This document shows, piece after piece, positions 1 to 64,000 of a stretch of 64,000 nucleotides of DNA. Source of the stretch: an uncultured Gammaproteobacteria bacterium (GTDB taxonomy: Bacteria; Patescibacteriota; Microgenomatia; CAYSOG01). Numbering within the stretch: position 1 is the stretch's first letter; every line of letters starts with the position of its first letter. The stretch covers positions 6,975-70,974 of the forward strand of contig CAYSOG010000002.1 of NCBI GenBank assembly GCA_964432675.1, written 5' to 3'. The notes under the pieces were generated by a model, which was given only the letters and a program-made list of their open reading frames with translations, was not told the DNA's origin and did no database searches. The translations under genes were made by a program, and so were the position numbers.

Positions 1-376
1 CCATCGAAACACCCCAAAGAACCGGCACTGTCATAAACCAGATAACCGGGGTGCGGGCGATGGCCCAGAAAAAATGACAAAGGTTTGGTCTGGCTGGCGG
101 ATCATGGGCCCGAAAAACCCGATGTTCCAACCACCACTGATATGCGGCATAATGCCAACTATGGGCACCAATAGCCAAATCAGCTTCGTCGCCGCTTGTC
201 ATAATGTGGGCAAGCCTGGCTTCGGAAGAAATAATCCCAACGTTGCCTTGGACCTGCTGCCGTAAGAAGCTTTTTGCTAAGCTGCGGTAAAACCAATACA
301 TTACCATAAGCAAGCCTATGGCAAACAGACTAGCGTATTTTGCTATTTCCAAAAAGATATGAACAACAGCCAACAC
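1..376 (-). CDS. Partial CDS (runs off the window start) for a hydrophobic hypothetical membrane protein. The ORF track missed it because no stop codon lies inside the window.
   Basis: The minus-strand frame is open from a GTG at 376 to position 1. GGAGGT lies about 7 nt upstream of the GTG. The translation (AVVHIFLEIAKYASLFAIGLLMVMYWFYRSL...) is hydrophobic and protein-like. Confidence 0.35.
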   Translation of the reverse strand, partial: MLAVVHIFLEIAKYASLFAIGLLMVMYWFYRSLAKSFLRQQVQGNVGIISSEARLAHIMTSGDEADLAIGAHSWHYAAYQWWLEHRVFRAHDPPARPNLCHFFWAIARTPVIWFMTVPVLWGVSM

Positions 377-574
377 AAGCTACCTCCTTATACCCGCTTG
401 TTTGCTTTTCAGTTTTAGTAATACCTTTTTTAACGTGCCATTTGTCTTAAGAATAATGACTGATATGTCTACTCTTAAAAATATTCCTAGAACAAAAATG
501 TGCTTATAAAGTATAGCAGAACCGGCAAGGATTTACTATAAGGTAATAAATGGACAATTAGGATGTGGTGTTAG

Positions 575-617
575 CCAAAAAAGAAGGACTGGTATCTACT
601 ATTGTAGACACCAGTCC
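575..617 (-). terminator. Rho-independent terminator for the minus-strand gene 638..1282
   Basis: A 14-bp stem (GGACTGGTATCTAC / GTAGACACCAGTCC, one mismatch) with a 4-nt loop. On the minus strand it is followed by TTCTTTTTTGG. Confidence 0.55.
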
Positions 618-637
618 AAAAATATCGCGGTTAAAAG

Positions 638-1282
638 TTAAAAGTCCATGCCCGCAGCTTTGCGGTCTTCCTGCATACCCCAAGTGGCAATCCTGAAGCC
701 AACTGCGTTGTCGACTTCCAAGCCTGGGTAAAGACGAGTAAATTTCATGTCGTCAGTTAAGGCAACATAGCCCACCAGCACTGGGTCAATTCTGATTGGC
801 ATAATTCGGTGAAATGCCTCTGACTCAGGAGAACCGATCAAGAATTTGCCAAACAGGCCCGTTTTTTGGGCTTGCTGCATGCTCACAAGCGCTTCTGCCG
901 GAATTGGCGAGGCGAAGTAGTGCTTAAGGGTTTGAGGCCGCCCAAGCCAACCGTCAAAGAAGCGCTGCACGCGACTTGGCCGCATGGCCAAACCAGCGTA
1001 CCAGTCTTCCGGCATCGTATAGGGTTCGTACCCTTGCGAAATGGCAGAAACAACACGCTTCAGGCCGGCCAATCGGGTTGTGACCGTTTTGCGTCGCTCG
1101 CGGTAGACTGCAACCTGGGCCGGCGGCAAGGTGCCACCTTTGAGGCCTGCTTCAAGTTCCACTGCCTCTTCCTCAAGCGCTTGCACTTGCGGCAGGGTGA
1201 GTTGCTCTTTGAGAAACTCTGGCAGCTGGGCCAATGCTTCCGATGCCTGCACTTGCTCAACCAGATCTAACACGGCTGTCAT
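638..1282 (-). CDS. hypothetical protein (214 aa)
   Basis: Long ORF. The start is set at the internal ATG at 1282, which has AAAGGAG 6 nt upstream. I did not recognise any family. Confidence 0.6.
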   Translation of the reverse strand: MTAVLDLVEQVQASEALAQLPEFLKEQLTLPQVQALEEEAVELEAGLKGGTLPPAQVAVYRERRKTVTTRLAGLKRVVSAISQGYEPYTMPEDWYAGLAMRPSRVQRFFDGWLGRPQTLKHYFASPIPAEALVSMQQAQKTGLFGKFLIGSPESEAFHRIMPIRIDPVLVGYVALTDDMKFTRLYPGLEVDNAVGFRIATWGMQEDRKAAGMDF

Positions 1283-1478
1283 GGCTTTCTCCTTTGCTGC
1301 TTGGCGTTTAACCACGATGGTAAAGTGCGTTACCGGTTTTGCGTTGTTACAATTTACCTCCTGCACTGCGCATTAGTGTACGGTAACTATTGGATGCATT
1401 ATAGGCAGTTTAGAGGCCGTCGTCAACTTAAATTACTAATGCGTTTCGAAAATCCGCCCTAAACATAAACCTATAGTC

Positions 1479-1507
1479 TTGTAAAACAATCTGTTTTGTG
1501 GTAAAAT
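1479..1507 (+). promoter_or_regulatory. candidate sigma70-type promoter with an extended -10 element
   Basis: TTGTAA (1479-1484), a 17-nt spacer ending in TGTGG, then TAAAAT (1502-1507). It lies about 105 nt upstream of the 1612 gene. Confidence 0.35.
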
Positions 1508-1611
1508 AACACCGTAAAACGATGATGAATAATCATTCCGTTTAGTAGGATTTATTTTGCACTTTACCAATACGGTGTTAGCAACAAGTCGTAGCAAGAG
1601 AGGAAACAGGC

Positions 1612-2325
1612 ATGGCAGAAAACAACCAGCTAAATCTGCAAGTTATAGGAATAGGCAATGACCTTATTACCTGTCCATATTGCAACGCCGCTAATCCGGA
1701 AGATGCAACATATTGTGTGGAATGCGGTAAGCGGATGGGCGTTTGCTTAAGCTGCAACCGTCCATTACCGAATAATCAGCTTCTCATACGAAACCATTGC
1801 CCATCGTGCGGGGCGCTTATCAACCCTAAGCCTGCACCATGGTACAAACGAATGCAGTGGCCAAACTTGCAAGCTGCAGCTTTCCAGGTGTTTGTGGTTT
1901 GCCTAACCGCTGCCGGCACTATAGCTGCTATTGCAATTGTCGCTGGCCTTGCAGCGGGAACTGTTGTAGAGCCGAGAGTGAATTCAGACTTAGATAGCTT
2001 TCACGCTGCCATGGTAATTACATTCATTGTCACTGGAATTGCTATGGTTATTGCTGGTTGTTGGGTAGTGTATGATGTTTATCATCTAGAACAAGGTAAT
2101 GAAAACGTAAGCCCTTTAGAACTTTTTTGGGTAGCCTATGCCTTTGGCCTAAGCTTGATACTCTTTCTTGAAGCTATTTTTGCGTGGCACACCTCGAATA
2201 CTAAAATCGATACAATGGCCCATGTTTTCTGGGTTTTGACTGCGGCAGCAATTGGCTTATCCTGTTGTTCTGCCGTCTTCTACGCTTTTGTTAAGGCCCA
2301 TGCTGTACAGCCAGCCGCAAACTAA
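1612..2325 (+). CDS. double zinc-ribbon membrane protein
   Basis: The N-terminus has two CxxC...CxxC pairs (CPYCNA..CVECG, CLSCN..CPSCG). The C-terminal half has about 4 TM helices. GAGAGGAAAC lies upstream as the RBS. Confidence 0.7.
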   Translation: MAENNQLNLQVIGIGNDLITCPYCNAANPEDATYCVECGKRMGVCLSCNRPLPNNQLLIRNHCPSCGALINPKPAPWYKRMQWPNLQAAAFQVFVVCLTAAGTIAAIAIVAGLAAGTVVEPRVNSDLDSFHAAMVITFIVTGIAMVIAGCWVVYDVYHLEQGNENVSPLELFWVAYAFGLSLILFLEAIFAWHTSNTKIDTMAHVFWVLTAAAIGLSCCSAVFYAFVKAHAVQPAAN

Positions 2326-2372
2326 ACACGGTTTGTAGCATGGTGCAGGGTACATCTTCGAAGGAGGGCGCA

Positions 2373-3041
2373 GTGTTTCAGCCACTTGATGTGCTAGGAA
2401 CAAATGTTAAATGCCCGTTTTGCGGCTTTATCAATGTTGACAATGCCGCTTATTGTTCCCAATGCCACAAAAGAATTGGCTACTGCTTAACTTGCAAGGC
2501 CAAGTTCCCTGACGAAACAGTCTACCTAAAGGACTTTTGTCCATTCTGCGGTGCACCGATTAATCCGCCAAACCCAACGTTTTGGAGCAAGATTGACTTT
2601 GCGCCACTCAAGCGATATACGCCATGGATCCTTTTCGGGTGTCTTTTATTGACGGCCTTTATCTTTGCCTGCGCAACAACTTTTGGCTTCGCAGCCGCTA
2701 CAATATCCGATCAACATAGTAAGGGAAGTTTCAATGACGGCTTATTCATTCCCGGGATGATCTTCTTCTATTGCATAATAATATCAGCTGCAATAGGTTC
2801 AGCTGCATATACGGCGGCATATCCAATTAAGTTTATTGGAGCGTCAGCAGGTTTTACGTGTGCCGCATTTTTCGCGACAGGCATTGGTCTACTCGTTCTG
2901 ATCGGCAACGTGTCCAATAGCCAAGTCGACGACTTAGCCCACTTTTTCTGGAAATTAACAGCGATTGTAGCTTTTTTAACAGCTCTTGGCTGGCTAGCGT
3001 ATGGACTGAGTAAGTCGGTGCGACTGATTAGGCCTGCGTAA
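2373..3041 (+). CDS. double zinc-ribbon membrane protein, a tandem paralog of 1612..2325
   Basis: Same architecture (CPFCG..CSQCH, CLTCK..CPFCG, then TM helices). The start is moved to the GTG at 2373, which sits 5 nt after AGGAGG (2362-2367) and is in frame with the track ORF. Confidence 0.65.
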   Translation: MFQPLDVLGTNVKCPFCGFINVDNAAYCSQCHKRIGYCLTCKAKFPDETVYLKDFCPFCGAPINPPNPTFWSKIDFAPLKRYTPWILFGCLLLTAFIFACATTFGFAAATISDQHSKGSFNDGLFIPGMIFFYCIIISAAIGSAAYTAAYPIKFIGASAGFTCAAFFATGIGLLVLIGNVSNSQVDDLAHFFWKLTAIVAFLTALGWLAYGLSKSVRLIRPA

Positions 3042-3065
3042 GACTAACACTGTTTAGCATTTCTT

Positions 3066-3108
3066 GCCGCGCTCGCGATTTTTATAATCGTAGGGCGCGG
3101 CTTTTTTA
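3066..3108 (+). terminator. Rho-independent terminator
   Basis: GCCGCGC ... GCGCGGC stem followed by TTTTTTATT. Confidence 0.7.
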
Positions 3109-3206
3109 TTGGCCAACACATAGAAATTCGCTTCAGCTTTTGCTACAATTCCCTTACGTCGAATTTGGCAAATGGCCAACGACTAGCACATTAAAAGGAG
3201 TACACC

Positions 3207-3815
3207 ATGGGTCATGTAGTCTATCATCTTGAAGGTTTTAACGATGCTGCAGTCCAAGCCATGCGCCATGCAATCAACGCATCAGAGCGATTTGACCATA
3301 AGTATGTCGGCGACGAGCATTTGCTATTCGGTATACTAGCAGAAACCGGTGGATTAGCACACAGCATCCTTGATAAATGTGACATTGATGTTAACAAAGT
3401 CCGTAGCGCTATTGAGTTCATTGTAGATAAGAATGCCAGTAGCGATGTTACTTCATCTGAACCCACCCCCCGCCTAAAAAAGATAATCGAGCTCGCTCGA
3501 GAAGAAGCGAAATCTTTAGGCGCAGATAATGTCTCGACAGAGCATTTGCTCTTGGGGATTGTTCGTGAAGGCGAAGGCATTGGTGCCGGGATACTTGTAG
3601 CACATGGCGTAATACTTGAAGAAATGCGACAGGGCTTGTACAAAGCGATAGCATCAAACGAGCAAGTACCACCTAGCTCAAACTATGGCATGGCACGGTT
3701 GATTGCTTACTACGAAAGCCCCACGACAGCAGCTTTGAACAAAGACCGTGTCGACAAACTTGCCGAAAGCCTTATGGACTTTATCGAAGGTGAGCCGGAA
3801 AACCAAGAAAGCTAA
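3207..3815 (+). CDS. standalone Clp N-terminal-domain repeat protein with no AAA+ module
   Basis: Two Clp_N-type repeats (HLLFGILAE..., TEHLLLGIVREGEGIGAGIL). AAAGGAG RBS. Confidence 0.7.
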   Translation: MGHVVYHLEGFNDAAVQAMRHAINASERFDHKYVGDEHLLFGILAETGGLAHSILDKCDIDVNKVRSAIEFIVDKNASSDVTSSEPTPRLKKIIELAREEAKSLGADNVSTEHLLLGIVREGEGIGAGILVAHGVILEEMRQGLYKAIASNEQVPPSSNYGMARLIAYYESPTTAALNKDRVDKLAESLMDFIEGEPENQES

Positions 3816-3858
3816 CACCAAGTGACAGGCTCGAAATTCCTAGAAAAGGAAGAAAACC

Positions 3859-4332
3859 GTGGCTGATGAAGCCTTGGAAAGCATTCTTGAAGAATTTAGC
3901 GACGAATGCAAGCAGGCGGTTAAGCTTGCGGAAGAAGAAGCAAGAAATTTAGGACGTGATTATCTTGGCACCGAACATCTGCTGCTCGGCTTATGCCGAG
4001 TGCAAACAGGACGGTATCGGGAAATTCTGCAGCGGCTGAATGAAAAGCCACAGAAACTCCGCAGCATAGTTCTTTTTATCGATGGCCAAAAACTTCGGCC
4101 TCTACCCGAAGGGCATCCATTTCAAGGCCTGACTGACCGGGCAAAACAAGTGCTTCGTCTTGCCCATGATGAAGCCATGCTTCGGCAAAGCAACAAGGTA
4201 GAAACAGAGCATCTTGTCATTGGGTTGCTTAGGGAAGGCGAAGGCATTGCAGCCGGAGCTTTCGAATCAACCGGTATTACCCTCGATGTTGTTCGGTTAA
4301 CGCTTGATGCTATGGCGTCGCACCGGAAATAA
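3859..4332 (+). CDS. standalone Clp N-terminal-domain repeat protein, paralog of 3207..3815
   Basis: GTEHLLLGLCRV... and TEHLVIGLLREGEGIAAGAF repeats. GTG start preceded by AAGGAAG. Confidence 0.65.
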   Translation: MADEALESILEEFSDECKQAVKLAEEEARNLGRDYLGTEHLLLGLCRVQTGRYREILQRLNEKPQKLRSIVLFIDGQKLRPLPEGHPFQGLTDRAKQVLRLAHDEAMLRQSNKVETEHLVIGLLREGEGIAAGAFESTGITLDVVRLTLDAMASHRK

Positions 4333-4414
4333 TCGTTGGGTGGAGTTTTCTCACTCCACCCACTTTCACATTACTTTACAAAATTAGGGCAATATCCTGT
4401 GCAGGAGGAAAACC

Positions 4415-4954
4415 ATGGCCCATAACAACCTGGTTGAGGTCAGGCTGCAACTTGCCAATGGCATCGATGTCCTTGAATATAGTACCAAAGGGATCGAACA
4501 CGACAATACGAGCGACCGCATGTTCACAATGCCGCTTGGCACAGAATATAGGTTCGCGGTTAAGAATGTCACCCAAAATCCACCACAAGCCGTTATTGTG
4601 TTTGCCCAAGTGAACGGCATGGATATTACCGGCTATGTACCGCGCTTTACTTCAATCAAAGCTGGTGAAACCGAGTACTTTACAAATTATTATTTCAACA
4701 ATTTTTCGGCTAATAACGGCAAGGTTCGGCCAACAGAAAAGTTTAGCGGAACGCTGGCATTTATCCCAGCACCTTCACTCTGCATTTACTTATTTGTTGC
4801 ACCCCAAACGGCGATTATTGACGACCCAAGCCTTGGCGGGTTGCCGTTTCGGCATTCGCTAACCAAGCAGTCGTGGCAAATGATTCGCTACGAAGGCATA
4901 CGTGAGGAAATATGGCATAATTTCGCAGGCTTGGTAATAATGCATCCCGGATAG
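4415..4954 (+). CDS. hypothetical protein
   Basis: 179-aa ORF with AGGAGG RBS (GCAGGAGGAAAACCATG). Confidence 0.6.
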   Translation: MAHNNLVEVRLQLANGIDVLEYSTKGIEHDNTSDRMFTMPLGTEYRFAVKNVTQNPPQAVIVFAQVNGMDITGYVPRFTSIKAGETEYFTNYYFNNFSANNGKVRPTEKFSGTLAFIPAPSLCIYLFVAPQTAIIDDPSLGGLPFRHSLTKQSWQMIRYEGIREEIWHNFAGLVIMHPG

Positions 4955-5032
4955 GAAAATTACTCCTGAAACAAAACAGGTGGGGAAGCCGAAACGACTT
5001 CTCCACCTGTTATCTCACTACAAAAGACACGC

Positions 5033-5740
5033 TCACCTTCTCACCTTATTATACCAGTCACGAAATATTTCATTAGCAACATCTTTCCCGCCTAATCCAA
5101 CCATTAAACCAAATCCTAACGCTAATGCGGCGACAACACCGGTAAAGAGAATATTAATAAGATCGGGCACTATTTCAAGCTGCCTAATAACGGCTAATAT
5201 CGTAAAGACAATGACAACCCACTTTGCGAAAGTAGCAAGTGTAGCAGCTAATCCAATTTGCATCGTGCGTAGGGTACCGCGCATGACATTCGAAAGGAAG
5301 TCAGCTAATAGCAGGCCGCCCGTCAAAATCAAAACTGCCGCAATCACTTTTGGTGTGTAGCCAATAATCTTATTTAAGGCATCGGCCACAACCGGCAATC
5401 CTAAAATAGACAAACTTGCCAGGAAAAAACTGATAATGATAAACCACTTAATGATGTCAGCAACCGCTTCTTTTGGCGATGCGTGATAGCCCGCCTCACC
5501 TAAGAAACTACCAATGCCCATGCGTGAAGCCGCGGCATCAAACCGCACCACTGCCAGGCCAGACTTCACAAATTTCTTAATCCAAATTGCCAAGATCCAG
5601 CCGATTAGTAAAACGACTATGGCACCAAGTAAACTTGGCACAATAGCCACAATACCATTTAACAAGTTAGCTGATGCGGTCACGATCGCTTCGTTCCAAC
5701 TGCTTACCGGATACAATACATTCGTTTGCATATATTCCAC
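5033..5740 (-). CDS. membrane protein with repeated conserved TM helices, like the N-terminal TM-helix repeat of MscS-type channels
   Basis: Several similar hydrophobic repeats (IVAIVPSLLGAIVVLLIGWILA, IAAVLILTGGLLLADFL, LFTGVVAALALGFGLMV). Confidence 0.55.
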   Translation of the reverse strand: MEYMQTNVLYPVSSWNEAIVTASANLLNGIVAIVPSLLGAIVVLLIGWILAIWIKKFVKSGLAVVRFDAAASRMGIGSFLGEAGYHASPKEAVADIIKWFIIISFFLASLSILGLPVVADALNKIIGYTPKVIAAVLILTGGLLLADFLSNVMRGTLRTMQIGLAATLATFAKWVVIVFTILAVIRQLEIVPDLINILFTGVVAALALGFGLMVGLGGKDVANEIFRDWYNKVRR

Positions 5741-5908
5741 CTCCTTTCATTTTTAATAACTCCATTGTTTTCGTACTTTAACTATTGCCCAAGCAAGCAA
5801 AAAATGTCAATGCATCTCTCTAAAGATATATAGTGAAGCAAGCGTCATTAAAGTACTATGAAGGTTATTTGCCTTGCTCTTTTCTCGATCCTACGTTAGT
5901 ATAGCTTT

Positions 5909-6649
5909 ATGGACTTTCAGCCATATGAGATTATTAGCAATGAAAATATTGCGCCTGATGTTTTCATATTTCGCTTCAAGCCAACACAAGCAAAGGAAGT
6001 CTTTTCCTTTATCCCAGGACAATTTTGCCAGATAAAAAATCCAACTTCTGACCGACCCAACCAACCACATCTCTTTTCGATCGCATCGTCACCACATACT
6101 AAGGAATATCTTGAGTTTTGCATTAAACAATACGGCCCTTGGACGCATGCCTTAGCCCAAAAAAAAGTCGGCGAAACCGTTGAAATTAACGGGCCGCTTG
6201 GTAAATTTACCTGGGACAATGCCGTACAACACGCGGTATTTTTAGCAGGCGGCGTCGGCGTTGCGCCCATTATGTCTATGCTGCGGTATATAAACGAGGA
6301 ACACTTGCAACCGCGGGTTACCCTGCTTTACGGTAACCGCGATCAAGCGTCAATCGCTTACGGCGACGAAATTAAGCAAATTATAGCTAACCTTAAAAAC
6401 GGGAAAGTGGTCGATATTCTTTCCGATATTGCACCTGACCACCCATGGCAAGGGTACCGAGGTTTTTTAACGAAGGATATTTTAGAAAAGGAAGTTGATG
6501 TTGAACCTGAACCAACATTTTTCCTGTGCGGCCCACCTATATTCGTACAATTAGCCAAAGAGTTGGTTGCCCAGATCAATATTGAACCTGCCAGGATTAA
6601 ACAAGAAATATATTCAGCCCCTGTTGCTCTCAAAACTGCTGCCCAATAA
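5909..6649 (+). CDS. FAD/NAD(P)-binding oxidoreductase of the ferredoxin-NADP reductase superfamily; no Fe-S module
   Basis: Motifs HLFSIASSP (RxYS-like FAD site), GGVGVAPIMSML (NAD binding) and FLCGPP. Confidence 0.7.
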   Translation: MDFQPYEIISNENIAPDVFIFRFKPTQAKEVFSFIPGQFCQIKNPTSDRPNQPHLFSIASSPHTKEYLEFCIKQYGPWTHALAQKKVGETVEINGPLGKFTWDNAVQHAVFLAGGVGVAPIMSMLRYINEEHLQPRVTLLYGNRDQASIAYGDEIKQIIANLKNGKVVDILSDIAPDHPWQGYRGFLTKDILEKEVDVEPEPTFFLCGPPIFVQLAKELVAQINIEPARIKQEIYSAPVALKTAAQ

Positions 6650-6660
6650 GATAACGCTCA

Positions 6661-7371
6661 TTGCAGACCATGAAACAGTCACTGTTCACCACAACTATTT
6701 TAGGCGGATTATTTTTAGTGCTAATTTTAGGCGTTTTGGTTGCAGTAAGGAACGTAAAACCGTCAAAGACACTTGAAAGCTCTCCCATCGATCAAAACTT
6801 ACAACTTACCTCAGCCATACCGTTGCAAGTTCCAACTTCATCGCCGGCGGCTACAAGCTCCCAAGCGCAACCTACGACACCGCCTGCAGCGATTGAAACG
6901 AATGCTTCAAAAAGTGCCGATGAGGCACATGCGCCGCATGTCCGCATTACCTTATCAAACGACCAATCATTTACTTTGGCGCTTTACCCTGACCTAGCAC
7001 CAAAAACCGTGGCAAATTTTCTAACAAAAGTAAGAAGTGGCTTTTATAATGGCCTCTTATTTTTTCGCGCTGACAAAGCCCAAGACGGCTCAACGGCGAT
7101 CGTCCAAACCGGTGACCCTACCAATACCGGTCAAGTTGGGGGGACAACGCAGGCAGAATATAACAAAAAACCATTTTTAGCAGGTTCAGTCGGAATCGCG
7201 CGAGGGCAAAACCGCGATATTAACAGCGATAGTCAGTTTTTTATTATTACCCAAGACCTTCCTAATCTCGACGGTAATTACACCAATTTTGGTGACGTCA
7301 TTGCCGGGCTGGATGTTGTAAAAAACATCAAACAAGGCCAACCAATCAAAACAATAGCGGTGATACAGTGA
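6661..7371 (+). CDS. ppiB: cyclophilin-type peptidyl-prolyl cis-trans isomerase, membrane-anchored
   Basis: An N-terminal TM segment and a Pro/Ser/Thr linker are followed by a cyclophilin core (FTLALYPDLAPKTVANF...GDPTNTG...FFIITQD...FGDVIAGLDVV). Confidence 0.85.
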   Translation: MQTMKQSLFTTTILGGLFLVLILGVLVAVRNVKPSKTLESSPIDQNLQLTSAIPLQVPTSSPAATSSQAQPTTPPAAIETNASKSADEAHAPHVRITLSNDQSFTLALYPDLAPKTVANFLTKVRSGFYNGLLFFRADKAQDGSTAIVQTGDPTNTGQVGGTTQAEYNKKPFLAGSVGIARGQNRDINSDSQFFIITQDLPNLDGNYTNFGDVIAGLDVVKNIKQGQPIKTIAVIQ

Positions 7372-7473
7372 TTAAGTCCTATAGGACATATTAGACTTAT
7401 TTCTAGTGGCAAATCCTTGACACATGCGAGATAATACTGGTATCAAATAAATAAAGGAGGTGTATTACAATTT

Positions 7474-7677
7474 ATGGCATATTCAACAGTCAGTAAGAAA
7501 TCGAACCGAACCTATTACTTGCATCAGCGTGATGTAACCTTGAAAAATGGGCGTCAGCAAAGGATATATTTCTTCGCTCCAACGCAACAAGCAGGCACGA
7601 TCGATGCTGTTCCACAAGGATATGAGGTCGGCGAGAATCCACGAACCGGCCTACCGTACCTACAGAAAGCAAAATAA
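7474..7677 (+). CDS. small hypothetical protein (67 aa)
   Basis: Strong RBS (AAAGGAGGTG) 8 nt upstream. Confidence 0.45.
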   Translation: MAYSTVSKKSNRTYYLHQRDVTLKNGRQQRIYFFAPTQQAGTIDAVPQGYEVGENPRTGLPYLQKAK

Positions 7678-7860
7678 TTGGCCATATTTATAAACCAATG
7701 GAACCCAATTTACCATGACTTACTGTTGTGGTAGATTATTGGTGAAATATGACTGTCAAACCTTGCTCCTTCTCGAGTAAATGTGGTATAATTCGCATAA
7801 GTTAAGCGGCAGGGTTTTTGGTCTTTATAACTCTGGCAATAGTATATTTATTCGTTCAGT

Positions 7861-8862
7861 ATGGCAAATACACCTAATGACACCAGCATTTTAAATTCCG
7901 GGACCGCAAAAACGGAAGTCACAGCCGCTTCCCAAGCGGTTACTGATCCATGGCACGGTATAGTAAGTCCGGCCCGCCACCGGCCAAAATTATCACAAGA
8001 AGACCTCATTGAGCTTCGAAAGCGCCAAGGTATCGGCTTTTTTGATGAATTTAATGAAGCAGCTGCTCAACCACGTCCAGAAATACCCAGTCCTGATTAT
8101 GCCGATATTATCGATATGCGCGCCGATATCGTGAGCACCTTAAGTGAAGGTTTTTCTGAAGCCCGAGAAGTTATTACCGTTGCCGTCACCGATGTGGTCA
8201 AAAAAGGAGAGCAGGTATTATATAAAGCAAAAACTATTGTTGCTGCTGAAGCGACCGATGTCTTTAACCAAATTATTGGCAAAACTGACCACGCCGAAAC
8301 AAATGCCGCATCCAAAGCAAATCCACATGCTGATAGAAAACCGGCCGAAGTTTATACACCAAAACCAAGTGAAATTTTTGATGATTTAAAGCTTGAACAC
8401 ATCAAGCAGCTTGAACAATTATTTGGCTTAGACCAACTAAAAGGGCACGAGGTGCCAAATAATCACGCGCCCGAGCAAAAGAGCCAAAAGCCACAGGAGG
8501 ATGAAGTTAAAAAACAACAACTTATCGCCGAGCAAAAGCAAAAGATAGCGTATTTCGCAAGACAACGCCAAACAAGCCCCATGGACGAAGCCATGGCCCA
8601 AACTGGTGTTGGTGCCGATGAGGCAAAGCAATTGCTCAATGTTAGTACCAGTATAGACATTAATAAACTCAAAAATGCTAAGTCGGCCCACGATTTAGTC
8701 CAGGCTCGCAGTGCCCAGCTGCAAGCTGCAAAACAAGATTCAGGTGAACTTGGTAGCACTGGTAATGCTTCCGGACGGCTGATTGACAAGTCAGCCGGCA
8801 AAGCCCTGTTAAATGACCTCCAAAACGGCGGCGAAACCCAGATGAAAAATTCTGTCGGCTAA
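7861..8862 (+). CDS. hypothetical charged, low-complexity protein
   Basis: 333-aa ORF rich in K, E, Q and A. No recognisable domain. Confidence 0.5.
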   Translation: MANTPNDTSILNSGTAKTEVTAASQAVTDPWHGIVSPARHRPKLSQEDLIELRKRQGIGFFDEFNEAAAQPRPEIPSPDYADIIDMRADIVSTLSEGFSEAREVITVAVTDVVKKGEQVLYKAKTIVAAEATDVFNQIIGKTDHAETNAASKANPHADRKPAEVYTPKPSEIFDDLKLEHIKQLEQLFGLDQLKGHEVPNNHAPEQKSQKPQEDEVKKQQLIAEQKQKIAYFARQRQTSPMDEAMAQTGVGADEAKQLLNVSTSIDINKLKNAKSAHDLVQARSAQLQAAKQDSGELGSTGNASGRLIDKSAGKALLNDLQNGGETQMKNSVG

Positions 8863-8969
8863 ATTTACCTCTTTACAAAGAGTCTTCTCAAATTCGCTTT
8901 ACACTAATATAGTCTTATAGTATACTTAGCTCGTACCTTAAAATGGTTAAATAGGTAAGGAGAATACCT

Positions 8970-9374
8970 GTGCCAACGGTAACAACGGAAGTGATTACAA
9001 AAACAATCGTTTCGTGCGGTGTCTGTGGAGCAAAGTTTCGCGAGGATGTCAGCAAAAACCTCCCGCCATACGAACGTGCCCTCGCCTGCGAACAAAAAGC
9101 TGTTGCAAAGCCAGCTGCAGAGTACCCAATTGGGCTGCAACTATGCAACCCACATGTGGACATCAACTTAACACTTGCAGCCTACATTCCTGTGCAGTAT
9201 ACCCATATCTTGTACTACGAATTTGATACTGATCTTTTATCATATTTGAAGATGCAGTACTCAAAGGAAACACTCGACAAATCTCTTGCTAACGGCACCT
9301 TAGTACTGGGACATGTTTCGCGCAAACCAGAACGCACAACCCGGCGGCGTAAATCACTCAAGGAGATAGGCTAA
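8970..9374 (+). CDS. hypothetical protein
   Basis: ORF with AAGGAG RBS. Its stop overlaps the next gene's start (ATGA). The N-terminus is weakly similar to the next ORF. Confidence 0.5.
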   Translation: MPTVTTEVITKTIVSCGVCGAKFREDVSKNLPPYERALACEQKAVAKPAAEYPIGLQLCNPHVDINLTLAAYIPVQYTHILYYEFDTDLLSYLKMQYSKETLDKSLANGTLVLGHVSRKPERTTRRRKSLKEIG

Positions 9375-9733
9375 TGATCACCAAAACGGTAATATACGAA
9401 AGCAGTACTTGTCAAACGCGATATGCAGGCCCAGAATCGGAAGACGAAGCCTTACGGAAACGAGCAGAAGCTTGTGAAGCCTTGGGCGAACCTGCATATA
9501 AGTATAAAGTTGGAGAGATTATCGAGAGAAATGATGGCGTATTAGATCTTGTAATCCTTCGAAGGTTTTGTGTCTGTAAAGATGGGCAACATTTGCCCAG
9601 TTATAACGTACGAGTCACTGACGATGGTGACTCGTTTACCGATCCATATTCAATTACAAAGCAAGTCAGTGAAGATACTATCAGCCGCTGGCAAACTTCA
9701 AAGACCCGCGACCATACCTTAGGCCTTGTCTAA
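9374..9733 (+). CDS. hypothetical protein, possible distant paralog of 8970..9374
   Basis: Translationally coupled start. Shared N-terminal pattern ITKT(I/V)...C...E(D/E)...AxACExxxxPA.Y..G. Confidence 0.5.
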   Translation: MITKTVIYESSTCQTRYAGPESEDEALRKRAEACEALGEPAYKYKVGEIIERNDGVLDLVILRRFCVCKDGQHLPSYNVRVTDDGDSFTDPYSITKQVSEDTISRWQTSKTRDHTLGLV

Positions 9734-9859
9734 ATGTTAGCTAGAGCAATAATATAAGTTTGAAAAAATATTGCTAAATACGATCTAAAAACAACCAGCA
9801 CCGTGTTGGATAAAACCGCACGGTGCTTCTTTTTTGCTTAAATTAACGAAATAGGGGAG

Positions 9860-9933
9860 TGGACCCGACAGGATTCGAACCTGTGACCTCCGCAATGTCA
9901 ATGCGACGCTCTAACCAACTGAGCTACGAGTCC
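9860..9933 (-). tRNA. tRNA-Val (anticodon GAC)
   Basis: I folded the reverse complement by hand: GGACTCG acceptor, GCTC/GAGC D-stem, anticodon stem TCGCA/TGCGG with loop TTGACAT, T-loop TTCGAAT, discriminator A. CCA is not encoded. The track ORF 9859..10053 is just this tRNA translated. Confidence 0.9.
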
Positions 9934-9985
9934 GTACCGACTATTTTACCTGAAATTGTTTATATAGACAATCTCCTTACATCAA

Positions 9986-10014
9986 TTGTAAATCTAGAAA
10001 ACTTACAGTATAAT
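9986..10014 (+). promoter_or_regulatory. near-consensus sigma70 promoter for the 10050 gene
   Basis: TTGTAA, a 17-nt spacer, then TATAAT (10009-10014). Confidence 0.5.
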
Positions 10015-10049
10015 GCACACGCATTCGCACTTTTGAGAAAAGAGGAAAA

Positions 10050-10394
10050 ATGAGCATCCATGATATCCCGTCTCAAAGAACGGCATGGCTTCAGCACCTA
10101 TCCTCATTAAATGGAAAAGTGAATGATGATCTTATCGCTGTGGCAGTATCTCATATTGAGAATAATGGTATCGGAGATTCACCACCAGCCATACGGGAAG
10201 GCCTGAATGGCAGATATGATTTATTAGGCTACATAATAGGGGAAAGATTTATTCAACTTGATCTTAAAGAACTGCTTACCATTTGTCGGTTAACCCGTGA
10301 AGAATTAGGCCTGTTCTTAATTGGTGCTACGCAAAGTAGTATCGGATATCGACGACTTTACGATCCTGATGCCCAACCAATAGCCCCCGCCTAA
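10050..10394 (+). CDS. hypothetical protein
   Basis: 114-aa ORF with a promoter upstream and a terminator downstream. Confidence 0.55.
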   Translation: MSIHDIPSQRTAWLQHLSSLNGKVNDDLIAVAVSHIENNGIGDSPPAIREGLNGRYDLLGYIIGERFIQLDLKELLTICRLTREELGLFLIGATQSSIGYRRLYDPDAQPIAPA

Positions 10395-10415
10395 CCTAGG
10401 CTGGGGCTTTTTTCT
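10383..10415 (+). terminator. Rho-independent terminator
   Basis: GCCCCCGCC ... GGCTGGGGC stem followed by TTTTTTCTTG. Confidence 0.6.
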
Positions 10416-10449
10416 TGACGTTTTTCTGTTTTCCTCTTAGTATAAATTT

Positions 10450-10695
10450 ATGGGCTTTTCGACGGATAATTATGACAATATATACCGCGGTCGCAAGCGA
10501 ATGATGCTCAACAACTTTTTAGGCGGCATTGCTTGGAGCTTTGGCACGTTGATTGGCGGTATTATCATCTTTACCATCATTGGCTTAATTTTAAAGCGTG
10601 TTGACCTGGTGCCAATCATCGGTGCTTGGTTACGCGATATCTTACAAGAAACCTTCAAAAACCAACCAGTTGTTAAAGGTATCAATATCCACTAA
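10450..10695 (+). CDS. small membrane protein (81 aa, one TM helix)
   Basis: Hydrophobic core IAWSFGTLIGGIIIFTIIGLIL. Confidence 0.5.
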   Translation: MGFSTDNYDNIYRGRKRMMLNNFLGGIAWSFGTLIGGIIIFTIIGLILKRVDLVPIIGAWLRDILQETFKNQPVVKGINIH

Positions 10696-10792
10696 ATTTG
10701 CCGGTATTCGCCAACAAAAAGCATTACTTTTTCGTCTTGACCGTTTTTCCCTTTTCCCAGTACAATTGTGCCAATATTACTGTACGAATACT

Positions 10793-11344
10793 ATGACATC
10801 GGAACGGGATAATCCTATCAATCCTATTTCTCTTAATGAGCCGGCAGTCAGTGAGCCAGAAGACACCAATGAACCAAGTCGGTATGCCCAATTCGACCAG
10901 GCAGTCGACGATTTAGTCGCATATTACCAGGAACTTGCAGTTGAGCATATACCGGTGACTGACCTGTCAGACCTCATCTCAATTGGGCAAGTGCAATACC
11001 AGCAGCGGAATGGTGAGGCAGAAGATGTATTCCAAAGCGTTGGCCTTAAGCTAAATATGCATCGTTATAAGATCAATAAATTCTATGAAAATGCTGCAAA
11101 ATTTGCGTTATTCAACCTTGCAGTAATGCCACGCAATGGAAAAAAAGCCAGACAGTTGCACCTGGCAAGCACCGACCTAAAACCATCATTACGCGCCTTG
11201 TTCGTTTTCAACGAATGGGATGAAAATCCACCACTTGCACGGCAGTTGCGGAAAGGCAAAGGTCACAGTAGTTTGCAAAATGAAGATTTTCAGACACTGC
11301 TGTTGCTTGCGCAACAAAAATTTGAGCCAAAACCCTACGAGTAA
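10793..11344 (+). CDS. hypothetical protein
   Basis: Track ORF 10598..11344 trimmed to the in-frame ATG at 10793 so it no longer overlaps the upstream gene. The start is uncertain. Confidence 0.45.
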   Translation: MTSERDNPINPISLNEPAVSEPEDTNEPSRYAQFDQAVDDLVAYYQELAVEHIPVTDLSDLISIGQVQYQQRNGEAEDVFQSVGLKLNMHRYKINKFYENAAKFALFNLAVMPRNGKKARQLHLASTDLKPSLRALFVFNEWDENPPLARQLRKGKGHSSLQNEDFQTLLLLAQQKFEPKPYE

Positions 11345-11399
11345 TACTGCAACCATAATTCCTTCACATTCCTTAAAACTTCTGGTATTATTAGCACTA

Positions 11400-12698
11400 A
11401 TGGAAAACCAGGAACTTAAAGACCACAAACAAATCGGCCAAGAACTTGAGCTATATTTTACAAATGAGGTAGCGCCAGGTTCACCATTTTGGCTGCCTCG
11501 CGGCATGGTTATTTTTAAGGAACTTGAAAAGTTCATCCGCGAGCTCACTGAAAAAGCCGGTTACCTCGAAACTTCCACACCGATTATGGTCAAGTCAGAA
11601 CTTTTTAAGCAGTCAGGCCATTGGGTTAAATTTGGCGAACATAACATGTATAACTTGCCAATTTACGAAGATGAAGAATTGGACGAAATCACCAAAAATA
11701 AGGAAAAAGCTGTTAAAGAAGGGAAGATTGCTAGTATCGGTGAACTCAGTGTCCCTGTTGCCAATTATTCGTTAAAGCCTATGAATTGTCCGGAATCGAC
11801 TATCCTTTACCGGTTCCGCAATAGAAGTTATCGGGAATTGCCATTGCGCCTTGCGGAAATAGGCCGCTTACATCGAAGGGAAAAATCTGGAGAGGTAAAT
11901 GGCCTTCTTAGAGTCCGTCAGATAACCATGGATGACGCCCATATTTTTGCAACCGAGGACCAAATTCAAGGTGAAGTAGCAAATATTTTACAAATGATGA
12001 TTGATTTTTATAAGAGCTTTAACTTCGAGTATGAATTTCGTCTGGCTACAAAGCCAGAACAATACGCCGGCACCGACGAAAATTGGTCAAGGGCAGAAAA
12101 AGCCCTAGAGGAAGCATTAAATGCGAAAAATTTAAAACATTCTACGAAAGATAAAGATGGCGCATTTTATGGTCCGAAAATCGATTTACATATAAAAGAC
12201 GCCCTCGGTCGTGAGTGGCAATTAGCGACAGTCCAATTAGACTTTCACCAACCTGAAGCTTTTGACTTAAGCTACGTTGACGAAACAGGCAAAAAACAGC
12301 GGCCGGTTATGATCCATCGGGCGATATTTGGTTCATTTGAGCGGTTTATTGCCATTCTAACCGAAAATTTCCAAGGCGCATTCCCGACATGGCTTGCTCC
12401 AGTCCAAACAGTTGTTATTCCAATTTCCGATAAACACGCCGATTACGCCGAAAGGGTCCAAAAACAGCTCACTGATGCCGGTGTTCGCGCAGAAGTCGAC
12501 AGTAGAAGTGAAACCATGCAAAATAAAATCCGTACCGCGAGCCAACAAAAAATCCCTTACCAATTAGTAGTGGGGGACAGAGAAGTCGAAGCCAAAGCCA
12601 TTGCCGTTCGTACCCGTGAAGGGAAAGACTTAGGCCAAATGGCTTTAGAAAAATTCATTGAAAAACTACAGCAAGAAATTTCATCACGAAGCTTATAG
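11400..12698 (+). CDS. thrS: threonyl-tRNA synthetase, short form with catalytic core and anticodon-binding domain only
   Basis: Class II catalytic motifs (FRNRSYRELPLRLAEIGRLHRRE, QITMDDAHIF, GPKIDLHIKDALGREWQLATVQLDF, RAIFGSFERF) and a C-terminal anticodon-binding domain. The start is set at MENQELK because the track ORF's upstream extension overlaps the previous gene. About 430 aa, compared with about 640 aa for the canonical enzyme. Confidence 0.85.
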   Translation: MENQELKDHKQIGQELELYFTNEVAPGSPFWLPRGMVIFKELEKFIRELTEKAGYLETSTPIMVKSELFKQSGHWVKFGEHNMYNLPIYEDEELDEITKNKEKAVKEGKIASIGELSVPVANYSLKPMNCPESTILYRFRNRSYRELPLRLAEIGRLHRREKSGEVNGLLRVRQITMDDAHIFATEDQIQGEVANILQMMIDFYKSFNFEYEFRLATKPEQYAGTDENWSRAEKALEEALNAKNLKHSTKDKDGAFYGPKIDLHIKDALGREWQLATVQLDFHQPEAFDLSYVDETGKKQRPVMIHRAIFGSFERFIAILTENFQGAFPTWLAPVQTVVIPISDKHADYAERVQKQLTDAGVRAEVDSRSETMQNKIRTASQQKIPYQLVVGDREVEAKAIAVRTREGKDLGQMALEKFIEKLQQEISSRSL

Positions 12699-12804
12699 AG
12701 TGGCAACATAAGTCCCATCTGACCTATGCGTCATATAAGACATATTCACGCTTGTATTTCACCTCTGTTATCTGGTAAAATGGCAATAATAATAAGTTTT
12801 TTGT

Positions 12805-12809
12805 AGGAG
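12805..12809 (+). promoter_or_regulatory. Shine-Dalgarno AGGAG for infC
   Basis: AGGAG lies 8 nt upstream of the in-frame ATT at 12818. Confidence 0.5.
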
Positions 12810-12817
12810 TCTTCGAC

Positions 12818-13327
12818 ATTCCAAAGTTCTATCGCTTAAATTATCAAATACGTGCTGCTAACTTACGGGTAATTGGCCCGGAAGGGAAGCAATTGGGCAT
12901 TTTGTCTATTAACGATGCCTTAGCTAAGGCGAAAGAGCTTGAACTGGATTTAGTAGAGGTCGGGCCAAATGCAGACCCACCGGTAGCGAAAATCATCGAT
13001 TACAAGAAATTTAAATACGAAAAATCAAAAGCTGAACGCGAAGCCCGAAAAAAGACGCACGAAACGGAAGTTAAAGAATTCAAAGTTGGCCCTTTTATAG
13101 GTAAAAATGACCTTCACATGCGCATCGAGCGCATGCGGCAGTTTTTAGACAACAAAGACAGGGTAAAGCTGCTAGTCAATTTTCCTGGGCGTTCAATTAC
13201 GCACATGGAACTCGGCTACGACAAGATTAATGAGGTTGTAAAGGCGCTTGAAGAACAAGGCAAACCCGAAGCGGCACCGAGAAGGGAAGGACGTAACCTA
13301 GTTGTCCACTTTGTGCCATTAAAATAA
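12818..13327 (+). CDS. infC: translation initiation factor IF-3 with a predicted AUU start codon
   Basis: Extending the frame upstream of the track's TTG gives PKFYRLNYQIRAANLRVIGPEGKQLGILSI..., the conserved IF-3 N-terminus. The in-frame ATT at 12818 follows AGGAG at the right spacing, and a non-AUG start is classic for infC. The C-terminal domain is also present. Confidence 0.8.
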   Translation: MPKFYRLNYQIRAANLRVIGPEGKQLGILSINDALAKAKELELDLVEVGPNADPPVAKIIDYKKFKYEKSKAEREARKKTHETEVKEFKVGPFIGKNDLHMRIERMRQFLDNKDRVKLLVNFPGRSITHMELGYDKINEVVKALEEQGKPEAAPRREGRNLVVHFVPLK

Positions 13328-13385
13328 AGAAAAGAATAGTGTCGTGACACTTACATGCTTCGAGCAATTAGGGAGAAGTTCCTCG

Positions 13386-13440
13386 ATGTACAAGTATTAT
13401 CTATGGTAGTTCTCGCTAATCACTCGAACAATAAAAATTA
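13386..13440 (+). repeat. Repeat copy A in the infC-rpmI intergenic region, ending 8 nt before the rpmI start
   Basis: ATGTACAAGTATTATCTATGGTAGTTCTCGCTAATCACTCGAACAATAAAAATTA. The 29-nt core GTAGTTCTCGCTAATCACTCGAACAATAA recurs in inverted orientation at 33650-33677. Confidence 0.6.
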
Positions 13441-13447
13441 GACTTGT

Positions 13448-13645
13448 ATGCCAAAAACAAAGAATAAAAAAGCGATTGTAAAACGTGTCAAAATTACCTC
13501 AAGTGGTAAGATAATGCGACGCAATCAATTAATGAACCATTTGAAAAATAGTAAAAGTGCGGCTCGCGTTAGGCGCCAGCAAGAGCCAAAACAGCTCGAC
13601 GGTGTCGACCTAAAGCGCGTCAAGCACCTACTGCCATATAGCTAA
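13448..13645 (+). CDS. rpmI: 50S ribosomal protein L35
   Basis: MPKTKNKKAIVKRVKITSSGKIMRR... matches the bL35 family. Confidence 0.9.
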   Translation: MPKTKNKKAIVKRVKITSSGKIMRRNQLMNHLKNSKSAARVRRQQEPKQLDGVDLKRVKHLLPYS

Positions 13646-13716
13646 ACTCATGAAGCACGAATCTTGTAACATATAGCATTTAAAATACAAAAAAGTTTCA
13701 AGTATAAGATAAAAGT

Positions 13717-14058
13717 ATGAGAGTTAAAACTGGAATAGTCCGCCACGCGAAACACAAAAGAGTCCTTGCAAAAACCAAGGGTTATTGGGGCTCGCGGTCA
13801 AAAACAATCAAGTCTGCGAAAGAAAGCATGTTCCACTCTGGCGAGTACGCCTTCGCTGGCCGCAAACGCAAAAAGCGCGACTTTCGCAAAAGCTGGATTA
13901 TAAACATCAACGCGGCTTTAACGCCGACTGGTATGTCCTATTCCAAATTCATCCATGCACTTAAGGATAAAAATATTGAACTAAACCGCAAAACTTTAGC
14001 CGATCTAGCCCAAAACGACCCCAAAGCTTTCCAAAATATCGTTTCTTCTGTAAAATAA
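13717..14058 (+). CDS. rplT: 50S ribosomal protein L20
   Basis: MRVKTGIVRHAKHKRVLAKTKGYWGSRSK... matches the bL20 family. Confidence 0.9.
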   Translation: MRVKTGIVRHAKHKRVLAKTKGYWGSRSKTIKSAKESMFHSGEYAFAGRKRKKRDFRKSWIININAALTPTGMSYSKFIHALKDKNIELNRKTLADLAQNDPKAFQNIVSSVK

Positions 14059-14066
14059 TCCGCCAT

Positions 14067-14105
14067 AAGCCCCTATTACAAAGCAGGGCTTTTCTTTATA
14101 ATTTT
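14067..14105 (+). terminator. Rho-independent terminator of the infC-rpmI-rplT operon
   Basis: AAGCCC ... GGGCTT stem followed by TTCTTTATAATTTTT. Confidence 0.55.
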
Positions 14106-14125
14106 TCTGCTGTACAATAACGCGC

Positions 14126-15280
14126 ATGGCAAATTTTGAACGCATAACCCCACAAACTACAACGCTTTTTAGCAATGAAGACAAAGAAATTATGAACGAT
14201 TTTCGTCGACTTGACGCAGTCGAATCGGGCGAAGAACCACTGCCACTTTTACAGGAACCATTTGTGCTACAGTTTGCGAGGCTGTTAGCAACGTCGCATG
14301 ATCCGAGTGAACTTGTTCAATTCTGTGAACAAGACTATCCAGCCTACTATCAACAAGCAGGAGAATTTTTGTCACAAGCATCCCAAACTGCAAAAGATCG
14401 AGTGCATAAAGATCCACAATCGCATCAATCCCAAAACTTGTTACTTGAACGTTATAGCAGAATGCTCACCAGGCTTGACCGTGAACTTGCGGTGCCCCAA
14501 AATCTCCACCTGTTGGTTACATTTCGTAATGACCATATAGCAACTGATAAAAGTGAAGAAAAAGAAGCAAAAGTAGTGGAAGAATTTTATCAAGATTTAT
14601 CTTCAATATTCAGACCAAGCCAAAAAAATATACTTATAATAGAAGAACGATTTGAATGGCCAAAGTATCGCAAGAAATTTTACCAGGCAAGAGAGCAAAC
14701 TGGTTCATACGTTGCTGCTGGGATCGCACTAAGCCAGCTGTTAGATAGTCAATACTATTTCAATCCTTTTCTAGCGCCGCTTGACCGGTTTGACCAATCA
14801 TACGAAGTCAAAGTCGAATTTATGCAATCACCGGGGGAACAAGCGGCTGGTGACCAAATGCTGCGCATAGCCCAAGCTAAAACATTGCATGCCTTTAAGC
14901 AGGCCTGCATTAACGCAGAAAAGCTAAATGAACGTCGAGTTTCAACGATTGCAAATATGATTAACAAAGAAGTACAAGAAACCGAAGGCGAAACAAATAT
15001 CGTTTATTTACTGCCGACAAAGGACATGGGTATCGAACGCGTACTACATCCACGTCTTAAACCAATAACAACATATCTAAACCGGAAATCTATGTTCGAA
15101 GAAAACTCAGTGTATTACATCTCGGATATTGCTTATAATAACCCGGACAACACTGATGACATAGCGTGGCAAAAAGCTTATGATACCTTTCTTAAAATTC
15201 GCACAGGGCTGACAGCATATTTTCGTCAATTTGCTGAAATGTACGATGAGCTTGATATGTTTTATCGATCTGGCTTCTAA
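14126..15280 (+). CDS. hypothetical protein (384 aa)
   Basis: Long ORF. I did not recognise any family. Confidence 0.55.
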   Translation: MANFERITPQTTTLFSNEDKEIMNDFRRLDAVESGEEPLPLLQEPFVLQFARLLATSHDPSELVQFCEQDYPAYYQQAGEFLSQASQTAKDRVHKDPQSHQSQNLLLERYSRMLTRLDRELAVPQNLHLLVTFRNDHIATDKSEEKEAKVVEEFYQDLSSIFRPSQKNILIIEERFEWPKYRKKFYQAREQTGSYVAAGIALSQLLDSQYYFNPFLAPLDRFDQSYEVKVEFMQSPGEQAAGDQMLRIAQAKTLHAFKQACINAEKLNERRVSTIANMINKEVQETEGETNIVYLLPTKDMGIERVLHPRLKPITTYLNRKSMFEENSVYYISDIAYNNPDNTDDIAWQKAYDTFLKIRTGLTAYFRQFAEMYDELDMFYRSGF

Positions 15281-15358
15281 ACCCCTCAGTTTACAATTGT
15301 ACTATAAGCTTGTAAAATACCCATTGCACGTTAAAATGTTCTGCTAGGGGAGTAGGCA

Positions 15359-15847
15359 ATGGCAAGCGTTGTACTTTGCATCACACAGGAAAGTGAAAAA
15401 TTTGGTACATCTATACCGGAAGAAGCGCTCGGCCTCCTGCATTGGTTCTTCCCGAGACTTTCAATTTCCTATCATGACGAGCATGTAGGTCATATCGGCT
15501 ATGATTGTTTGCACCCGCGCCTTGTTGGGGATAAACCTGTTATTGAAGAAGCATTATCATGGCTAAAAAAGCAACGATGTGAATTTGATGACGACATAGA
15601 ACTCACCGACTATAAAGTATCAAAGACCGATTTTGAAGAACAAGTTCTCATTGAGACTAAAGCACTTTTTACACTGCTTGGTATGCCCTCGATCACAGAA
15701 CAACTCGAAGAAAGACTTTCTGATACGAAAGAAGCCAGTACTGTTCAGTTAGAAACCGAGTCGTTTGTCCAAAAGCTACATGAACTTGGTGTCTGGGAAA
15801 ATCTCTTAGCTTTTACACCTACAGATCAAATTCAACTCCGTAATTAG
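15359..15847 (+). CDS. hypothetical protein
   Basis: 162-aa ORF. Confidence 0.5.
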   Translation: MASVVLCITQESEKFGTSIPEEALGLLHWFFPRLSISYHDEHVGHIGYDCLHPRLVGDKPVIEEALSWLKKQRCEFDDDIELTDYKVSKTDFEEQVLIETKALFTLLGMPSITEQLEERLSDTKEASTVQLETESFVQKLHELGVWENLLAFTPTDQIQLRN

Positions 15848-15865
15848 GTATATTGTAAAGGAGAA

Positions 15866-16213
15866 ATGGGCTTGAATTTTCCATTGGTTCCAGCGCCACC
15901 GATTTTTGGCTCTGATCATGAATTAGTAATGGAATTAGTATTACTCGGAGGAGTAATTATTGCGGTGTGGTTCTTATCTGGATGGCTTGTATCATATGCA
16001 CTTATTCCGTTACTTGAAGGTCGGCGATTAGAAAATATGTCGCAAGCAAAATTAGGCATTGCAGGTCTTATTTTTGCAGCCACCGGACTGGTATTTGGTG
16101 CATGGACCTTATTCCTCATCTTGCCAGCAGTTGGAGTATATACTTTATATCTCTTTGTCAAAATAATGCAATTTGTACTGCACCCTTTTCCAAGGCGAGA
16201 TAGGCATTGTTAA
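15866..16213 (+). CDS. small membrane protein (3 TM helices)
   Basis: Hydrophobic ORF with AAAGGAG RBS. Confidence 0.5.
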   Translation: MGLNFPLVPAPPIFGSDHELVMELVLLGGVIIAVWFLSGWLVSYALIPLLEGRRLENMSQAKLGIAGLIFAATGLVFGAWTLFLILPAVGVYTLYLFVKIMQFVLHPFPRRDRHC

Positions 16214-16218
16214 TTTTT

Positions 16219-16250
16219 GGCCTCGGATTTATCCGAGGCCTTCTTTTTTG
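16219..16250 (+). terminator. Rho-independent terminator for the plus-strand gene of a convergent pair
   Basis: GGCCTCGG ... CCGAGGCC stem followed by TTCTTTTTTG. Confidence 0.7.
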
Positions 16251-16263
16251 CTTTTTAAAGCAT

Positions 16264-16294
16264 AAAAAACCCACCTTACTAAAAGCAAGGTGGG
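16264..16294 (-). terminator. Rho-independent terminator for the minus-strand CPBP gene
   Basis: CCCACCTT / AAGGTGGG stem, followed by TTTTTT on the minus strand. Confidence 0.6.
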
Positions 16295-16315
16295 AAAGAA
16301 TAGTTACAGAATATC

Positions 16316-17095
16316 TTAGAAACGCAATAATAATTTTACTGCCAGTGTAATAATAACCAGCAATGTAGTGATAATGCTCAAAACAAGCATCCCACATATC
16401 GTCAGGTTATATGTGGTATGGATCACTGCTGACCCAACTAACGCTGCCTGTTGCGACTTTGTCCGTTTAAAATAATACAGATAGCAGATCATTAACCCAG
16501 CGCCACCGGCGCACAGTGCAAGTGATGCTCCAAGAGGAACAATAAGCATCGAGAGGTGTATAAGGCCAAATGAAATACAACTTTTAACCTTTTGTACAAG
16601 TGTCCAATTTTCACAGCCTGCCCGGAAAAGAATTTCTTCACGCATGGCGAACTTTGGCAAATTTCTTCCCACAAATAATGGGTTGCCAATAACGCTTAAG
16701 ATATAATCCTTATAAGTAAGAAGTAGGAAAACTTCAGCGTAAAGCAAATATCTTTCCAGGTGAAGGCGTCGATGGACAGCAAGCCCAAGCAGAAAATTAA
16801 CACCAGAAGATGTGCCAGTTAAAATACTGTATTGCATGAATGGGATTTTAGCAACCAAATACCAAAGCCCAATGACTATTGCTACGAGCAAAATGCAAAC
16901 GAGCACGTGCCTCTTTTTAAAACTTGCCCGATAGTCTGGCCAGGAAAGCTCGGCAGATGGCAAACTTCGGTCTGGCAATAAACGCAAAAAGAAATCTTGG
17001 TACACTTTTTGCAGCTTCCCAAGCTGCTTTGCTATTCGGTAATCAGGCCGAAGTTGCTGCAAATCCTTACCTCTATCTGAATTGTGTATGTGCAA
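16316..17095 (-). CDS. CPBP-family (CAAX protease / Abi) intramembrane metalloprotease
   Basis: Motifs EEILFRAG (EExxxR), FGLIHL (FxxxH) and HTTYNL (HxxxN) in a multi-TM protein. Confidence 0.7.
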   Translation of the reverse strand: MHIHNSDRGKDLQQLRPDYRIAKQLGKLQKVYQDFFLRLLPDRSLPSAELSWPDYRASFKKRHVLVCILLVAIVIGLWYLVAKIPFMQYSILTGTSSGVNFLLGLAVHRRLHLERYLLYAEVFLLLTYKDYILSVIGNPLFVGRNLPKFAMREEILFRAGCENWTLVQKVKSCISFGLIHLSMLIVPLGASLALCAGGAGLMICYLYYFKRTKSQQAALVGSAVIHTTYNLTICGMLVLSIITTLLVIITLAVKLLLRF

Positions 17096-17229
17096 TGTGC
17101 CTTAAAGCCAATGAAGTATAACAAAATGAGCAAATACTTTCAAGGTCGCCGCAAAGTCAAAATAGATGAAGCTGTAATTTATTGCTTGCTAAATAAGCAA
17201 AAATACTTTATCATTTTTTACAGGATACC

Positions 17230-18033
17230 ATGAGAAAAGAGCATCTTATTTCCATTGTTGTGTTAGCAATTTTATTGGTTGCGGTTGCGCTCTACGTCGT
17301 ACGGTATGCAAGCCGGCAAAACCGCATGGCGCAAACAACACAATCCACGGCAAGTGCAACGCAAACAGGCATTCAATCAACACAAGCTACCTTAAACCAA
17401 GCAGACAACACCGGCAAGTATAAGGTTGCCATTGTATATCCACAATTTTCTGGTTTTACCAATAGCCAAACCCAAGACCAAGTTAATAATTCGATCAAGG
17501 CCTTAATGCAAAGCCAAGCAGATGCCTTTATTAAAGGCGTTAATGCAACACAGCAAAGTTCGTCCATGCCGCAATTTATGCGCGATGCCCAAAGCGAATT
17601 CACAACGCAATATACTGTAGCCCAGGCTTCTAACAAGGTAATCTCTGTAGTATTTACTGTATTTAATAGTACGGCCGGCATGGCGCACCCTGATACAACG
17701 TACCTTACCTTTAATTACGATGTTGCCGCAAATAAGCAGTTACAATTGGCTGATGTTTTTAAGCCTGGATCAAATTATTTACAAACTATTTCCAGTATGG
17801 CCCAGAAACAATTGTTAGACCAACAAAAAGACAATCCAAATGCTAAGGCGTTAGTTGACCAAGGCACTACTGCTAAAGCCGATAATTTTGCTCTTTTTAG
17901 CCTTGAACCCACAAATCTTGTGCTGCTCTTTAACCCAGCGCAAGTCGCGCCTCGAGTAAACGGCCCAATGAAAGTAACAATACCGTATAAAGATATTGCT
18001 ACTATTACAAACCAAAACCTCGTATCGCAATAA
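17230..18033 (+). CDS. membrane-anchored DUF4163/DUF3298-like protein of the RsiV/PdaC N-terminal family
   Basis: TM anchor, then YKVAIVYPQFSGFTNSQTQDQVNNSIKAL..., a pattern typical of that family. This is assigned by motif, not by a search. Confidence 0.45.
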   Translation: MRKEHLISIVVLAILLVAVALYVVRYASRQNRMAQTTQSTASATQTGIQSTQATLNQADNTGKYKVAIVYPQFSGFTNSQTQDQVNNSIKALMQSQADAFIKGVNATQQSSSMPQFMRDAQSEFTTQYTVAQASNKVISVVFTVFNSTAGMAHPDTTYLTFNYDVAANKQLQLADVFKPGSNYLQTISSMAQKQLLDQQKDNPNAKALVDQGTTAKADNFALFSLEPTNLVLLFNPAQVAPRVNGPMKVTIPYKDIATITNQNLVSQ

Positions 18034-18139
18034 ACTACCTTCTCTTTATCTTCAAGCTAAATTAATACTTTTCTAAGACTAAAATGCCTAAAATAATGGC
18101 GTTAACTAACGTTCTCATAACTTAGGAGGTGGTAAACAT

Positions 18140-18355
18140 ATGGCAAGGAAACAGTCAGCAAGAACCAGGGGTGTTGCTCAGCGCATCAAAGGCAAAGCCC
18201 AAAAACTAAAAGGCAAAGTCGAGAAAAATATGGGCCATCCAGTACAAGGAACTTTTGACGAGGTAAAAGGGACGTTTAACGACACCGTTGGCAAAATAAG
18301 GCAAGACCACGAAAGTGACACTGATAGCGAAGGTATTTACGAAGATACCTGGTAG
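18140..18355 (+). CDS. CsbD-like general stress protein
   Basis: Lysine-rich repeats (KGKAQKLKGKVEKNMG...VKGTFNDTVGKIRQD). Strong RBS AGGAGGTGG. Confidence 0.65.
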   Translation: MARKQSARTRGVAQRIKGKAQKLKGKVEKNMGHPVQGTFDEVKGTFNDTVGKIRQDHESDTDSEGIYEDTW

Positions 18356-18376
18356 TGTCATTTTTGCAAAAGAAAA

Positions 18377-18406
18377 ACAGAGCAGGAAAATGCCTGCTCT
18401 GTTTTG
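18377..18406. terminator. bidirectional Rho-independent terminator
   Basis: ACAGAGCAGG ... CCTGCTCTGT stem. TTTTG follows on the plus strand and TTTTTCTTTTG on the minus strand, so it sits between two convergent genes. Confidence 0.65.
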
Positions 18407-18424
18407 ATGGTATGACATATAATG

Positions 18425-18790
18425 TCAAGATTGCGCGATCGCCGGTGGTGGCAAGAGTAATGCCATTGAGTTCCAAAGTGCTAGGGTAATTTTATGCACC
18501 TGCTCGAGCGTTACCCATTTGCTTTCGGCAATTTCCGCTGGATGAAAGGAGCGTCTGACCAGTTCTTCTACAACAGCCTGCGTGATCGGCTGGATTAGTG
18601 CAAATATTTCCTCTTCAGCCTTAAGCGCTAAAAAGCGCCTGGCATATTCAGTATATTCGTCGGGATTGCAGTCCTCACCAAAGTAAATCTGCAGCGGGTC
18701 AACGGAGTTATAGGCATCGAGTACAATGCGCGCCTGTTGGCCATAGTCCTCAATAAGTTTATAGACTTTCGTCCACGGGCTATACACCAT
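18425..18790 (-). CDS. hypothetical protein
   Basis: 121-aa ORF. Confidence 0.5.
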   Translation of the reverse strand: MVYSPWTKVYKLIEDYGQQARIVLDAYNSVDPLQIYFGEDCNPDEYTEYARRFLALKAEEEIFALIQPITQAVVEELVRRSFHPAEIAESKWVTLEQVHKITLALWNSMALLLPPPAIAQS

Positions 18791-18960
18791 GCTTTTCCTC
18801 CTTGCGATTTTGTCGGTGCAAGCTCATTTATCCGCAAAATGAGCGGCTGGCACGTTTCCGTATCGCGACAGTACTGCTATTTTATCACTGGACAGAATTA
18901 TTATCAACCTATAGTTATTCTCATTTCAATGGCGAATTCAAATAAAGCGAGGTGAGAAGT

Positions 18961-19842
18961 TTAGTCAAAAACAAGATAGTCTTTTTGGCCGTTTAAAATA
19001 TTGCGGCTATCCCAATCATGGATCGAGGCAAATAACCCTTGGTAGGTGTATTGAAAACTATTGCCTTGGCGAATGCCAACATCGTTGGTAATAAAGATGC
19101 CGGGAACCATACTGCAGCTTACAGTATCTATACTACGGCATTTTTTAGGGTCAATCACTGCTTTATCATCGTAGCCTTTAATAACCAGCATGTGGTAATT
19201 TGGCCCACCGTTTTTAAAATAGGGGTTTGGGAGGATTTTACCGGCAGCACCAACAATCACCGGGTGACTTTTGGCAATTTCTTGCTTTATTGTAGCGATT
19301 GTTGCGTTTTGGACAACATGACCGTTTAATCCATAATACTGTTTGGCAATATCCGCTAATTGCTGCAAGGTGATACTTAATCCATAGCCATTTTTTGTTT
19401 CAAATGAAATAAGATTTTGAATTTCATTTTCTCCATCATCAAGGTTTGCTGGAACTTTTCCCTGCAAAAAGTAGACTACATTCAAAAGGCTTGCTTCCTC
19501 ACAAGCATCTTCATGCAACGCATCCCAGTTTGCGTGCGGGGCTTGAACTAAGAAAGGAACATTGAGTGTTTTCGCTGCTAATATGGCTGATGACGTCGCG
19601 ACAGAATGTGGCGTCGGTTTTAAAATGGCGGAAGGAACAGATTGTTGGGTAGGGGAGGGGATTGGCGTTGTGCGAACGATAGGTGGTAGCTTCTGTGTCG
19701 CACGCTGAGCTGCCTGTTCTGGTAATACAACTTTCAAAATAACGATAACGTCAAGCAGGGCGATAATAGCAATAATAATTTTACGCATATGTTTGCCCAA
19801 ACGTTTTGGCATACGTATTATCCTACCATACCTAGACAGCAT
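18961..19842 (-). CDS. membrane-anchored putative papain-like (C39-like) cysteine peptidase
   Basis: N-terminal TM, a Pro-rich linker, then a candidate Cys (EDACEEASLLNVVYF) and a downstream His/Asp (NYHMLVIKGYDD). The true start may be an internal Met. Confidence 0.4.
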   Translation of the reverse strand: MLSRYGRIIRMPKRLGKHMRKIIIAIIALLDVIVILKVVLPEQAAQRATQKLPPIVRTTPIPSPTQQSVPSAILKPTPHSVATSSAILAAKTLNVPFLVQAPHANWDALHEDACEEASLLNVVYFLQGKVPANLDDGENEIQNLISFETKNGYGLSITLQQLADIAKQYYGLNGHVVQNATIATIKQEIAKSHPVIVGAAGKILPNPYFKNGGPNYHMLVIKGYDDKAVIDPKKCRSIDTVSCSMVPGIFITNDVGIRQGNSFQYTYQGLFASIHDWDSRNILNGQKDYLVFD

Positions 19843-19928
19843 CTATAATTATCTGATAAGATTTGGCAAGAAGGAACGGTTTGGCAATCTGTGCTTTGCG
19901 AGCTAATCCGTGGTTTTTACCTTAAATA

Positions 19929-20969
19929 TTGCATAAATTTATGGAAAAAAAGCTACTTGCGCTTAAAGAAAAGTCAGTAAAGGAAGTCCAAGGTACCAAA
20001 GATGCGAAGGCACTCGAAACCGTTCGTATTCGAATATTTGGGTCAAACGGCACATTAACTCACGCCATGAAAGAATTGCCGAAACTGCCAAAGGCCAAGC
20101 GGCCAAAAGTAGGTAAGCTCATTAATGAAATAAAGCAGGAATTGCAACATGCCATTGCTGAGAAACAGCAAAAGTTACAACAAAAACGGAAAGTTTCAGT
20201 TGACATCACAGTACCTGGTATTCAACCAAATATTGGCCATCTACACCCGATAACGAAGGCCATATGGGACATTGGCGATATTTTTAAGCGTATTGGATTT
20301 GAAGTTACCGACACCAGGGAAATTGAAACCGATTGGTACGCTTTTGGAGCGCTTAATTTTCCTGTTAACCATCCTGCGCGTGACGAATGGGAAACCTTTT
20401 TTCTTGAAACGAATAACCTTAAATTAAATACTGATGACAAAATCGTTCTGACGCCGCACACGTCCTCTGCTCAAGTGCGGGTAATGGAAAAAGAAAAGCC
20501 GCCAATTCGTAATATTACCATTTCAAAATGCTACCGCCGACAAGCCGATGTTTCGCACTTGCAAATGTTCCATCAATTTGAAGGTATTTTTGTCGATACA
20601 AACGTTTCAATTGCTAATTTAAAAGGTACGCTCGATTATTTCGTTATGCAATATTTTGGACGTGATCGAGTTACCCGAATAAGGCCATACGATTTCCGTT
20701 TCACGGAACCGTCATTTGAAGTTGACGTCACCTGCGCAAACTGCAATGGCAGGGGTTGCCGCTTGTGTAAGCAAGGATGGCTAGAACTCGGCGGCGCTGG
20801 TATGATCCATCCAAACGTCCTACACAACGGGGGGTTGGACCCTGAAATATTTTCCGGCTTCGCTTTTGGCTGGGGTGTCGAGCGCGTTTGGATGATGAAA
20901 AGCGGTATTAAGTTACCCGACATCCGCCAAATTTATTCCGGTGACCTAAGATTTAATCAACAATTTTAA
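19929..20969 (+). CDS. pheS: phenylalanyl-tRNA synthetase alpha subunit
   Basis: Class II motifs (FQFEGIFVD, GAGMIHPNVL, FGWGVERV). It carries a Cys4 insertion (CANCNGRGCRLC). Confidence 0.9.
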   Translation: MHKFMEKKLLALKEKSVKEVQGTKDAKALETVRIRIFGSNGTLTHAMKELPKLPKAKRPKVGKLINEIKQELQHAIAEKQQKLQQKRKVSVDITVPGIQPNIGHLHPITKAIWDIGDIFKRIGFEVTDTREIETDWYAFGALNFPVNHPARDEWETFFLETNNLKLNTDDKIVLTPHTSSAQVRVMEKEKPPIRNITISKCYRRQADVSHLQMFHQFEGIFVDTNVSIANLKGTLDYFVMQYFGRDRVTRIRPYDFRFTEPSFEVDVTCANCNGRGCRLCKQGWLELGGAGMIHPNVLHNGGLDPEIFSGFAFGWGVERVWMMKSGIKLPDIRQIYSGDLRFNQQF

Positions 20970-20978
20970 ACATGTAGC

Positions 20979-23009
20979 ATGAATATCCTTATTCCATATA
21001 GCTGGCTGAAAGAGTATTTGAAGACGGACTTGGGTCCGAAGGAATTTGCATCGGTTGTTTCATTGTATGGCCCATCAATTGAACGGTGGCATGAAACAGC
21101 AGATAATGACGTCGTCTTTGATGTTGAAATTACAACCAACCGAGTTGATGCTTATTCAGTTTTCGGCATGGCGCGGGAAGCGCATGCTATTTTGCAATAT
21201 AACAACATTCCTTCATCACTTATCGAACCGGAAACACCAGAACTAATCAATCGTTCCGGTGTCAATTATGAACTATATGCAGAAGTCGACCCAGGGCTTT
21301 GTCCAAGGTTTACCGCGATGATCATAGATGGTGTTACCGTCGGCCAATCACCAGACTTTATAAAAGATCGCTTAGAAAAAGTTGGGGAACGATCACTCAA
21401 TAATCTTGTTGATATAACTAATTACTGTATGTACGAACTCGGGCAACCTATGCATGTCTTCGACTACGATAAAATCGTCGGCCACAAAATGGTCTTACGC
21501 AAGAGTAGGGCAGGGGAGACACTCACCACACTAGACAATGTCAAAAGGACACTGCCTGACGGCGCAATTGTTATTGAAGACGCCGAAAAGTTAATTGATC
21601 TCGCTGGTATTATGGGCGGAAAAAATAGTGCTATTGATGAGGAAACAAAACGGGTTTTATTATTTGTCCAAACCTATGATCCGCATACTATCCGCAAAAC
21701 CGCCATGCATCTAGCCCACCGTACCGAAGCTGCTGCCAGATTTGAAAAAGACCTGGACGAAGAAAGCGTATTACCAGCGCTAAAACGGGCCGCTACCATG
21801 ATTACAGAATACGCCGCAGGAACAATAGCAAGCGAACTGATTGATATCTATCCGCGACCCCAAGAAAGCAAAACTGTTTCTGTGCGTTTGGAACAGGTAC
21901 AAGCAACCATTGGTATTGCAATTGAGCCAAACCGCATTGAAACAATTTTAAGTCTTTTAGGATTTGACGTTTTAGAAAATGGCGACACAATTACAGTTTC
22001 TGTTCCAAGCTTTCGGAGTAAAGATATTAGCATTCCGCAAGACTTAATCGAAGAAATCGCACGCATGTATGGCTACCATAATATTCCAGCCACCCTTCCA
22101 GGCGGTCAGATACCAAATCGCCCAGAAAATACCGCAGCAAAACGTATTACCCAAATAAAAATGGCCTTAAAATACCTCGGCTTTACAGAAGTTTATACGA
22201 ATTCAGCAACCGGTAAGGAAAATATCGAAAGCATTGGCATAGACGCAAACCAATGTGTTACTATCAAAAACCCGTTAACCCAAGATTTCGTTTATATGCG
22301 ACCCCATTTATTGGCAACAATGTTACCGGTTGTTGCAGAAAATTTACCCAGGTTTCCAAAGTTAAATATATTTGAACTTTCGCGTATTTACTATCCTAAA
22401 AAAGATGATTTGCCATTTGAAAAAACACTACTGCAAATACTTTCAACTGATCTTAGCGTCTTAGTAATGAAAGGCATTGGCGAAGCATTACTCGGGCAAG
22501 TTGGCATTAGTGCTATCGAAACAAGACCATATACGGATACCGCAAAACTTGACCCAGCCTCGGCCGGGAAAATGTTCAATGGTAAATCCGAACTCGCAAC
22601 TGTTGGCCTTATTGCACCACATATTTTGCAGTCGTTTAATATTTCACAATCACTAACGTCGCTGAACATAGATATCGACCGGTTAATCGAGTTTTCTTCA
22701 GACGCTACTGCTTTCCATCCAATTGCAAAGTACCCGGCTCTCGTAGAGGATATATCTTTCGTGGTCGACCAAGATGAACCAGTTGGACCAATCGTCAACG
22801 CTGTGAGCCGTGCCGACAAACTCATCGTCCAAGTAGATGTCTTAGACATGTTTGCAAGCGGAAGGGTAGGCGAGGGTAATAAATCTATAACCCTACGAAT
22901 ATCATACCAAAGTCCAACAAAATTACTTTCAGAAAAAAATACCGCCAAAGCCCGCCAAAAAGTTGAACATCTTCTCACCAAAACCTTCACCTCCAAAATT
23001 CGTAAGTAA
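20979..23009 (+). CDS. pheT: phenylalanyl-tRNA synthetase beta subunit, missing the N-terminal OB-fold (B2) tRNA-binding domain
   Basis: The B1-like N-terminus runs directly into the TTNRVDAYSVFGMAREA (B3/B4) region. The B5, B6-7 and B8 regions are present. 676 aa, compared with about 790 aa for the canonical protein. Confidence 0.85.
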   Translation: MNILIPYSWLKEYLKTDLGPKEFASVVSLYGPSIERWHETADNDVVFDVEITTNRVDAYSVFGMAREAHAILQYNNIPSSLIEPETPELINRSGVNYELYAEVDPGLCPRFTAMIIDGVTVGQSPDFIKDRLEKVGERSLNNLVDITNYCMYELGQPMHVFDYDKIVGHKMVLRKSRAGETLTTLDNVKRTLPDGAIVIEDAEKLIDLAGIMGGKNSAIDEETKRVLLFVQTYDPHTIRKTAMHLAHRTEAAARFEKDLDEESVLPALKRAATMITEYAAGTIASELIDIYPRPQESKTVSVRLEQVQATIGIAIEPNRIETILSLLGFDVLENGDTITVSVPSFRSKDISIPQDLIEEIARMYGYHNIPATLPGGQIPNRPENTAAKRITQIKMALKYLGFTEVYTNSATGKENIESIGIDANQCVTIKNPLTQDFVYMRPHLLATMLPVVAENLPRFPKLNIFELSRIYYPKKDDLPFEKTLLQILSTDLSVLVMKGIGEALLGQVGISAIETRPYTDTAKLDPASAGKMFNGKSELATVGLIAPHILQSFNISQSLTSLNIDIDRLIEFSSDATAFHPIAKYPALVEDISFVVDQDEPVGPIVNAVSRADKLIVQVDVLDMFASGRVGEGNKSITLRISYQSPTKLLSEKNTAKARQKVEHLLTKTFTSKIRK

Positions 23010-23136
23010 TTAATTACTGCCTTGTAATCCCATAGCATTCACGCTATACTATTTTCTTACAATCCAGTCATTGCTGAACATTAAAAATCCTAAGAGGCTC
23101 CAGGTATGTAAGGTACAGTCAAAAAGGAGTAGGGGT

Positions 23137-23496
23137 ATGGTGACCATTGGCATTGCACTTATTACCGCAAGTATTGTCTACGCAATTGCTTTATATCTAC
23201 TATTTGGCATTACAATTGACCCGAAAGAATTGTATAATATCGATTTAAAACAACCGCGTGTTATTATTCGCGCTTGCTTGCACTGTGCATTACATCTTAT
23301 AACCCTAAGACTGGCAAATATCGTTTGCCTTGCCGGCATTGTGCTGATACTTATTGCAAAGGATGCTGCACGGATTGATTCACCTTTAAAAGGATTGGTA
23401 ATAGTACTCTTATCGTTTTCGCCAGATGTTGCCGTCATCTTTTTACGCCTTGTCCGGGGTAATTTTGGCAATCGAACAGTAACGCAAAATACTTAA
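23137..23496 (+). CDS. small membrane protein
   Basis: Track ORF trimmed to the ATG after AAAGGAG. About 3 TM helices. Confidence 0.45.
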   Translation: MVTIGIALITASIVYAIALYLLFGITIDPKELYNIDLKQPRVIIRACLHCALHLITLRLANIVCLAGIVLILIAKDAARIDSPLKGLVIVLLSFSPDVAVIFLRLVRGNFGNRTVTQNT

Positions 23497-23520
23497 CCAG
23501 GCAAGTCTTGGTTTTCTTAT

Positions 23521-23556
23521 ACACCGTAACAGTAATAATGTTGCGGTGTTTTTTAT
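23521..23556 (+). terminator. Rho-independent terminator
   Basis: ACACCG ... CGGTGT stem followed by TTTTTTATT. Confidence 0.55.
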
Positions 23557-23559
23557 TGG

Positions 23560-26154
23560 CTAGAGGGAACCTTTGACGGTGATTTCTTGACTATCAGTGT
23601 TGCCGCCGCTGTCGACAGCTTGTACCTTAATACGGTGGCTACCAGTATCCGGCAGGTTAATATGGAAACCGTATGGCTGGCTAGTTGTTTCCCCAATTTC
23701 CTTATCATCAATATATGCCGTTATTTTTAAAACTGTAAATCCCTGCGAATTTGCACCAACGGCAATATCAAAACTTTTGGTAACATTTGCGCCATTGGGT
23801 ATATTCGTAATTTGGACCGTTAACGGACGTGGTGACGAAGCATCACACCCTTTAATATACGGCGCTTTTAACAAATCAAGCGGTTGGCTAAAATCCCAGT
23901 TATTAATACCATCTTGCCAACGGTTTTGGCCGTCTTTTGAGACCGGATCGTCTTCCTGAAACCAAACAAGATCTTTCGGCTCAGTCTTACCTTGCGACGC
24001 ATCATCATCAGTGCCAAAATTTGTTGCCTTCCCTTTGCAAACATTAAACCGCTGGTAAAATGGAGAGACTGACTTCGGCTCGGTACCTTTAATAAAATAG
24101 TCCGAACGCATTGGGTCAGAACCATGAGGCAAACCGCCAGTTAAGCTGTCTATCTGCATGGCAACCACATTATCCGGCACTTTACTAAAATCTTCTTTTG
24201 GCATATCAGCCAAGATCGCTTTGGTTACTCTATTCCATATTGGTGAGGCACCGGTAACACCCGAGGAAATTTTCGGGTCCATCACGCTACCATCGTTATT
24301 ACCAACCCAAACACCAACTGTTAGCGATGGGGTATAACCAACCGTCCAATTATCTTTCTTCGAATCAGTCGTACCAGTCTTTACCGCAACAGTGCGGTTT
24401 GGTACCACCAATGAAGAACTCGGTCCAAAGGCTGCTGTCCTGGCGCTGTTATCAGATAATATATGAGATATTAAAAAGGCAATTTCTTTTGACAAGACTT
24501 GCTTCGAGGACTGGTGTTTTTCCTCAAAATAAGTTTTCTTACCCGAAGCATCAGTGACCTTTAATATTGCAACCGGATCGTGCTTAACCCCTTGCGCTGC
24601 AAAAACGCTATAGGCATTCACCAATTGCAAAAGCGTTAATTCCCGGCCCCCTAAAACGAGTGACAAGCCGACGTCTTTCATATTATCGGAAGTTGGTTCC
24701 CAGTTCGTAATACCCATATCAAAGGCTTGCTGCATGACATCACGGATGCCAACACGGGCAAGCGTCTTGACCGCTGGAATATTATATGAATTACCAAGCG
24801 CATAACGGACAGCTGTAGGCCCATGGAACTTGCCATCGTAGTTAACGGGTTTGTAATCGGCTTGACCACCGCCGAGCGGAAATGTCGTTGGCACATCCAT
24901 AATAACCGAAGCAGGTGCGTATCCTTTTTTGAATGCAACGGCGTAAGTAATTGGCTTTGTTGACGAACCAGGCTGCCGTAATGCCAAGGCTGTATTAACA
25001 TTTGACTCAAAAACACAGTTCGAACCTTCCACACAACCATTCGGCTCTGATTTGCCAAAGTAATCTTTACCGCCAACCATTGCAAGAATATCACCGGTTT
25101 TTGGGTCCATTACCACAACAGCGCCGTTGGCTACCTTGTAAGCTTTAAGTTTTGCAATTTCCTCGGTAACCGCCTGTTGGGCGATGTCTTGCATTTTTAA
25201 GTCAAGTGATGTGGTCACCCGTAAGCCGCCTTCTTGGACCTGTCGTTGGCCGAATTGTTGCTCTAAGAGTTCCTTAACGTACATCACAAAGTGCGGCGCT
25301 TTAATACTAATATCAGCAGGCGAAAATTTGACTTGTCCATTGTTAATTTGGGCCAGCGCCTGTTTTTCTTGGTCAGCCGTAATGTATTTGTCTTCCCGCA
25401 TGCGACGCAAAACATACGCGGTACGGTCTTTGTATGCATTCGGGTGATTGCCAAGCGGTGAATAATAACTTGGCTCCTGCGGCAATCCTGCTAAAATCGC
25501 CGCTTCAGCTAACGACAAATCTTTCACATGCTTCCCAAAGTATTGTTGACTTGCCGCCTCAACACCGATGGCTGTCCCACCATATGGTGCTTCGTTCAAA
25601 TACATCTGCAAAATCTGGTTTTTGGAAAACTTATTGTCGACTTGGACAGCCAAGAAAAACTCTTTCAGCTTTCTTGTAACTGTCCGCTCAGGAGAAAGCA
25701 AAGTATTCTTCACAAGCTGCTGTGTTAGTGTTGACCCGCCGGTAAGCTGGTGGTGCAATACAAGGTTAAAGGGTATACGCAAGAGCCCAGCAGGATCAAA
25801 ACCGGCATTTTTGTAGAAATTTTTATCTTCGGTGGCGATGGTGGCTTCCTGTAAATACTTCGGTACTTGGTCAATCGTGACGAGTTGGCGATTTTGGTCG
25901 TTAAAAACATCGAATAGTAGTTGGCCATTCCTATCGTAAATTTTAGTTGAAAGCGCTTCTTCTTGTTCGCGCGAGGAAAGTTTATCCGGGCTCGGTAAAT
26001 CTTTGGCGAAAAAGGCAAATGCACCGATAAAGAAAATGAGACCAAAAATGGCAGCGCCAAAGGCTAAGGTGGTGAGGAAAGCGATCATGCGCAGCCGTTG
26101 TTGTTTTGCCCGGCGCCTGCGGCTAAATTCTAAACGGTTGTAGTAGTCAGCCAT
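23560..26154 (-). CDS. mrcA: class A penicillin-binding protein 1A (glycosyltransferase plus transpeptidase) with a C-terminal Ig/fibronectin-like extension
   Basis: GT51 motifs (EDKNFYKNAGFD, GGSTLTQQL) and transpeptidase motifs (SSTKP, SYN, KTGTT). Confidence 0.9.
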   Translation of the reverse strand: MADYYNRLEFSRRRRAKQQRLRMIAFLTTLAFGAAIFGLIFFIGAFAFFAKDLPSPDKLSSREQEEALSTKIYDRNGQLLFDVFNDQNRQLVTIDQVPKYLQEATIATEDKNFYKNAGFDPAGLLRIPFNLVLHHQLTGGSTLTQQLVKNTLLSPERTVTRKLKEFFLAVQVDNKFSKNQILQMYLNEAPYGGTAIGVEAASQQYFGKHVKDLSLAEAAILAGLPQEPSYYSPLGNHPNAYKDRTAYVLRRMREDKYITADQEKQALAQINNGQVKFSPADISIKAPHFVMYVKELLEQQFGQRQVQEGGLRVTTSLDLKMQDIAQQAVTEEIAKLKAYKVANGAVVVMDPKTGDILAMVGGKDYFGKSEPNGCVEGSNCVFESNVNTALALRQPGSSTKPITYAVAFKKGYAPASVIMDVPTTFPLGGGQADYKPVNYDGKFHGPTAVRYALGNSYNIPAVKTLARVGIRDVMQQAFDMGITNWEPTSDNMKDVGLSLVLGGRELTLLQLVNAYSVFAAQGVKHDPVAILKVTDASGKKTYFEEKHQSSKQVLSKEIAFLISHILSDNSARTAAFGPSSSLVVPNRTVAVKTGTTDSKKDNWTVGYTPSLTVGVWVGNNDGSVMDPKISSGVTGASPIWNRVTKAILADMPKEDFSKVPDNVVAMQIDSLTGGLPHGSDPMRSDYFIKGTEPKSVSPFYQRFNVCKGKATNFGTDDDASQGKTEPKDLVWFQEDDPVSKDGQNRWQDGINNWDFSQPLDLLKAPYIKGCDASSPRPLTVQITNIPNGANVTKSFDIAVGANSQGFTVLKITAYIDDKEIGETTSQPYGFHINLPDTGSHRIKVQAVDSGGNTDSQEITVKGSL

Positions 26155-26385
26155 AATGAGCAGCCCAAAGAGACTTTGGTTCTATTTCTTATTCTAGCAT
26201 GCCAGACCAACAATTGTCTGTGAGGCTCATTTCTGGTAGAATTGACAATGAAAAGTAAAATTGCTAACTTTTCTTTATCATCATAATCTGGCTTACTAGC
26301 CTGAGAACAATTGCATGGAGTTACAACAATTACTCAGCTTAACAAGCTCCCAGCGGGAGCCAAACAGTTTAGGTAACGGTCTGAA

Positions 26386-26400
26386 GGAAAATTTTTTAGT
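26386..26400 (+). repeat. Leader half of the inverted repeat flanking tRNA-Tyr
   Basis: GGAAAATTTTTTAGT. It is complementary at 14 of 15 positions to the trailer ACCAAAAAATTTTCC (26473-26487), so the 7-bp acceptor stem could extend to about 22 bp. Confidence 0.6.
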
Positions 26401-26476
26401 CCAGGGTTGGCAGAGCGGTTGATGCGCGGGTCTGTAAAACCCGTTTAGCCTGGTTCAACTCCAGGGCCCTGGACCA
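26401..26476 (+). tRNA. tRNA-Tyr (anticodon GUA), class I with a short variable loop and encoded CCA
   Basis: Folded by hand. The acceptor CCAGGGT/GCCCTGG has a C1-G72 pair, the discriminator is A73, and 3-prime CCA is encoded. Anticodon stem CGGGT/ACCCG with loop CTGTAAA. The variable loop TTTAG is 5 nt. T-arm CCTGG-TTCAACT-CCAGG. Confidence 0.85.
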
Positions 26477-26487
26477 AAAAATTTTCC
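26473..26487 (+). repeat. Trailer half of the inverted repeat flanking tRNA-Tyr
   Basis: ACCAAAAAATTTTCC pairs with the leader at 26386-26400. Confidence 0.6.
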
Positions 26488-26661
26488 TGCGAGAGCTTCA
26501 CACTACTGAAATTACTGTATCAGTAGTACTCCATTCCCTAAAACTATCATATCTTAGAAGCGACTCCTATCTGTAGGACATCACCCTATAGTACTTGCAA
26601 AATATTTCGATATCGAGTAGACTATCTCTTCAGTAGTACACTAACAAATAGGAGGTGTGGT

Positions 26662-27045
26662 GTGGCCACGCAATCAACCCCTCATTTGTGGGAAGTAAAA
26701 CATCCCTATTATTGCGACCAAAGCGATGACAATAAAGAATATGATTCATGGGATGACTTTGTAAACGAGGTGCAGAACCAAGCTCAGGACTACGATCCAC
26801 AGCGTAACCTGATATTTAGGTGGGATTGGATCTCACCAGACAGTCCTGATTATGAGGCTGACCTTTATAGCGATGGCTACACTGGTGACAGACTTACATT
26901 GTTTGTTGTTCTGCAACGAAAGGCTAGGGTAGCAAGCTGGGAAATTAAGGTTACAAAAGAAAACGAACAGGCAATTAAATCTTGGTTGTCCGAACGGGCC
27001 AAGCATATTACTGCACTCTGGACACCAATCCAAATTGCTTCGTAA
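26662..27045 (+). CDS. hypothetical acidic protein (127 aa)
   Basis: GTG start 5 nt after AGGAGGTG. A terminator follows. Confidence 0.55.
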   Translation: MATQSTPHLWEVKHPYYCDQSDDNKEYDSWDDFVNEVQNQAQDYDPQRNLIFRWDWISPDSPDYEADLYSDGYTGDRLTLFVVLQRKARVASWEIKVTKENEQAIKSWLSERAKHITALWTPIQIAS

Positions 27046-27063
27046 AAAAGCAATAAAAACTAT

Positions 27064-27095
27064 AGCCCCCTCCATTTTGCAGGGGGCTTTTTTAT
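27064..27095. terminator. bidirectional Rho-independent terminator
   Basis: AGCCCCCT ... AGGGGGCT stem with T-runs on both strands, between two convergent genes. Confidence 0.7.
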
Positions 27096-27175
27096 GGTTA
27101 TTTTTTCTTAATTAACGGATAGAAAACAAAAGTGAAGAGAGTATTGGCAATCTTTAAAGCATGACTAATTTCTGG

Positions 27176-29884
27176 TTACTTGGACAAAAAATAGTCATTC
27201 CCGAATGCCTTTGTAAAGGCTTGGGTATTGGCTTTAGTGTTGTTAACTGTCCAGTCGATGTCACCGTCTTTGGTATTGAACCAGACGACTGCTTTAATTG
27301 CCGGGTGTTTTTCGATATAACCGGCTAATAACTGCATCCATTGTCCCTTCGATTGCCCCGGCACGTTAGAATCGGCGCTGGCTGTTTCGGTAATTATGAT
27401 AGGCTTATTGAATTTTTCAATATCAGAAACCGTTGGCGAAAACATTGCTGTAGGCGTTCGAAACCCATTGTTTTTGTAATAACCGTTCCAGTTAAACGAG
27501 CTGACACCAACCCAGTCAACATAGTTATCTCCTGGATAAAATGCATCGATATTTGACGAATAAGGAACCTTTTGTTCGTCATACTTTTCATTTGGTGACC
27601 ACACCCAAGTAACATTAGTTGCACCAACTGATTGGAATATGTCATGGACATGTTGCCATGCCGCGATATATTCCTGCGGCGTATTATACGTGCTACCCCA
27701 TGGATACCAATTACCATTCATTTCATGGGCAAACCGTATCATAACCGGCTTTCTGTACGCTTTAACATCTTTTGCATACTGGGTGATGTAGGCATCATAT
27801 AAGCCTTCCGAAATTAGTTTCATGCGATATTGCTGTTGGTTGGCATCGTTGTCGCTTCTGTTATACCCATTAACCGGTTGCCAAGGTTCCCAAGTAACCA
27901 TTGGTATCGAGTTTTGGCTTGCAATATAATTTGACCACTGTTGGTTGAAGCGGTTATCTTTAACGCCCCAAGCTTGGTAATAGCCAACAATCGCGAAATT
28001 CTTGCCGAATTGGTTCTGTAAGCCCACAAGGGCATCACTGTCATTATGGTTATAAAGGGAAACGCCTACGAGTGAGCCTTCATTTGGCTCCTGGACTTTG
28101 CCCGCTAACGGCGTATTGCTGGTGGTAAATGTCGCTACTGTAAACGATGGTGCAAAGAAAGCTTCAGCCAACTTCGCCCGATCTGTGTAGGCAAAAGCCA
28201 AACTAACCATGACGACACAGGCAAAGCTAAAGCTCACCCCATACCGTATCAGCCGCCAGGCTATTTGATATGACGTAAGGTAAGCATAGACGCCATCCCA
28301 ATAAATACTGAGCGATACCGCGAGCAAAGTAAGAACGTTAAAAAGTGCCCAAAAACGTAGTTGGACCGCGCCGTGGTTTTGGATACAACTGACGATAAGC
28401 GCATATGCTGTTAAGGAGATAAGGATAAGATGTGGCAAAAACGTTTTAACGGGTACCCGTTGTTGTTTTGCGGTACTGCCTTTTTGGGTTACCATATAGC
28501 GCAATTTGATACCGGTAATGAAATTAAAAAAGGCAATGGCATAGATAATGTTCGCGCCAAGGTTTAAGAACATACCAAGCGGCCCTAATAACGGTTCGTT
28601 TTCCGGGTCAATTTGGAAGCGATGGGTATAAAGCTGAATAACATTGGCTAGCAAGAATGGTGGAAAAGAATAGGCAAGCCATTGTTGCAATTGCATATTC
28701 GCATCACGAAGGCCAAACAATAGATAAAGTACTGTCAAGAATATGCCAAACAGAACGGCAAGGCCAGTAAAGTAATAGAGTTGCGCCAAGCAGTAGTTAA
28801 TTTTTTGTTTCAATGGTAAATGCCAAACAATTCTCGGTGTATGTTTGAATAATATTTCAAACAACCCATAGCTCCAGCGCATTTGCTGATTAAAATAGTC
28901 TACCCAATTTAAAGGTCCTTCGCCCTTGGCAATAATTTCTGGCACAAAAACACCCTTATAACCGTATTTGTAAAATAACATGCCGGTTAAATGGTCTTCT
29001 ACAATAGTCGGCGCATAGCCGCCAATTTTTTTCATCGCAGAAGCCCGATAAATATGGCTTGTCCCTATTAAAAATGGCATGTCACAACCGTAAAAGCCTT
29101 GCTGCATTGGCCCATGAAAGAAAAATGACTGCTCACCGGCACCCCGGGCAATCCAGTTTTCAGTGTTCTTATAAAACTGTGGTGTGCCGACAAAACCAAC
29201 TTTTTCATCACGAAAGTAACCAAGTGTCCGTTCAAAAAATTCAGGTTCCGGCACATGGTCCATGTCTATCTGGGCGACAATATCATAACTATCTTCGTGC
29301 TTATCACGCCAGGCATTGTGGTTACCCGCTTTTGTCTTGGTACGGTATATGCCAGATTCCTGGTTATACTTTGCAATACCTTTTCTTGAAAAATGTTTAA
29401 CTCCTAAGCGTTCGCATAAGGCCTTCACTTCTTTATCATTGCCTTCATCCAATACCCACGTATCGTGTGGATAGCGAACCTTAAGCATGGCACATAGGGT
29501 GTCTGAAAGCATGTCCAAAGGTTCCTTACCGGGTACATAGCAGGTTAAAAAGGCAACACGAAGCCCTTTTTGAGGCCGTAAGTACTTTGGTTTTGCCATA
29601 AACCACAAGGCAAACCAACTAGCAACGCGCAAAAGCATGCCCAAAAAGACAACTGAAGAAACGATTATGAAAAGAATAAGGTCAAATGCGTGGGATGATA
29701 AAATACTGGTTCCTTGAAAGTTTTGGGGAATATGCTCTGGCTTAAACCACCATAATGCATAACGGATGACAAAAAAGAAACCTAAACTGATTAAGCCGGC
29801 ATAAACTGCCCGCTGTTTTTTAGTAAAGACAGCGACCTTTTCAACAGACACAGTATTGGTGGGTTGACGTTTCTTAAATAGCAT
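27176..29884 (-). CDS. Membrane-embedded family-2 glycosyltransferase (processive, cellulose-synthase-like) fused to a C-terminal extracytoplasmic GH26-like (clan GH-A) glycoside hydrolase domain
   Basis: Two N-terminal TM helices, a GT2 core with DxD-type motifs and QQMRW (QxxRW), a further block of TM helices, then a hydrolase domain with RFAHEMNGNWYPWG, WVWSPNE and IIITETA. Confidence 0.75.
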   Translation of the reverse strand: MLFKKRQPTNTVSVEKVAVFTKKQRAVYAGLISLGFFFVIRYALWWFKPEHIPQNFQGTSILSSHAFDLILFIIVSSVVFLGMLLRVASWFALWFMAKPKYLRPQKGLRVAFLTCYVPGKEPLDMLSDTLCAMLKVRYPHDTWVLDEGNDKEVKALCERLGVKHFSRKGIAKYNQESGIYRTKTKAGNHNAWRDKHEDSYDIVAQIDMDHVPEPEFFERTLGYFRDEKVGFVGTPQFYKNTENWIARGAGEQSFFFHGPMQQGFYGCDMPFLIGTSHIYRASAMKKIGGYAPTIVEDHLTGMLFYKYGYKGVFVPEIIAKGEGPLNWVDYFNQQMRWSYGLFEILFKHTPRIVWHLPLKQKINYCLAQLYYFTGLAVLFGIFLTVLYLLFGLRDANMQLQQWLAYSFPPFLLANVIQLYTHRFQIDPENEPLLGPLGMFLNLGANIIYAIAFFNFITGIKLRYMVTQKGSTAKQQRVPVKTFLPHLILISLTAYALIVSCIQNHGAVQLRFWALFNVLTLLAVSLSIYWDGVYAYLTSYQIAWRLIRYGVSFSFACVVMVSLAFAYTDRAKLAEAFFAPSFTVATFTTSNTPLAGKVQEPNEGSLVGVSLYNHNDSDALVGLQNQFGKNFAIVGYYQAWGVKDNRFNQQWSNYIASQNSIPMVTWEPWQPVNGYNRSDNDANQQQYRMKLISEGLYDAYITQYAKDVKAYRKPVMIRFAHEMNGNWYPWGSTYNTPQEYIAAWQHVHDIFQSVGATNVTWVWSPNEKYDEQKVPYSSNIDAFYPGDNYVDWVGVSSFNWNGYYKNNGFRTPTAMFSPTVSDIEKFNKPIIITETASADSNVPGQSKGQWMQLLAGYIEKHPAIKAVVWFNTKDGDIDWTVNNTKANTQAFTKAFGNDYFLSK

Positions 29885-29952
29885 TACATTACTATCAACT
29901 ATAGGTCGAAATTATACACTATTATAGGATAAAAGTCAACAGAATGAAGAGC

Positions 29953-31119
29953 TTAAAAGGAAGGCCGGTATATCGGAGAAGAAATCGAAGAAATAAACAA
30001 ATTAAGTGTACTTGGTGATATGTCTATAAGCCAATTTACGTTTTCTTGTTGTGACCGATCTTCGTTGTAAAAGACAACTGCTTGGATATGGGGGAAATTT
30101 GCGGGCACTTGCACTTGGAGCATATCTTTATACCAAGTACTTTTATCGCCACCGCGATCAGTCGTATTAACTTCGGCTAGCATAATTGGTTTAGTAGGGG
30201 AGAGGGCAATGAGTTCATTGTACGGCTCTCGGAAAACAGTTGCAAAGCTTTGCCATTGGCTCCATGACTGTGTGGTACCCCAGTTATATCCATCCACACC
30301 AAGCCAGTCAACGTTGGCATCCCCAGGATACAATGTTTTATAAGGAATACTTTGGTCATTCCCTTTATTGGGTGCAAAAACCCACAACACTTTGGTGGCA
30401 TTCTCAGAAGCAACGATCGAATGAAAACGTTGCCAAGCTGCTATAAAATCTTCTGGGGTATCATGAGTTTGCAGTGGACTCCAGGCAGTTGTTGGTAAGT
30501 TCATTTCCCAGGCAAACCGTAAAAAGATTGGCTTGTTAAATGTTGCTAAATTATGACCCACGGTATGTAAGAATGCGTCACAATTGCCATTTGCAATCGC
30601 TTTATAAAGGCTCAAGCCATTACTCTGGCACTGCGAAAAAAAGTATGGATTAATACTTAGCATCGGCCGCCAGCCATATTGGGTAATGGTGTTAAGCTCA
30701 CCGACAATAGCATCGGAGGCCAGTGCGTCCCATCCCCGATAGTAATGTGCAATAGCAACATGTTTCCCGATTTTTTGTTCGACCAATTGTAATTGATCAG
30801 GGTGTAGTGTTTTTGCATTGTCGTCCCAAAAACCCTGCGTCCACATGCCAAGATAAACCGCCCTGGTAGTCTCTACTGGCGGCTTAAGAGCTACCAGCTT
30901 ATTCGCTGGCGCAATACTAGCAACAGATTGCGTAGGGCTCGGTGTAGTCGCTATGGCTTCGCCTCTAACCGCTGGTGAAAATGTCGGAAAGTTACCGGCG
31001 CTCATAGGAGTTGTCGCACGATACTTACCGTACCATAGCACTGAGGTTACCCCAACGAGCAAAACAAAAGCTGTAAACAAAATAAGATGCTTGGGAAGCA
31101 TCATCCGTGAAAATCTCAT
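29953..31119 (-). CDS. secreted or membrane-anchored GH26-like glycoside hydrolase, paralog of the C-terminal domain of the upstream fusion
   Basis: Signal-anchor, then RFAWEMNLPTTAWSP, LWVFAPN and IMLAEVNTTD motifs parallel to the fusion protein's hydrolase domain. Confidence 0.7.
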   Translation of the reverse strand: MRFSRMMLPKHLILFTAFVLLVGVTSVLWYGKYRATTPMSAGNFPTFSPAVRGEAIATTPSPTQSVASIAPANKLVALKPPVETTRAVYLGMWTQGFWDDNAKTLHPDQLQLVEQKIGKHVAIAHYYRGWDALASDAIVGELNTITQYGWRPMLSINPYFFSQCQSNGLSLYKAIANGNCDAFLHTVGHNLATFNKPIFLRFAWEMNLPTTAWSPLQTHDTPEDFIAAWQRFHSIVASENATKVLWVFAPNKGNDQSIPYKTLYPGDANVDWLGVDGYNWGTTQSWSQWQSFATVFREPYNELIALSPTKPIMLAEVNTTDRGGDKSTWYKDMLQVQVPANFPHIQAVVFYNEDRSQQENVNWLIDISPSTLNLFISSISSPIYRPSF

Positions 31120-31227
31120 CTCCTTTTATGACCTTCATAATACATTTGTAAACCGAATGCAACCAAAAAATTTTGCGGTTGCATTTTTATTCCAGATTGC
31201 AGTAGAGTAGACAAAAGGAGAATTTTT

Positions 31228-31686
31228 ATGACGAAACAAATTGCCATTATCAGTATTTTGTGCCTATCTCTTACCGCTTGTAGCTTAGGTATTCGCAGCC
31301 GACTCAAAAGCCTAACCGGCACGGCTGCTTCACCAACGGCTAGCGTATCACCAACAACATCTGCAATGGCTTCAGCAAGCAGCGCTGCGATGCAGGCCAC
31401 AACAGCACCACAGTCGAAAACTACCATAACATATACGTCTAGTGGTTTCTCGCCGGCAACACTCACCATCAAGGCAGGTGACAGTGTTACATTCGTTAAT
31501 CATGCAACAGGTGACGTCCAAGTGAATTCCGACCCACATCCGACACATACACTGTATCCAATGCTTAATATCGGTGTTATTACAGCCGGATTATCGTCTG
31601 ATCCAGTAGCCTTCACAAAGGCGGGCACGTACACCTATCATAACCACCTAAACCCAGCCCAAAAGGGGACAATTGTCGTCCAATAG
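31228..31686 (+). CDS. lipoprotein with a cupredoxin-like beta-sandwich domain
   Basis: Lipobox LSLTAC, an Ala/Ser/Thr linker, then a C-terminal domain (TLTIKAGDSVTFVNHATGDVQVNSDPHPTH...GTYTYHNHLNPAQKGTIVV). There is no Cys ligand, so copper binding is doubtful. Confidence 0.45.
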   Translation: MTKQIAIISILCLSLTACSLGIRSRLKSLTGTAASPTASVSPTTSAMASASSAAMQATTAPQSKTTITYTSSGFSPATLTIKAGDSVTFVNHATGDVQVNSDPHPTHTLYPMLNIGVITAGLSSDPVAFTKAGTYTYHNHLNPAQKGTIVVQ

Positions 31687-31745
31687 AGGCCTTGCTTAGG
31701 CAGTAATGCTCCTAGTCTATGGTACAATAGCTTGGGAGAAATGGT

Positions 31746-31949
31746 ATGGTGTGGCTAACTGTTTACAAAAAAGTATTTTCACCACTTTTTTATAGCTTGG
31801 GGTTTCGTTGCCGATTTGAACCGAGTTGTTCGGAATATTTTCAACAGGCTACCCAAAAGTACGGGCCATTTAGAGGTTCAGTAAAAGGCATGTGGCGAAT
31901 TTTACGCTGTAATTCATTCAATCCTCATTTCGGCTATGACCCAGTGTAA
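31746..31949 (+). CDS. yidD: membrane protein insertion efficiency factor YidD
   Basis: [10 protein letters not shown]...[17 protein letters not shown] is the YidD signature. Confidence 0.8.
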
Positions 31950-31957
31950 GCTGGCTG

Positions 31958-32461
31958 GTGATCCCGCCTTCGCTAATTCCACAGACTTGCGCGATAACAG
32001 CAAAACTTGCTACAATTTTCGCTATGGCTATAGAACGTGCACAACAAATTCCAATTGAAGACATTACAGAACTTGTTCATCTTGCAGGCGGCGAAACTGC
32101 CGGACCAATGGCTGACGAAATCGACCAGATCAACTGTTATGCTGGGCTGGTAGTCGGTGTCGCCTCAATCCAAGACGAGCAATGGCAATCAACGGGATAC
32201 TGGAAAATTACTTTAGATTCTGGCCTAATCATTACAAGCAGCTCATATCGCGCCCAAAACTGCTTATTAGACGATCGTGTTAGGTTTTTCGAGCTGCCTG
32301 AAGATGCTGACTGTTACACGGAATATGAAAAAACAAACCATGTTGGTATTTCTATAACACGACATGGCACTTACGTTGACATCATGCATGTTGCTCGCGA
32401 GCAAATAATATTACCGCAACCACAAACCGCTGACGAAAATACCCGCACGTCACCAGATTAA
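31958..32461 (+). CDS. hypothetical protein
   Basis: 167-aa ORF. The start may be the internal Met (MAIERAQQ). Confidence 0.5.
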   Translation: MIPPSLIPQTCAITAKLATIFAMAIERAQQIPIEDITELVHLAGGETAGPMADEIDQINCYAGLVVGVASIQDEQWQSTGYWKITLDSGLIITSSSYRAQNCLLDDRVRFFELPEDADCYTEYEKTNHVGISITRHGTYVDIMHVAREQIILPQPQTADENTRTSPD

Positions 32462-32464
32462 GGC

Positions 32465-33628
32465 TTGTTTCTTTTAAAAATCCCATTTACAATGAGGGCT
32501 ATGACGCAAGAAGAAAAGCGCGCACTTATCACCCGAAATCTTGACGAAGTTCTAACTCCCGAAGAATTAAACCACCTTTTATCTACAAATACTCCCTTAA
32601 AACATTACATCGGTTTTGAGCTATCCGGACAAATCCACATTGGCCAAGGGCTCGTGACTGCCATGAAGATAAAGGATTTCCTTGACGCCGGCGTTGACTG
32701 CACTATCTACTTAGCCGACTGGTTTAGTTGGATTAATGATAAGCTAACCGGCGACTTAGACATTATCCAAAGCGTTGGGGTTGCATATTTTAAAAATGGG
32801 TTTACAGCCTGTTTGCAAGCCCTAGGCGCTGACCCAACGAAGGTCCACTTCGTTACGAGTACTGAGTTGTACAAAAACAGGTTAGACTATTGGCAAAGTG
32901 TTATTGAAATTTCAAAAAATACTACGTTGGCTCGCATGATGCGGTCGGTTTCGATCATGGGACGCACTGAAGGCGAGGGTATGGACTTTGCCAAGCTTAT
33001 TTATCCGCCAATGCAGGCAGCCGACATCTTTCTTTTACAAGCCAACCTAGCGCATGCCGGTATGGACCAACGGAAAGCCCACGTTATTGCCCGTGACACT
33101 GGTTTACAAATTAAAACGAATAAACTAACTGATGCCAAAGGCGAACAGATCAAACCCGTGGCCTTGCACCATCATCTTCTTTTAGGCCTAACGCCGCCAC
33201 CAAAATGGCCAATGGCCAAGGAAGAATTACAGCAAGCACTTTCAGAAATGAAGATGTCAAAGTCAAAGCCTGGGTCTGCCATTTTTATTACCGATGAGCC
33301 AGAAGAAATCCGCCAGAAACTAACCAAAGCCTTTTGTCCAGAAAAGGAAACTGTATACAATCCTGTGCTAGATTGGACTAAGCATCTTATATTTCCCCTT
33401 CGTAACGGTATCCAGATAAATCGTGACGAAAAATTCGGAGGAAATGTGTCGTATTCGTCCTACCAAGACTTAGAAAAGGATTTCCAAGAAGGCGCACTAC
33501 ACCCAATGGATCTTAAAACTGCAGTCGCCGAAAGTTTAATCGAAACTCTCGCGCCAATACGAGACTACTTTAGTAATGACCCAGCTAAATCAACCTTAGA
33601 CAATCTCAAGAAAATTCTCCAATCCTAA
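32465..33628 (+). CDS. tyrS: tyrosyl-tRNA synthetase of the archaeal/eukaryotic type
   Basis: Class I aaRS with a HIGH-like motif (GQIHIGQG) and KMSKS. It aligns along its length with the Methanocaldococcus jannaschii TyrRS as I recall it: HYIGFELSGQIHIG vs AYIGFEPSGKIHLG; IYPPMQAADI..GMDQRKAHVIARD vs IYPIMQVNDI..GMEQRKIHMLARE; EKFGGNVSYSSYQDLEKDF..ALHPMDLKTAVAESLIETLAPIR vs EKFGGDLTVNSYEELESLF..ELHPMDLKNAVAEELIKILEPIR. The Tyr-specifying Y and D are conserved. The true start is probably an internal Met (MRAMTQ or MTQEEK). Confidence 0.85.
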   Translation: MFLLKIPFTMRAMTQEEKRALITRNLDEVLTPEELNHLLSTNTPLKHYIGFELSGQIHIGQGLVTAMKIKDFLDAGVDCTIYLADWFSWINDKLTGDLDIIQSVGVAYFKNGFTACLQALGADPTKVHFVTSTELYKNRLDYWQSVIEISKNTTLARMMRSVSIMGRTEGEGMDFAKLIYPPMQAADIFLLQANLAHAGMDQRKAHVIARDTGLQIKTNKLTDAKGEQIKPVALHHHLLLGLTPPPKWPMAKEELQQALSEMKMSKSKPGSAIFITDEPEEIRQKLTKAFCPEKETVYNPVLDWTKHLIFPLRNGIQINRDEKFGGNVSYSSYQDLEKDFQEGALHPMDLKTAVAESLIETLAPIRDYFSNDPAKSTLDNLKKILQS

Positions 33629-33640
33629 GTAATGTCATTG

Positions 33641-33727
33641 TATTTTTATTATTGTTCGAGTGATTAGCGAGAACTACTGAGATAGAGAAGTATTACATTA
33701 CGTAGTTCTCGCTCCATGTGTACATTG
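33641..33727. repeat. Palindromic repeat copy B downstream of tyrS, carrying a perfect 12-bp inverted repeat
   Basis: AGCGAGAACTAC (33666-33677) and GTAGTTCTCGCT (33702-33713) flank a 24-nt loop. The left arm contains the reverse complement of the copy A core (TTATTGTTCGAGTGATTAGCGAGAACTAC). The right arm resembles copy A in forward orientation (GAGAAGTATTA...GTAGTTCTCGCT...TGTACA). Confidence 0.6.
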
Positions 33728-34012
33728 CGCCCCAACAATAGACGATCCGCACACTCTTTTTATCTCTAGGGTAGAGAAGATTAACTACCAAAAGCAATAT
33801 CGCGCCGTGGTACAATTAATTAATGGCAGCACTGTTCAAACGAAAATACTGGCGTTATTTTTGGATTGGTTTGATTGCTATCGCTTCGCTTACGTTAATA
33901 TTAGGCTCTATTTTGCCGAATTTCCTGGCTTAAATTATTGTAACTTCCTTCGCTTTCTTATATAATTACTTCCCGTAACAACATGTTGGCACTTTAATAA
34001 GGAGTTACTAGA

Positions 34013-34441
34013 TTGCACACGGCAATTGACTGCACTGGTGGTGACCGGAAAAGATTGCGCGATGAAGAACTTATTCGTAGCGTACTTACCAAATTGCCCC
34101 GACGTATGCGCATTATATCATTAACCACGCCGATTGTTCTGCCAAGATGCTTTAACGACGTAAAAATTAATGGCAAATTGCAACGCGTCCCAACGGAAGA
34201 TTTATCTGGCTTTGTCCTGACTGAAGAAGGCCATATTGCAATACATACTGAGCCTGCACTTGGCAGCGCCTGGATTGATATTTTCCATAGCAGCAATACT
34301 TTGCTTCAAGCATGCCTTTCTATTATTACCGATACATTTGTATTTACTTCTCTACAAACTAAACTAATCAGAGTTCGCAGCCTTGATCCAGCTGATATTG
34401 GCGTTAGGATAACTGTTGAGCAAGAAAATACTGAATCATGA
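34013..34441 (+). CDS. S-adenosylmethionine decarboxylase-like (SpeH fold) protein lacking the pyruvoyl-precursor serine
   Basis: Aligns to small archaeal/bacterial AdoMetDC: N-terminal MH...GGD..L.D.E.I, then DLSGFVLTEEGHIAIHTEPALGSAWIDIFHS against the canonical [31 protein letters not shown]. ESH is replaced by EGH. Confidence 0.65.
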   Translation: MHTAIDCTGGDRKRLRDEELIRSVLTKLPRRMRIISLTTPIVLPRCFNDVKINGKLQRVPTEDLSGFVLTEEGHIAIHTEPALGSAWIDIFHSSNTLLQACLSIITDTFVFTSLQTKLIRVRSLDPADIGVRITVEQENTES

Positions 34442-34462
34442 CCAAAAAACAGGGGAAAGGAA

Positions 34463-34888
34463 ATGCATGCTCTTTTCAACGGCTCAGGCGGGAAAGAGGA
34501 ATACTTGGATGACGAAGATCGCGTGAAGAAAGCGCTCATCGCAGTACCTGAAAGTTGTGGCCTACTGGCACTGACAAGACCAAAAGTCTTACGTTATGCA
34601 CCCACGCAATTACTCAAAGAAGTAGACCCTCTACAACCAGTCGTTTGGGATGGTATTTGTGGCTCAATTTTTTTAGTATCGGGCAGATTTTCAATTTACA
34701 CGTTTCCAGCCAAGCAATACTTGTGGGCAGACCTTTTCAGTTTGCTTGACTTTGACACCATGGTAGCATTCGCAACGCTCCATGAGTATTTTCCGAATAC
34801 AAACTTCGATGTCGAAATCAACAAACGCGGACTGCCTTTGTTTGAACAAATGCCTGTAGTCGCACAGCAAACCAGAGAAAGGGTTTAG
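34463..34888 (+). CDS. S-adenosylmethionine decarboxylase-like protein, divergent paralog lacking the catalytic serine
   Basis: MHALFNGSGGKEEYLDDED...GICGSIFLVSGRFSIYTFPAKQYLWADLFS. The ESH position reads SGR. Confidence 0.55.
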   Translation: MHALFNGSGGKEEYLDDEDRVKKALIAVPESCGLLALTRPKVLRYAPTQLLKEVDPLQPVVWDGICGSIFLVSGRFSIYTFPAKQYLWADLFSLLDFDTMVAFATLHEYFPNTNFDVEINKRGLPLFEQMPVVAQQTRERV

Positions 34889-34892
34889 GCAC

Positions 34893-35729
34893 ATGTGTTG
34901 TTCGATGCATCCGGCCAGTTTTAGCGAGACGATCGTCTATGTCGGGGAGCAATTTCATCCAAAATATGGCTTGGTCCATGTTATGGCCTACCAAAACACC
35001 GCGATTAACTACAACGCAGGCCCGAATGCCATGATCTTGCATATACCCGGCCAAGGGATGACGCAAGACAACTTTATTGATACTGGTGACTGTCGGTCAT
35101 TTCTCAAAGACATGGTACAAGCCCTTCAGCCACCGCGCCGCGATATACTGTTGGGCTCACGAAGCATCGCGTTTGCTAGCCTCGCACCAGTACAAGTCTT
35201 CGAACATGACATTTATACCGTTGTGCTTTCTGAAGACGCTTCGCTTATTCCGCAAGCGCTAAGCCGTGTACCCGAAAACAAACGGCCGGCCGCTAACCAG
35301 CCGTTGTTTGACTTCTACGCGCGGGAGTGGCCAAACTGGAGTGTTGCACTTTGCTGTTTTGACAATAAGCAGGCTGCAAAAGCGGCACCACTTATGGTCT
35401 GGTACCATCCGCTTGCAGAAGACACCCTGCATTGGCCATCAATTGACAGCCACACCGGTGAGGTACCAAACTTGCACGGCATGGTTGCGGTCGAACACTG
35501 GATAATCGGCGGATCCCACCGTATGACGGAAGAGATTGGTGTACCAGTACGTTATCGCGGTGGCTGTTCACCTGACGTTACGGCGTTTTTGCCAGATCGC
35601 GTTATCGGCATGAATTACAATTTCCCGATGCAAAACGGCGATTTTGTTATCGACACCGAAAAGCTCGTTCAAGGCAATGCTGGCAGCATTCTTCGCGTAC
35701 CAGCACCAAGTGTTGCAAACATAATTTAA
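34893..35729 (+). CDS. hypothetical protein (278 aa) embedded in the AdoMetDC-like cluster
   Basis: ORF with no recognisable motifs. The start may be an internal Met (MHPASF). Confidence 0.5.
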   Translation: MCCSMHPASFSETIVYVGEQFHPKYGLVHVMAYQNTAINYNAGPNAMILHIPGQGMTQDNFIDTGDCRSFLKDMVQALQPPRRDILLGSRSIAFASLAPVQVFEHDIYTVVLSEDASLIPQALSRVPENKRPAANQPLFDFYAREWPNWSVALCCFDNKQAAKAAPLMVWYHPLAEDTLHWPSIDSHTGEVPNLHGMVAVEHWIIGGSHRMTEEIGVPVRYRGGCSPDVTAFLPDRVIGMNYNFPMQNGDFVIDTEKLVQGNAGSILRVPAPSVANII

Positions 35730-35913
35730 CGTTACTTTAGGTCTCACCTTCATTTATGAGGTGGGACCTTTTTTATTGGATAAGACTGTGAGGACTATTG
35801 CTAAACGCTATTTTAATCGTGTTGGTAAATGCGCTTTCCCTGCGGTACAATACTTCTTGTCCGAAAGCACGTTAAGCTTATAAGTCGTGAGGAAAGAAAG
35901 GACGTAAACCCTG

Positions 35914-36270
35914 ATGCACATGATTTTTGATGGCCACGATGGTAATACCGACAAACTGGCAGATATAGAAATCATACAACAAGCGCTCAACGACTTGCCA
36001 GAGAGCATTGGTACGCAGAAGGTTTCCGAACCATATGCAATCCAATACAATGACTGCACATCTGATATACCTGGCGTTTCCGGATTCATCTCCATTCCTG
36101 ATGGTCATATTTTAATCAATACCTTTCCTGAGAAAGGGTATATCTGGGTTGATATTTTCTCTAGCAATAGCTTTGATGCAAATGTCGCGACAACCGAATT
36201 AATATACGCTTTCGACCTAGCAGAAGTTATATCAAGAGTCTTGGAACGACGGCCTATTCCTTTAGGGTAA
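35914..36270 (+). CDS. S-adenosylmethionine decarboxylase-like protein; third paralog, closest to the canonical enzyme but with Ser replaced by Gly
   Basis: DIPGVSGFISIPDGHILINTFPEKGYIWVDIFSSNSFDANVATTELIYAF aligns with [48 protein letters not shown]. The ES is replaced by DG. Confidence 0.65.
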   Translation: MHMIFDGHDGNTDKLADIEIIQQALNDLPESIGTQKVSEPYAIQYNDCTSDIPGVSGFISIPDGHILINTFPEKGYIWVDIFSSNSFDANVATTELIYAFDLAEVISRVLERRPIPLG

Positions 36271-36329
36271 GTACGAACTAAACTGACATTACCACTCACG
36301 GCTTAATTGATGGACATACTTAAGGGGCC

Positions 36330-38456
36330 TTGCACACGCAAGGTCCCTTTACTCTTGAATTCTTCCATGATACGCTAGGCGGTATGTTATCCAAAGACAC
36401 ACCAATTGCAGCGCTTGCTGGCATTGGGCCGACGTATGCCACAAAATTACAAAAACTTCATATTTTTACGGTTGGTGATTTGATTGAACATTATCCATTC
36501 CGCTATGAAAATTATGCATCAATAAAATCAATTGCCGAAACCAAAATAGGGGAGGAGGTTACAATAATTGGCACGCTTTGGGAAATTAAGAATGCTTATA
36601 CTCGCAATTACCGCATCAAAACAATTACCAAAGCACTCATCCATGACGGTAGCGGTACCATTGAAGCAGTCTGGTTTAACCAATCTTACCTTACTAAAAA
36701 TCTCCAAGCCGGTATGGAAGTTAGCCTTTCAGGTAAGCTCAAGCAAAACGGCTATAAATTGCAGCTTGTTTCGCCAGCCTACGAAATCTTAAAGTCCAAT
36801 CGCGAGACTGTTAATACCGGCCGCATTGTCCCAATTTATCCAGAAACAGAAGGGGTCACGTCACGCTGGCTAAGGACAAAGATTGCCCAATTGCTTCCAC
36901 AAATTAACCAAGATGTAACTGACTGGCTGCCGCGCCAAATTATCGAAAAAGCAGACCTATTACCGTTAGACGACGCATTGCAAAAAATCCATTTTCCTAA
37001 TGCAAAAGACGATATTATCCAATCACGAAAACGCATTGCCATTGACGAACTTCTAAAAGTCCACCTTACCGCACTAAAGCGCAAACAAGAATGGGAAGGT
37101 AAAAGCCATGGCCATGCATTTGTCATTGACCAAAAAAAAGTCCAGGACTTTATCGCACGTTTACCTTTCACATTAACAAAAGCCCAGTATCGTGTCATAG
37201 ATGAAATATTGGCTGACCTAAAAAATGATACTGCTATGAACCGCTTATTAGAAGGCGATGTCGGTAGCGGCAAAACGGTTGTCGCTGCAGTAGCAATGTA
37301 CATCGCTTTCTTAAATGGTAGACAATCAGCCATTATGGCGCCCACTGCCATACTCGCCCAGCAGCATTTCCAAACGCTTTCTAGTCTCTTAGAACCTCTT
37401 GGGTTAAAAGTCGCCCTTCTTACCGGTGGGAAACAACCAAAAGCTTCTGGTGACCAAAAATTACAAGCTTCAAGTTTCAAGCTTCAAGGAATGGATATTG
37501 TCGTTGGCACGCATGCTTTACTTTCCGAATCAACAAAGTTCAAAAATCTCGGATTTATTGTAATAGACGAGCAACATAAATTTGGTGTCGAACAGCGGGC
37601 ACTACTGCACCTCAAAGGCATAACACCACACGTTTTAACGATGACCGCAACACCAATACCCAGAACGCTTGCCCTAACACTCTATGGGAACCTTGACCTT
37701 TCTGTTTTGGATGAGATGCCAGTTGGCCGAACAAAACCGAAGACGTTTGTGGTGCCTCAGCAAAAACGACAAGATGCATACAATTTCATTGCCAAGGAAA
37801 TTACAGCAAAAAAAGTCCAGGCGTTTATTGTTTGCCCATTAATCGAGCTATCGGAAACGTTTAATACCGCAAAAGCAGCAACTGTAGAATACGAAAAACT
37901 CTCGACGGAAATTTTTCCGCAACTGCAACTTGGCTTACTCCATGGGCGCATGAGCTCCAAGCAAAAAGAAGAAACCATGGCAAAATTTCGAAGCCAAGAA
38001 CTTGATATTTTAGTTGCCACACCATTAGTCGAAGTAGGCGTTGATATTCCACATGCCACCATTATGGTCATAGAGGCAGCTGACCGGTTTGGCCTTGCCC
38101 AATTACACCAACTTCGCGGCAGAGTAGGCCGTAGGGAAGGGCAAGACGCGTTTTGCTTTTTATTTACCGAGCTCATTGGCGAAGAATCAATCAAACGGTT
38201 GCGGTCCATGGAAAAAATCTATAGTGGATTAGAACTAGCCGAAGTCGACCTACAATACCGCGGCGCAGGCAATATCTTTGGGACTGAGCAGCATGGCATT
38301 GCAACATTTAAGGTCGCCAAATTATCAAATCTCAAATTAATTGAGCAAACCAGAAAACTTGCGCAACAAATTTTTACTGACTACTACGAAAAAGGGGACC
38401 AAGAAGTCAAGGATACCGTTGATCGCTTTGACAAACGTTTAATCGAACCAAATTAG
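36330..38456 (+). CDS. recG: ATP-dependent DNA helicase RecG
   Basis: Wedge/OB domain, then helicase motifs (GDVGSGKTVVA, DEQHKFGV, TATPIPRTL, arginine finger QLRGRVGR). The start may be an internal Met (MLSKD). Confidence 0.9.
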   Translation: MHTQGPFTLEFFHDTLGGMLSKDTPIAALAGIGPTYATKLQKLHIFTVGDLIEHYPFRYENYASIKSIAETKIGEEVTIIGTLWEIKNAYTRNYRIKTITKALIHDGSGTIEAVWFNQSYLTKNLQAGMEVSLSGKLKQNGYKLQLVSPAYEILKSNRETVNTGRIVPIYPETEGVTSRWLRTKIAQLLPQINQDVTDWLPRQIIEKADLLPLDDALQKIHFPNAKDDIIQSRKRIAIDELLKVHLTALKRKQEWEGKSHGHAFVIDQKKVQDFIARLPFTLTKAQYRVIDEILADLKNDTAMNRLLEGDVGSGKTVVAAVAMYIAFLNGRQSAIMAPTAILAQQHFQTLSSLLEPLGLKVALLTGGKQPKASGDQKLQASSFKLQGMDIVVGTHALLSESTKFKNLGFIVIDEQHKFGVEQRALLHLKGITPHVLTMTATPIPRTLALTLYGNLDLSVLDEMPVGRTKPKTFVVPQQKRQDAYNFIAKEITAKKVQAFIVCPLIELSETFNTAKAATVEYEKLSTEIFPQLQLGLLHGRMSSKQKEETMAKFRSQELDILVATPLVEVGVDIPHATIMVIEAADRFGLAQLHQLRGRVGRREGQDAFCFLFTELIGEESIKRLRSMEKIYSGLELAEVDLQYRGAGNIFGTEQHGIATFKVAKLSNLKLIEQTRKLAQQIFTDYYEKGDQEVKDTVDRFDKRLIEPN

Positions 38457-38528
38457 GATTCCTCTAAAGCCTTTAAACTGCTTCATAACAGCAGTATTTA
38501 CTTCCAATAACTATGTTATGATAAATAT

Positions 38529-39179
38529 ATGCCCACCAAAAATGGATTTGGTACCCTTCTTATTGTTGGCGTTGGTGCAGTGGTTGTAGTAATCCTTTTA
38601 GGGATAATTTTAGCGCTGAACAAAACCTCGAATAAACCCAAACCGTCTGCATCACCGATTGAAACAGCAAAATCAACGAAAGAGGCAGAATTGATGCCAA
38701 GTACGACATTTAAGCCTGTGGCCACCAAGGCTGCCACTAATTCCGCAAGTAATATTTGGCGGACCTATTCTGGTAATGGTATCCAATTCCAATACCCGTC
38801 CAATTGGCATCTTACGACAAAGCCAATAGCAGGTGGCGGCAATGCCATCATCGTTTCGATCGCTAGCTCTTCGGCAAATGTCGCCCAAAGCTTATCGGTT
38901 GAAATCTACAATCCTGGTGGCACGACGCCACAAACTGCCGATGCAGCTTTTAGTGCATTAGGGTACACTAAAAGCAATATTATTATCAACAATGCCCCGG
39001 CAAGTAAATATCAGGGATATATCAATACGAACACGTTACCACTCCAAGAAACTGCTGTTGTGTTTATGGATAATAACAAGACCTACCAGATTACCTTTGA
39101 TTATTCTTCGCAGCAGTTTGATAGCCAAATCCAGCAAAACTTTACCAAATTTTTAGCCTCATTGCGAATATTACAATAG
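38529..39179 (+). CDS. membrane-anchored hypothetical protein (family A of a paralog array)
   Basis: N-terminal TM (GFGTLLIVGVGAVVVVILLGIILAL), a linker, then a C-terminal domain beginning W(R/K)TY..NGI...YP..W. Confidence 0.55.
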   Translation: MPTKNGFGTLLIVGVGAVVVVILLGIILALNKTSNKPKPSASPIETAKSTKEAELMPSTTFKPVATKAATNSASNIWRTYSGNGIQFQYPSNWHLTTKPIAGGGNAIIVSIASSSANVAQSLSVEIYNPGGTTPQTADAAFSALGYTKSNIIINNAPASKYQGYINTNTLPLQETAVVFMDNNKTYQITFDYSSQQFDSQIQQNFTKFLASLRILQ

Positions 39180-40196
39180 CCCTACTCCCGAAATAATTCC
39201 AAACACACTGTCAGTTGGCCGACTTTGGTCAATCGTACCGCCCCATTCAACTTCAGTAAAACCGATCCTTTGGGGCATTGTCATCGGTAAGATGAGCGGA
39301 TCAACTGAGATAGGCTCTTTAAGCGGCTTAAAGTAGGCTAAAAACTCAATTCTCGTATCCGGTGCGGGAGAAATAGTCACGTGGTCAGTTCGATCTTTTT
39401 CGATGGGGTCAATGACAGAAAATAAGATATACGGGCTATTTAACGCCTGCAATTTCGGCACCCAAAAGTCCAAAAATTCCCGTTGTTCATCTGGTCTCAG
39501 GCCGAATTGTCCAGTTAGCAACGTTAAGATCGGTGCAAGATCTGCAGCCTTGATAACGATGCCTGTAGTGGGCTTGATGGATGCATGTACTGATGATTCA
39601 TAATACAGTTCGCGATACGTCCGTGCCTTAAAGCTCAGTGTACCATCTGGACTGACCTCTACCCCAAACCAGCCATTACCATACAGCGGGTCGCTTTCGA
39701 CGATCGTACCGGGAATCGTTAGGGTGACATCTACTGCCAACGGCTTTGTGGGATATAAGTAGATCACCGGTTTTAACATACAATAATCTCCGTCACCTAA
39801 ATTAGAACAAACTTTTTGGCCGAATTGCTCGCACTTAAAGAGATTTTTTTGCCACGGCAGTAATCCTTGTGGATCCTTTACGCCAGCGCAATAGTGTCCT
39901 TGACAAGTGACAGTATAGTCAGGGCACTGACAATTCGGTGAAACCGGTATAGCGCTATCAGCGCTGCAAGTGTCGTTTGGTATGTAGGGTGGGGGTGAAG
40001 CGCTTGGCGTTGGTGAGGCAATTTGAAAGGTATCAAGCTGTAATCGTCTATTTGCCAGAGGTGTACCTTGCGGAGCACCGACGAGGGTTGCATGTGGCGA
40101 AGTTGTGGGTATCGCTGATGTACTGGTGAGTGAACAACCAACAAGGATGAACAGTGGTAAAAAATAAACGAGCTTTTTCATAGCTATATTAATCAT
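39171..40196 (-). CDS. lipoprotein with a Cys-rich region and a conserved C-terminal domain (family B, copy 1)
   Basis: Lipobox LVGCSLT, then a Cys-rich segment (CSADSAIPVSPNCQCPDYTVTCQGHYCAG), then the conserved block KPVIYLYP...PGTIVESDPLYGNGWFGV...YRELYYES...FTEVEWGGTID. The start is probably MKKLVYF at 40181. Confidence 0.6.
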   Translation of the reverse strand: MINIAMKKLVYFLPLFILVGCSLTSTSAIPTTSPHATLVGAPQGTPLANRRLQLDTFQIASPTPSASPPPYIPNDTCSADSAIPVSPNCQCPDYTVTCQGHYCAGVKDPQGLLPWQKNLFKCEQFGQKVCSNLGDGDYCMLKPVIYLYPTKPLAVDVTLTIPGTIVESDPLYGNGWFGVEVSPDGTLSFKARTYRELYYESSVHASIKPTTGIVIKAADLAPILTLLTGQFGLRPDEQREFLDFWVPKLQALNSPYILFSVIDPIEKDRTDHVTISPAPDTRIEFLAYFKPLKEPISVDPLILPMTMPQRIGFTEVEWGGTIDQSRPTDSVFGIISGVGLL

Positions 40197-40254
40197 GTCC
40201 GTTCACCTTCATAAAGTCAAACTCAAACGACATCGTGTGTGATAGTATAGAATT

Positions 40255-40911
40255 ATGGCCAAAAAGGATGGGTTTGGGACGATTTTGATAATTGGCATTG
40301 GCGCAGTCGTTGTTATGGTGCTCGTGGCTATTATACTTTTCCTAAATCAGTCACATACCAAGCAAATTGCTTCGACCGCGAACGGTACTGCAATTACCGA
40401 ACCTGGCAGTGAAAATCAACACGCTGTCCAAACTCCAAGGCCGTCACCCAACAAAACCAGCAGTCCAACTGCAAGTAGCAGTGCGAGCTGGAAAACATAT
40501 ACTACTAACGGCATTTCACTCAAATATCCTAACGATTGGCTGGTAAGTGCAAACCCGGTTGTCGATGATCTAGGCACAACACTTTTCGTTGCTTCGCCTG
40601 ATACCAAAACGAACACTATATTCCGGGTATACCAATACGATGCAAGAAAGGTGTCACAAGAAAAAAGTGAAAATATCTTAACAGCCATAGGGCTTAAGAA
40701 ATCATCTACGGTGATAAACGGTGTCGCAACAGTGCAATACACCGGCACACTGTCAACAACACCATATCCGACCTATGAAAAAGTAATATTATTGACTTCT
40801 GGATCAAAATATTACCTAATCAAAATGTCTTACACCGCTCCAACTCCAAACAATGCAACATTAGCAGTTTTCCAAAACATTACCAATTCGTTACATTTGG
40901 AGATGGATTAG
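40255..40911 (+). CDS. membrane-anchored hypothetical protein (family A, paralog of 38529..39179)
   Basis: GFGTILIIGIGAVVVMVLVAIILFL..., then WKTYTTNGISLKYPNDWLVS, parallel to the first copy. Confidence 0.55.
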   Translation: MAKKDGFGTILIIGIGAVVVMVLVAIILFLNQSHTKQIASTANGTAITEPGSENQHAVQTPRPSPNKTSSPTASSSASWKTYTTNGISLKYPNDWLVSANPVVDDLGTTLFVASPDTKTNTIFRVYQYDARKVSQEKSENILTAIGLKKSSTVINGVATVQYTGTLSTTPYPTYEKVILLTSGSKYYLIKMSYTAPTPNNATLAVFQNITNSLHLEMD

Positions 40912-40935
40912 CTTCGTGCAGCAAAAATAAATTCA

Positions 40936-41907
40936 TTACCGAACCAACCATTCAAGAAGCGTATTTTCCATGTTACTGCCATTATCGATTGTGCCGCCCC
41001 ATTCGACTGCAGTAAATCCTGACCGGGTTGGGATACTCGAGGGAAGTGATAATGGCGTGATTTGGGTAGGTGCTGCAAGTGGTTTAAAGTAGGCTAAAAA
41101 TTCAATCCACGTATCCGGTTTCGGTGAAATAGACACATGGTCGATGCGATCCTTTTCAATTGGGTCAATGATTGAAAACAGGATGTATGGACTATTTACG
41201 GCTTCCAGTTTTGGCACCCAATAATCCAAGAATTCCTGTTGTTCCGATGGCATTAGTCCAAGTTGCGAGGTAATAAGCGTGAGCATTGGTTTTAGCTGCT
41301 TAGTCTCGAGAATAATACCGCTAGTTGGTTTTCGAACTGTATCTACACCTGATTCATAATATAACTCTTTATACGCTTTTGACCGATACTCAAGCGAGCC
41401 ATTTGGATGCGCTAATACACCAAACCAGCCGTTCCCGTAGAATGGATCGCTTACCACGATTTTACCTGGTACGGTTACATTAACGTCCACTAGAGTATCT
41501 TTGACTGGATATAAATAGATAACTGGCTTAGCAACACAATAATGGCCATCGGCCCGGTTTTCACAAACTATGCCGTATTGCTGGCATGCCCCGCTTGTGC
41601 AAACCCCACCCGTGCAATATAAACCCTGGTCACCGCCTGAGCAATAGCAACTGCCATCGGTCGGCGTACCGGTGTCTGAGGGACATTGCCCCTGGGGCAC
41701 ACCAGGTGACGATGGCTGGGGTGTAGCCGAAGGGGTAGTAATTGCTATTTTAAATGTGTCCATTTCAAGTCTTTTGTTGGATTCACCGCTAGGCACGCCA
41801 ACAATTGTGCGATTTGGCGTAGCAGAGGGTTGTGGGGTATTGGCAGAACCGGTAATAGAACAGCTTGTCAGTAATAGGCCAAAAAACAACCAGCAAAATC
41901 GTTTCAT
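40936..41907 (-). CDS. lipoprotein with Cys-rich region and conserved C-terminal domain (family B, copy 2)
   Basis: Trimmed from track ORF 40936..42264 to the ATG at 41907 (MKRFCWLFFGLLLTSCSITG) with AGAAGG RBS. This removes a 283-nt overlap with the next gene. Conserved block KPVIYLYP...DPFYGNGWFGV...FTAVEWGGTID. Confidence 0.6.
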   Translation of the reverse strand: MKRFCWLFFGLLLTSCSITGSANTPQPSATPNRTIVGVPSGESNKRLEMDTFKIAITTPSATPQPSSPGVPQGQCPSDTGTPTDGSCYCSGGDQGLYCTGGVCTSGACQQYGIVCENRADGHYCVAKPVIYLYPVKDTLVDVNVTVPGKIVVSDPFYGNGWFGVLAHPNGSLEYRSKAYKELYYESGVDTVRKPTSGIILETKQLKPMLTLITSQLGLMPSEQQEFLDYWVPKLEAVNSPYILFSIIDPIEKDRIDHVSISPKPDTWIEFLAYFKPLAAPTQITPLSLPSSIPTRSGFTAVEWGGTIDNGSNMENTLLEWLVR

Positions 41908-41981
41908 ATGGTACCTTCTATATTGCCTTGGAATGCCCATTGTAGTCAATTGTCTATTCTGTGCAAAAGAACGATATGGCC

Positions 41982-42962
41982 CTATTGTAGGAAAGGAAGT
42001 GGGAAAGGTGATGGTTGCAATGGCGTGGTATCTATGGTACCGCCCCATTCGACTGCGGTAAAACCGTTTCGTACAGGAACTGATGACAACTGAAGCGGCG
42101 TTATTTGGACTGGTGTTACAAGTGGTTTGAAGTAGGCTAAAAACTGGATTTTCGTATCCGGTGCTGGCGTTATAGCAACATGGTCGATCTTTTCCTTCTC
42201 GACAGGGTCGATTAAAGAGAAAAGGACGTACGGCGAGTGAAGCGCTTGTAACTTCGGTAGCCAAAATGCTAGGAATTCCTGTTGTTCAGGCTCGGTTAAT
42301 CCTAACTGGCTGGTTAAAATAGATAATATCTGCGGTAATTGTTCTGTCTTGATAACTATGCCGTTTGTCGGCTTTTGGAACTGTGTAATAGCGGTTTCGT
42401 AGTATAATTCTTTGTATTGCTTCCCTTGATACGAGAGTGTTCCACTTGGATAAGCCAAAACGTTTTCCCAACCGATACCGTAGTCCGGATCGCTTACGAC
42501 GATCCTTCCTGGCGTTTGCACCTCTACAGAAACCAACATTGGTTTGCTCGGATAAAGATAGACCACAGGTTTTCCAAGGCAAAAGGTTCCACTACCGCTA
42601 CCGGTTAGGTCAGGCATCGTACACCACTGGCCGGGAGCGCCAGAACAGTCTTGTGGTGGCAATCCGTTACTTGGTGTAACCACTTTTTCGCATTGGTGGT
42701 CTTTGCAAGTTACAAGCCATACTTGACATTCACACCCAGGGCCAGCCGGTTTTCCAGCATCGTGGTTACAGTTGTCACCAGGAGTTGGGCTGGGCAAACG
42801 AAACGTATCAAGCTGTAAACGCCGGTTAGCTTGCGCATTATCATTTGGTAAACCAACCGTTGTTTGGGCAGGTGTCGCGTGGGGTAGGGGACTGCTACCA
42901 TCGCCGGTAAGCGAACAGCCGGTTAATAAAAAAACTGCTGAGAGAAGATATATTTTTTGCAT
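41982..42962 (-). CDS. lipoprotein with Cys-rich region and conserved C-terminal domain (family B, copy 3)
   Basis: MQKIYLLSAVFLLTGCSLTG lipobox. Cys-rich segment (CNHDAGKPAGPGCECQVWLVTCKDHQCEK). Conserved block KPVVYLYP...DPDYGIGWENV...FTAVEWGGTID. Confidence 0.6.
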   Translation of the reverse strand: MQKIYLLSAVFLLTGCSLTGDGSSPLPHATPAQTTVGLPNDNAQANRRLQLDTFRLPSPTPGDNCNHDAGKPAGPGCECQVWLVTCKDHQCEKVVTPSNGLPPQDCSGAPGQWCTMPDLTGSGSGTFCLGKPVVYLYPSKPMLVSVEVQTPGRIVVSDPDYGIGWENVLAYPSGTLSYQGKQYKELYYETAITQFQKPTNGIVIKTEQLPQILSILTSQLGLTEPEQQEFLAFWLPKLQALHSPYVLFSLIDPVEKEKIDHVAITPAPDTKIQFLAYFKPLVTPVQITPLQLSSVPVRNGFTAVEWGGTIDTTPLQPSPFPLPFLQ

Positions 42963-43110
42963 GGTTCATATTTATTGTTGCGTATTTGTGTTATTCATGT
43001 CAAATGATAATCCAAGCCGAAACTGGCAGCTCATAAATGAGCAAGGTCGACTTTTTCCATAACCAGGTTTGACACAACGTATATATTATGTCAAATGCCT
43101 CAAGCATTCG

Positions 43111-43139
43111 TTGACTTTCAGGAAAGGTTTTCATATAAT
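43111..43139 (+). promoter_or_regulatory. consensus sigma70 promoter upstream of rpmF
   Basis: TTGACT, a 17-nt spacer, then TATAAT (43134-43139), about 100 nt upstream of the rpmF ATG. Confidence 0.55.
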
Positions 43140-43239
43140 TACGTCTGAAAGGTTATAAAAAGGTTATTTGGTCGTTTGCATGCTCACTCATAAAGCTAGT
43201 GGGTAGCCAAACCATCAAATCCCTCTAAAAATCTCGTTT

Positions 43240-43407
43240 ATGACACCGCTTCCAAAGAAAAGACATAGTAAGTCACGCAAAAACATTCGCCGTGGTGCGA
43301 TTAAGCTTATGGTACCCAATTTGGTACTTTGTGCTAATTGTGGTGCGCCAAAATTACCGCATACAGAATGTAAAAAGTGCGGTGCTTATAAAGCTGCCAG
43401 TGCCTAA
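43240..43407 (+). CDS. rpmF: 50S ribosomal protein L32. The ORF track omitted it because it is under 60 aa.
   Basis: MTPLPKKRHSKSRKNIRRGAIKLMVPNLVLCANCGAPKLPHTECKKCGAYKAASA is a bL32 N-terminal signature with a CxxC...CxxC zinc ribbon. Confidence 0.8.
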   Translation: MTPLPKKRHSKSRKNIRRGAIKLMVPNLVLCANCGAPKLPHTECKKCGAYKAASA

Positions 43408-43456
43408 ACGCTTCACCTTACTATTGCACTAAGCCTTATATCGGCTTAATTAAAAA

Positions 43457-43876
43457 ATGAAGAAGAAAACCGACCCCAGGCATCAAGCCCGAAGACAAGT
43501 TGTCCAAAGCCTCTTTGAATGGGGTTTTCGTGGTGAAATGCACGAAGGTGATGAGAAAGCCCAAGCGATTGTAGCAATTATCCCTAGTCTAGACGCCATT
43601 ATCCAAAAAAGCGCGCCACAATGGCCACTTGACCAAATTAATAAGGTTGATTTGGCTGTCTTACGCTTGGCGATGTACGAATTATTAGTTGATATCCAAG
43701 CACCACCAAAGGTGATTATTGATGAAGCAATCGAACTTGCAAAGGAACTAGGTACCGACTCTTCCGGCAGTTTCATTAATGGTGTCTTAGGGAATGTCAT
43801 GAATAATTTTACGGCCTACCAACAAACTTTAGAGGCCGACGGTATAACAATAAGAAAGGAAAATCTCGCAGGGTGA
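43457..43876 (+). CDS. nusB: transcription antitermination factor NusB
   Basis: RHQARRQVVQSLFEW...LAVLRLAMYELL...IDEAIELAKELGTDSSGSFINGVLG matches the NusB family. Confidence 0.85.
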   Translation: MKKKTDPRHQARRQVVQSLFEWGFRGEMHEGDEKAQAIVAIIPSLDAIIQKSAPQWPLDQINKVDLAVLRLAMYELLVDIQAPPKVIIDEAIELAKELGTDSSGSFINGVLGNVMNNFTAYQQTLEADGITIRKENLAG

Positions 43877-43952
43877 AGGGGAAAGCGCAAAGGTACAAGT
43901 GCTAATCGCATAATCATCCCTTAACGCTTTACCCTTTTCCCTAGACAAAAAT

Positions 43953-44642
43953 ATGGAAACTAATTTCGCGCAGCTTGAAAAAGAAATGGGCATTACTATT
44001 AATGACCCCAAAATCATTGAACTGGCTTTTATCCACCGGTCATACTTAAACGAAAATAAGGCATACCAACAGTCAAATGAGCGCCTTGAATACCTAGGCG
44101 ATGCGATCTTATCGTTTGTTGTGGCATTGCATTTATTTAATCGTTTTCCTGAGGCCACCGAAGGGGAGTTGACCAATTACCGTGCAAGCTTAGTATCACG
44201 GAAATTTTTGGGCAATGTGGGCAATGATCTTAAGCTTGGCCAATACCTTCGTTTGGCAAAAGGGGAAGAAGAAGCTAATGGCCGCAATAACTTGACTTTA
44301 CTTTCTAACACCTATGAGGCGTTGATTGGGGCGATATTTTTAGACCAAGGGATCAAAGCGACCACTGAGATTATTGAGAAGCATGTTCTTTCATCAATTG
44401 ACGATATTGTTGAAAACAAGCTCTACCGCGATAACAAAAGTGCTTTACAAGAAAAAGCCCAAAGCCAATACCGCAAACCACCGGTTTACCATGTTGTTAA
44501 GGAAGAAGGCCCTGAACACGCTAAAGTATTTACAGTTTCAGTTTCGATTAACGGTGAAGTTATGGGCACAGGGAATGGCAAAAGTAAACAGCAGGCCGAG
44601 CAAGACGCCGCCCGCCTGGCTTTAGAAAAATTAACAACGTAA
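43953..44642 (+). CDS. rnc: ribonuclease III
   Basis: RNase III signature ERLEYLGDAIL and a C-terminal dsRBD (PPVYHVVKEEGPEHAKVFTVSVSINGEVMGTGNGKSKQQAEQDAARLALEKL). Confidence 0.9.
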   Translation: METNFAQLEKEMGITINDPKIIELAFIHRSYLNENKAYQQSNERLEYLGDAILSFVVALHLFNRFPEATEGELTNYRASLVSRKFLGNVGNDLKLGQYLRLAKGEEEANGRNNLTLLSNTYEALIGAIFLDQGIKATTEIIEKHVLSSIDDIVENKLYRDNKSALQEKAQSQYRKPPVYHVVKEEGPEHAKVFTVSVSINGEVMGTGNGKSKQQAEQDAARLALEKLTT

Positions 44643-44780
44643 ATCTTATCCCCGTTTTCATTGTAACTACGCCCATTTTTTGCTATTATTTGCCTACTCA
44701 CAAGCAATTTTGTGAGAAATTTTTGCACGTTAACTGATTATTTACCGTTTAAAAAGCATCACAAAGCAAGGAGTGTCTTA

Positions 44781-45254
44781 ATGCTCAGTCCTCAAATGAC
44801 TTTTTATTCCATTATGTGCCGTACAGGCGTCGAAGCGGTTGACCTGGTATTAAGGGAAATTGAACGCCAGGGCGGCCAACCGCCAGACCGTGATCGCGTA
44901 TTGATACAGGTCTGGAAAGCCTTTAACGACTTTATGCCCAACGAAACACCGTCATATAAGGATATTACCTTATGTCAACAATTGGGTATCGATATACCAA
45001 GGCAACATGGCAATAGCGAAGTACAACTTTTGGTAAAAGAGTCACAATTTCTTGGTAAGCTTTGTGATCTTATCATTGATGACAAAGATGAGTTACCAAA
45101 CAAATCTTCTACACCACTTCGGCTTATTATGATGGTCAAGGGCCCCCAAGTGGGTAATCTTGGCATCGAGCGGCTTACCAACCTCGGCGCTGAAACAGTA
45201 TTGGCAACGTACCATCTAGTCGAAGAAATGATACACGAAATGGTCAAGGTGTAG
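44781..45254 (+). CDS. hypothetical protein
   Basis: Track ORF trimmed to the ATG 6 nt after AAGGAG. Confidence 0.5.
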   Translation: MLSPQMTFYSIMCRTGVEAVDLVLREIERQGGQPPDRDRVLIQVWKAFNDFMPNETPSYKDITLCQQLGIDIPRQHGNSEVQLLVKESQFLGKLCDLIIDDKDELPNKSSTPLRLIMMVKGPQVGNLGIERLTNLGAETVLATYHLVEEMIHEMVKV

Positions 45255-45278
45255 CTTTCTTACAAAAGGAGAAGCAAC

Positions 45279-45806
45279 ATGGTAAGCCAAGTAAAAACGT
45301 CGATGTTTCGTAAACATGCAGAACGAATAGCAGCCGAGGTGATCGACGAACGATTGCAATTGTGCAAACCTACTTCTTACCGAGGTATTGTTGGTGCGCG
45401 GGCGATTGAAGAAGCAAAAGATGACTTAATAGAGATGGTGAAGTCTGAATTCGATAAGCTCGTACCGCATCGATCATACGTTGAAATGCTCATGAAACTT
45501 TGCATATGGATGCAAGATAACTTTAGCCAATTGACTGATACAAGGCCAGTCCTGCCAGCAGATCTTGCTACGACGACAACTAGGGTAACGGTAGCACTGG
45601 CTCAGCTGATAGTCACTGTTAAGCCGGACCAAGGAATTACCGCAGCGGAAATTTTACACTATTTCCTAATCATCCGCGACGAGGATTTAGAAGCCATGCC
45701 GCCCGAATTGCTCGTTTCCCTAGGTGAGCTACTTGCAAGTAGTGTTCGCCAGTTTGTTGAAATTATTTTTGACCTTCATGGTTTCGGCCTATCGGTTAAG
45801 AACTAA
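45279..45806 (+). CDS. hypothetical protein
   Basis: 175-aa ORF with AAAGGAG RBS. A terminator follows. Confidence 0.5.
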   Translation: MVSQVKTSMFRKHAERIAAEVIDERLQLCKPTSYRGIVGARAIEEAKDDLIEMVKSEFDKLVPHRSYVEMLMKLCIWMQDNFSQLTDTRPVLPADLATTTTRVTVALAQLIVTVKPDQGITAAEILHYFLIIRDEDLEAMPPELLVSLGELLASSVRQFVEIIFDLHGFGLSVKN

Positions 45807-45811
45807 ACTTT

Positions 45812-45850
45812 ACGCCACGTTCATGTAAACTGAGCGTGGCGTTTTTTATT
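45812..45850 (+). terminator. Rho-independent terminator
   Basis: CGCCACG ... CGTGGCG stem followed by TTTTTTATTT. Confidence 0.6.
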
Positions 45851-45941
45851 TAGTATTCTTTGAGAATCTTCATACGCTTTAAGGCGTTGACGAATAGAAC
45901 TAGTTTCAGGTAAAATTAGACAGTCAGAATACAAAAAACCT

Positions 45942-46466
45942 ATGGTTACAATCCGTCTCACAAGAACTGGTGCTAAAAAACAGCCGAGCTATCGGATTAT
46001 TGTCACGCCGAAACGTTATAAGCGCGATGGCAAATATATTGCCAAACTCGGCTATTATAATCCGCTTACACAGCCAGCCACTGTGGTTGTTGACCGTGAA
46101 CAATTCGATTATTGGATGAAAAATGGCGCCCAACCGACCGACGTTATTAAGCGCATTGTGCTGGGTATTAAAGGCACAAAAAAGCGCGCACCAAAAGTAA
46201 AAGCAGAAACCACTGAAGCGCCAAAGGCTCAAGCCGCTGCAACTGAACCCGCAGCTGCACCACAAGCCGCTGCTCCGACAGCTGAGCCAGAACAATCGGC
46301 CCAAGAGCCCACAGAACAAGTAGCTACCCAAACCGAACCTGCCACAGATGAAGCTCCACCCCAACAAGCAGAAGGGCCAACAGACGAAGAAGAAAGTGGG
46401 AAAGAGCAAGCAAACACGGAAAATGAACCTGAAGGGAAAGAAGCCAAAGAAGAACAAAGTTCTTAA
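45942..46466 (+). CDS. rpsP: 30S ribosomal protein S16 with a roughly 90-aa low-complexity (A/E/P/Q/T) C-terminal extension
   Basis: MVTIRLTRTGAKKQPSYRIIVTPKRYKRDGKYIAKLGYYNPL matches bS16. The tail is A/E/P-rich. Confidence 0.85.
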   Translation: MVTIRLTRTGAKKQPSYRIIVTPKRYKRDGKYIAKLGYYNPLTQPATVVVDREQFDYWMKNGAQPTDVIKRIVLGIKGTKKRAPKVKAETTEAPKAQAAATEPAAAPQAAAPTAEPEQSAQEPTEQVATQTEPATDEAPPQQAEGPTDEEESGKEQANTENEPEGKEAKEEQSS

Positions 46467-46501
46467 CTAGTTGTTATCGAATACCTAATACCTTTCTATC
46501 T

Positions 46502-46735
46502 ATGGATGACCTCTTAAAATTAATCGTTACGGCAATCGTCAGTCAACCTAAGAAATTATCTATTGCAAAAGACCAAACTGATAGTGCTGTTACGTTTACC
46601 GTTAAAGCCTCACAAGAAGATATTGGCAAAATCATTGGTAAGAGCGGTAAAACGATTAAGGCAATCCGCGCCATTCTTAAAATCGTTGCCGAGCAACAAC
46701 ACCAGTGGGTCAATATAGAAGTAGAAGAGGCATAA
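46502..46735 (+). CDS. KH-domain RNA-binding protein (YlqC/UPF0109 family)
   Basis: GKIIGKSGKTIKAIRAIL KH motif. It sits in the usual position after rpsP. Confidence 0.75.
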   Translation: MDDLLKLIVTAIVSQPKKLSIAKDQTDSAVTFTVKASQEDIGKIIGKSGKTIKAIRAILKIVAEQQHQWVNIEVEEA

Positions 46736-46766
46736 AGACCAGTTTTGCTTAACTCTTTCCGCTTTT

Positions 46767-47426
46767 ATGATAATTGACATCCTCACTCTTTTTCCTGAAA
46801 TGTTCCACGGGCCGTTTGATGAAAGTATTATCAAGCGGGCAAAACAAAAGGGCTTAGTAACAATCAATCTCCATAATATCCGCGATCATGCAACTGACAA
46901 GCATAAAACAGTTGATGACACCCCGTTTGGTGGAGGGGCAGGTATGCTTATGAAGGTTGATGTTTTGGTTTCGGCTTTAGAAAGTGTTACCAAAAGTACA
47001 TTACCAAGCAAGCAACCTGGAAGTAAAATTGTCCTGCTTTCTGCGAAAGGGCAAACGTTTAACCAAGCAAAAGCTAGAGAATTCGCAAGTCTGGACCATC
47101 TCGTTCTGGTAGCAGGCCATTATGAAGGCGTTGACGAACGCCTGGTAGCATTTATTGACGAAGAAATTTCAATCGGCGATTATATCCTAACCGGCGGTGA
47201 ACTCGGCGCTATGGTCATAACAGACGCAATCACAAGGCTTATTCCGGGTGCTATCTCCGAAGCTTCTATTACCGAAGAATCATTTGCCACACCAGGCATT
47301 TTGGAATATCCACAATATACCAAACCCGCCGAATTTCGAGGCCAACGAGTGCCAGATGTCTTACTTTCCGGCAACCACCAAGCCATCCAAAAATGGCGAA
47401 AGGATATGTCCAAGAAAAAGGGCTAA
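46767..47426 (+). CDS. trmD: tRNA (guanine37-N1)-methyltransferase TrmD
   Basis: MIIDILTLFPEMF..., TPFGGGAGMLMK, GHYEGVDERL, GDYILTGGELGAMVI. Confidence 0.9.
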   Translation: MIIDILTLFPEMFHGPFDESIIKRAKQKGLVTINLHNIRDHATDKHKTVDDTPFGGGAGMLMKVDVLVSALESVTKSTLPSKQPGSKIVLLSAKGQTFNQAKAREFASLDHLVLVAGHYEGVDERLVAFIDEEISIGDYILTGGELGAMVITDAITRLIPGAISEASITEESFATPGILEYPQYTKPAEFRGQRVPDVLLSGNHQAIQKWRKDMSKKKG

Positions 47427-47456
47427 TCAGTATAGTTTGTCGATATGACCTAAGCC

Positions 47457-48275
47457 TTATCGACCCGGTACAGGAGAAGTACCCGGTAGGGTAGAAGGCA
47501 ACACAATTTTAGGACTACCTGTTGGTAAAGGCGATGTCGTCGTGGATGGAGAGGCAGATTGTGTTGCGACAACAAGGCTACCACCATTTTCTATATCAGT
47601 ATACACCGGCATTTGTGAAAGCTTTGTAATAAGCTCGTTACTGCTTTGTGAAATTTGGGGTAGGGGATTAGCATAGCTTGTTCCTAAATCCTTAGCGCTA
47701 GGTAGTTGCATGGTATAAACAGCCAGTGTAACTGCCGAGCTCAATGAATTGCCAGACAAGCCAGTGCTGCTGTTTATCTTAACTACCCCCATAACCCGTC
47801 GGATTTGTGATAGTTTTGCCAGAAAAGCCTGTAAATTCTTAATGTCACCACCAAGGGTTAACTGCACATCAATTTCCGATTGTTGCGCCGAATCTGAAGC
47901 CAGTTTACCTGGTTTTAACTGCATACCGACAACTTGTAAATTATTTTCCTGGCTTAGCCGAAGTAAACCGGCAATTAAGCCTGGCACGTTTTTATCTTCT
48001 GGTAAAGCCCGACGGGTTTCCGTTAAGTCGTTTGTAAGTTTATCATCGTTTAAGTTTGCAAGGGTATCGCGTTTTAGTTTGAGGCTTTCAAGTTCTTTTG
48101 ACTCTTGTACAATAGCCGCCCGGTTTGCCTGCAGCTGGCTGACAACCGCTCTCACCGGGAACAATGTTGCAACAACAATGATAAGTGCCGTAATAATAGG
48201 CAGTAAAATTGCCTGCGATATCGTTCTGCCAGCAACATGGATTTGGGACTGCGAAAATAACGATTGAAATTTCAT
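47457..48275 (-). CDS. pilO: type IV pilus assembly protein PilO-like
   Basis: TM, a coiled coil and a PilO-like periplasmic domain (LLRLSQENNLQVVGMQLKPG), then a Ser/Thr/Pro tail. It is the last gene of the pilM-pilN-pilO block. Confidence 0.65.
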   Translation of the reverse strand: MKFQSLFSQSQIHVAGRTISQAILLPIITALIIVVATLFPVRAVVSQLQANRAAIVQESKELESLKLKRDTLANLNDDKLTNDLTETRRALPEDKNVPGLIAGLLRLSQENNLQVVGMQLKPGKLASDSAQQSEIDVQLTLGGDIKNLQAFLAKLSQIRRVMGVVKINSSTGLSGNSLSSAVTLAVYTMQLPSAKDLGTSYANPLPQISQSSNELITKLSQMPVYTDIENGGSLVVATQSASPSTTTSPLPTGSPKIVLPSTLPGTSPVPGR

Positions 48276-48293
48276 ATATTATCTCTACGTTTC

Positions 48294-48842
48294 TTACTTA
48301 CTGTTATACGTAAAATGCATGGTGAAAGCGTAACTACCACCGTCGTTTCGGTTTAATGATTGCAAGAGAATACCACTAAATACCTGACGGCCAAATTCTT
48401 TGGCAGTTATGTCAGACAAAAATCGATCAAGGGCTGCAATATTAGCAGCTGTACCAGAAATCAGAACATTATTTTGCCCGGAAAGGCCTAGTTCGGTGTA
48501 GGTGACATCGCTGCTTTGCAGGTCAATAAGCCGGCTTACAATTTGGTCATATGGCGGTTTTGCCAATTCAATATTCTGCAACGCGCCAACTTTGCTTGCA
48601 ATTGCCCTAAGATAATATTCACGCTTTGATAGTTGGTCAATATCGTTTTCAACTGGCGTTTTCTCAACACGGATATCATGCAGGGACTTTGCACTTAAGG
48701 TAAACATGACAAAAATAATCAGCAAAATCGCCAGAAAAATTGCTAAAACGAACCCGCTTATAAGGGAAATGGTACGATAACGGGACCTGCCCCCTCCGGC
48801 AACCTCAGCCTCTGGTATTAAGTTAACTTCTTGTAAGGCCAT
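48294..48842 (-). CDS. pilN: type IV pilus assembly protein PilN-like
   Basis: A short cytoplasmic N-terminus, a single TM, then a periplasmic domain. It sits directly downstream of pilM. Confidence 0.65.
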   Translation of the reverse strand: MALQEVNLIPEAEVAGGGRSRYRTISLISGFVLAIFLAILLIIFVMFTLSAKSLHDIRVEKTPVENDIDQLSKREYYLRAIASKVGALQNIELAKPPYDQIVSRLIDLQSSDVTYTELGLSGQNNVLISGTAANIAALDRFLSDITAKEFGRQVFSGILLQSLNRNDGGSYAFTMHFTYNSK

Positions 48843-48932
48843 AAAACAGTTTCCTAACAGATTATTACGCTAACAAATACAAACGATTATTCATCTAGCA
48901 AAAAGTTCATCAAACTTACCTGTCACTTTTAA

Positions 48933-49985
48933 TTAGACTTCTTTCAACGCCAAGCCTGCGGCAACTGCAAAATCGGGTGCAAATTGGTTTAACTTTTGGG
49001 CGAGCTCAGGGTCTGAACCAATAAATACCCAAGGATCACCAATTTGGACTTCAACTCCTAGGCTTTGGGCCAAATAAACAATTAAGCCCGGAAGCTTTGC
49101 TGACCCGCCGCAGAGCATAACTCGTTTTATTGTGTCGGATGGGTTCTTTCGCTGGTAAAACGTTAATGCGCGGTTAATTTCCGAAACAACAACATCAAAT
49201 ATAGGCCGAATTGCAGCCAATATTTTGCCCCCTAATTCGCTTTCTAACAGTCCATAGGTTTTCTTATACTCTTCAGCTTGGTTTAGGTCGAAATTAAGTT
49301 CAGCTGCCAATGCCCGAGACAACGCCTGGCCTCCAGTGGGGATAGATCTGGTGAACGCGATAATGCCCCCTGTTAGAATTGCTAAATCAGTTGTTGAGGC
49401 GCCAATTGAAATAATTAATGTTGTCGGCGCTGCAGCGCTTGACCCAACAATCGACCGGGATACAGCTAATATCTCCGTTTCCATACCAACAGGCTTTAAG
49501 CCTGCCATTTTGGTAATTTTGAGGTATTTTTCAATGAGGTCTTTTGGCACGGCAATTAACAAAATTTCCATTTTACCGCTGTTTAGGGTCGAGCCTTCAC
49601 GCAGCACTTGGTAAACCAGGGAAACTTCATTAATGGGAATAGGGACGTATTCTTCCGCGAGGTAGCGGATTGACTGGCTTAAATCTTTCTTTTCAATCTT
49701 TGGCGCTTCAACAAGGCGCGTAAAGATAAGCGATTCAGGAAAAGCAGTTACAACGTTTGTTGTGGTAACTTTACTTTCTTTTACTAAGCGCTTAACCGCA
49801 TCAGCTAATACTTGCAGGTCAACCGAGGAATCGGAAATGACACCACCTTTTGGCGTTGGCTCGATCCCAAAGGTTACAAGTTCATACGGTTTTTTTGATT
49901 TGTTCACTTCAACTAACCGAAGTGAGTGGGTTCCGATATCTAAGCCAAAGGTTTGGGCAGCCATAATAGTAAAACTAAAAAGCAA
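48933..49985 (-). CDS. pilM: type IV pilus assembly ATPase-like protein PilM (actin-like fold)
   Basis: FGLDIGTHSLRLVEV... matches the FtsA/PilM fold. Confidence 0.8.
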   Translation of the reverse strand: MLFSFTIMAAQTFGLDIGTHSLRLVEVNKSKKPYELVTFGIEPTPKGGVISDSSVDLQVLADAVKRLVKESKVTTTNVVTAFPESLIFTRLVEAPKIEKKDLSQSIRYLAEEYVPIPINEVSLVYQVLREGSTLNSGKMEILLIAVPKDLIEKYLKITKMAGLKPVGMETEILAVSRSIVGSSAAAPTTLIISIGASTTDLAILTGGIIAFTRSIPTGGQALSRALAAELNFDLNQAEEYKKTYGLLESELGGKILAAIRPIFDVVVSEINRALTFYQRKNPSDTIKRVMLCGGSAKLPGLIVYLAQSLGVEVQIGDPWVFIGSDPELAQKLNQFAPDFAVAAGLALKEV

Positions 49986-50078
49986 CGATTAAAATGAAAA
50001 GATGAGACATAATTATGAGTAAAGTTCTGTGTTTTACATTATCAAATTCGCTTATTCCATTTACATTTTGCTATCTAC

Positions 50079-50972
50079 TCAATTCTTCGTAAGTGGTGTT
50101 GTCGCACTACCGTTAAAAAGTACGTAGTCGAATATCGACGGTAAGCCACCAATTGACCGTTCGACCTGGACAACCCGCTTGGTGTCTCCAGAAACCCCTT
50201 CTGAACGAATTGTATACGACTGGACTGGAATTTGCTGGCCGTTTGGCGTCACCATTCGTATTGTCGCGCTATTATACAGCGGTCGGATGCGAATAAGCTT
50301 GCCGCTAGCAGGCAGCGAAATTGTCTGCTTGCTGACAAATTGGTTGAGGCTGTTATCTGTCCCTGCTGTTATAAAACCATTTGAAGCCGCTAAACTCGGA
50401 CAACTGTTTGCATTATAATTCCCGCCGGCTGGTGAGGACCGCGAAACGCCATAATTCGTACCATCGAAGGTAACAATCGATATTTCAAGAGAGGCCGGCA
50501 TCGCCGCAGGCGGCGTACAAGAAGAACCGGCTGGGTTTTCTTGCGTATTGTTCTTTAAGCTCCAGTACACATCTAACGACGTTGCAACCGTACACCCACT
50601 GCAGTGTGATTGGTCGATATCAAGCTGGATCACATCATCTTGGGCAACTGGCTTTGCAGGTTGGTAAATGCCAGTCGTTGAACCCGACTTTGATATAGTA
50701 ATATTCGACTGCGCGCCACCGACAGAAATAGCATTTAAGGAAACACTATTTTGGCCAGAGGGAATTAATGAGGGAATGTCTTGACGCAACGTGCTCTCTA
50801 TACCAGCTTCAGCCGCTTCAAAAGCCCGGCTCGAACGCTCTGTTGTTGACGATTCCTTTACATTTGTTACCGTTCGTGCAATAACCGAAAGGCCTACGGT
50901 AAGTGTTACGACTAAAATTAGCAATAATACGACGAGTGCCTGCCCTTTTTGCAGGTTCTGGTGAGTTAGCAT
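50079..50972 (-). CDS. PilX-like minor pilin / pilus assembly protein
   Basis: PilX_N-like N-terminus QKGQALVVLLLILVVTLTVGLSVIA. The start is set at the internal Met; the track ORF extends to 51032. Confidence 0.5.
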   Translation of the reverse strand: MLTHQNLQKGQALVVLLLILVVTLTVGLSVIARTVTNVKESSTTERSSRAFEAAEAGIESTLRQDIPSLIPSGQNSVSLNAISVGGAQSNITISKSGSTTGIYQPAKPVAQDDVIQLDIDQSHCSGCTVATSLDVYWSLKNNTQENPAGSSCTPPAAMPASLEISIVTFDGTNYGVSRSSPAGGNYNANSCPSLAASNGFITAGTDNSLNQFVSKQTISLPASGKLIRIRPLYNSATIRMVTPNGQQIPVQSYTIRSEGVSGDTKRVVQVERSIGGLPSIFDYVLFNGSATTPLTKN

Positions 50973-51110
50973 CCGCAATGTTGCAATACGTGTAAATATC
51001 GACTTGGGCATAAGAATAAGCCACACAACCATTTCTTAATGTGTGTACATAAAGCTTAGCAAACGCGAAACCGCAAAGTCAACCGGGAAGGATTGCTCAA
51101 AAAGGCTGAT

Positions 51111-51731
51111 TTAATAGGAACGCAGGGAAAAACTTGATAAAAAGGGTAACGATCCGGTATTTTCTTGCCGAGTACTTGCGGCAGTCTGGCTTTTGCTCTG
51201 CTGCAGTGTAAACGACACAATGACAACCGTGGTATTTGTTCCAGCGTTTTGGACGACCTGGAAATATGGTGCTGGCGACACCGCAAGGTCAATTGCGTTT
51301 AAGGCCGCGTTATTGTTAGTTATAGATGTTGCAGTAGCAGGATTGAAGGTAGGGGATTGCAACGCTGCCAATGACTGGTTTGAGTCAACACCAATAAAAC
51401 CATTGGCAGTGTTTGAGGTAACCAATGATATACGCGTATAAAGTGGCTGCGATGTATCAAGCACCTTATTTTGGACTATGATATGGTCAAGGTTTGTACC
51501 AGCGGCTGGAGGATCAACGATAGCCGAAGCATTGCTAACGGTTCGTGATATCCGTTCAAGAGCGGTGTTGCCATTCTCTTGTAGTTGGGTCGAAATAGTG
51601 GCTTTATTAGCGCTCCGTAACACACTAATAAAGACGTTCGTTCCAATAACAACCATAATGCCAGTAATGGCAATCACGACGAGCAGCTCAATTAAAGTGA
51701 ACCCATTTAGTGACCTTTGCCATTTGATCAT
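51111..51731 (-). CDS. type IV pilin-like protein (prepilin N-terminus)
   Basis: MIKWQRSLNG/FTLIELLVVIAITGIMVV. Start set at the Met so the gene abuts the upstream pilin. Confidence 0.7.
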   Translation of the reverse strand: MIKWQRSLNGFTLIELLVVIAITGIMVVIGTNVFISVLRSANKATISTQLQENGNTALERISRTVSNASAIVDPPAAGTNLDHIIVQNKVLDTSQPLYTRISLVTSNTANGFIGVDSNQSLAALQSPTFNPATATSITNNNAALNAIDLAVSPAPYFQVVQNAGTNTTVVIVSFTLQQSKSQTAASTRQENTGSLPFLSSFSLRSY

Positions 51732-51732
51732 A

Positions 51733-52326
51733 TTAGTTTGTCGCCTCAAAATTACTGTAATAGCTTGTGAGCGTTGAACTATGACTGCCGCTCGCGTCCT
51801 GCCAAAAAACATAAACCACAACGGTGGCACATTTTGAGCCGGCAGACGCACCGGCAGCGCTAGGACAAGTTGAAGTTGCCGAATTATCAATCATTATTTT
51901 TCGAATAAATCCATTAGCCAAATTTTCGTTTGGGTCAACTTGGGTTGTAATATTAGTACAAGGTGCAGTATCACCAGAAGCGTTCGGCAGAAGCCAGTCA
52001 GCAGTTGGATTACTCGTAAATAATGACTGATTAATATAGTAACAGGTGCCACCACTTGTTCCTTTGCTGCTAAAAAAGGTAGAAGGGTTAATGTCGCGGT
52101 AGGCCCTCACTGATTCCATCGCTTGCCTGGCATACGCATTGGCAATTGTTTGGTTCTTCGAAAATGTTGCGTTCCGAACGGAATTAATGGATGCCACCGA
52201 TAGTGCTGTTAAAACTATCATCGCAATTGTTAACGCCGCCAACACTTCCAAAAGCCCTTGACCTTTTTGCGACTTAATTATGGAACAGGTATTAGTTTGC
52301 AATTTTTTTAGTAATAGTTTATGCAT
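51733..52326 (-). CDS. type IV minor pilin-like protein
   Basis: KG/QGLLEVLAALTIAMIVL has a Gly cleavage site and Glu at +5. Confidence 0.6.
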   Translation of the reverse strand: MHKLLLKKLQTNTCSIIKSQKGQGLLEVLAALTIAMIVLTALSVASINSVRNATFSKNQTIANAYARQAMESVRAYRDINPSTFFSSKGTSGGTCYYINQSLFTSNPTADWLLPNASGDTAPCTNITTQVDPNENLANGFIRKIMIDNSATSTCPSAAGASAGSKCATVVVYVFWQDASGSHSSTLTSYYSNFEATN

Positions 52327-52347
52327 AATCGTATAATCTTGTATCCA

Positions 52348-53058
52348 CTACTGGTTCGTTAAGACGGCACCGTTCGTTTGGACCGTAATTGAGTACGCAG
52401 GCGTACTACCTTGGGTTGCTGTGACGGTAAGCGATTGTGTAATGGCAATCTTATTTGCACTGGTAAATTGGCGGTTATTATAAAACTCAGCAGTCTGGGT
52501 AACTGGCTTAAATAAAATATAGATTGGTGAAGCATATGCGCCGCCATCTACCGCCAGTGCCAATACAAGAGTAGTTGACGGAAACTGTAACGTCTTACCA
52601 TTACCAACATCAGAAGCGGCACCGACAACAGCGCCACAGCTGCCGCTTAATTGGACAACAGGAGCTGCCCCTGGGGTTATTTTCACATACCAGCCATCAA
52701 AGGCATATTGCGATGGTGAACCAACGGGCGGCGAGGGGTTTTGCGGACATGCCTGTGCGCCATTTCCTGAAATTGCACTATTTTGAGCAACGTGTAATGA
52801 CTGGGCTAAAAGTGTTCCGGATTGCACAAGCTGCTGACTGCGGTTGTAGTTATTGTAGGCTGGAATAGAAAAACCAAGCAGTAAAGAAATAATGGTTATG
52901 ACGACTAATAGTTCAATCAGCGTAAAGCCCAGAGTAGGGGAAAGTAGAAAGCCCTTCGACTCAAGCGCCGGACGAGCACGGGAAGCGGGAAGAACGGAAA
53001 ATACCTTCTCTTTGTGTCCTATGTTTTGTGATTTGCGATTTGTAATTTGCGTTCTCAT
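52348..53058 (-). CDS. type IV pilin-like protein
   Basis: LG/FTLIELLVVITIISLLLG. The leader is unusually long, so the true start is probably an unannotated internal GTG or TTG. Confidence 0.65.
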   Translation of the reverse strand: MRTQITNRKSQNIGHKEKVFSVLPASRARPALESKGFLLSPTLGFTLIELLVVITIISLLLGFSIPAYNNYNRSQQLVQSGTLLAQSLHVAQNSAISGNGAQACPQNPSPPVGSPSQYAFDGWYVKITPGAAPVVQLSGSCGAVVGAASDVGNGKTLQFPSTTLVLALAVDGGAYASPIYILFKPVTQTAEFYNNRQFTSANKIAITQSLTVTATQGSTPAYSITVQTNGAVLTNQ

Positions 53059-53100
53059 TACGTTTTTATAGTAGCCTTCTTAATGAAGTGAAGTCAATTT

Positions 53101-53628
53101 TTAGCAGCCATTGGGCATACTTATTTTCGTCAGTCCTGTCCCTATTTCATAATGGCATGCGTCGTTGCCGCCATCGTTCGCGTTTTGCATTTGGCTTAGC
53201 GAATATTCCATAACGGCATCAAGTTTATACAAATTACCACTCCGATAGTACCGGTATACATACTTACCTGCGTTTAATGGATCAACTGGCAATTTTTCGA
53301 TGTATTTTGATAAGTCAACAGGAATCCAACCAGTACCATTTACTTTTGCTAAAGTTGTTGAGGACGAGGCTTGTGTGCTCGTCCGCAAGCGCATATCAGC
53401 ATCCGGTGGTATGCTATTATCTGCAATATAGCGCTCGAGGGCTGCACTTAAGACTGTTATGTCGGCTATGCGACGTTCGTCCCGGCTTTGCTTATTTAGC
53501 CGATCAGGCCGTATATAGATAAGTACGCCAGTGCTAAGAATCGCAACTAACAGAATAATTGTTAGCAGTTCAATCATCGAAAAGCCTGATATTTTGTATT
53601 GGTGATGGTAGAAGGCAGCTTTAACCAT
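53101..53628 (-). CDS. type IV pilin-like protein
   Basis: G/FSMIELLTIILLVAIL prepilin motif. Confidence 0.65.
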   Translation of the reverse strand: MVKAAFYHHQYKISGFSMIELLTIILLVAILSTGVLIYIRPDRLNKQSRDERRIADITVLSAALERYIADNSIPPDADMRLRTSTQASSSTTLAKVNGTGWIPVDLSKYIEKLPVDPLNAGKYVYRYYRSGNLYKLDAVMEYSLSQMQNANDGGNDACHYEIGTGLTKISMPNGC

Positions 53629-53691
53629 TGATGTAAAACTTTATATTTATGTGGACTTGTATTAAGGCAATATAAATCACAAACTTCGCAC

Positions 53692-54168
53692 TTAGGGTGC
53701 ATGGAGTGCGTAATTATATTGCGTATTGCTTGTGCATGTCGATGATCCGGCTGCAGGGTCAGATGTATTTTCTAACCGAGCACAAAGTTCATAATTAGCA
53801 CAAACCAGTGGCGAGCCACTGCACGATATAGCAGTATAAATGTATGGGTAGGTATTGGCAGGATCTTGTGGTGCCGTCTTTATGAAATTCTGTGACATTT
53901 GTAATTGGCTAACCATATTAGTCCAATTTGAAGCTGTAGGGTAAGAGTGGGGACTTTGGACGTAGTAATACTGTTCAAGTGCAGCCTGGATATTTTTGAG
54001 ATCGAACTTGCGCTGGCTATCGCGGGAACCTCTTTGTGCAGCTGTAAACGAGCCAAAAAGTATCGCGGCTAAGATAGCAATTATGGTAAATACCACTAAC
54101 AACTCAATAAGGGTGAACCCAGTTTTTTTCATACTATAGTATCTTTTGGCATTACAAGCCAAATTCAC
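53692..54168 (-). CDS. type IV pilin-like protein
   Basis: MKKTG/FTLIELLVVFTIIAILAAIL. The ATG at 54168 overlaps the upstream gene's stop (ATGA coupling). An alternative start is MKKTG at 54132. Confidence 0.7.
   Translation of the reverse strand: MNLACNAKRYYSMKKTGFTLIELLVVFTIIAILAAILFGSFTAAQRGSRDSQRKFDLKNIQAALEQYYYVQSPHSYPTASNWTNMVSQLQMSQNFIKTAPQDPANTYPYIYTAISCSGSPLVCANYELCARLENTSDPAAGSSTCTSNTQYNYALHAP
53971..54026. repeat. 56-nt near-identical direct repeat, copy 1, inside pilin gene 53692..54168
   Basis: CTGTTCAAGTGCAGCCTGGATATTTTTGAGATCGAACTTGCGCTGGCTATCGCGGG matches 54552-54607 at 55 of 56 positions. Confidence 0.8.
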
Positions 54169-54812
54169 GGACTGGTCAAGACATACGAACCTGGATATCC
54201 TGCACCAGGCCAGGTGCAGCCACCAATCGTGACTGAGTTTTTCCCACTTGCATCTGTTGCGGCAGGGTCTGACGCATTCTCAAGATGGGCGACAAGCAAA
54301 TACGACTGTCCGGCCTGTACGGTACAATACGCACCGCTAAAATACCCGTAAATAAAACCACCGGTCCAAGGCGGAGCACCCGTATTCGTATAGAGGGGAT
54401 CATTCGGCATTTTTTGGATATACTTTGGTACTAACTCGGTAATCCAATTATTTTGCGGGTACGGACAACCATTACTAAAATCCCACCCACCACAAGTGGT
54501 TACACCCGGTGGAGCATAGGTAATAGGGTAGTTACCGGTATCTGCTTTATACTGTTCAAGAGCAGCCTGGATATTTTTGAGATCGAACTTGCGCTGGCTA
54601 TCGCGGGCCTGCCGCTGCGAGGCTGTAAATGTCCCAAAAAATATTGTTGCCAAAATGCCAATAATCGTGATAACCACCAGAAGCTCGATTAAGGTAAACC
54701 CTAAAGAGGGAAAAGGCGTGAAGGACTGAAAACCTCTATTTCCTATCATATGCTTACTGGATATGGACCTAGCATAATCTGGATTTTTGATTGTTGATTT
54801 TTGATTTGTCAT
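54165..54812 (-). CDS. type IV pilin-like protein, paralog of 53692..54168
   Basis: LG/FTLIELLVVITIIGILATIF. It shares SQRKFDLKNIQAALEQY with the next pilin, and the underlying DNA is nearly identical. Confidence 0.7.
   Translation of the reverse strand: MTNQKSTIKNPDYARSISSKHMIGNRGFQSFTPFPSLGFTLIELLVVITIIGILATIFFGTFTASQRQARDSQRKFDLKNIQAALEQYKADTGNYPITYAPPGVTTCGGWDFSNGCPYPQNNWITELVPKYIQKMPNDPLYTNTGAPPWTGGFIYGYFSGAYCTVQAGQSYLLVAHLENASDPAATDASGKNSVTIGGCTWPGAGYPGSYVLTSP
54552..54607. repeat. 56-nt near-identical direct repeat, copy 2, inside pilin gene 54165..54812
   Basis: See copy 1. The flanking sequence of the two pilin genes is much more divergent. Confidence 0.8.
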
Positions 54813-54819
54813 GCTATTT

Positions 54820-55710
54820 TTATCTTAGGATGCCTGTTGTGTAGAAGTCAAACAACTGATTGCCAAAAATAAGCGTTAAAACACTTGAAGCGAGTAAAAA
54901 CGGACCAAACGGAATAGTTTGTTTTAACCGCCGCTTTCCGAACACGAGCAGCGAAAGTCCAACAATCGCTCCGGATAAAAACGCTCCAAAAAGCATTACT
55001 AAGCTATTGGGCCAGCCATTGACTAACCCTAAAACGAGCACAAGCTTCACATCACCACCACCCATTCCTTTGCCTTTTGTGGCAATAATCAATGAGAAGA
55101 AAAATAATGCCATCCCGACCCCAACCGCAATTGATTGCCAAAATGGTGTAACTAAGGCCGCAAAATATGCTGCTAAAAAGGACAGCTGTGCCAGCTGGTT
55201 TGGACCGAAGGAAAAATTCGAAAGAAACGCATATGTATGTATTAAGGGCAGTACTAGCAATACCAGTTGATAAAAAAGTGTGGTAAATAACGCAAAAAAC
55301 ACAAGGCTGTCAGGTAACAGTTCATGCAACAGGTCAATATAGAACAAAGCTGCAAAAGTACTAAATAAGACAAGGAAATATCCAAACGTGATTATTTGTG
55401 TCGTATTTAAAACTTCAGCACTCCCGATGGTTAAAGCGTAAGCTAACACGAATAATATGCCAACGGTTAATTCGATAAGTGGGTAGAGGCGCGACAATGG
55501 CGCATGGCAATGACGACACTTGGCACCAAGGATGATGTAACTTACAACAGGCACTAAGTCGATGAATTGCAATGGTTTTTGGCAAAATTCACACATCGAC
55601 CGGCCTTGAACAACCGATTTTCCCTTTGGTAAGCGAAAAACCACCACGCCAATAAAGCTGCCAACTATAAAACCTAAGCATAATAAGAGCAGGTAGGGCA
55701 GGGTAGTCAT
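54820..55710 (-). CDS. pilD: prepilin peptidase PilD (A24 family)
   Basis: N-terminal tetra-Cys motif (CEFCQ...CRHC) and a multi-TM A24 core with DxK-type residues (GGGDVKL). The start is at the internal Met (MTTLPYLL); the track ORF extends to 55779. Confidence 0.85.
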   Translation of the reverse strand: MTTLPYLLLLCLGFIVGSFIGVVVFRLPKGKSVVQGRSMCEFCQKPLQFIDLVPVVSYIILGAKCRHCHAPLSRLYPLIELTVGILFVLAYALTIGSAEVLNTTQIITFGYFLVLFSTFAALFYIDLLHELLPDSLVFFALFTTLFYQLVLLVLPLIHTYAFLSNFSFGPNQLAQLSFLAAYFAALVTPFWQSIAVGVGMALFFFSLIIATKGKGMGGGDVKLVLVLGLVNGWPNSLVMLFGAFLSGAIVGLSLLVFGKRRLKQTIPFGPFLLASSVLTLIFGNQLFDFYTTGILR

Positions 55711-55820
55711 AAAATTTCCGAAGGTTGGTATTTTGCCAATATAATAGACGACATACAAGCGGGTAGGACCTGTTTCCATTCCTTGGCCCTAGACCCGCCT
55801 GAATGTTGTTCTCGTTATAA

Positions 55821-56324
55821 TTACAAGCTCATATTCGTTCCAGTTTCGTACAAGGTTGCGCTTGTTCCACCATCGTTTTGCATCGTTGCCGTATTGGCGG
55901 TTGATTCAAGCGATGTTTCAAGTTTATACGTTTGGCCATCTGCAGATGTCTTAAAGTTATAGCAGTTTGGTGTGGTATTCAATGGATCAGATGGCAGTGC
56001 CGGTAACTGTGTTGTAATCGATAAACCAGAAGCTGCGCTAAATTGTACCCATGAACCAGGATTACCGCATGAATTTAATGATGCCGATGTGTTAAACGGC
56101 GCCGCTGAACTGGTGGCATTGGCGATCGTTAGGTCGATGGCTTTGCGGACTTCTCCGATTTCGCTCAGTCGTCTTGAGTCACGGCCTTTCTTTAACGTAT
56201 CAAGCGGGTTAATTGCGACGAGAACGACAACGGCCAAGATTGCAACGATAGCGATAACGACCAATAATTCGATCAGGGTAAAACCTTCTTGCCGCTTTTG
56301 TGTTAGTTTATACATACTAGTCAC
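55821..56324 (-). CDS. type IV pilin-like protein
   Basis: EG/FTLIELLVVIAIVAILAVVVL. Confidence 0.7.
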   Translation of the reverse strand: MTSMYKLTQKRQEGFTLIELLVVIAIVAILAVVVLVAINPLDTLKKGRDSRRLSEIGEVRKAIDLTIANATSSAAPFNTSASLNSCGNPGSWVQFSAASGLSITTQLPALPSDPLNTTPNCYNFKTSADGQTYKLETSLESTANTATMQNDGGTSATLYETGTNMSL

Positions 56325-56351
56325 CTCCTTTCAGTTAAATAACAATATTTT

Positions 56352-56912
56352 CTAAAATACGGTTGCACCAGGTCCAGGCGCTGCCGGTCCGCAATACCAA
56401 CCGGCTTTCGTCGTTGTTAATGTTGCTGTATAAGCAAAGTACGTGTTAGCCGTTGTACATGTTGTTACTGCACCAGCACCGGCATTGTTTGCTAATGTGA
56501 CGCTCTGCTGCGATACCGTTTTGGCGTACGCAATCATGTTGCCACAAACCGACGCCCCACCAGATTGGCAGTCAGTAGCACCAGATAAACAGGTGTTGCC
56601 GCTTCCAGCACAATAGCCTCCTGCAGCTGTGGAAGGCTCAGGCAATACGGTTGACTTCATGTCTCCAGCTGTTACCATAATTGACTGCGTTCTGGCATAG
56701 GTTGGTGACCCACCAGCTCCTATCGCAGTGTAATATGCTTGTGCCGAATTGCCGACTGAACTAACATTGTTCTTTGCCGACGCATCAATACCGCGGTTAA
56801 TTTGTTCAAGTGGATTAATGGCTATTAAAACTATTGCGGCCAATACGCCAATAATGGCAATAACAACTAATAGTTCGATTAAAGTAAAGCCTTGTTGTTG
56901 TAATTTACGCAT
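56352..56912 (-). CDS. type IV pilin, candidate major pilin
   Basis: MRKLQQQG/FTLIELLVVIAIIGVLAAIVLIAINP, with C-terminal Cys residues. It is preceded by a 300-nt intergenic region and GGAAGGTGG RBS, consistent with its own strong promoter. Confidence 0.7.
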   Translation of the reverse strand: MRKLQQQGFTLIELLVVIAIIGVLAAIVLIAINPLEQINRGIDASAKNNVSSVGNSAQAYYTAIGAGGSPTYARTQSIMVTAGDMKSTVLPEPSTAAGGYCAGSGNTCLSGATDCQSGGASVCGNMIAYAKTVSQQSVTLANNAGAGAVTTCTTANTYFAYTATLTTTKAGWYCGPAAPGPGATVF

Positions 56913-57212
56913 ATTTGATCACCACCTTCCTTAAAGAAATAGGCGAGTGCGCCGAAAAAATATTATGCAAATATAAATATGAAGGCCAATTCATGCCCGA
57001 AGTTCCAGCGGAAAAAGGTATAGATGTTTTTACTGTCTTTGAGATACCAGTTGATACCGATGCGGATTGGAAAATATAGGAAGATAAGACGCGCATCATG
57101 CGGCAAAGCAATAATATCGCGCGTGCAAAAACGTGCTGGGTGGGCAGGATGTTCATAATTTGTCTCTTATACTATTGTTGTCATAATGCAGTTTAAAATA
57201 CAAGCCGCTATT

Positions 57213-57692
57213 TTAGTACGGTAAAGGCTCGGCAGCATCACATTCTGCGCCAGTTTGCTCAGTGCGTGACCGCCAAACAAAATATGGCATACCACTACCA
57301 CACTGGCTTTTCTGTATCTTTGACTGCAAAATAGTATACACAACCGCATTGGTGCCATCATACTGGTAACAATAGTTGTTATTATTATTGACAGAACAAA
57401 CCGAACCATTTTTATTGTCTGGTATGGCTTTTAGGTCGGTATTCGCGATAAGGTTTGTGACCCAACTACCGTTTGCAGGTGGGTATTGCGATTGGTTAGT
57501 AACGTAATAGCTCGCTAACGATGTCCCTAATAAATGGATGCCTTGCTCCCGCTGGCTGTCCCAGGCCCGGTTAAACTGTTCCAGCGGGTTAACCGCCAAC
57601 ATAACAATCGATGCGAGCACACCAATTAGCGCAATGACTACAAGTAATTCAACAAGCGTAAAACCTAGTTCCAATTTTTGGCGTTTTTTCAT
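57213..57692 (-). CDS. type IV pilin-like protein
   Basis: MKKRQKLELG/FTLVELLVVIALIGVLASIV. Confidence 0.7.
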   Translation of the reverse strand: MKKRQKLELGFTLVELLVVIALIGVLASIVMLAVNPLEQFNRAWDSQREQGIHLLGTSLASYYVTNQSQYPPANGSWVTNLIANTDLKAIPDNKNGSVCSVNNNNNYCYQYDGTNAVVYTILQSKIQKSQCGSGMPYFVWRSRTEQTGAECDAAEPLPY

Positions 57693-57713
57693 AGTTATAG
57701 TTAATAGTTATAG

Positions 57714-58919
57714 TTAAAACGACTGCGTGATCTTATAAATCGGCAAGATAATTGATAGGATCAAGAAACCAACACCGATACCTAATATCACCATAATAAT
57801 TGGCTCAAGAGCGACGGTTAAATTCTTAATCTTTTGTTCTGCTTCAACTTCATAGTAATGTGACAATTTTAGTAACACATCGCCTAATTTTCCGGTTTCC
57901 TCACCAGTTCGTACCATGAACTGAACAATTTTAGGGAAGTAGCTTTCATTCACAAGTGATTGGGCCAGTGTAAAGCCTTTTTCGACATTCTGAGCTGCAG
58001 CAGCGAATTCACGCTCATAGTAAACGCTCCCGCTTGTTTTTGAAACGATACGCAATGCCTCAATAATTGGCACACCCGATATGACAAGAAGGCCAAGTGT
58101 CCGCGTTACTTCGGTAAGGATATTGATTTTCCGTGACTGTCCGAATATTGGTACACGGAAATAAAGGGTATCCAAGACGTCTTTACCTAGCGCTGTATTT
58201 TTCCATTTCATGAAGGTAACAATGCCGAGTGCAATAAGTAAAATAATAAGCCACCACAATTTCACCGTAATATTTGAAATGCTAATTAATATGAGAGTAG
58301 GTAACGGCAATTGAGTCCCTAAATTTGAATAAATCGACGAAAGCTTTGGAATAACAAAAATCATCATAATAAACATCACAACAAACATGCCGGTCAGAAC
58401 AATTGCCGGGTAAATGAGGGCTCCTTTGGTTTTTGACCGGAATTCTTTTTGTTTCTCGAGCGTGTCGGCCAAGCGGGTAATAATCTGTTCTAACAAACCC
58501 GAGGCCTCACCTGCCCGAATTAAAGCAATGTACGTTGGGGAAAAGACGTGCGGAAACTTTTCGAATGCCTGCGATAAACTTTGGCCGCCTTGGACGTCAC
58601 GGTAAATGCTTTCGTACATTTCCTTAACTGAACGCTTGGTTGACTGTGACTGTAAAATTGTGAGCGACTCTGATATTGATAAACCTGATGTGACCATAAT
58701 GGCAAATTGCCGACTAAAGTTTAAAAGGTCAGTTTCAGTCACTCGGTCAAATAATTTAAATGCGCCTAAAAGACTTTTTTTCTCGCTTTGTTCAATTTTT
58801 ATAATGAAAAGTTTATGCTCCCGAAGTGTCGTTGCGACAGAACGCTCATCAGGCGCTTCCATTTCGCCGACTACAGGGCGACCCGTTGGGTCTTTTGCAG
58901 AGTAATGAAAATTAGGCAT
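57714..58919 (-). CDS. pilC: type IV pilus platform protein PilC (two GspF/T2SSF domains)
   Basis: Two T2SSF repeats with interspersed TM helices. Confidence 0.85.
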   Translation of the reverse strand: MPNFHYSAKDPTGRPVVGEMEAPDERSVATTLREHKLFIIKIEQSEKKSLLGAFKLFDRVTETDLLNFSRQFAIMVTSGLSISESLTILQSQSTKRSVKEMYESIYRDVQGGQSLSQAFEKFPHVFSPTYIALIRAGEASGLLEQIITRLADTLEKQKEFRSKTKGALIYPAIVLTGMFVVMFIMMIFVIPKLSSIYSNLGTQLPLPTLILISISNITVKLWWLIILLIALGIVTFMKWKNTALGKDVLDTLYFRVPIFGQSRKINILTEVTRTLGLLVISGVPIIEALRIVSKTSGSVYYEREFAAAAQNVEKGFTLAQSLVNESYFPKIVQFMVRTGEETGKLGDVLLKLSHYYEVEAEQKIKNLTVALEPIIMVILGIGVGFLILSIILPIYKITQSF

Positions 58920-58933
58920 GGCGGTTGCTTATT

Positions 58934-60022
58934 TTATTGTTTATTTTCTCCCGGTTGGGTAAGGCTGCGGGTTCTAATTTGTCGCATTAAGTCTTCAGGA
59001 TATGGCGCGTACGCCTTCGCTGTTTCTAACGAAATCATGCCGTTTCGCACTAATTGGCCAAGTGATGCCTCGAGGGTGATCATCCCCATTTCGCCTGAGG
59101 TTTGGATAATATTACCAATTAGATGGCTTTTGCCTTCACGAATAACGTTTCTCACGGCTGGCGTGGCTATTAAGACTTCCGCCGCTAGCGCTCTGCCACC
59201 TTCAATTTGCGGAATTAACCGTTGAGAAATAACCCCTTCAAGCGTATTGGAAAGCTGCAAGCGGGCCTGTTCTTTGGCTTGCTCGGGGAAAACGTCAACA
59301 ATGCGGTCCATGGTTTGTGCCGCATTATTCGTGTGTAAGGTCGCTAACACTAAGTGGCCCGTTTCGGCAACGGTTAAGGCAGCAGAAATTGTTTCATAGT
59401 CACGCATTTCGCCAATGAAAACAACATCAGGATCCTCCCGCAATGCTGACCGCAGCGCTAAATCCCAAGAATGAGTATCAAAATGCATTTCGCGCTGGGA
59501 AACCAGGGCCTTGGCCTTCGGAAAAACATACTCAATAGGGTCTTCAATGGTTAAAATATGGACTGGCCGCTGCGTATTAATTTCATTCAAAATTGCCGCG
59601 ATTGTGGTGGATTTGCCATGGCCAGTTGGTCCTGAAACGACAACAAACCCTTGCTTCAAAGTTGCGAACGTATGTGCGATTTTCGGCAACTTTAGTTCAT
59701 CGATAGCCCGTATCATCATTGGCAAATAACGCAACGCAACTGCCATGTGGCCACGCTCATAATAGGCATTTACACGAAATCGTGCAGAGTCGCTATAAGT
59801 AAAGGAAAAATCAATTTCCTTATTAACCAGCAAAAGCTCATTCTGCTCTTGCGGCAAAATACTACTGAGCAAATGGTCGATTTCTTCGTCGGATAAAGCG
59901 GCTGTATTGGGCAGTTCACTTAGCATGCCGTCAATGCGAATCATTGGCGGCGTCCCAACCAGAAGATGCAAGTCGGAAGCATTTCGTTTTACTGTTTCGC
60001 TTAATAACTCATTGATTTCCAT
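58934..60022 (-). CDS. pilT: twitching-motility retraction ATPase PilT
   Basis: Walker A GPTGHGKSTT, the Asp box and His box, and a PilT-type N-terminus (DLHLLVGTPPMIRIDG). Confidence 0.85.
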   Translation of the reverse strand: MEINELLSETVKRNASDLHLLVGTPPMIRIDGMLSELPNTAALSDEEIDHLLSSILPQEQNELLLVNKEIDFSFTYSDSARFRVNAYYERGHMAVALRYLPMMIRAIDELKLPKIAHTFATLKQGFVVVSGPTGHGKSTTIAAILNEINTQRPVHILTIEDPIEYVFPKAKALVSQREMHFDTHSWDLALRSALREDPDVVFIGEMRDYETISAALTVAETGHLVLATLHTNNAAQTMDRIVDVFPEQAKEQARLQLSNTLEGVISQRLIPQIEGGRALAAEVLIATPAVRNVIREGKSHLIGNIIQTSGEMGMITLEASLGQLVRNGMISLETAKAYAPYPEDLMRQIRTRSLTQPGENKQ

Positions 60023-60082
60023 ATGGACAGATGATCAATATTTATTGTTTACTTTGGAACCGTATAATAAAACAATCGCAAT

Positions 60083-61795
60083 TTAGTCTTGGGCTACCCG
60101 TAGAACTTCTTCAATTGTTGTAATGCCTTCCAAGGCTTTCATATACCCATCTTGTTTCATTGTTATCATGCCCTCAGCCTCTGCTTCTTTTTCTATTTCA
60201 TTCAGTGGTGCATGCTCTAATACCAGCTTAGCAAGTTGTTCGGAAATGGGCAATACTTCATAGATGCCAATTCGCCCTAAATAGCCAGTATTGTTGCAGT
60301 GGTTGCAGCCTTTACCCTTAACCAATGTTTTTTTGTCACTTGCATATAGTTTGCCTAAAACGTTTTTTATATCTGCCATTACGGGCTCGGGCGGCACAAA
60401 TTGTTCCCGACAATTTTCACAAACCCGCCGAACAACGCGCTGTGCTTCAACACAATTTACCGCGGAAGCGATCAAGAATGGTTCCGCACCCAAATCTAGT
60501 AGTCGTGGTAACGAGCCAGCAGCAGTATTAGTATGTAATGTTGAAAAGACCAAATGTCCCGTTAATGCCGCTTGAATAGCTAATTCCGTTGTTTCCTTAT
60601 CACGAATTTCGCCGACCATAATAATGTTTGGGTCTTGACGTAAAAATGATCGAAGGCCGTCGGCAAATGTTAAACCGACCTGTGAATTAATTTGGACCTG
60701 GTTGACACCGGGCATTTGGTATTCCACCGGGTCTTCCAATGTGACAATGTTCACGCGATCCGTATTTAACTGCGTAAGGATAGAATATAATGTTGTCGTT
60801 TTTCCGGAACCAGTTGGCCCGGTTATAAGAATAACGCCGTGTGGACGGAGCATTTGGGTTTGCAAATGCTTCAACGCCATACCGCGCAAACCTAAATCGG
60901 CCAATGTCGGTACGCCGCCCGTTTTTTTCAGCAACCGCATGACAATTTTTTCATTGTAGACCACGGGTAGGGTAGAAACACGCAAATCGATTTCTTCGTT
61001 TCCTACCTTAAAATTAAACCGGCCGTCTTGCGGTATCCTTTTTTCGTCGATCTTCATGCCCGAAAGAATTTTTATTCTTGAGACGATAGCATCATGGAGC
61101 GCTTTATGGAGCGACAATTTTTCTTGTAAGATGCCATCAATGCGGTACCGAACCCGGGTGCGGTCTTCAAGGGGTTCAATGTGGATATCGGAAGCCCGCA
61201 TTTTAATACCATATTCTAAAAGGGTAGATACGATTTGGGCGACTGGGGCATCGCGTTCAATTTTCAACTCTTTGGCAGTATCTTCAGCCGGCACGTTTTT
61301 CGCATTGCCGCCAGCCGCTTCTGAGCCAACTTCTTTGAGGGCTGCCGTTACCTCGGTTGTTAAACTTGAAGAATATTGTGCCTTGATTGCGGCTGCAATA
61401 TTTTCTGCAGATGCCATGTATGGCTTAATGCGTTTATTGCTTTTTCGCTCTAAAAACTCGATCAATTGCAAATCAAGCGGGTCTGCCATTGCAACCGATA
61501 ACCAAATGCCGTCCTTGCTCAGTTCAAACGGAACGGCACTATACTTTTCGGCAGTCGCCTGGGGTATAGTGGCTAATGCTTCTGCTGGAATTTGGTTCGT
61601 TAAGGTAATATAGGGAATGCCAAGCAGTTCAGCTTTCGCTTCAGACATGGCTTCTTCCGGCACAAGCTGGCGGCGCCGGATAATTTCCTCAACGCTATCA
61701 CCAGTATTAATGCTTTCGAGCCTAATCGACGAAAGTTGCTCTTGGGTAATGAGCTTCTTTTGTGCTAAGATTTCTTCTAAACTTCGTGTTGCCAT
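60083..61795 (-). CDS. pilB: type IV pilus assembly ATPase PilB (GspE family)
   Basis: N-terminal GSPII_E_N-like domain, Walker A GPTGSGKTTT, and a tetra-Cys zinc motif (CENC...CNHC). Confidence 0.85.
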   Translation of the reverse strand: MATRSLEEILAQKKLITQEQLSSIRLESINTGDSVEEIIRRRQLVPEEAMSEAKAELLGIPYITLTNQIPAEALATIPQATAEKYSAVPFELSKDGIWLSVAMADPLDLQLIEFLERKSNKRIKPYMASAENIAAAIKAQYSSSLTTEVTAALKEVGSEAAGGNAKNVPAEDTAKELKIERDAPVAQIVSTLLEYGIKMRASDIHIEPLEDRTRVRYRIDGILQEKLSLHKALHDAIVSRIKILSGMKIDEKRIPQDGRFNFKVGNEEIDLRVSTLPVVYNEKIVMRLLKKTGGVPTLADLGLRGMALKHLQTQMLRPHGVILITGPTGSGKTTTLYSILTQLNTDRVNIVTLEDPVEYQMPGVNQVQINSQVGLTFADGLRSFLRQDPNIIMVGEIRDKETTELAIQAALTGHLVFSTLHTNTAAGSLPRLLDLGAEPFLIASAVNCVEAQRVVRRVCENCREQFVPPEPVMADIKNVLGKLYASDKKTLVKGKGCNHCNNTGYLGRIGIYEVLPISEQLAKLVLEHAPLNEIEKEAEAEGMITMKQDGYMKALEGITTIEEVLRVAQD

Positions 61796-61934
61796 AGGAA
61801 CAAAAAAGGGATACGTGCCTCTTTTCTATTGTGCTGTGTCATGCTATAACTTGTCAATGGAGAGGATAATAGTAGAAATTAAAAAGTAAAATGGAATATT
61901 ACATACAAAAGACCAATATGTATTACTTTGTTGT

Positions 61935-62651
61935 ATGACCAAATCGTATCTTCTTATTTCAAACGATGATGGGTGGCTTCAAACGCAGACATTGCGCCTT
62001 GTATCGACAGATGAAAAGAGCGAGTGGGATAAGCTTGCCACAAACCCCGATACTTATTTTGTCCAAGCCAAAAAAACTATCGGTATAGACCATGTGCGAA
62101 ACTTAATCGCTGCGGTCTCTTTAAAACCGTACCAGGAACTACAAAGAGTTGCCATTATCGAAAATGCCCACCATCTTACTCAAGAGGCCCAAAATGCACT
62201 CCTCAAGCTGCTTGAAGAACCGCCTACCCAAACGACCATATTCTTATGGGCAAGTGATCAGACAATACTATTGCCAACGCTCGTTTCTCGATGTTTTGTC
62301 GTTTCTAATACAACGCCAACCGCAATACAAGCCACACCAGAAAACCAGGGCCACATCGAAGCGTTATTGCAGGATAGTTATGGGGAGCGACTGCTAGAAG
62401 CCAAAAAAATCCAGGCCGATGAAACAATGAGAGGGTCATTTATTGCAGATGCGTTATATTTTTTTCGTTCATTGCTCTTGTCTGACACAGCAATGCATCC
62501 AAATTTATCAAGGCCAAAAATTATACAGGCAATCGAAACGCTTTTACGGTTTGAAACACTTACCGCAAAACAAATTAATTCCCATTTTTTAATTGATTTA
62601 GTAGTCCTAAAACTACCAAGGCTACCGAAAAAAGACACCAACGCTCGTTGA
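61935..62651 (+). CDS. holB: DNA polymerase III delta-prime subunit (HolB)-like, short form
   Basis: AHHLTQEAQNALLKLLEEPP and PTLVSRC motifs. The N-terminal Walker A region is degenerate. Confidence 0.6.
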   Translation: MTKSYLLISNDDGWLQTQTLRLVSTDEKSEWDKLATNPDTYFVQAKKTIGIDHVRNLIAAVSLKPYQELQRVAIIENAHHLTQEAQNALLKLLEEPPTQTTIFLWASDQTILLPTLVSRCFVVSNTTPTAIQATPENQGHIEALLQDSYGERLLEAKKIQADETMRGSFIADALYFFRSLLLSDTAMHPNLSRPKIIQAIETLLRFETLTAKQINSHFLIDLVVLKLPRLPKKDTNAR

Positions 62652-63415
62652 CGCACTGCCAGTCGATCTGCCTTAATAGGAGTATGGCTGCCCAAACGCA
62701 CAATGCCTACAACCAATCGGGCTTTTCTCAATTACTTATTATCCTCGTTGTACTAGTTGCCCTCGTCGCAACAACCATTGCCATTCGACATACGCAAGAT
62801 TTGCATTCACAAGCCCAAGTTTTTCCCGCTACGGCACCATGCAAAGTTGAACCATGCACTGCCACTAATATGGATGATTCTCCCGGTTTTGTCTTTAACC
62901 TTGCCCTAACAGGGAAAGGCCAAGCCATTAACGACGGCGGTACAAGTGCCGATGCCTTTATCAGTAAAGTCAGGAAAAGTGGCCTTGGCAGCGGTATTAG
63001 TAATGATGACATCGCAGCAATCTACAATGTATCCCTAGCTGATATTAAAGTTAATCCTGTTTTACTGTTTGCCTTCTGGGGTACAGAGCAAGGCTTTAAC
63101 CCAGCAGCCAGGGATTATGCGTTTAGTTGCCAACCAGCGAGCCAACAAGAAAGTTGGCAAAAAAATTTCAATGTCCAATTACATTGTGCAGTCGACACCA
63201 TATCAACTGAAATGGACCACTTTGCTATTTACAAACAATTTAAGCATTATCCGGTGACAATGGACGATTATGCCAATCCAACAGGCAATACTTGTCTTTA
63301 TACCGATGCGACACTCTATGCGCTTGAAGTGTATGGCCCAATTTGTCACAAGCATGATAACAATGAGGCATTCCGGACAAATTTAACGAATTACTACCGG
63401 CAAATTACCCAGTAA
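62648..63415 (+). CDS. membrane-anchored hypothetical protein
   Basis: TM anchor (FSQLLIILVVLVALVATTIAI) plus a Cys-containing extracytoplasmic domain. The start may be the internal MAAQ. Confidence 0.5.
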   Translation: MTHCQSICLNRSMAAQTHNAYNQSGFSQLLIILVVLVALVATTIAIRHTQDLHSQAQVFPATAPCKVEPCTATNMDDSPGFVFNLALTGKGQAINDGGTSADAFISKVRKSGLGSGISNDDIAAIYNVSLADIKVNPVLLFAFWGTEQGFNPAARDYAFSCQPASQQESWQKNFNVQLHCAVDTISTEMDHFAIYKQFKHYPVTMDDYANPTGNTCLYTDATLYALEVYGPICHKHDNNEAFRTNLTNYYRQITQ

Positions 63416-63417
63416 TT

Positions 63418-64000
63418 ATGGAGACTAAAAAATCAAGCACAACAGGTAATATTACCCAAGCTGTCGTTATCCTTTTGGCTTTTATCATTGTTGGAGCCGT
63501 CGTTTTCGTTATTGGGACAAATAGGGTAAAAAGAAATCTAAACCCCTTGCAAAAGAAGACTACCGGTAGTCAGAAAATGGACTTGAATACTTTTCAAGCA
63601 AATTTCAGCAAAAACCTAATGGCAGTTAATCTTACCTTTGACAAAAATAAGATGCCAAACTTGACTATCAACCATATCACGAAACGAATTGGCTATATTG
63701 CGCCATATGTCAGTTATGCCAATGGTTATGAACTTGATGTATTAGATGGCCAAGGGAAGGTCATTGATAAACGACTATTTGTTGTCCCGAACCAAATATT
63801 ATATGACCAACCAAAAAGCACTGATGGTGGCGGCACTATTGAACTCACCCAAGAAACCTTTAATATCGACTTTCTCTACAAGGATAATGCTTCAACGCTT
63901 CGCTTAATTGGTCAAGACAAAAAAGTCATTATGAAAAAGCCTATTGGCAAACTTGCACAAGCCGAACTTTCGGATATGGTTGCAACACTTTTTGTACCAG
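63418..64000 (+). CDS. partial CDS (runs off the window end) for a membrane-anchored hypothetical protein
   Basis: ATG at 63418 begins an open frame to the window end (METKKSSTTGNITQAVVILLAFIIVGAVVFVIG...). The track missed it because there is no stop. Confidence 0.45.
   Translation, partial: METKKSSTTGNITQAVVILLAFIIVGAVVFVIGTNRVKRNLNPLQKKTTGSQKMDLNTFQANFSKNLMAVNLTFDKNKMPNLTINHITKRIGYIAPYVSYANGYELDVLDGQGKVIDKRLFVVPNQILYDQPKSTDGGGTIELTQETFNIDFLYKDNASTLRLIGQDKKVIMKKPIGKLAQAELSDMVATLFVP

Follow-up and report, generated by a model that had tools for sequence, protein, structure and literature searches.

Two loci carrying decayed inverted doublets of a dispersed hairpin repeat, probably cognate to a small UPF0213/YhbQ-type GIY-YIG nuclease

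The recognition of hairpins in single-stranded DNA (ssDNA) is established for RAYT and for IS200/IS605, and REPs are typically species-specific. L20 control of the E. coli type acts in the infC-rpmI spacer. The known system that is closest to the repeat and nuclease described here is Ssn/NTS-SRM. The repeats that border the gene of an Ssn GIY-YIG nuclease are oriented hairpins, next to which the enzyme cuts ssDNA (Chenal et al., Nat Commun 2025, PMC11893778). In that paper Ssn is equated with the CDD family cd10448, and neither UPF0213/YhbQ nor Patescibacteria is mentioned (PMC11893778).

In this study, two loci in a 64-kb stretch of DNA (the window) were analyzed, one in the infC-rpmI spacer and the other downstream of a class-I Tyr/Trp aminoacyl-tRNA synthetase gene, which the sequence-only reading had called tyrS. 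Both are probably inverted doublets, now decayed, of an oriented DNA hairpin that is repeated at dispersed sites and is cognate to a small GIY-YIG nuclease of the UPF0213/YhbQ type. The 29-mer GTAGTTCTCGCTAATCACTCGAACAATAA has exactly two copies in the window, at 13406-13434 (+) and 33649-33677 (-), and gave no match in 100 dinucleotide shuffles, even with three mismatches allowed. The sequence-only reading had placed this core 8 nt before the rpmI start, where the actual gap is 13 nt (ATG at 13448); its observation of an inverted recurrence at 33.65 kb was correct, the second copy being exact, and the perfect 12-bp stem that it described there is also present, formed by AGCGAGAACTAC (33666-33677) and its reverse complement GTAGTTCTCGCT (33702-33713) around a loop of 24 nt. 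A direct 59-nt repeat between the loci, D6 (13359-13417 vs 33655-33713, 73% identity), had been missed. The combination of D6 with the inverted match indicates that each locus is itself an inverted doublet of one hairpin unit, so that the 29-nt inverted match is that of the right unit of locus 1 with the left unit of locus 2.

The two doublets have decayed in different ways (Table 1). The left unit of locus 1 has degenerated; its core is C-TTC-GA-GCAATTAGG-GA-GAA-G at 13358-13378, the TATT 5' flank is gone and the inner G-C pair is broken. The right unit is intact and reads TTTATT-G-TTC-GA-GTGATTAGC-GA-GAA-C-TACCAT on the minus strand, including the 29-mer. At locus 2, the left unit, ATTATT-G-TTC-GA-GTGATTAGC-GA-GAA-C-TACTGA, is intact and begins 20 nt past the synthetase stop codon, while its partner is truncated to 12 nt, the GAGAAC-TAC half being kept and the TTCGA half being replaced by unrelated sequence. 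The spacers of both doublets have AAGTATTA in common. With filters off, only three units in the 64 kb score with the covariance model R1, in addition to the one unscored fragment. The bare regular expression TTCGA..GAGAA is unspecific in the window (5 matches vs 3.0 in shuffles), and therefore the flanks and the closing pair are required for recognition of a unit. Doublet 1 fills most of the 120-nt infC-rpmI spacer, and the true infC start probably lies upstream of the listed one. No GIY-YIG gene was found within the 64-kb window, so the link between repeat and nuclease is here one of family and not of locus. The window copies are most likely passive relics with no specific role in the expression of rpmI or of tyrS.

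Table 1. Positions of the repeat units and neighbouring genes in the window, with the basis of each assignment
Feature	Coordinates	Strand	Basis
Degenerate C-class unit, left half of doublet 1	13352..13384	+	R1 24.5 bits, E=0.0026; regex scan; within D6
Spacer (loop) of doublet 1	13385..13402	.	Within D6; tip of long imperfect hairpin in DNA and RNA folds
Intact G-class unit, right half of doublet 1	13403..13435	-	R1 39.9 bits, E=5e-07 (match by construction, the unit being in the R1 training alignment); exact match
Intact G-class unit, left half of doublet 2	33648..33680	+	R1 39.0 bits, E=8e-07; exact match
Spacer (loop) of doublet 2	33681..33701	.	Fold
Truncated partner-unit remnant, doublet 2	33702..33713	-	Third exact 12-mer copy; D6; undetected by R1
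infC-rpmI-rplT, locus 1	12893..14058	+	Pfam
infC	12893 (ORF as listed) to 13327	+	Pfam IF3_N/IF3_C
rpmI	13448-13645	+	Pfam L35p match on identical protein of locus L001
rplT	13717-14058	+	Pfam L20 match on identical protein of locus L001
Class-I Tyr/Trp aminoacyl-tRNA synthetase gene, locus 2	32465..33628	+	Pfam PF00579
Next called ORF after the synthetase, AdoMet decarboxylase-like	starts 34013		

The unit is an oriented hairpin of about 30-45 nt with the architecture TATT-[C|G]TTC-GA-(variable hairpin)-GA-GAA[G|C]-T, and its orientation is given by the non-palindromic 5' flank and by the asymmetry of the GA/GA and TC/TC strands. In the 1.01 Mb of fetched loci, a strict scan yielded 408 units, of which 336 have the TATT 5' flank; the 3' flanks are variable. 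Two classes of unit, the C-class and the G-class, are distinguished by a covarying closing pair, which is C-G in 189/388 and G-C in 182/388 units; although complementarity was not imposed, C-C was seen just twice and G-G once. The fold is conserved with compensatory changes. In 94% of 253 distinct units, the variable hairpin opens with a true base pair (G-C, A-T, C-G or T-A), compared with 64% when partners are shuffled. In alignment A2, 94.8% of the cells are paired compared with 78.5% in shuffles, none of 500 shuffles reaching the observed value, and at most 55% are paired when the partners are slid. The length of the apical hairpin varies from 7 to 39 nt, which rules out a double-stranded binding site of fixed spacing. 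Units are usually arranged as inverted doublets or as alternating arrays, the long ones with shared flanks, and single units also occur.

The repeat family is abundant in the ultra-small CPR/Patescibacteria and in some other uncultured lineages, as named by the taxon labels of the metagenome-assembled genomes (MAGs), which are used as deposited (e.g., 'uncultured Gammaproteobacteria') and some of which may be wrong. The 20-mer arm was found in 19 metagenome contigs; in MAG contigs, the doublet pattern occurs in at least 118 stretches, most of them under a Patescibacteria label, and several MAGs had matches on many separate contigs. A 24-mer with the window-specific GTAG prefix gave no match in a scan of genome contigs, this pattern being too specific since most other copies have ATAG or differ otherwise at this place, and the gapped doublet pattern succeeded where it did not. 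The match in the Marinilabiliaceae genome L049 lies inside a coding region and is due to chance. Arrays reach about 17 units in 7.5 kb, and most related loci were chosen for containing units, so that the apparent density of units is inflated. The distribution is mostly intergenic, with 316 of the 408 units between genes and 92 inside crudely called ORFs, the rough calling making this fraction approximate. It is also strand-neutral, as the strand and class of the units are evenly spread relative to the orientation of the flanking genes. No paper was found in a full-text literature search for the unit sequence.

In the related loci, a conserved, single-domain GIY-YIG protein of 82-90 aa is encoded by a gene that is bracketed directly by units. 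The linkage is tight. Among the loci selected by their units, one GIY-YIG subfamily is flanked on both sides in 5/7 copies, compared with 5/899 of the other ORFs. Six distinct contigs picked by homology to the protein alone, independently of units (L139, L140, L142, L144, L145, and L147), all have units abutting both ends of the gene or the sole visible end, and on these contigs the TAG stop codon of the gene sits inside the downstream unit. This linkage has no direction in itself, and a parasitic nuclease gene that homes into pre-existing host hairpins could also produce it. The protein matches the Pfam GIY-YIG family PF01541 with 52-55 bits (cut-off 22.6), and none of the catalytic-type residues Y9, Y19, R29, H33, and E66 varies among 30 sequences. 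The CPR subfamily bears the signature WKWYVYIxEC at the N-terminus and FSRKKKEALW at the C-terminus, and NCBIfam holds no model for it. Judged by sequence similarity, it is probably a sister family to Ssn that is nearer to UPF0213: its scores were 60.6 bits with BH0048 and 56.2 bits with YhbQ, compared with 40.8 bits with the Ssn-type protein from the same locus set, and it matched PDB 1ZG2 with E=1.2e-15, the corresponding value of the Ssn-type protein being E=0.025.

A mechanism of three steps on ssDNA, modelled on Ssn and NTS/SRM, seems the most likely. The unit hairpin would form in ssDNA during replication, transformation or repair; the GIY-YIG nuclease would recognise the hairpin together with the non-palindromic 5' flank and the GA/GA internal loop; and it would then cut the hairpin-bearing strand nearby. 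Through this activity the repeats may spread, persist or modulate recombination. The analogy with Ssn and the lack of strand bias point to ssDNA, rather than RNA or a cruciform, as the putative active form, and by the same analogy we infer that a UPF0213-type nuclease would cleave the unit, with a possible role in spread or recombination. That the stop codon is built into a repeat suggests joint propagation of gene and repeats, as a minimal element, selfish or domesticated, that acts on ssDNA. We further propose, with confidence somewhat short of even, a second nuclease/repeat partnership that runs parallel to Ssn/NTS and was undescribed before, in which a UPF0213/YhbQ-type subfamily is paired with its own two-class hairpin, TATT-sTTC-GA-(hairpin)-GA-GAAs; the pair would have spread across CPR/Patescibacteria and reached MAGs that carry labels of other phyla. 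A literature search on UPF0213/YhbQ found no report tying the family to cognate hairpin repeats. If true, the proposal would give the UPF0213 family, long uncharacterised, its first concrete hypothesis for a substrate. The unit is a defined candidate substrate for this nuclease family, and the result may also provide an additional specificity for ssDNA-cutting tools.

It is unlikely, yet deserves the most weight among the alternatives, that the units are functional hairpins of the host, such as RNA stabilisers or processing sites, bidirectional transcription barriers, or replication or recombination signals, and that the GIY-YIG gene is a selfish homing gene inserting beside or into them. Across many lineages the core is maintained through compensatory changes and not as near-identical copies, which resembles selection on structure, but synteny of the copies is not kept in the closest relatives, and those in the window are degenerate or truncated, unlike elements under local selection. 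Inverted doublets would serve both directions of transcription and could in this way account for the absence of strand bias; the hairpins are nevertheless followed by no U-tract, the window loci have no terminator-like site (a search for an intrinsic terminator, that is, a GC-rich hairpin followed by a U-tract, found none at 33630-33730), and no Rfam family matches. The stop codon within the unit is compatible with insertion into a pre-existing unit, and against a homing gene in host hairpins stands the precedent of the Ssn nucleases, which act on their own flanking repeats (PMC11893778).

The sequence-only reading had also suggested a dispersed palindrome of the REP/MITE type. This is right as to the kind of element, the units forming a large, dispersed, mostly intergenic family of hairpins, but they are no RAYT-associated REP, and they show no sign of a MITE derived from a transposon. 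That the units are REP/REPIN elements mobilised by RAYT, an IS200/IS605-like Y1 HUH transposase, is very improbable. As in REPINs and BIMEs, short intergenic imperfect palindromes occur in inverted doublets and alternating arrays, and RAYT-like genes are found in five of the fetched loci, but all five of these genes are flanked by different palindromes of their own, none (0/5) having a unit within 300 nt, and the gene that units do bracket encodes a GIY-YIG nuclease and not a Y1 transposase.

The interpretation of the rpmI-upstream copy as an L20-responsive or other translation-regulatory leader of infC-rpmI-rplT, reused after tyrS, is scarcely tenable. It was raised by the sequence-only reading, both as a protein-binding RNA motif at two loci and as a regulatory RNA, and the copy does lie in the very spacer where E. 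coli-type L20 control takes place, where doublet 1 folds in the mRNA to a long hairpin (-28.8 kcal/mol, z = -2.2). This hairpin, however, is predicted to stop 19 nt before the rpmI ATG, leaving the start unsequestered. Neither L20_leader (RF00558) nor another Rfam family matches the rpmI leader, and the element is missing from the infC-rpmI spacers of three relatives with thrS-infC-rpmI-rplT synteny, whose L20 is 73-77% identical. Beyond this operon, the unit adjoins hundreds of unrelated genes in either orientation, a distribution that also renders moot the suggested mimicry of the L20 binding site in 23S rRNA (H40-41). At the gathering threshold, Rfam detected only two tRNAs in the whole window, and at E<=10 the rpmI leader and the array L012 gave only meaningless matches to miRNA, snoRNA and sRNA families and none to a known ribozyme family. 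A hammerhead-like GA core was considered, judged by eye, and rejected, with no ribozyme family matching in Rfam. A tempting but wrong annotation as an L20 operator can be removed in this way, and the repeat in the window is to be read as dispersed selfish or domesticated DNA.

A MITE that stems from a conventional (DDE) insertion sequence is equally remote, as is a chance similarity. The doublets do show terminal inverted symmetry, but no transposase is linked to the units, their occurrence singly, in doublets, and in long alternating arrays with shared flanks is unlike a MITE of fixed length, and chance is excluded by the 0/100 shuffles and by the hundreds of related copies.

The reading of the loci as relics of a nuclease-associated hairpin repeat can finally be set against the known systems. 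With the L20 leaders (the E. coli pseudoknot; RF00558), the unit shares only its place upstream of rpmI and the capacity to fold into a hairpin, and it differs in matching no model, in not being conserved in relatives and in being dispersed at unrelated genes. With REPs, BIMEs, and REPINs, it shares an asymmetry that defines orientation, a cognate enzyme gene flanked by repeats and recognition as an ssDNA hairpin, which is established for RAYT and IS200/IS605 and inferred for the units; in contrast to these, the core of the unit is conserved across many lineages. Among solved or annotated proteins, those nearest to the nuclease belong to UPF0213/YhbQ (the E. coli 'DNA damage response nuclease YhbQ'; PDB 1ZG2 and 1YWL). 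YhbQ is 34% identical and has the QHxSGKG(A/S)K motif in common with it, whereas the WKWYVYIxEC and FSRKKKEALW termini are distinctive of the CPR subfamily.

From Ssn/NTS-SRM, the units differ in their 5' flank (TATT vs (C)GTC in SRM), in the conserved tandem GA/GA internal loop, and in having two classes with a swapped closing pair on opposite strands; cleavage of ssDNA is reported for Ssn and predicted by analogy for the nuclease of the units. The published SRM consensus, HGTCWYN(0-2)YYVSBRHN(0-5)WNVSBRGN(0-2)RNCYNB, matches none of the 408 units and nothing in the window, and canonical NTS/SRM do occur in the same locus set, flanking a different, Ssn-type GIY-YIG gene. Ssn-type logic appears to hold outside the published consensus too, and probably outside the protein clade described with it, in the YhbQ/UPF0213 branch. 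In CPR bacteria, where genome dynamics and the biology of DNA uptake are poorly understood, it appears to be pervasive. The two systems are alike in pairing a gene for a very small GIY-YIG protein, about 85-95 aa long and made of a single domain, with oriented hairpin repeats of its own on either side, in a repeat-gene-repeat order. In both, the repeats are imperfect palindromes of 20-50 nt that occur in many copies, mostly between genes, and conserve a non-palindromic 5' flank. Their hairpins also have a similar architecture, some canonical SRMs of the same loci reading GTCAT-TC-AGA-G(hairpin)C-GAA-GAAT and the unit TATT-CTTC-GA-G(hairpin)C-GA-GAAG.

The 29-mer GTAGTTCTCGCTAATCACTCGAACAATAA occurs in exactly two copies in the window, at 13406-13434 (+) in the infC-rpmI spacer (locus 1) and at 33649-33677 (-) downstream of the tyrS-like gene (locus 2), and none of 100 dinucleotide-preserving shuffles gave a match with up to 3 mismatches permitted. 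At 33702-33713 (+) lies a third exact copy of the 12-mer GTAGTTCTCGCT, and it pairs with 33666-33677 over all 12 bp to form a stem around a 24-nt loop. The sequence-only reading had described the inverted core, the 12-bp stem and the infC-rpmI-rplT and tyrS gene context, all of which are confirmed and can be extended; the distance from the core to the rpmI start, put there at 8 nt, is 13 nt to the ATG. It had missed a direct 59-nt repeat common to both loci (D6; 13359-13417 versus 33655-33713, 73% identity by the repeat finder), from which it follows that both loci are inverted doublets built from one smaller unit. The inverted 29-mer match arises between the two intact units, the right one at locus 1 and the left one at locus 2. 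Whether modelled as DNA or as RNA, both doublets fold into long, imperfect hairpins (z -1.2 to -2.6 by strand and molecule).

Genes and repeat units in the window, and RAYT-like genes in fetched contig stretches (L-numbers)
Feature	Position	Strand	State
thrS-like ORF	11220-12698		
infC ORF	12893 (TTG, as listed) to 13327		
Left unit, locus 1	13352-13384	+	degenerate
Right unit, locus 1	13403-13435	-	intact
rpmI	13448-13645		
rplT	13717-14058		
Class-I Tyr/Trp tRNA synthetase gene	32465-33628		
Left unit, locus 2	33648-33680	+	intact
Right unit, locus 2	33702-33713		reduced to 12 nt
RAYT-like gene	L063:2036-2659		
RAYT-like gene	L077:6309-7001		
RAYT-like gene	L079:188-835		
RAYT-like gene	L088:3113-3751		
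RAYT-like gene	L114:1719-2348		

By sequence, the window comes closest to Patescibacteria MAG contigs (46-64% amino-acid identity over several genes). The infC ORF, read from TTG 12893, enters the IF3_N profile at position 20 of 70 and IF3 is 152-196 aa long in relatives, so the true start is probably a non-canonical codon farther upstream, the usual situation in infC. Elsewhere, the tRNA-Tyr (26401-26476) lies within a 22-nt, 95% complementary inverted repeat (I8; 26385-26406 / 26467-26488) that takes in about 16 nt of its 5' leader and about 12 nt of its 3' trailer. Three paralogous stretches at 39200-42300 (D1, D4; 71-79% identity over 169 nt) point to a small family of tandem genes on the minus strand. 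Seven genes at 51600-57700 (-) have a common 42-nt motif (D2), whose reverse complement encodes G-FTLIELLVV, the N-terminus of type IV pilins/pseudopilins; the region is therefore a pilin-like gene cluster. A tie between the unit repeats and DNA uptake through this cluster would be speculation here.

Metagenome contigs from several projects, 19 in all, contain the exact arm 20-mer, and lining these up gave the consensus unit 5'-TATT-[C/G]TTC-GA-h-GA-GAA[G/C]-T, in which h is a variable stem-loop. The units form a C-class (ATTC-TTCGA...GAGAA-GT) and a G-class (ATTG-TTCGA...GAGAA-CTAT) with the closing base pair swapped, and the 29-mer represents a single unit of the G-class, its h being GTGATTAGC. 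The two classes stand on opposite strands, giving tail-to-tail or head-to-head doublets and alternating arrays, such as about 17 units in 7.5 kb of stretch L012; of the 19 contigs reached via a single G-class unit, at least 17 have an adjacent partner. A gapped doublet pattern matched at least 118 stretches in a species-representative genome collection. By record title, the matches listed are mostly CPR/Patescibacteria (Paceibacterota, Saccharibacteria, Curtiss-, Gottesman-, Davies-, Roizman-, Levy-, Berkelbacteria, Moraniibacteriota), and other MAG labels among them are Omnitrophota, Auribacterota, Eisenbacteria, Actinomycetota and "uncultured Gammaproteobacteria/Pseudomonadales". Stretch L049 was rejected as a chance match inside a coding region. 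The fetched loci (1.01 Mb) hold 408 strict units, 336 with the TATT flank, and many copies with non-CPR labels carry an extra GA/GA layer (TTCGA-GCGA-h-GAGTC-GAGAA).

The earlier suggestion of a REP-like dispersed palindrome holds in kind, as the unit is a dispersed repeat, but not in family. The RAYT-like (HUH Y1) genes of five fetched loci, four in CPR-labelled or unclassified MAGs and one (L079) labelled Gammaproteobacteria, have their own flanking palindromes, identical on both sides in four of the five (upstream only in L088); these palindromes differ from locus to locus and bear no relation to the units. A RAYT-associated REP origin of the units was therefore rejected.

The suggestion of an L20-binding or other regulatory RNA is unsupported. 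Units lie in intergenic regions in 316 of 408 cases and within crudely called ORFs in 92. In the fetched loci, their strand and class show no bias relative to the direction in which the neighbouring genes run (where both neighbours are + genes: +C 24, +G 23, -C 21, -G 22). Rfam gave no match at the gathering threshold or at E<=10, and no U-tract or terminator-like site was found; a sense-strand cis-regulatory RNA thus does not fit these results, and a DNA-level element does. Furthermore, in three relatives that keep the thrS-infC-rpmI-rplT order and whose L20 is 73-77% identical, the infC-rpmI spacer is 77-103 nt long and holds no unit, and side-by-side reading against the 120-nt spacer of the window revealed no evident similarity. 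The infC-rpmI spacer of a relative, L149 (2138-2240), lacks the unit but has its own inverted repeat, ttattggttcattgttcatagtt ... aactatgaacgaataac, which could be a genuine leader structure. The predicted rpmI-leader RNA hairpin ends 19 nt before the start codon, leaving it uncovered, and may have a modest effect on mRNA stability or infC-rpmI coupling. Since one partner is degenerate and the other truncated, the window copies look like decaying lineage-specific insertions, not operon-specific regulators.

A tally of closing pairs in 388 units, made without requiring complementarity, gives 189 C-G, 182 G-C, 2 C-C and 1 G-G. The first pair of h is standard in 94% of 253 distinct units (G-C 153, A-T 54, C-G 15, T-A 7, G-T 8), against 64% with shuffled partners; h is 7-39 nt long, and long h fold better than their own shuffles (-5.0 versus -2.3 kcal/mol). 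In a 112-sequence alignment, whose closing-pair column was preselected for complementarity so that the 388-unit count is the unbiased tally, 94.8% of cells are paired versus 78.5% when shuffled (a value reached in 0 of 500 shuffles), pairing with slid partners is at most 55%, and the covariation score is 0.405 versus 0.135. With filters off, a covariance model trained on 112 units scores three units in the 64-kb window and nothing else; since training had included the window units, it is the latter that is informative. Because a variable-length, compensated apical hairpin lies between the invariant TTCGA and GAGAA, the unit would act as a folded single strand, and a fixed-spacing double-stranded site is ruled out.

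Clustering the ORFs of the fetched loci brought out one small GIY-YIG subfamily (82-90 aa, N-terminus WKWYVYIxEC) whose genes have units immediately alongside, on both sides in 5 of 7 copies versus 5 of 899 other ORFs. As these loci had been picked for having units, an independent test was run on contigs of six homologs fetched by protein identity alone. Units abut the nuclease gene in all six distinct contigs; upstream, the gap from a C-class or G-class unit to the ATG is 0-20 nt, and the TAG stop is in each case the TAG of the downstream G-class unit (...TAG/TTCTC-h-TCGAACAATA). The nuclease has 241 close homologs (E<=1e-10), of which the 120 listed are all at least 68% identical, and where a source gives an organism, it is a Patescibacteria lineage. 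It passes Pfam GIY-YIG, with the expected catalytic-type residues Y9, Y19, R29, H33 and E66 invariant, and its nearest relatives are UPF0213 proteins (PDB 1ZG2, E=1.2e-15; E. coli YhbQ, 56 bits, 34% identity). The 64-kb window has no GIY-YIG gene. Small four-helix-bundle ORFs not adjoining units recur in the unit-bearing loci L035, L058, L067, L071, L089, L100, L120 and L145, the last being PF05635 23S_rRNA_IVP / bAvd-like.

On balance, we lean towards regarding the window copies as relics of an Ssn/SRM-like, ssDNA-acting hairpin repeat with a YhbQ/UPF0213-type GIY-YIG nuclease partner. To the observed repeat family, fold, distribution and gene linkage, this reading would add ssDNA recognition and cleavage, and possibly some role in spread or recombination. 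The Ssn proteins are single-domain GIY-YIG nucleases of about 94 aa (CDD cd10448) that bind oriented hairpin repeats and cut ssDNA just upstream of them, being inactive on dsDNA, RNA and the complementary strand (Chenal et al., 2025; PMC11893778). Their repeats, the NTS (CGTCATTCCCGCGMAVGCGGGAATCYRG) and the wider SRM class, number in the hundreds and lie on both sides of ssn (NTS-ssnA-NTS); NTS/Ssn modulates natural transformation in Neisseria, and the authors themselves draw the REP/RAYT analogy (PMC11893778). The paper makes no mention of UPF0213, YhbQ or Patescibacteria, and a full-text literature search found no report of the unit sequence or of repeats tied to UPF0213/YhbQ. A gene-exchange study of Patescibacteria lists GIY-YIG among genes predicted as donated to other bacteria (PMC12455944), which would fit the cross-phylum MAG labels of the units.

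The unit system resembles Ssn/SRM in every respect that the analysis could test, yet it is not the published system: the 408 units gave no match to the published SRM search consensus, their 5' flank is TATT instead of GTC, they have a conserved tandem GA/GA loop, and their nuclease is closest to UPF0213 proteins (1ZG2, YhbQ). A second GIY-YIG type in the same locus set (L137 5707-5976, L068, L023, L117) is flanked by canonical GTCAT-type SRMs. In L117 (7312-7757, a Patescibacteria-labelled MAG), a site matching the published SRM pattern lies on each side of the Ssn-type gene, TGTCATTCCCGCGAAAGCGGGAATCC fitting the Neisseria-type NTS core and TGTCATCCCCGCGTAGGCGGGGATC being a close variant on the other side, so CPR-labelled genomes carry the canonical Ssn/SRM system as well. 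This SRM-flanked type scores 40.8 bits against the unit-associated protein, and only E=0.025 against 1ZG2 and 34 bits against YhbQ. Two related nuclease/repeat pairs thus coexist in these lineages. The pair that concerns the window seems to be a sister of Ssn, a clade placement that we infer, and would represent a variant of Ssn-type logic distinct from the published SRM consensus.

Follow-up and report, generated by a model that had tools for sequence, protein, structure and literature searches.

Bacterial tyrosyl-tRNA synthetases (TyrRS) bind the long variable arm of tRNA-Tyr through a C-terminal S4-like domain and read a G1-C72 pair. The M. jannaschii TyrRS and tRNA-Tyr serve as an orthogonal pair for genetic code expansion in E. 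coli. Within CPR, an archaeal/eukaryal-type TyrRS with a C1-G72 tRNA-Tyr has been described by Mukai, Reynolds, Crnkovic and Soll (2017, Life 7:8; PMC5370408). Because the same has thus been reported for CPR since 2017, the locus described here is another example, not a discovery.

The window, a 64,000-nt stretch of DNA, very probably comes from a Patescibacteria (CPR) bacterium, likely a Microgenomates-like one, whose tyrosine charging relies on a pair of archaeal style. The features discussed below are:

23560..26154, minus strand: PBP1A, a bacterial peptidoglycan synthase (Pfam Transgly and Transpeptidase)
26385..26406, plus strand: 5' arm of an inverted repeat, consisting of a 15-nt leader and the first six acceptor-stem bases (repeat search)
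26401..26476, plus strand: tRNA-Tyr(GUA) with C1-G72, A73, a 5-nt variable loop and encoded CCA (ARAGORN and Rfam)
26467..26488, plus strand: 3' arm of the inverted repeat, made up of the acceptor stem's 3' strand, ACCA and 12 nt of trailer (repeat search and fold)
31746..31949, plus strand: yidD, bacterial membrane-protein insertion efficiency factor (Pfam PF01809, 77.7 bits)
31958..32461, plus strand: orf167, the middle of a tight same-strand run yidD-orf167-tyrS
32501..33628, plus strand: tyrS, archaeal-type TyrRS of 375 aa (NF006330, PF00579, PDB 2cyc, conserved residues)
36330..38456, plus strand: recG (NCBIfam RecG, 799 bits), a conserved downstream neighbour used as taxonomic marker

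The tRNA gene is called as tRNA-Tyr(gta) on the plus strand by ARAGORN and scores 47.9 bits with Rfam RF00005 (gathering score 29, E 3.8e-7). Its acceptor stem reads C1-G72, C2-G71, A3-U70, G4-C69, G5-C68, G6-C67, and U7-G66; ARAGORN, Rfam, and the cloverleaf give A73 as discriminator, GUA as anticodon, and a gene-encoded CCA. The variable loop is UUUAG, 5 nt in a 73-nt body, a class-I-like form with no long variable arm. The earlier note had placed a tRNA-Tyr(GUA) with a 5-nt variable loop, C1-G72, and A73 at the same coordinates, and had taken these for archaeal/eukaryotic identity elements; both descriptions hold. In six relatives with a short loop, pairing of the cloverleaf is complete (100%), with compensatory changes at 9 of 20 pairs, and C1-G72, C2-G71, and A73 do not vary; C1-G72 is found in all 14 of the tRNA-Tyr genes located beside archaeal-type tyrS. 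At the gathering threshold, Rfam finds two tRNAs and nothing else in the sequence searched, which rules out a T-box or other known RNA regulator.

The arms of the inverted repeat around the tRNA are 22 nt long and 95% complementary, and the minimum-energy fold of 26380..26495 is an extended stem (-52.2 kcal/mol, z -5.9). Position 26386, given previously as the start of the whole feature, lies inside the leader that pairs with the trailer and not inside the tRNA. No such repeat was found at the tRNA-Tyr of either of two related loci (L081 and L082) or at the tRNA-Val of the window; this absence rules out a conserved processing signal, and the repeat is recorded as an oddity only.

The longest tyrS reading frame, 32465..33628, encodes 387 aa from a TTG. 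There are alternative in-frame starts at ATG 32492 and ATG 32501; the latter, with GAGGG a short way before it, is the one used by the database twin of the protein (P0001, 375 aa). The profile comparison proposed for the 387-aa protein places it above the cut-off of NCBIfam NF006330 (423.2 bits against 220), the TyrRS model (PRK08560) whose nearest solved relatives are archaeal, and below those of both the bacterial tyrS model TIGR00234 (110.7 against 113.8) and the trpS model (91.1 against 176.75). Among solved structures, the best match is the P. horikoshii enzyme (2cyc), with 444 bits across residues 19-376 of the 387-aa frame; M. jannaschii (1j1u) reaches 172 bits and T. thermophilus (1h3e) 28 bits, so that the type assigned earlier, archaeal and not bacterial, stands. 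Pfam reports PF00579 only (residues 42-362 of 387), and neither Pfam nor the along-length alignment with the 375-aa 2cyc reveals a bacterial S4-like C-terminal domain. Judged by these matches, the predicted enzyme is of the longer P. horikoshii/DPANN-like subtype, closer to it than to the M. jannaschii TyrRS. The end-to-end alignment with an archaeal TyrRS claimed at the outset is thus right as to type; with M. jannaschii, the enzyme named for it, the match is interrupted by two insertions and followed by a C-terminal tail.

At the level of individual residues, Y32, Y151, Q155, D158, and Q173 (M. jannaschii numbering), which we take to be the tyrosine-binding positions, recur unchanged in the window protein and all 121 aligned relatives; the M. 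jannaschii reference was confirmed to be identical to 1j1u_A. The KMSKS motif is present as K251-M-S-K-S255 (375-aa numbering), so that the Y, the D, and the KMSKS region pointed out earlier are all kept. Together with Y32 and D158, the model scores rule out a TrpRS or other class Ic paralogue. F261, H283, and D286 of M. jannaschii, presumably responsible for recognition of G34, are retained as F312, H334, and D337. R132, R174, and K175, which read C1-G72 in M. jannaschii (PMC1934993), correspond to R148, R191, and K192 (375-aa numbering), and to this extent enzyme and tRNA would match one another, as had been proposed. Two motifs depart from the usual form. HIGH reads H46-I-G-Q49, its fourth position being T or S in relatives and H in M. 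jannaschii, and the histidine of ADWHSWIND (H70) is replaced by phenylalanine, a change unique among the 121 sequences. An altered amino-acid specificity was considered for these substitutions and set aside, since the positions binding the hydroxyl of tyrosine are unchanged.

The surroundings are bacterial, as first described, with housekeeping genes of bacterial type along the whole window. The tRNA lies 247 nt from the start codon of PBP1A, bacterial genes flank tyrS on both sides of the same contig at distances of 39 nt and about 400 nt, and the window also carries thrS, infC (IF-3), pheS, and pheT, in the order thrS-infC-pheST, as well as PilB/C. PheT lacks its N-terminal B1/B2 part, a loss that Mukai et al. 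(PMC5370408) also note for CPR, and ThrRS lacks its N-terminal domains. The nearest named homologues of RecG, at 52-54% identity, are all Patescibacteria, Microgenomates, or Gottesmanbacteria. RecG, the single taxonomic marker, and these CPR-like domain losses together point to a host among the Patescibacteria (CPR), and within them probably to a Microgenomates-like organism.

The order of genes around tyrS is kept in three related loci from three different sequencing runs (L081, L082, and L088), with the order yidD-x-tyrS-recG in L082 and L088. Both loci that reach far enough upstream (L081 and L082) keep the same tRNA-Tyr, with compensatory stem changes; its neighbour is PBP1A in the window as well as in L082, and in L081 the corresponding place is taken by a gene that is truncated and unannotated. 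In GC and GC3, tyrS does not differ from the genes next to it, and in the absence of any compositional signal a recent transfer of the gene is ruled out. These observations also bear on the idea of an artefact, in which mis-assembly or mis-binning had put a piece of archaeal (DPANN) DNA into a bacterial contig. CPR and DPANN co-occur, Mukai et al. (PMC5370408) caution that composite genomes can at times be cross-contaminated, and the nearest named homologues of the TyrRS are in fact DPANN. Yet bacterial genes stand close by on both sides within one contig, the composition is that of the neighbours, yidD-tyrS-recG recurs in three independent assemblies, and the matching tRNA keeps its place in the relatives, leaving such an artefact scarcely credible. 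Because its composition is like that of its neighbours and because gene order and tRNA are kept in relatives, tyrS is neither contamination nor a recent arrival. Both genes are intact, fit one another, lie among bacterial genes, and are co-inherited within a family-level clade.

That clade has 11 members and 60/60 bootstrap support in the neighbour-joining tree of TyrRS, a phylogeny having been among the checks suggested by the earlier note; all its known members come from a single NCBI contig or from Logan assemblies. Deeper nodes have 0-17% bootstrap, leaving direction and number of transfers unsupported, and since the 11-member clade is the only supported part, no specific donor is claimed. 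An apparent 18-tip "bacterial" clade was dropped: its support is 0/60 and it contains at least one archaeal sequence (P0092/L086). The TyrRS of the window lineage shares no more than 57% identity with any named sequence, the named matches at about 57% being DPANN, and the best match is 56% in genome contigs and in metagenome contigs alike. Outside the clade, the nearest TyrRS with readable context are archaeal (L083, with L21e, Rpb4, and Pus10; L086, with PolD and Cdc6).

No second class Ic gene was detected within the 64 kb by an unfiltered profile search at E < 4, and no second tRNA-Tyr by ARAGORN. The pair could nevertheless be accessory, for example in stress or inhibitor resistance, and share the cell with a canonical bacterial TyrRS and tRNA-Tyr whose genes lie beyond the window, since 64 kb is all that is seen of the genome. 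CPR genomes are small, though, and as a rule have a single gene for each synthetase, and the pair sits in a housekeeping neighbourhood with which it is conserved in relatives. Coexistence of this kind is described by Mukai et al. (PMC5370408) for the TrpRS-A/tRNA-Trp(A73) pair, but for TyrRS the same authors report replacement. An auxiliary role is accordingly considered unlikely; under the preferred reading, the archaeal-type pair would be the only tyrosine-charging system of the cell. Its enzyme, of DPANN/Pyrococcus-like type and without the S4-like domain that grips a long variable arm, would read C1-G72, A73, and anticodon G34 in place of the arm.

The two genes may differ in origin. The D-arm of the tRNA has a 3-bp stem and a GAGCGG loop, the same as in E. 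coli and in the long-arm tRNA-Tyr of two CPR loci (L003 and L002), and differs from that of M. jannaschii, presumably AGUUCAGCCUGGUAGAAC. By this comparison of the window with E. coli, L003, L002, and M. jannaschii, which speaks against archaeal descent, the body of the tRNA looks bacterial; the result is suggestive, and concerns origin rather than function. Three CPR loci (L002, L003, and L087) retain a variable arm alongside C1-G72. The bacterial-type D-arm and these arm-keeping C1-G72 lineages point to conversion of a bacterial tRNA-Tyr, in which the first base pair would have been inverted and the variable arm lost because it was no longer needed. The synthetase gene, for its part, would have been acquired laterally by a CPR ancestor, with DPANN-like archaea as the source.

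Archaeal-type tyrosine identity might instead have been inherited vertically from a very early ancestor, an idea that Mukai et al. (PMC5370408) raise in connection with LUCA. The deep nodes of the TyrRS tree, being without support, would allow it, and the pair is old enough for full amelioration and for synteny within its clade. The CPR enzymes, however, are scattered among DPANN ones and form no single bacterial clade: among the five sequences nearest to the TyrRS of L085, a locus labelled Moraniibacteria, is P0081, named as Pacearchaeota (d 0.37), and the sequence nearest to the TyrRS of L059 is from a Nanoarchaeia locus, L065. With the bacterial-type D-arm, and with variable arms kept beside C1-G72 in L002, L003, and L087, ancestral retention becomes very improbable, and lateral transfer of tyrS with conversion of a resident tRNA is preferred.

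The proximity of the two genes recurs elsewhere. In 10 of 16 loci labelled bacterial, representing at least six lineages, a C1-G72/A73 tRNA-Tyr lies 0.1-6.3 kb from an archaeal-type tyrS, and metagenome contigs supply four further linked cases. None of 71 archaeal loci (1.02 Mb) has a credible tRNA-Tyr near tyrS; one archaeal call made in the intron mode of ARAGORN (L043) was discarded, as its intron falls within the anticodon and it carries G1-C72 and C73. A single short-loop tRNA type, about 80-85% identical, stands beside TyrRS proteins that share only 33-75% identity among themselves. Mukai et al. (2017; PMC5370408) make no mention of a physical linkage between the tRNA-Tyr gene and tyrS. 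Tentatively, and with rather more doubt than confidence, the two genes in CPR might be regarded as a linked module, a natural orthogonal pair that stays together and perhaps passes from lineage to lineage as a unit. If true, this would explain how a resident synthetase can be replaced by one with the "wrong" identity rules, and if the linkage is general, it suggests a route by which such replacements occur.

The locus adds breadth but no new principle: one more poorly sampled CPR lineage bears out what was shown in 2017, that the rules of tRNA identity are not tied to one domain of life and that tyrosine charging in a bacterium can depend on an archaeal pair. It would also be a natural case of an archaeal-type pair working inside a bacterium. 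Of modest practical use, natural bacterial hosts of such pairs, as well as bacterial-bodied C1-G72 tRNAs, may serve as starting points for orthogonal pairs in genetic code expansion.

With the canonical bacterial system, represented by T. thermophilus (1h3e), the window pair shares the reaction, the class Ic Rossmann core, and the GUA anticodon; it differs in the protein, which barely matches 1h3e and has no S4 domain, and in the tRNA, which has neither G1-C72 nor a long arm. The M. jannaschii pair (1j1u) has the same C1-G72, A73, and G34 identity logic, and its contact residues are all kept, but the two enzymes are 42% identical over 306 positions, and that of the window is longer by two insertions (14 and 16 residues) and a C-terminal tail of 18 residues. 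Closer still are the TyrRS of P. horikoshii (2cyc) and DPANN, likewise of about 375 aa, which have these insertions too when set against M. jannaschii, and which share the ADWHSWIND, KMSKSKP, and HPMDLK blocks; here the differences are the bacterial host, the replacement of the ADWHSWIND histidine by phenylalanine, and HIGQ for HIGH. Closest are the CPR cases of Mukai et al. (PMC5370408), which have CPR hosts, DPANN-like TyrRS, and C1-G72 tRNA-Tyr, include forms without a variable arm, and list Microgenomates among their groups. From these the window is set apart by the distance of its TyrRS from every named sequence and by its place in an 11-member clade of its own.

An archaeal-style TyrRS with a matching tRNA-Tyr had been proposed for this bacterial window in an earlier note. 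The genes are:

26401..26476, + strand: tRNA-Tyr(GUA), called by ARAGORN
32465..33628: tyrS ORF, 387 aa from a TTG start

In the database twin of tyrS the start is the ATG at 32501, closely preceded by GAGGG, giving 375 aa (375-aa numbering below). By model scores the protein is clearly of the archaeal kind: it reaches 423 bits with NCBIfam NF006330 (cut-off 220), the bacterial tyrS model TIGR00234 reaches 110.7, under its cut-off of 113.8, and the trpS models likewise fall under theirs. Pfam finds the class Ic catalytic core alone, with no S4 domain. Among solved structures, the best match is P. horikoshii TyrRS (2cyc; 444 bits, nearly full length), followed by M. jannaschii TyrRS (1j1u; 172 bits) and the bacterial T. 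thermophilus enzyme (28 bits). The assignment to the archaeal rather than the bacterial type is borne out by these scores; the window TyrRS is of the longer P. horikoshii/DPANN subtype. The alignment to M. jannaschii TyrRS claimed at first holds as to type, but not end to end: identity is 42%, and the window protein is longer by two insertions and a tail at the C-terminus.

The window contains two tRNA genes by ARAGORN, one of them tRNA-Tyr(GUA), and the Rfam tRNA model scores 47.9 bits against 26401..26473 (gathering score 29). Sequence and cloverleaf drawing give an acceptor stem of C1-G72, C2-G71, A3-U70, G4-C69, G5-C68, G6-C67, U7-G66, with A73 as discriminator and UUUAG (5 nt) as variable region. 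ARAGORN, Rfam, and the sequence reading thus agree with the first description of a tRNA-Tyr(GUA) with a 5-nt variable loop, C1-G72, and A73. The orthologues on two contigs of relatives (L081 and L082) are of the same short-loop C1-G72/A73 type, with compensatory changes at pairs 3:70 and 5:68; of the three, only the window gene encodes CCA. A comparison of six short-loop tRNA-Tyr genes finds the cloverleaf 100% paired, with double changes at 9 of 20 pairs and no variation at C1-G72, C2-G71, and A73.

The window tRNA-Tyr gene is also enclosed by a repeat:

26385..26406 and 26467..26488: inverted repeat, 22 nt, 95% complementary

Here the leader AGGAAAAUUUUUUAGU pairs with A73, C74, A76, and the trailer AAAAAAUUUUCCU, extending the acceptor helix by ~15 bp (MFE -52.2 kcal/mol, z -5.9). 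One would expect such a helix to interfere with normal RNase P and 3'-end processing. No such repeat was found at the L081 or L082 tRNA-Tyr, or at the window tRNA-Val.

Residue conservation was read from an alignment of M. jannaschii TyrRS (copy identical to 1j1u_A), the window protein, and 120 homologues. In M. jannaschii numbering, the window TyrRS keeps F261, H283, and D286, the G34 contacts. Also kept are KMSKS, the tyrosine-binding residues Y32, Y151, Q155, D158, and Q173, and the C1-G72 contacts R132, R174, and K175 (Tsunoda et al., 2007, PMC1934993). With these functional residues all conserved, the enzyme would be equipped to recognize precisely the identity elements of its tRNA; identity elements and contact residues together support a matched archaeal-style pair. 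There are a few departures from the family. F75 (375-aa numbering) occupies the His position of ADWHSWIND (M. jannaschii H70), which is His in 119/121 relatives; Phe is found there in this organism only, of 121 sequences. H70 is a pocket position altered in engineered variants. Y70 is Tyr where most relatives have Phe (M. jannaschii L65), and the HIGH motif reads HIGQ (Q49) versus HIG[TS] in relatives. The F75 and HIGQ substitutions leave the tyrosine-hydroxyl-binding residues untouched.

The bacterial context described for the pair is confirmed: window genes are bacterial throughout, with PBP1A (transglycosylase and transpeptidase domains), YidD, IF-3, and bacterial-type thrS, pheS, pheT, RecG, PilC, and PilB. 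Two of the synthetase genes are shortened:

11220..12698: thrS, ThrRS of 492 aa, class II core and anticodon-binding domain only
20979..23009: pheT, ~156 N-terminal profile positions (B1/B2 region) missing

No TGS or editing domain was detected in the window ThrRS, and loss of PheT B1/B2 has been noted for CPR bacteria (Mukai et al., PMC5370408); both are reduced architectures typical for small-genome bacteria. Among the best 120 RecG homologues, those with names (51-54% identity) belong to the Patescibacteria group, the Microgenomates group, and Candidatus Gottesmanbacteria, and two more are labeled only “bacterium.” By this one marker, the host is a CPR bacterium, probably Microgenomates-like.

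GC level is even along the window, and tyrS (GC 0.439, GC3 0.441) matches 15 neighboring genes (0.440 ± 0.026 and 0.408 ± 0.042). Three contigs of relatives, from different sequencing runs (L081, L082, and L088), carry TyrRS at 69-75% and RecG at 65-69% identity. The whole arrangement (PBP1A, tRNA-Tyr, variable stretch, yidD, tyrS, recG, nusB, rnc, rpsP, trmD, pilONM) is present in L082; L081 and L088 keep it as far as each extends, and L081 shares with the window an AdoMet decarboxylase gene between tyrS and recG. Composition, order conserved in three contigs, and the shared tRNA type effectively exclude mis-assembly, and matching composition, shared order, and the same tRNA with compensatory changes show the pair to be a stable, vertically inherited part of its clade.

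Some of the surrounding content varies. The stretch between tRNA-Tyr and yidD-tyrS (26662..31686) holds other genes in L081 and L082; in the window it encodes a cellulose-synthase-like GT2 fused to a C-terminal GH26 domain (902 aa in all), another GH26 protein of 388 aa, a protein resembling cupredoxins, and an ORF of 127 aa without family. At 34013..35729, a tandem pair of AdoMet decarboxylase-like paralogues (142 and 141 aa) precedes an ORF of 278 aa that matches no family and has the neighborhood's maximum GC (0.505); L081 has one AdoMet_dc gene downstream of tyrS.

Including the window, 10 of 16 bacterial-labeled loci have a C1-G72/A73 tRNA-Tyr near an archaeal-type tyrS: seven short-loop (window, L081, L082, L010, L012, L013, and L014) and three with the variable arm retained (L002, L003, and L087). 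Metagenome contigs gave four further cases (L094, L097, L099, and L166), one with tRNA-Tyr just 9 nt upstream of tyrS; distances run from 9 nt to 6.3 kb. No credible linked tRNA-Tyr was found in 71 archaeal loci (1.02 Mb). The bacterial versus archaeal difference has a Fisher p of ~2e-8 with one rejected call counted as archaeal, the loci being partly non-independent. With its G1-C72, its C73, and an intron of 43 nt within the anticodon, that call (L043 13004..13119, ARAGORN intron mode) is almost certainly a different tRNA under the wrong label. One short-loop tRNA type (GGCAGAGCGG ... GGUCUGUAAAACC ... UUCGACU) recurs beside TyrRS of just 33-75% mutual identity. In three loci labeled Saccharibacteria or “bacterium,” a tRNA-Thr/Tyr/Thr cluster encloses tyrS:

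L012 9062..12994
L013 2647..7111
L014 8831..11613

The order is tRNA-Thr(UGU), tRNA-Tyr, [tyrS], tRNA-Thr(GGU), followed in L012 and L013 by tRNA-Trp; it looks as if tyrS had been inserted beside the resident tRNA-Tyr of a classical bacterial cluster.

The tRNA-Tyr body looks bacterial by its D-arm. This arm (UGGCAGAGCGGUUGAUGC) matches that of CPR tRNA-Tyr with a variable arm and C1-G72 (L003, L002) and that of E. coli tRNA-Tyr, but not that of M. jannaschii tRNA-Tyr. A likely history is that a resident bacterial tRNA-Tyr had its 1:72 pair inverted and later lost its variable arm. For the enzyme, named homologues at ~57% identity are from DPANN archaea and one Moraniibacteria, and of sequences beyond the clade whose gene context can be read, the nearest are archaeal (L083, with L21e, Rpb4, and Pus10; L086, with PolD and Cdc6). 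GTDB representative genomes and JGI metagenomes yielded no relative above 57% identity; the clade is poorly sampled. In a neighbor-joining tree of 201 TyrRS sequences, the window protein groups with ten unnamed ones in a single clade (bootstrap 60/60), no support was found for deeper nodes, and other CPR sequences are placed separately among DPANN sequences, consistent with the multiple transfers that Mukai et al. proposed. In a locus labeled Moraniibacteria (L085 10001..13995), archaeal-type tyrS has another class Ic synthetase gene (345 aa) 1.8 kb downstream and resolvase/recombinase genes ahead of it, a hint of a mobile context. Within the 64-kb window, neither a further class Ic gene nor another tRNA-Tyr was found.

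[quoted passage not shown] They describe an operon of tRNA-Trp and TrpRS-A and make no statement on tRNA-Tyr/tyrS linkage, which is a small addition to the published phenomenon; the window itself is another instance of it.

Follow-up and report, generated by a model that had tools for sequence, protein, structure and literature searches.

A BcsA-like GT2 synthase fused to a GH26 domain, beside a stand-alone GH26 paralog, in a Microgenomates-type bacterium

What might an uncultivated, ultra-small bacterium of the Patescibacteria/CPR type do with a polysaccharide synthase that carries its own glycoside hydrolase, and with a second hydrolase of the same family encoded next to it? The question is raised by two genes on the minus strand of a 64-kb stretch of DNA from such a bacterium (hereafter the window): a GT2-GH26 fusion gene at 27176..29884 (902 aa plus stop, a single unbroken ORF) and, upstream of it, the gene for a stand-alone GH26 paralog at 29953..31119 (388 aa plus stop). 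An initial annotation had given exactly these coordinates and this strand for both ORFs, and its description of the longer product as a cellulose-synthase-like GT2 with a QxxRW motif and TM helices, joined to a C-terminal GH26 domain, is borne out. The motifs it named are all found in the fusion protein, namely QQMRW at aa 333-337, RFAHEMN at aa 717-723 and ITETA at aa 831-835. Below, the fused hydrolase is called F-type and the stand-alone one S-type, and protein features are given with their minus-strand coordinates.

Architecture of the two proteins

The two domains of the fusion protein were assigned in several ways. In Pfam, the GT2 part matched Glyco_trans_2_3 (E 9.5e-20) and the C-terminal domain Glyco_hydro_26 (E 3.8e-18; 66 bits, with a gathering cut-off of 20.2 bits). 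In a search of PDB sequences, aa 31-415 aligned with BcsA (E 2e-27) and aa 601-895 with CtLic26A (E 2e-34), the GH26 lichenase domain of Clostridium thermocellum CelH. By these sequence matches, both assignments exceed chance by a wide margin. The AF2 model of the fusion has a mean pLDDT of 92.8 and a pTM of 0.69, and its Foldseek match to BcsA has an E of 2e-25.

Computation shows the N-terminal 540 aa to be a BcsA-like processive GT2, with a GT-A domain, interface helices, a gating loop and a six-helix membrane channel. Two TM helices (aa 22-46, 29747..29821, and aa 61-94, 29603..29704), the first preceded by an N-terminus with seven K/R that is predicted to be cytoplasmic, lead into the cytoplasmic GT-A catalytic domain (aa 97-326, 28907..29596). 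This is followed by an interface helix (28820..28906) with the QQMRW motif (nt 28874-28888) and by a translocation module (aa 358-538, 28271..28813) made up of four TM helices (aa 358-390, 399-423, 479-502 and 507-538), a further interface helix (aa 435-457) and a K/R-rich gating loop, in which YMVTQK at aa 463-468 is the FxVTxK motif. The catalytic set is intact: D146, D207xD209, E296-D297 (the TED equivalent), Q333xxRW337 and Y463xVTxK468 are invariant in homologs, and the set aligns with the DDG, DxD, TED and QxxRW motifs of BcsA. The functions of the FxVTxK gating loop and of TED are described in PMC6821405. As a candidate BcsA ortholog the protein was rejected, as it scores 133 bits against TIGR03030 (cut-off 699) and has no PilZ domain by Pfam. 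It also differs from BcsA in its sequence (about 20% identity), in having two N-terminal TM helices where BcsA has four, and in the lack of a BcsB-like partner gene at the locus (PMC6821405).

That the hydrolase lies outside the cytoplasm, as the initial annotation had it, is supported by several predictions. A seventh TM helix (aa 540-567, 28184..28267), missing in GT2-only relatives of ~550 aa whose chains stop after the preceding helix, is predicted to bring the C-terminus outside, and the positive-inside pattern agrees with this orientation. Relatives point the same way: a split F-type GH26 (locus L026) has its own K-rich N-terminus and single TM anchor, the downstream GH26 of Dactylosporangium has its own hydrophobic leader, and in one relative (P0028) a LysM domain is located after the GH26. 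The linker that follows the seventh helix (aa 568-603, 28076..28183) is modelled with low confidence (pLDDT below 50 at aa 581-589) and varies in length among homologs; given this disordered linker and the pTM of 0.69, the GH26 domain cannot be said to dock at a fixed place over the channel exit.

The F-type domain itself (aa 604-902, 27179..28075) is a complete (beta/alpha)8 barrel, and its AF2 model matches CtLic26A with a TM of 0.91 and an rmsd of 2.4 A at 32% identity (Foldseek). With CtLic26A it shares the WEPW motif, the H-E acid/base motif and the nucleophile. The acid/base E721 (nt 27722-27724) sits inside RFAHEMN and the nucleophile E833 (nt 27386-27388) inside ITETA, both invariant in 25 fusions. 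The domain is thus a GH26 and not a member of a non-hydrolase family.

The S-type paralog begins with a membrane-anchor helix (aa 9-34, 31018..31095) and a disordered Pro/Thr/Ser/Ala-rich linker (aa 35-87), followed by a GH26 barrel (aa 88-388, 29956..30858). It scores 26.1 bits against Pfam GH26, above the cut-off, and is 28% identical to the fused unit (E 2e-32); its closest solved structure is likewise CtLic26A (TM 0.91, 27% identity). It differs from CtLic26A in that the acid/base E205 (nt 30505-30507) lies in an invariant W204-E205 that replaces H-E, and in that N157-P158-Y159 (INPY) stands where CtLic26A and the F-type have WEPW. The nucleophile is E316 (nt 30172-30174), and E205 and E316 are conserved at 98% or above across 121 S-type sequences. 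The S-type also carries the motifs RFAWEMN and MLAEVN and two invariant cysteines, C164 and C180.

Proposed function and the polymer

On balance, we favour the reading that, in this CPR bacterium of the Microgenomates type with its single membrane, the two genes are a self-contained module for the synthase-dependent making of a beta-linked polysaccharide, either extracellular or part of the cell wall, with GH26 units that cut or remodel the chain outside the membrane. The synthase would polymerise a nucleotide-sugar and extrude the chain via its own channel. The seventh TM helix is predicted to cross the membrane once more, and the ~35-residue linker to tether the GH26 barrel on the outer face, where the F-type, using retaining endo-beta-glycanase chemistry, would cut the emerging chain. 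Such a cut might release the chain, determine its length or remove stalled product, a function attributed to BcsZ, CcsZ and other cognate glycanases of this sort. The S-type, held on a longer tether by its TM anchor and disordered ~50-residue linker, may act further out on the same polymer. Cognate glycanases are general in synthase-dependent systems; BcsZ, for instance, is required for cellulose surface exposure (bioRxiv 10.64898/2026.08.24.745826). The earlier suggestion that one polypeptide both exports and trims a polymer is supported by the intact synthase and by a GH26 domain predicted to lie outside with its catalytic Glu; the trimming itself we infer, and transglycosylation is possible in its place.

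The comparison with BcsA plus BcsZ as a single fusion is a reasonable one, and conserved synteny strengthens it. BcsA/BcsZ (GH8) and the clostridial CcsA/CcsZ (GH5) likewise combine a processive GT2, with D, DxD, TED, QxxRW and FxVTxK motifs and its own channel, with a cognate extracytoplasmic endoglycanase encoded at the same locus. The glycanase of the window differs in being a GH26, covalently fused and present in two copies, and closer precedents are found in ApsS plus GH26, in NdvB and in the tunicate cellulose synthase.

As for the polymer, beta-glucan, possibly with mixed 1,3/1,4 linkages, seems the most likely class. This step is weak: it is taken from the two GH26 units having the lichenase CtLic26A as their nearest match. 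CtLic26A is a secreted enzyme of the cellulosome that serves catabolism and is not linked to any synthase, and at only about 30% identity its beta-1,3-1,4-glucan specificity is not transferable to them. BgsA (S. meliloti) and RiGT2 (Romboutsia ilealis), both mixed-linkage beta-glucan synthases, would make a product that suits a lichenase-type partner; they too are BcsA-like GT2 enzymes with few N-terminal TM helices, no PilZ and no BcsB-type partner (PMC6821405, PMC10374906). The searched passages of these papers make no mention of a glycanase, GH26 or other, that accompanies them.

Lines of evidence disagree on the polymer, in that the GH26 side points to a beta-1,3-1,4-glucan and the closest genetically studied GT2 relative to an arabinose-containing polymer. 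That relative, ApsS, belongs to the Sinorhizobium APS operon, the closest genetically studied pairing of a GT2 with a GH26 that we found, which is genetically tied to extracellular polysaccharide production (PMC7902896, PMC12560781). The best plasmid match of the GT2 part is a Sinorhizobium GT2 (30% identity over 520 aa, E 2e-66) in a cluster that reads AraC-type regulator gene, uxs1, uxe, GT2, DUF995, GH26, DUF995, where the GH26 gene is named 'apsE' from gene order only. ApsS is homologous to the window GT2 and, by Pfam, likewise without a PilZ domain. Given this kinship, it is possible, though we hold it doubtful, that the same mechanism serves a polymer other than glucan (an APS-like pentose polymer of arabinose or xylose, a mannan or a xylan), with the GH26 units as the matching glycanases. 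The GT2 is closer to ApsS (216 bits, 30% identity) than to BcsA (about 100 bits, 20% identity), and the ApsS-type GT2 is coupled with a GH26 in an operon whose product is reported to contain arabinose (PMC7902896, PMC12560781). Furthermore, the GH26 family comprises mannanases as well as xylanases of the beta-1,3 and mixed-linkage kinds, and just one glucanase has been characterised in it (PMC10470212). However, both window units score 104-128 bits against CtLic26A and only 39-55 bits against the APS GH26, which is of another subclade, and in a profile search they matched CtLic26A at E 1.5e-50, compared with about 1e-15 for mannanases and xylanases. The APS operon also differs in having its GT2 and its one GH26 as separate genes, in its diderm host, and in its UDP-xylose synthase and epimerase genes, two DUF995 genes and AraC-type regulator (in the published operon, CuxR, which responds to c-di-GMP), all of which the window lacks. 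The 64-kb window holds no sugar-nucleotide genes, uxs1/uxe homologs included, and an epimerase is present in only 1 of 88 related loci.

Somewhat less probable again, and on the whole unlikely, is that the GH26 units are mainly transglycosylases, which would move the nascent chain to an acceptor (cyclisation, branching, new linkages or wall grafting). Retaining double displacement permits transglycosylation in principle, and GH17 and GH26 both belong to clan GH-A. GH26 enzymes follow this mechanism with two Glu (PMC10470212), and there is precedent for an extracytoplasmic clan GH-A domain on a BcsA-like GT2: the GH17 of the NdvB/'Orphan' proteins of pseudomonads (periplasmic GH17 - TM - cytoplasmic GT2) has been proposed to cleave and cyclise beta-1,3-glucan (PMC10237404). 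Each synthase is accompanied by two non-redundant GH26 types, and the W-E and NPY replacements suggest that the S-type deals with the -1 sugar or the acceptor in another way; the LysM domain of P0028 would suit action at the peptidoglycan layer. Nevertheless, no dedicated transglycosylase is known to us among the characterised GH26 enzymes, the F-type retains the canonical hydrolase motifs of CtLic26A, and the two units show no sequence feature diagnostic of transglycosylation.

For the preferred reading, a synthase with its own cutting glycanase, there are known cases of a synthase in fusion with a glycoside hydrolase. NdvB joins a BcsA-like GT2 and an extracytoplasmic retaining hydrolase in one polypeptide, with the differences that its GH17 is N-terminal, whereas the window GH26 is C-terminal after an added TM helix, that cyclisation is part of its proposed role, and that a second, free paralog is not described for it. 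Tunicate CesA is a GT2-GH6 fusion with a free paralog, GH6-1, elsewhere in the genome (PMC7464555); it is eukaryotic, uses another hydrolase family, and its paralogs are not adjacent. In the fused tunicate GH6 a residue of the active site is substituted, and the domain may lack activity (PMC7464555), while both catalytic Glu of the window GH26 are invariant. A synthase with a tethered glycanase and an adjacent diverged copy is apparently a compact, undescribed variant of the synthase-plus-glycanase arrangement used for cellulose-like exopolysaccharides.

Conservation of the pairing in other genomes

The fusion and the S-type gene are a conserved two-gene module in Microgenomates, and the same pair recurs in Roizmanbacteria, Levybacteria and other contigs, where the genes around it are unrelated. 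Across 80 species-level loci of the fusion's GT2 family, a GH26 lies within 10 kb of the GT2 in 33, an S-type ortholog is at most 300 bp away in 21, and six have in-frame GT2-GH26 fusions. About half of these GT2 relatives are without a GH26 within 10 kb, so that the hydrolase is not obligatory across the family. Fused or split, GH26 adjoins this GT2 family in many species, those of Chloroflexi and Actinobacteria included; the fusions are spread over four or more clades of the GT2-core tree, and two GH26 subtypes are paired with the GT2, of which the window clade has the Lic26A-like and Chloroflexi the ApsE-like one.

These patterns make it very improbable that the GH26 units serve to forage on plant or algal glycans from the environment, with the synthase as an incidental partner, for example a handy membrane anchor. 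Characterised GH26 enzymes are mostly catabolic (PMC10470212), and the Lic26A-like clade is very large (1128 clusters at E<=1e-30) with mostly stand-alone members. Yet GH26 genes are strongly concentrated directly beside the GT2 (over the 80 loci, about 30 ORFs lie within 300 bp of it and six more than 3 kb away), fusions recur in several phyla and with two GH26 subtypes, the homologous pairing sits within a dedicated EPS biosynthesis operon, and the module contains no sugar transporter or downstream catabolic genes.

Although split versions are known in other lineages (L026, Actinobacteria), and one locus, L013, appears split owing to a masked run of N, the chance that the fusion is an artefact (an assembly chimera, or an overlooked stop or frameshift merging two genes) is negligible, since the window ORF is unbroken, the best 25 database relatives, from independent assemblies and at 44-60% identity, all have the same in-frame architecture, and the junction holds a well-predicted TM helix that GT2-only forms lack.

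Signals at the locus

The initial annotation had placed the paralog in the same operon as the fusion gene. The paralogy is real and the two genes lie on one strand, 68 bp apart, a gap in which our scan reported no terminator-like site; the fusion gene may, however, also have its own promoter, as this gap holds the best sigma-70-like match of the region (29911..29939, minus strand; TTGACT-17-TATAAT, 11/12, a consensus match only). About 90 bp past the fusion stop, a G+C-rich hairpin (GCCCCCT...AGGGGGC, 27065..27087) is T-rich on both sides; the scan called it on the plus strand, the minus-strand reading is taken from the sequence, and it is likely a two-way terminator that closes the module.

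A synthase and a glycoside hydrolase in one reading frame

Two genes on the minus strand of the window make up the module, whose domains, motifs, topology (as predicted) and genomic coupling we established computationally: a stand-alone GH26 gene (29953-31119, 388 aa) and an uninterrupted ORF (27176-29884, 902 aa). The 68-bp spacer between them contains the region's strongest promoter-like match. The initial annotation had read the 902-aa product as a GT2 synthase with a C-terminal GH26 domain, and this was confirmed by Pfam matches to both families, with GT2 models covering aa 117-390 (best E 9.5e-20) and Glyco_hydro_26 (PF02156) covering aa 699-818 at 66.3 bits; the gathering threshold of PF02156 is 20.2 bits, which the 388-aa protein also passes (26.1 bits). 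A sequence search of the PDB matched aa 31-415 to the cellulose synthase BcsA (E 2e-27) and aa 601-895 to CtLic26A, the GH26 lichenase of Clostridium thermocellum (E 2e-34), which was the best PDB match of the 388-aa protein too (E 1e-28). The signature strings quoted for the fusion could all be located in its product (QQMRW at aa 333-337, RFAHEMN at 717-723 and ITETA at 831-835), the counterpart strings in the 388-aa product being RFAWEMN and MLAEVN. As the two GH26 units, hereafter F-type (of the fused kind) and S-type (stand-alone), share 28% identity over ~290 residues (E 2e-32), the earlier description of the upstream gene as a GH26 paralog was borne out and the term is justified.

An assembly artefact was rejected as the origin of the fusion because the best 25 database relatives, which are 44-60% identical and come from independent assemblies, all have GT2 and GH26 in frame. 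Their named members are Levybacteria and Roizmanbacteria (Microgenomates, Patescibacteria/CPR), and remoter fusions were found in Chloroflexi (35-39% identity) and in a divergent group (33-35%). The database held no high-identity copy of the window's own sequence, which therefore comes from an unsampled relative of the lineages above, and it gives these GT2-GH26 proteins generic names only.

The GT2 motifs align to DDG, DxD, TED and QRGRW of BcsA (HMMER), and D146, D207xD209, E296-D297 and Q333/Q334/R336/W337 are invariant across 25 aligned fusion proteins, the motif set as a whole being invariant in 25-80 homologs. Equally invariant among the 25 are Y463, T466 and K468 of the motif YMVTQK (aa 463-468), the counterpart of the FxVTxK gating loop (for motif roles see PMC6821405), and the spacing from QxxRW to FxVTxK is a constant 130 aa in nearly all of 120 relatives checked. 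In the AlphaFold2 (AF2) model of the fusion (mean pLDDT 92.8), two N-terminal transmembrane (TM) helices (aa 22-46 and 61-94) precede a GT-A domain (97-326) and the QxxRW interface helix (327-355), followed by TM helices at 358-390 and 399-423, a second interface helix (435-457), the gating loop, and TM helices at 479-502 and 507-538. This helix order agrees with the layout of BcsA, to which Foldseek aligned the model over 581 columns (4p00, E 2e-25). Judged by its motif set, gating loop and helices, the GT2 part is probably a membrane-integrated synthase of BcsA-like fold, its processivity being itself a prediction. An orthologue of BcsA it is not: the fusion protein scores far below the equivalog cut-offs (132.8 bits against 699.1 for TIGR03030 and 84.1 against 992 for NF008558), Pfam found no PilZ domain in it, its C-terminus being made up of TM7 and the GH26 domain, and a BcsB-like gene is absent from the window locus and from syntenic loci.

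Several features bear on the side of the membrane at which the hydrolase resides. The cytoplasmic side is marked by an N-terminus with 7 K/R and a gating loop with 6 K/R, and GT2-only relatives of ~550 aa stop ~90-100 residues past FxVTxK, which leaves room for just two helices after the gating loop. The fusion has an extra TM helix (aa 540-567), followed in the AF2 model by a disordered linker (pLDDT <50 at aa 581-589) and the GH26 barrel (aa 604-900), and this odd additional helix therefore predicts that the GH26 domain lies outside the membrane. Independent support for an external position comes from F-type GH26 encoded as a separate gene, which in one locus (L026) opens with a K-rich stretch and one TM helix and in a Dactylosporangium locus (L086) has its own hydrophobic leader; from a 1017-aa relative (P0028) with GT2, GH26 and a C-terminal LysM, which suggests that the hydrolase end is positioned at the peptidoglycan layer; and from the predicted layout of the S-type protein, in which a helix at the N-terminus (9-34) leads through a disordered linker to a barrel that has two invariant cysteines. 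The pTM of 0.69 and the disordered linker speak against claiming a fixed docking of the GH26 domain over the channel exit.

Two kinds of GH26 unit

Both GH26 units are modelled by AF2 as the (beta/alpha)8 barrels of clan GH-A, and they superimpose on CtLic26A with a TM-score of 0.91, at 32% sequence identity for the fused and 27% for the S-type unit, as against 0.55-0.73 for mannanases and xylanases. Likewise, a profile of the fusion family matched CtLic26A at E 1.5e-50 and the other GH26 structures (mannanases, xylanases) at ~1e-15; the Lic26A-like clade as a whole comprises 11,137 clusters at E<=1e-3 and 1,128 at E<=1e-30. By similarity at this level of identity and profile E-value, a lichenase specificity of the CtLic26A type (beta-1,3-1,4-glucanase) may be proposed.

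The catalytic glutamates of CtLic26A, placed by its HE and AE motifs, align with E721 and E833 of the F-type unit, which are invariant in the aligned fusion proteins, and with the conserved E205 and E316 as acid/base and nucleophile of the S-type unit, which retains both. Around them, the F-type keeps H-E-M-N, W-E-P-W and the nucleophile, like CtLic26A, and the S-type has W-E-M-N for H-E-M-N and N-P-Y for W-E-P-W, each at least 98% conserved in 121 sequences. The residue before the acid/base glutamate thus differs between the two (H720-E721 in F-type, W204-E205 in S-type), H-E being a family hallmark in our own reading of the aligned GH26 sequences. Such distinct conserved motifs imply that S and F are separate, non-redundant orthologous groups.

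Gene neighbourhoods and recurrent fusion

The order of S-type gene followed by fusion gene recurs with unrelated flanks in the three contigs examined, and a GH26 gene also adjoins the fusion in a metagenome contig (L006). In a scan of one genome per species that covered 80 loci with a member of this GT2 family, 33 have a GH26 gene within 10 kb, 21 an S-type orthologue within 300 bp, and six an in-frame GT2-GH26 fusion. GH26 ORFs in these loci cluster at the adjacent gene position, with ~30 within 300 bp and 6 beyond 3 kb. The arrangements include S then fusion, three separate genes in the order GT2-S-F, and, in Actinobacteria, a GT2 gene followed by F, with the cultured Galbitalea soli NBRC 108727 and a Dactylosporangium strain among the examples; one apparent split form (L013) turned out to be a masked run of N. 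A Chloroflexi contig (L005, JACPQF010000102, 7235-18610) carries two tandem GT2-GH26 fusions and then three stand-alone GH26 genes, the fused domains being ApsE-like and the free ones Lic26A-like; the Chloroflexi fused GH26 belong to another subclade than the window's, nearer to Sinorhizobium GH26. In a neighbour-joining tree of the GT2 core, which carries no support values and is to be taken as indicative, the fusions are spread over at least four clades, with unfused forms in between. That fusion and fission have recurred in this way argues that both activities serve one process.

Other architectures were seen among the relatives. Tandem GT2-GT2 fusions of ~1070-1210 aa (P0026, P0038, P0039, P0096; L018, L050, L056, L061 and L064, the last in the complete Saccharibacteria genome CP025011), some of which adjoin S-type GH26, could make an alternating or two-sugar polymer. 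Seven GT2 relatives of ~1080-1170 aa (L051, L065, L066, L073, L075, L076, L083) have a ~550-aa C-terminal extension without a Pfam match, each directly followed by an S-type GH26 gene. In Dehalococcoidia (L070, 11958-15959), several GH26 genes surround one that encodes a GT2 joined to a large membrane domain of GT-C-like type, with weak PMT_2, PTPS_related and YfhO matches. Finally, a GT2-only relative that is 52% identical over the GT2 part (L007, 7355-16232) lies between two sortase genes and adjoins a 1601-aa protein with faint SpaA/SdrD_B matches, with no GH26 nearby.

Within the window, a cupredoxin-like small protein (31228-31686, plus strand) is encoded upstream of and divergently from the S-type gene. 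A 118-aa ORF (31116-31472, minus strand) was considered as a third operon gene; it has no Pfam match, runs antisense to the gene for the cupredoxin and is unlikely to be a real gene. The fusion gene is followed 3' by a G+C-rich hairpin with T-rich flanks, and a tRNA-Tyr and a class A PBP gene lie downstream of the module. Pfam searches of about 45 window ORFs found no sugar-nucleotide genes, and the 64 kb contain no further polysaccharide genes; besides that PBP gene, the remaining content is housekeeping genes and a type IV pilus cluster (47457-61795, minus strand) with PilO, PilM, PilX-like and N-methyl-motif pilins, a prepilin peptidase, a T2SSF-family platform protein (PilC-like) and two T2SSE-family ATPases (PilB/PilT-like). 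Five ORFs of 326-442 aa lack a Pfam match (39171-40196, 40936-42264 and 41982-42962 on the minus strand; 14126-15280 and 7861-8862 on the plus strand), and two adjacent plus-strand genes of ~235 aa each (1612-2325 and 2340-3041), both with an N-terminal double-zinc-ribbon domain, may be paralogs.

A proposed two-gene polysaccharide system and its known counterparts

To our knowledge, every well-studied synthase-dependent exopolysaccharide system retains a cognate glycanase or lyase, and the exact role of this enzyme is still debated: it may release the chain, control its length, clear stalled product or remodel the polymer. A glycanase welded to its synthase with both catalytic glutamates retained represents a natural one-to-one partnership, and the case for functional coupling is unusually clear here given the fused and split forms across phyla and the motif-shifted second paralog kept next door. 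The reading with the best support takes the module for a synthase-dependent system pared down to two genes. In such a scheme, the GT2 domain would polymerise a nucleotide-sugar and extrude a beta-linked chain; the tethered F-type GH26 would cut this chain on the outer side of the membrane, whether to release it, to set its length or to clear stalled product; and the S-type enzyme, with its longer tether and altered motif beside the acid/base, would act further out on the same polymer. The relationship to this substrate, hydrolysis as opposed to transfer, and the identity of the sugar are what we infer.

Pairing of synthase and glycanase is itself already known, as are fusions of hydrolases to synthases. 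BcsZ is the classic cognate glycanase, and such enzymes are standard in synthase-dependent systems (bioRxiv 10.64898/2026.08.24.745826); BcsZC and BcsAB are known gene fusions (PMC7112194); and tunicate CesA combines a GT2-GH6 fusion, in which the GH6 may be inactive, with a free GH6 paralog (PMC7464555). NdvB/'Orphan' proteins have a GH17-TM-GT2 order with a periplasmic N-terminal GH17 (PMC10237404), whereas the hydrolase of the window is a GH26 and C-terminal, so that the architecture class is analogous and the family is not the same. The one paper found on a GH26 in an EPS cluster, on WpsE of Actinoplanes, deals with a cluster of the Wzx/Wzy kind and not with a synthase system; according to a 2026 paper, no Wzx/Wzy-pathway cluster with GH26 has been characterised (PMC13390465). 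Our literature searches yielded no account of a GT2 fused to GH26, of the S/F pairing, or of such a system in CPR bacteria.

The closest genetically studied relative that we found lies elsewhere. Among plasmid sequences, the GT2 part is most similar to a Sinorhizobium protein, which is 30% identical over 520 aa (E 2e-66) and clearly a better match than BcsA. We had expected it to be BgsA, the mixed-linkage glucan synthase; the annotation of its neighbours and Pfam identified instead the operon for the arabinose-containing polysaccharide APS, with the order divergent AraC-type regulator gene, UDP-glucuronate decarboxylase, epimerase, GT2, DUF995, GH26 and DUF995, from which gene names were assigned here. 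This operon is activated by the c-di-GMP-responsive CuxR and yields an arabinose-containing exopolysaccharide (PMC7902896, PMC12560781). Both loci combine a GH26 with a GT2 of the ApsS type, and APS thereby provides a precedent for cooperation between this GT2 family and a GH26 in making a polysaccharide. They differ in uxs1/uxe (UDP-xylose synthase and 4-epimerase), DUF995 and CuxR, which are found on the APS side and not in the window: phmmer queries with Sinorhizobium Uxs1, Uxe and DUF995 returned nothing in the window and one epimerase only across 88 related loci.

Two rivals concern the chemistry of the system. One is that the GH26 units act as transglycosylases, a role that has been proposed for the GH17 domain of NdvB/'Orphan' (PMC10237404). 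The other is a possible non-glucan polymer such as one of pentose, for which the similarity of the GT2 to ApsS counts; the GH26 similarities point the other way, and on their basis we favour a beta-glucan, possibly of mixed linkage. Poorly supported are the views that the GH26 proteins are foraging enzymes whose linkage to the synthase is incidental, and that the fusion arose in assembly.

The two-gene system hints at an undescribed surface polysaccharide of CPR bacteria, whose envelopes are almost unknown. A bolder and, in our estimate, rather improbable extension is that it constitutes a minimal 'synthesise-export-graft' machine, which in Microgenomates and related bacteria with a single membrane would build a major, undescribed polysaccharide of the envelope. 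In this machine the tethered GH26 and the free GH26 with its W-E motif would share labour, one releasing the nascent beta-glycan and the other attaching it by transglycosylation to the wall or to a network, mixed-linkage or cross-linked. If true, the pair would be the bacterial equivalent of XTH in plants and Gas/Crh in fungi, enzymes that remodel the wall, and the arrangement would have evolved repeatedly via fusion to a synthase. Experiments are feasible at the split loci of the cultured Actinobacteria Galbitalea soli NBRC 108727 and Dactylosporangium sp., and the GT2 and GH26 of Sinorhizobium APS offer a genetically tractable reference. One such APS-type cluster lies on the 181-kb conjugative plasmid pSmeSM11b of S. 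meliloti SM11 (L090, 8802-9416 and 10390-10899), where two DUF995 genes bracket the GH26 gene and transposases flank the cluster.
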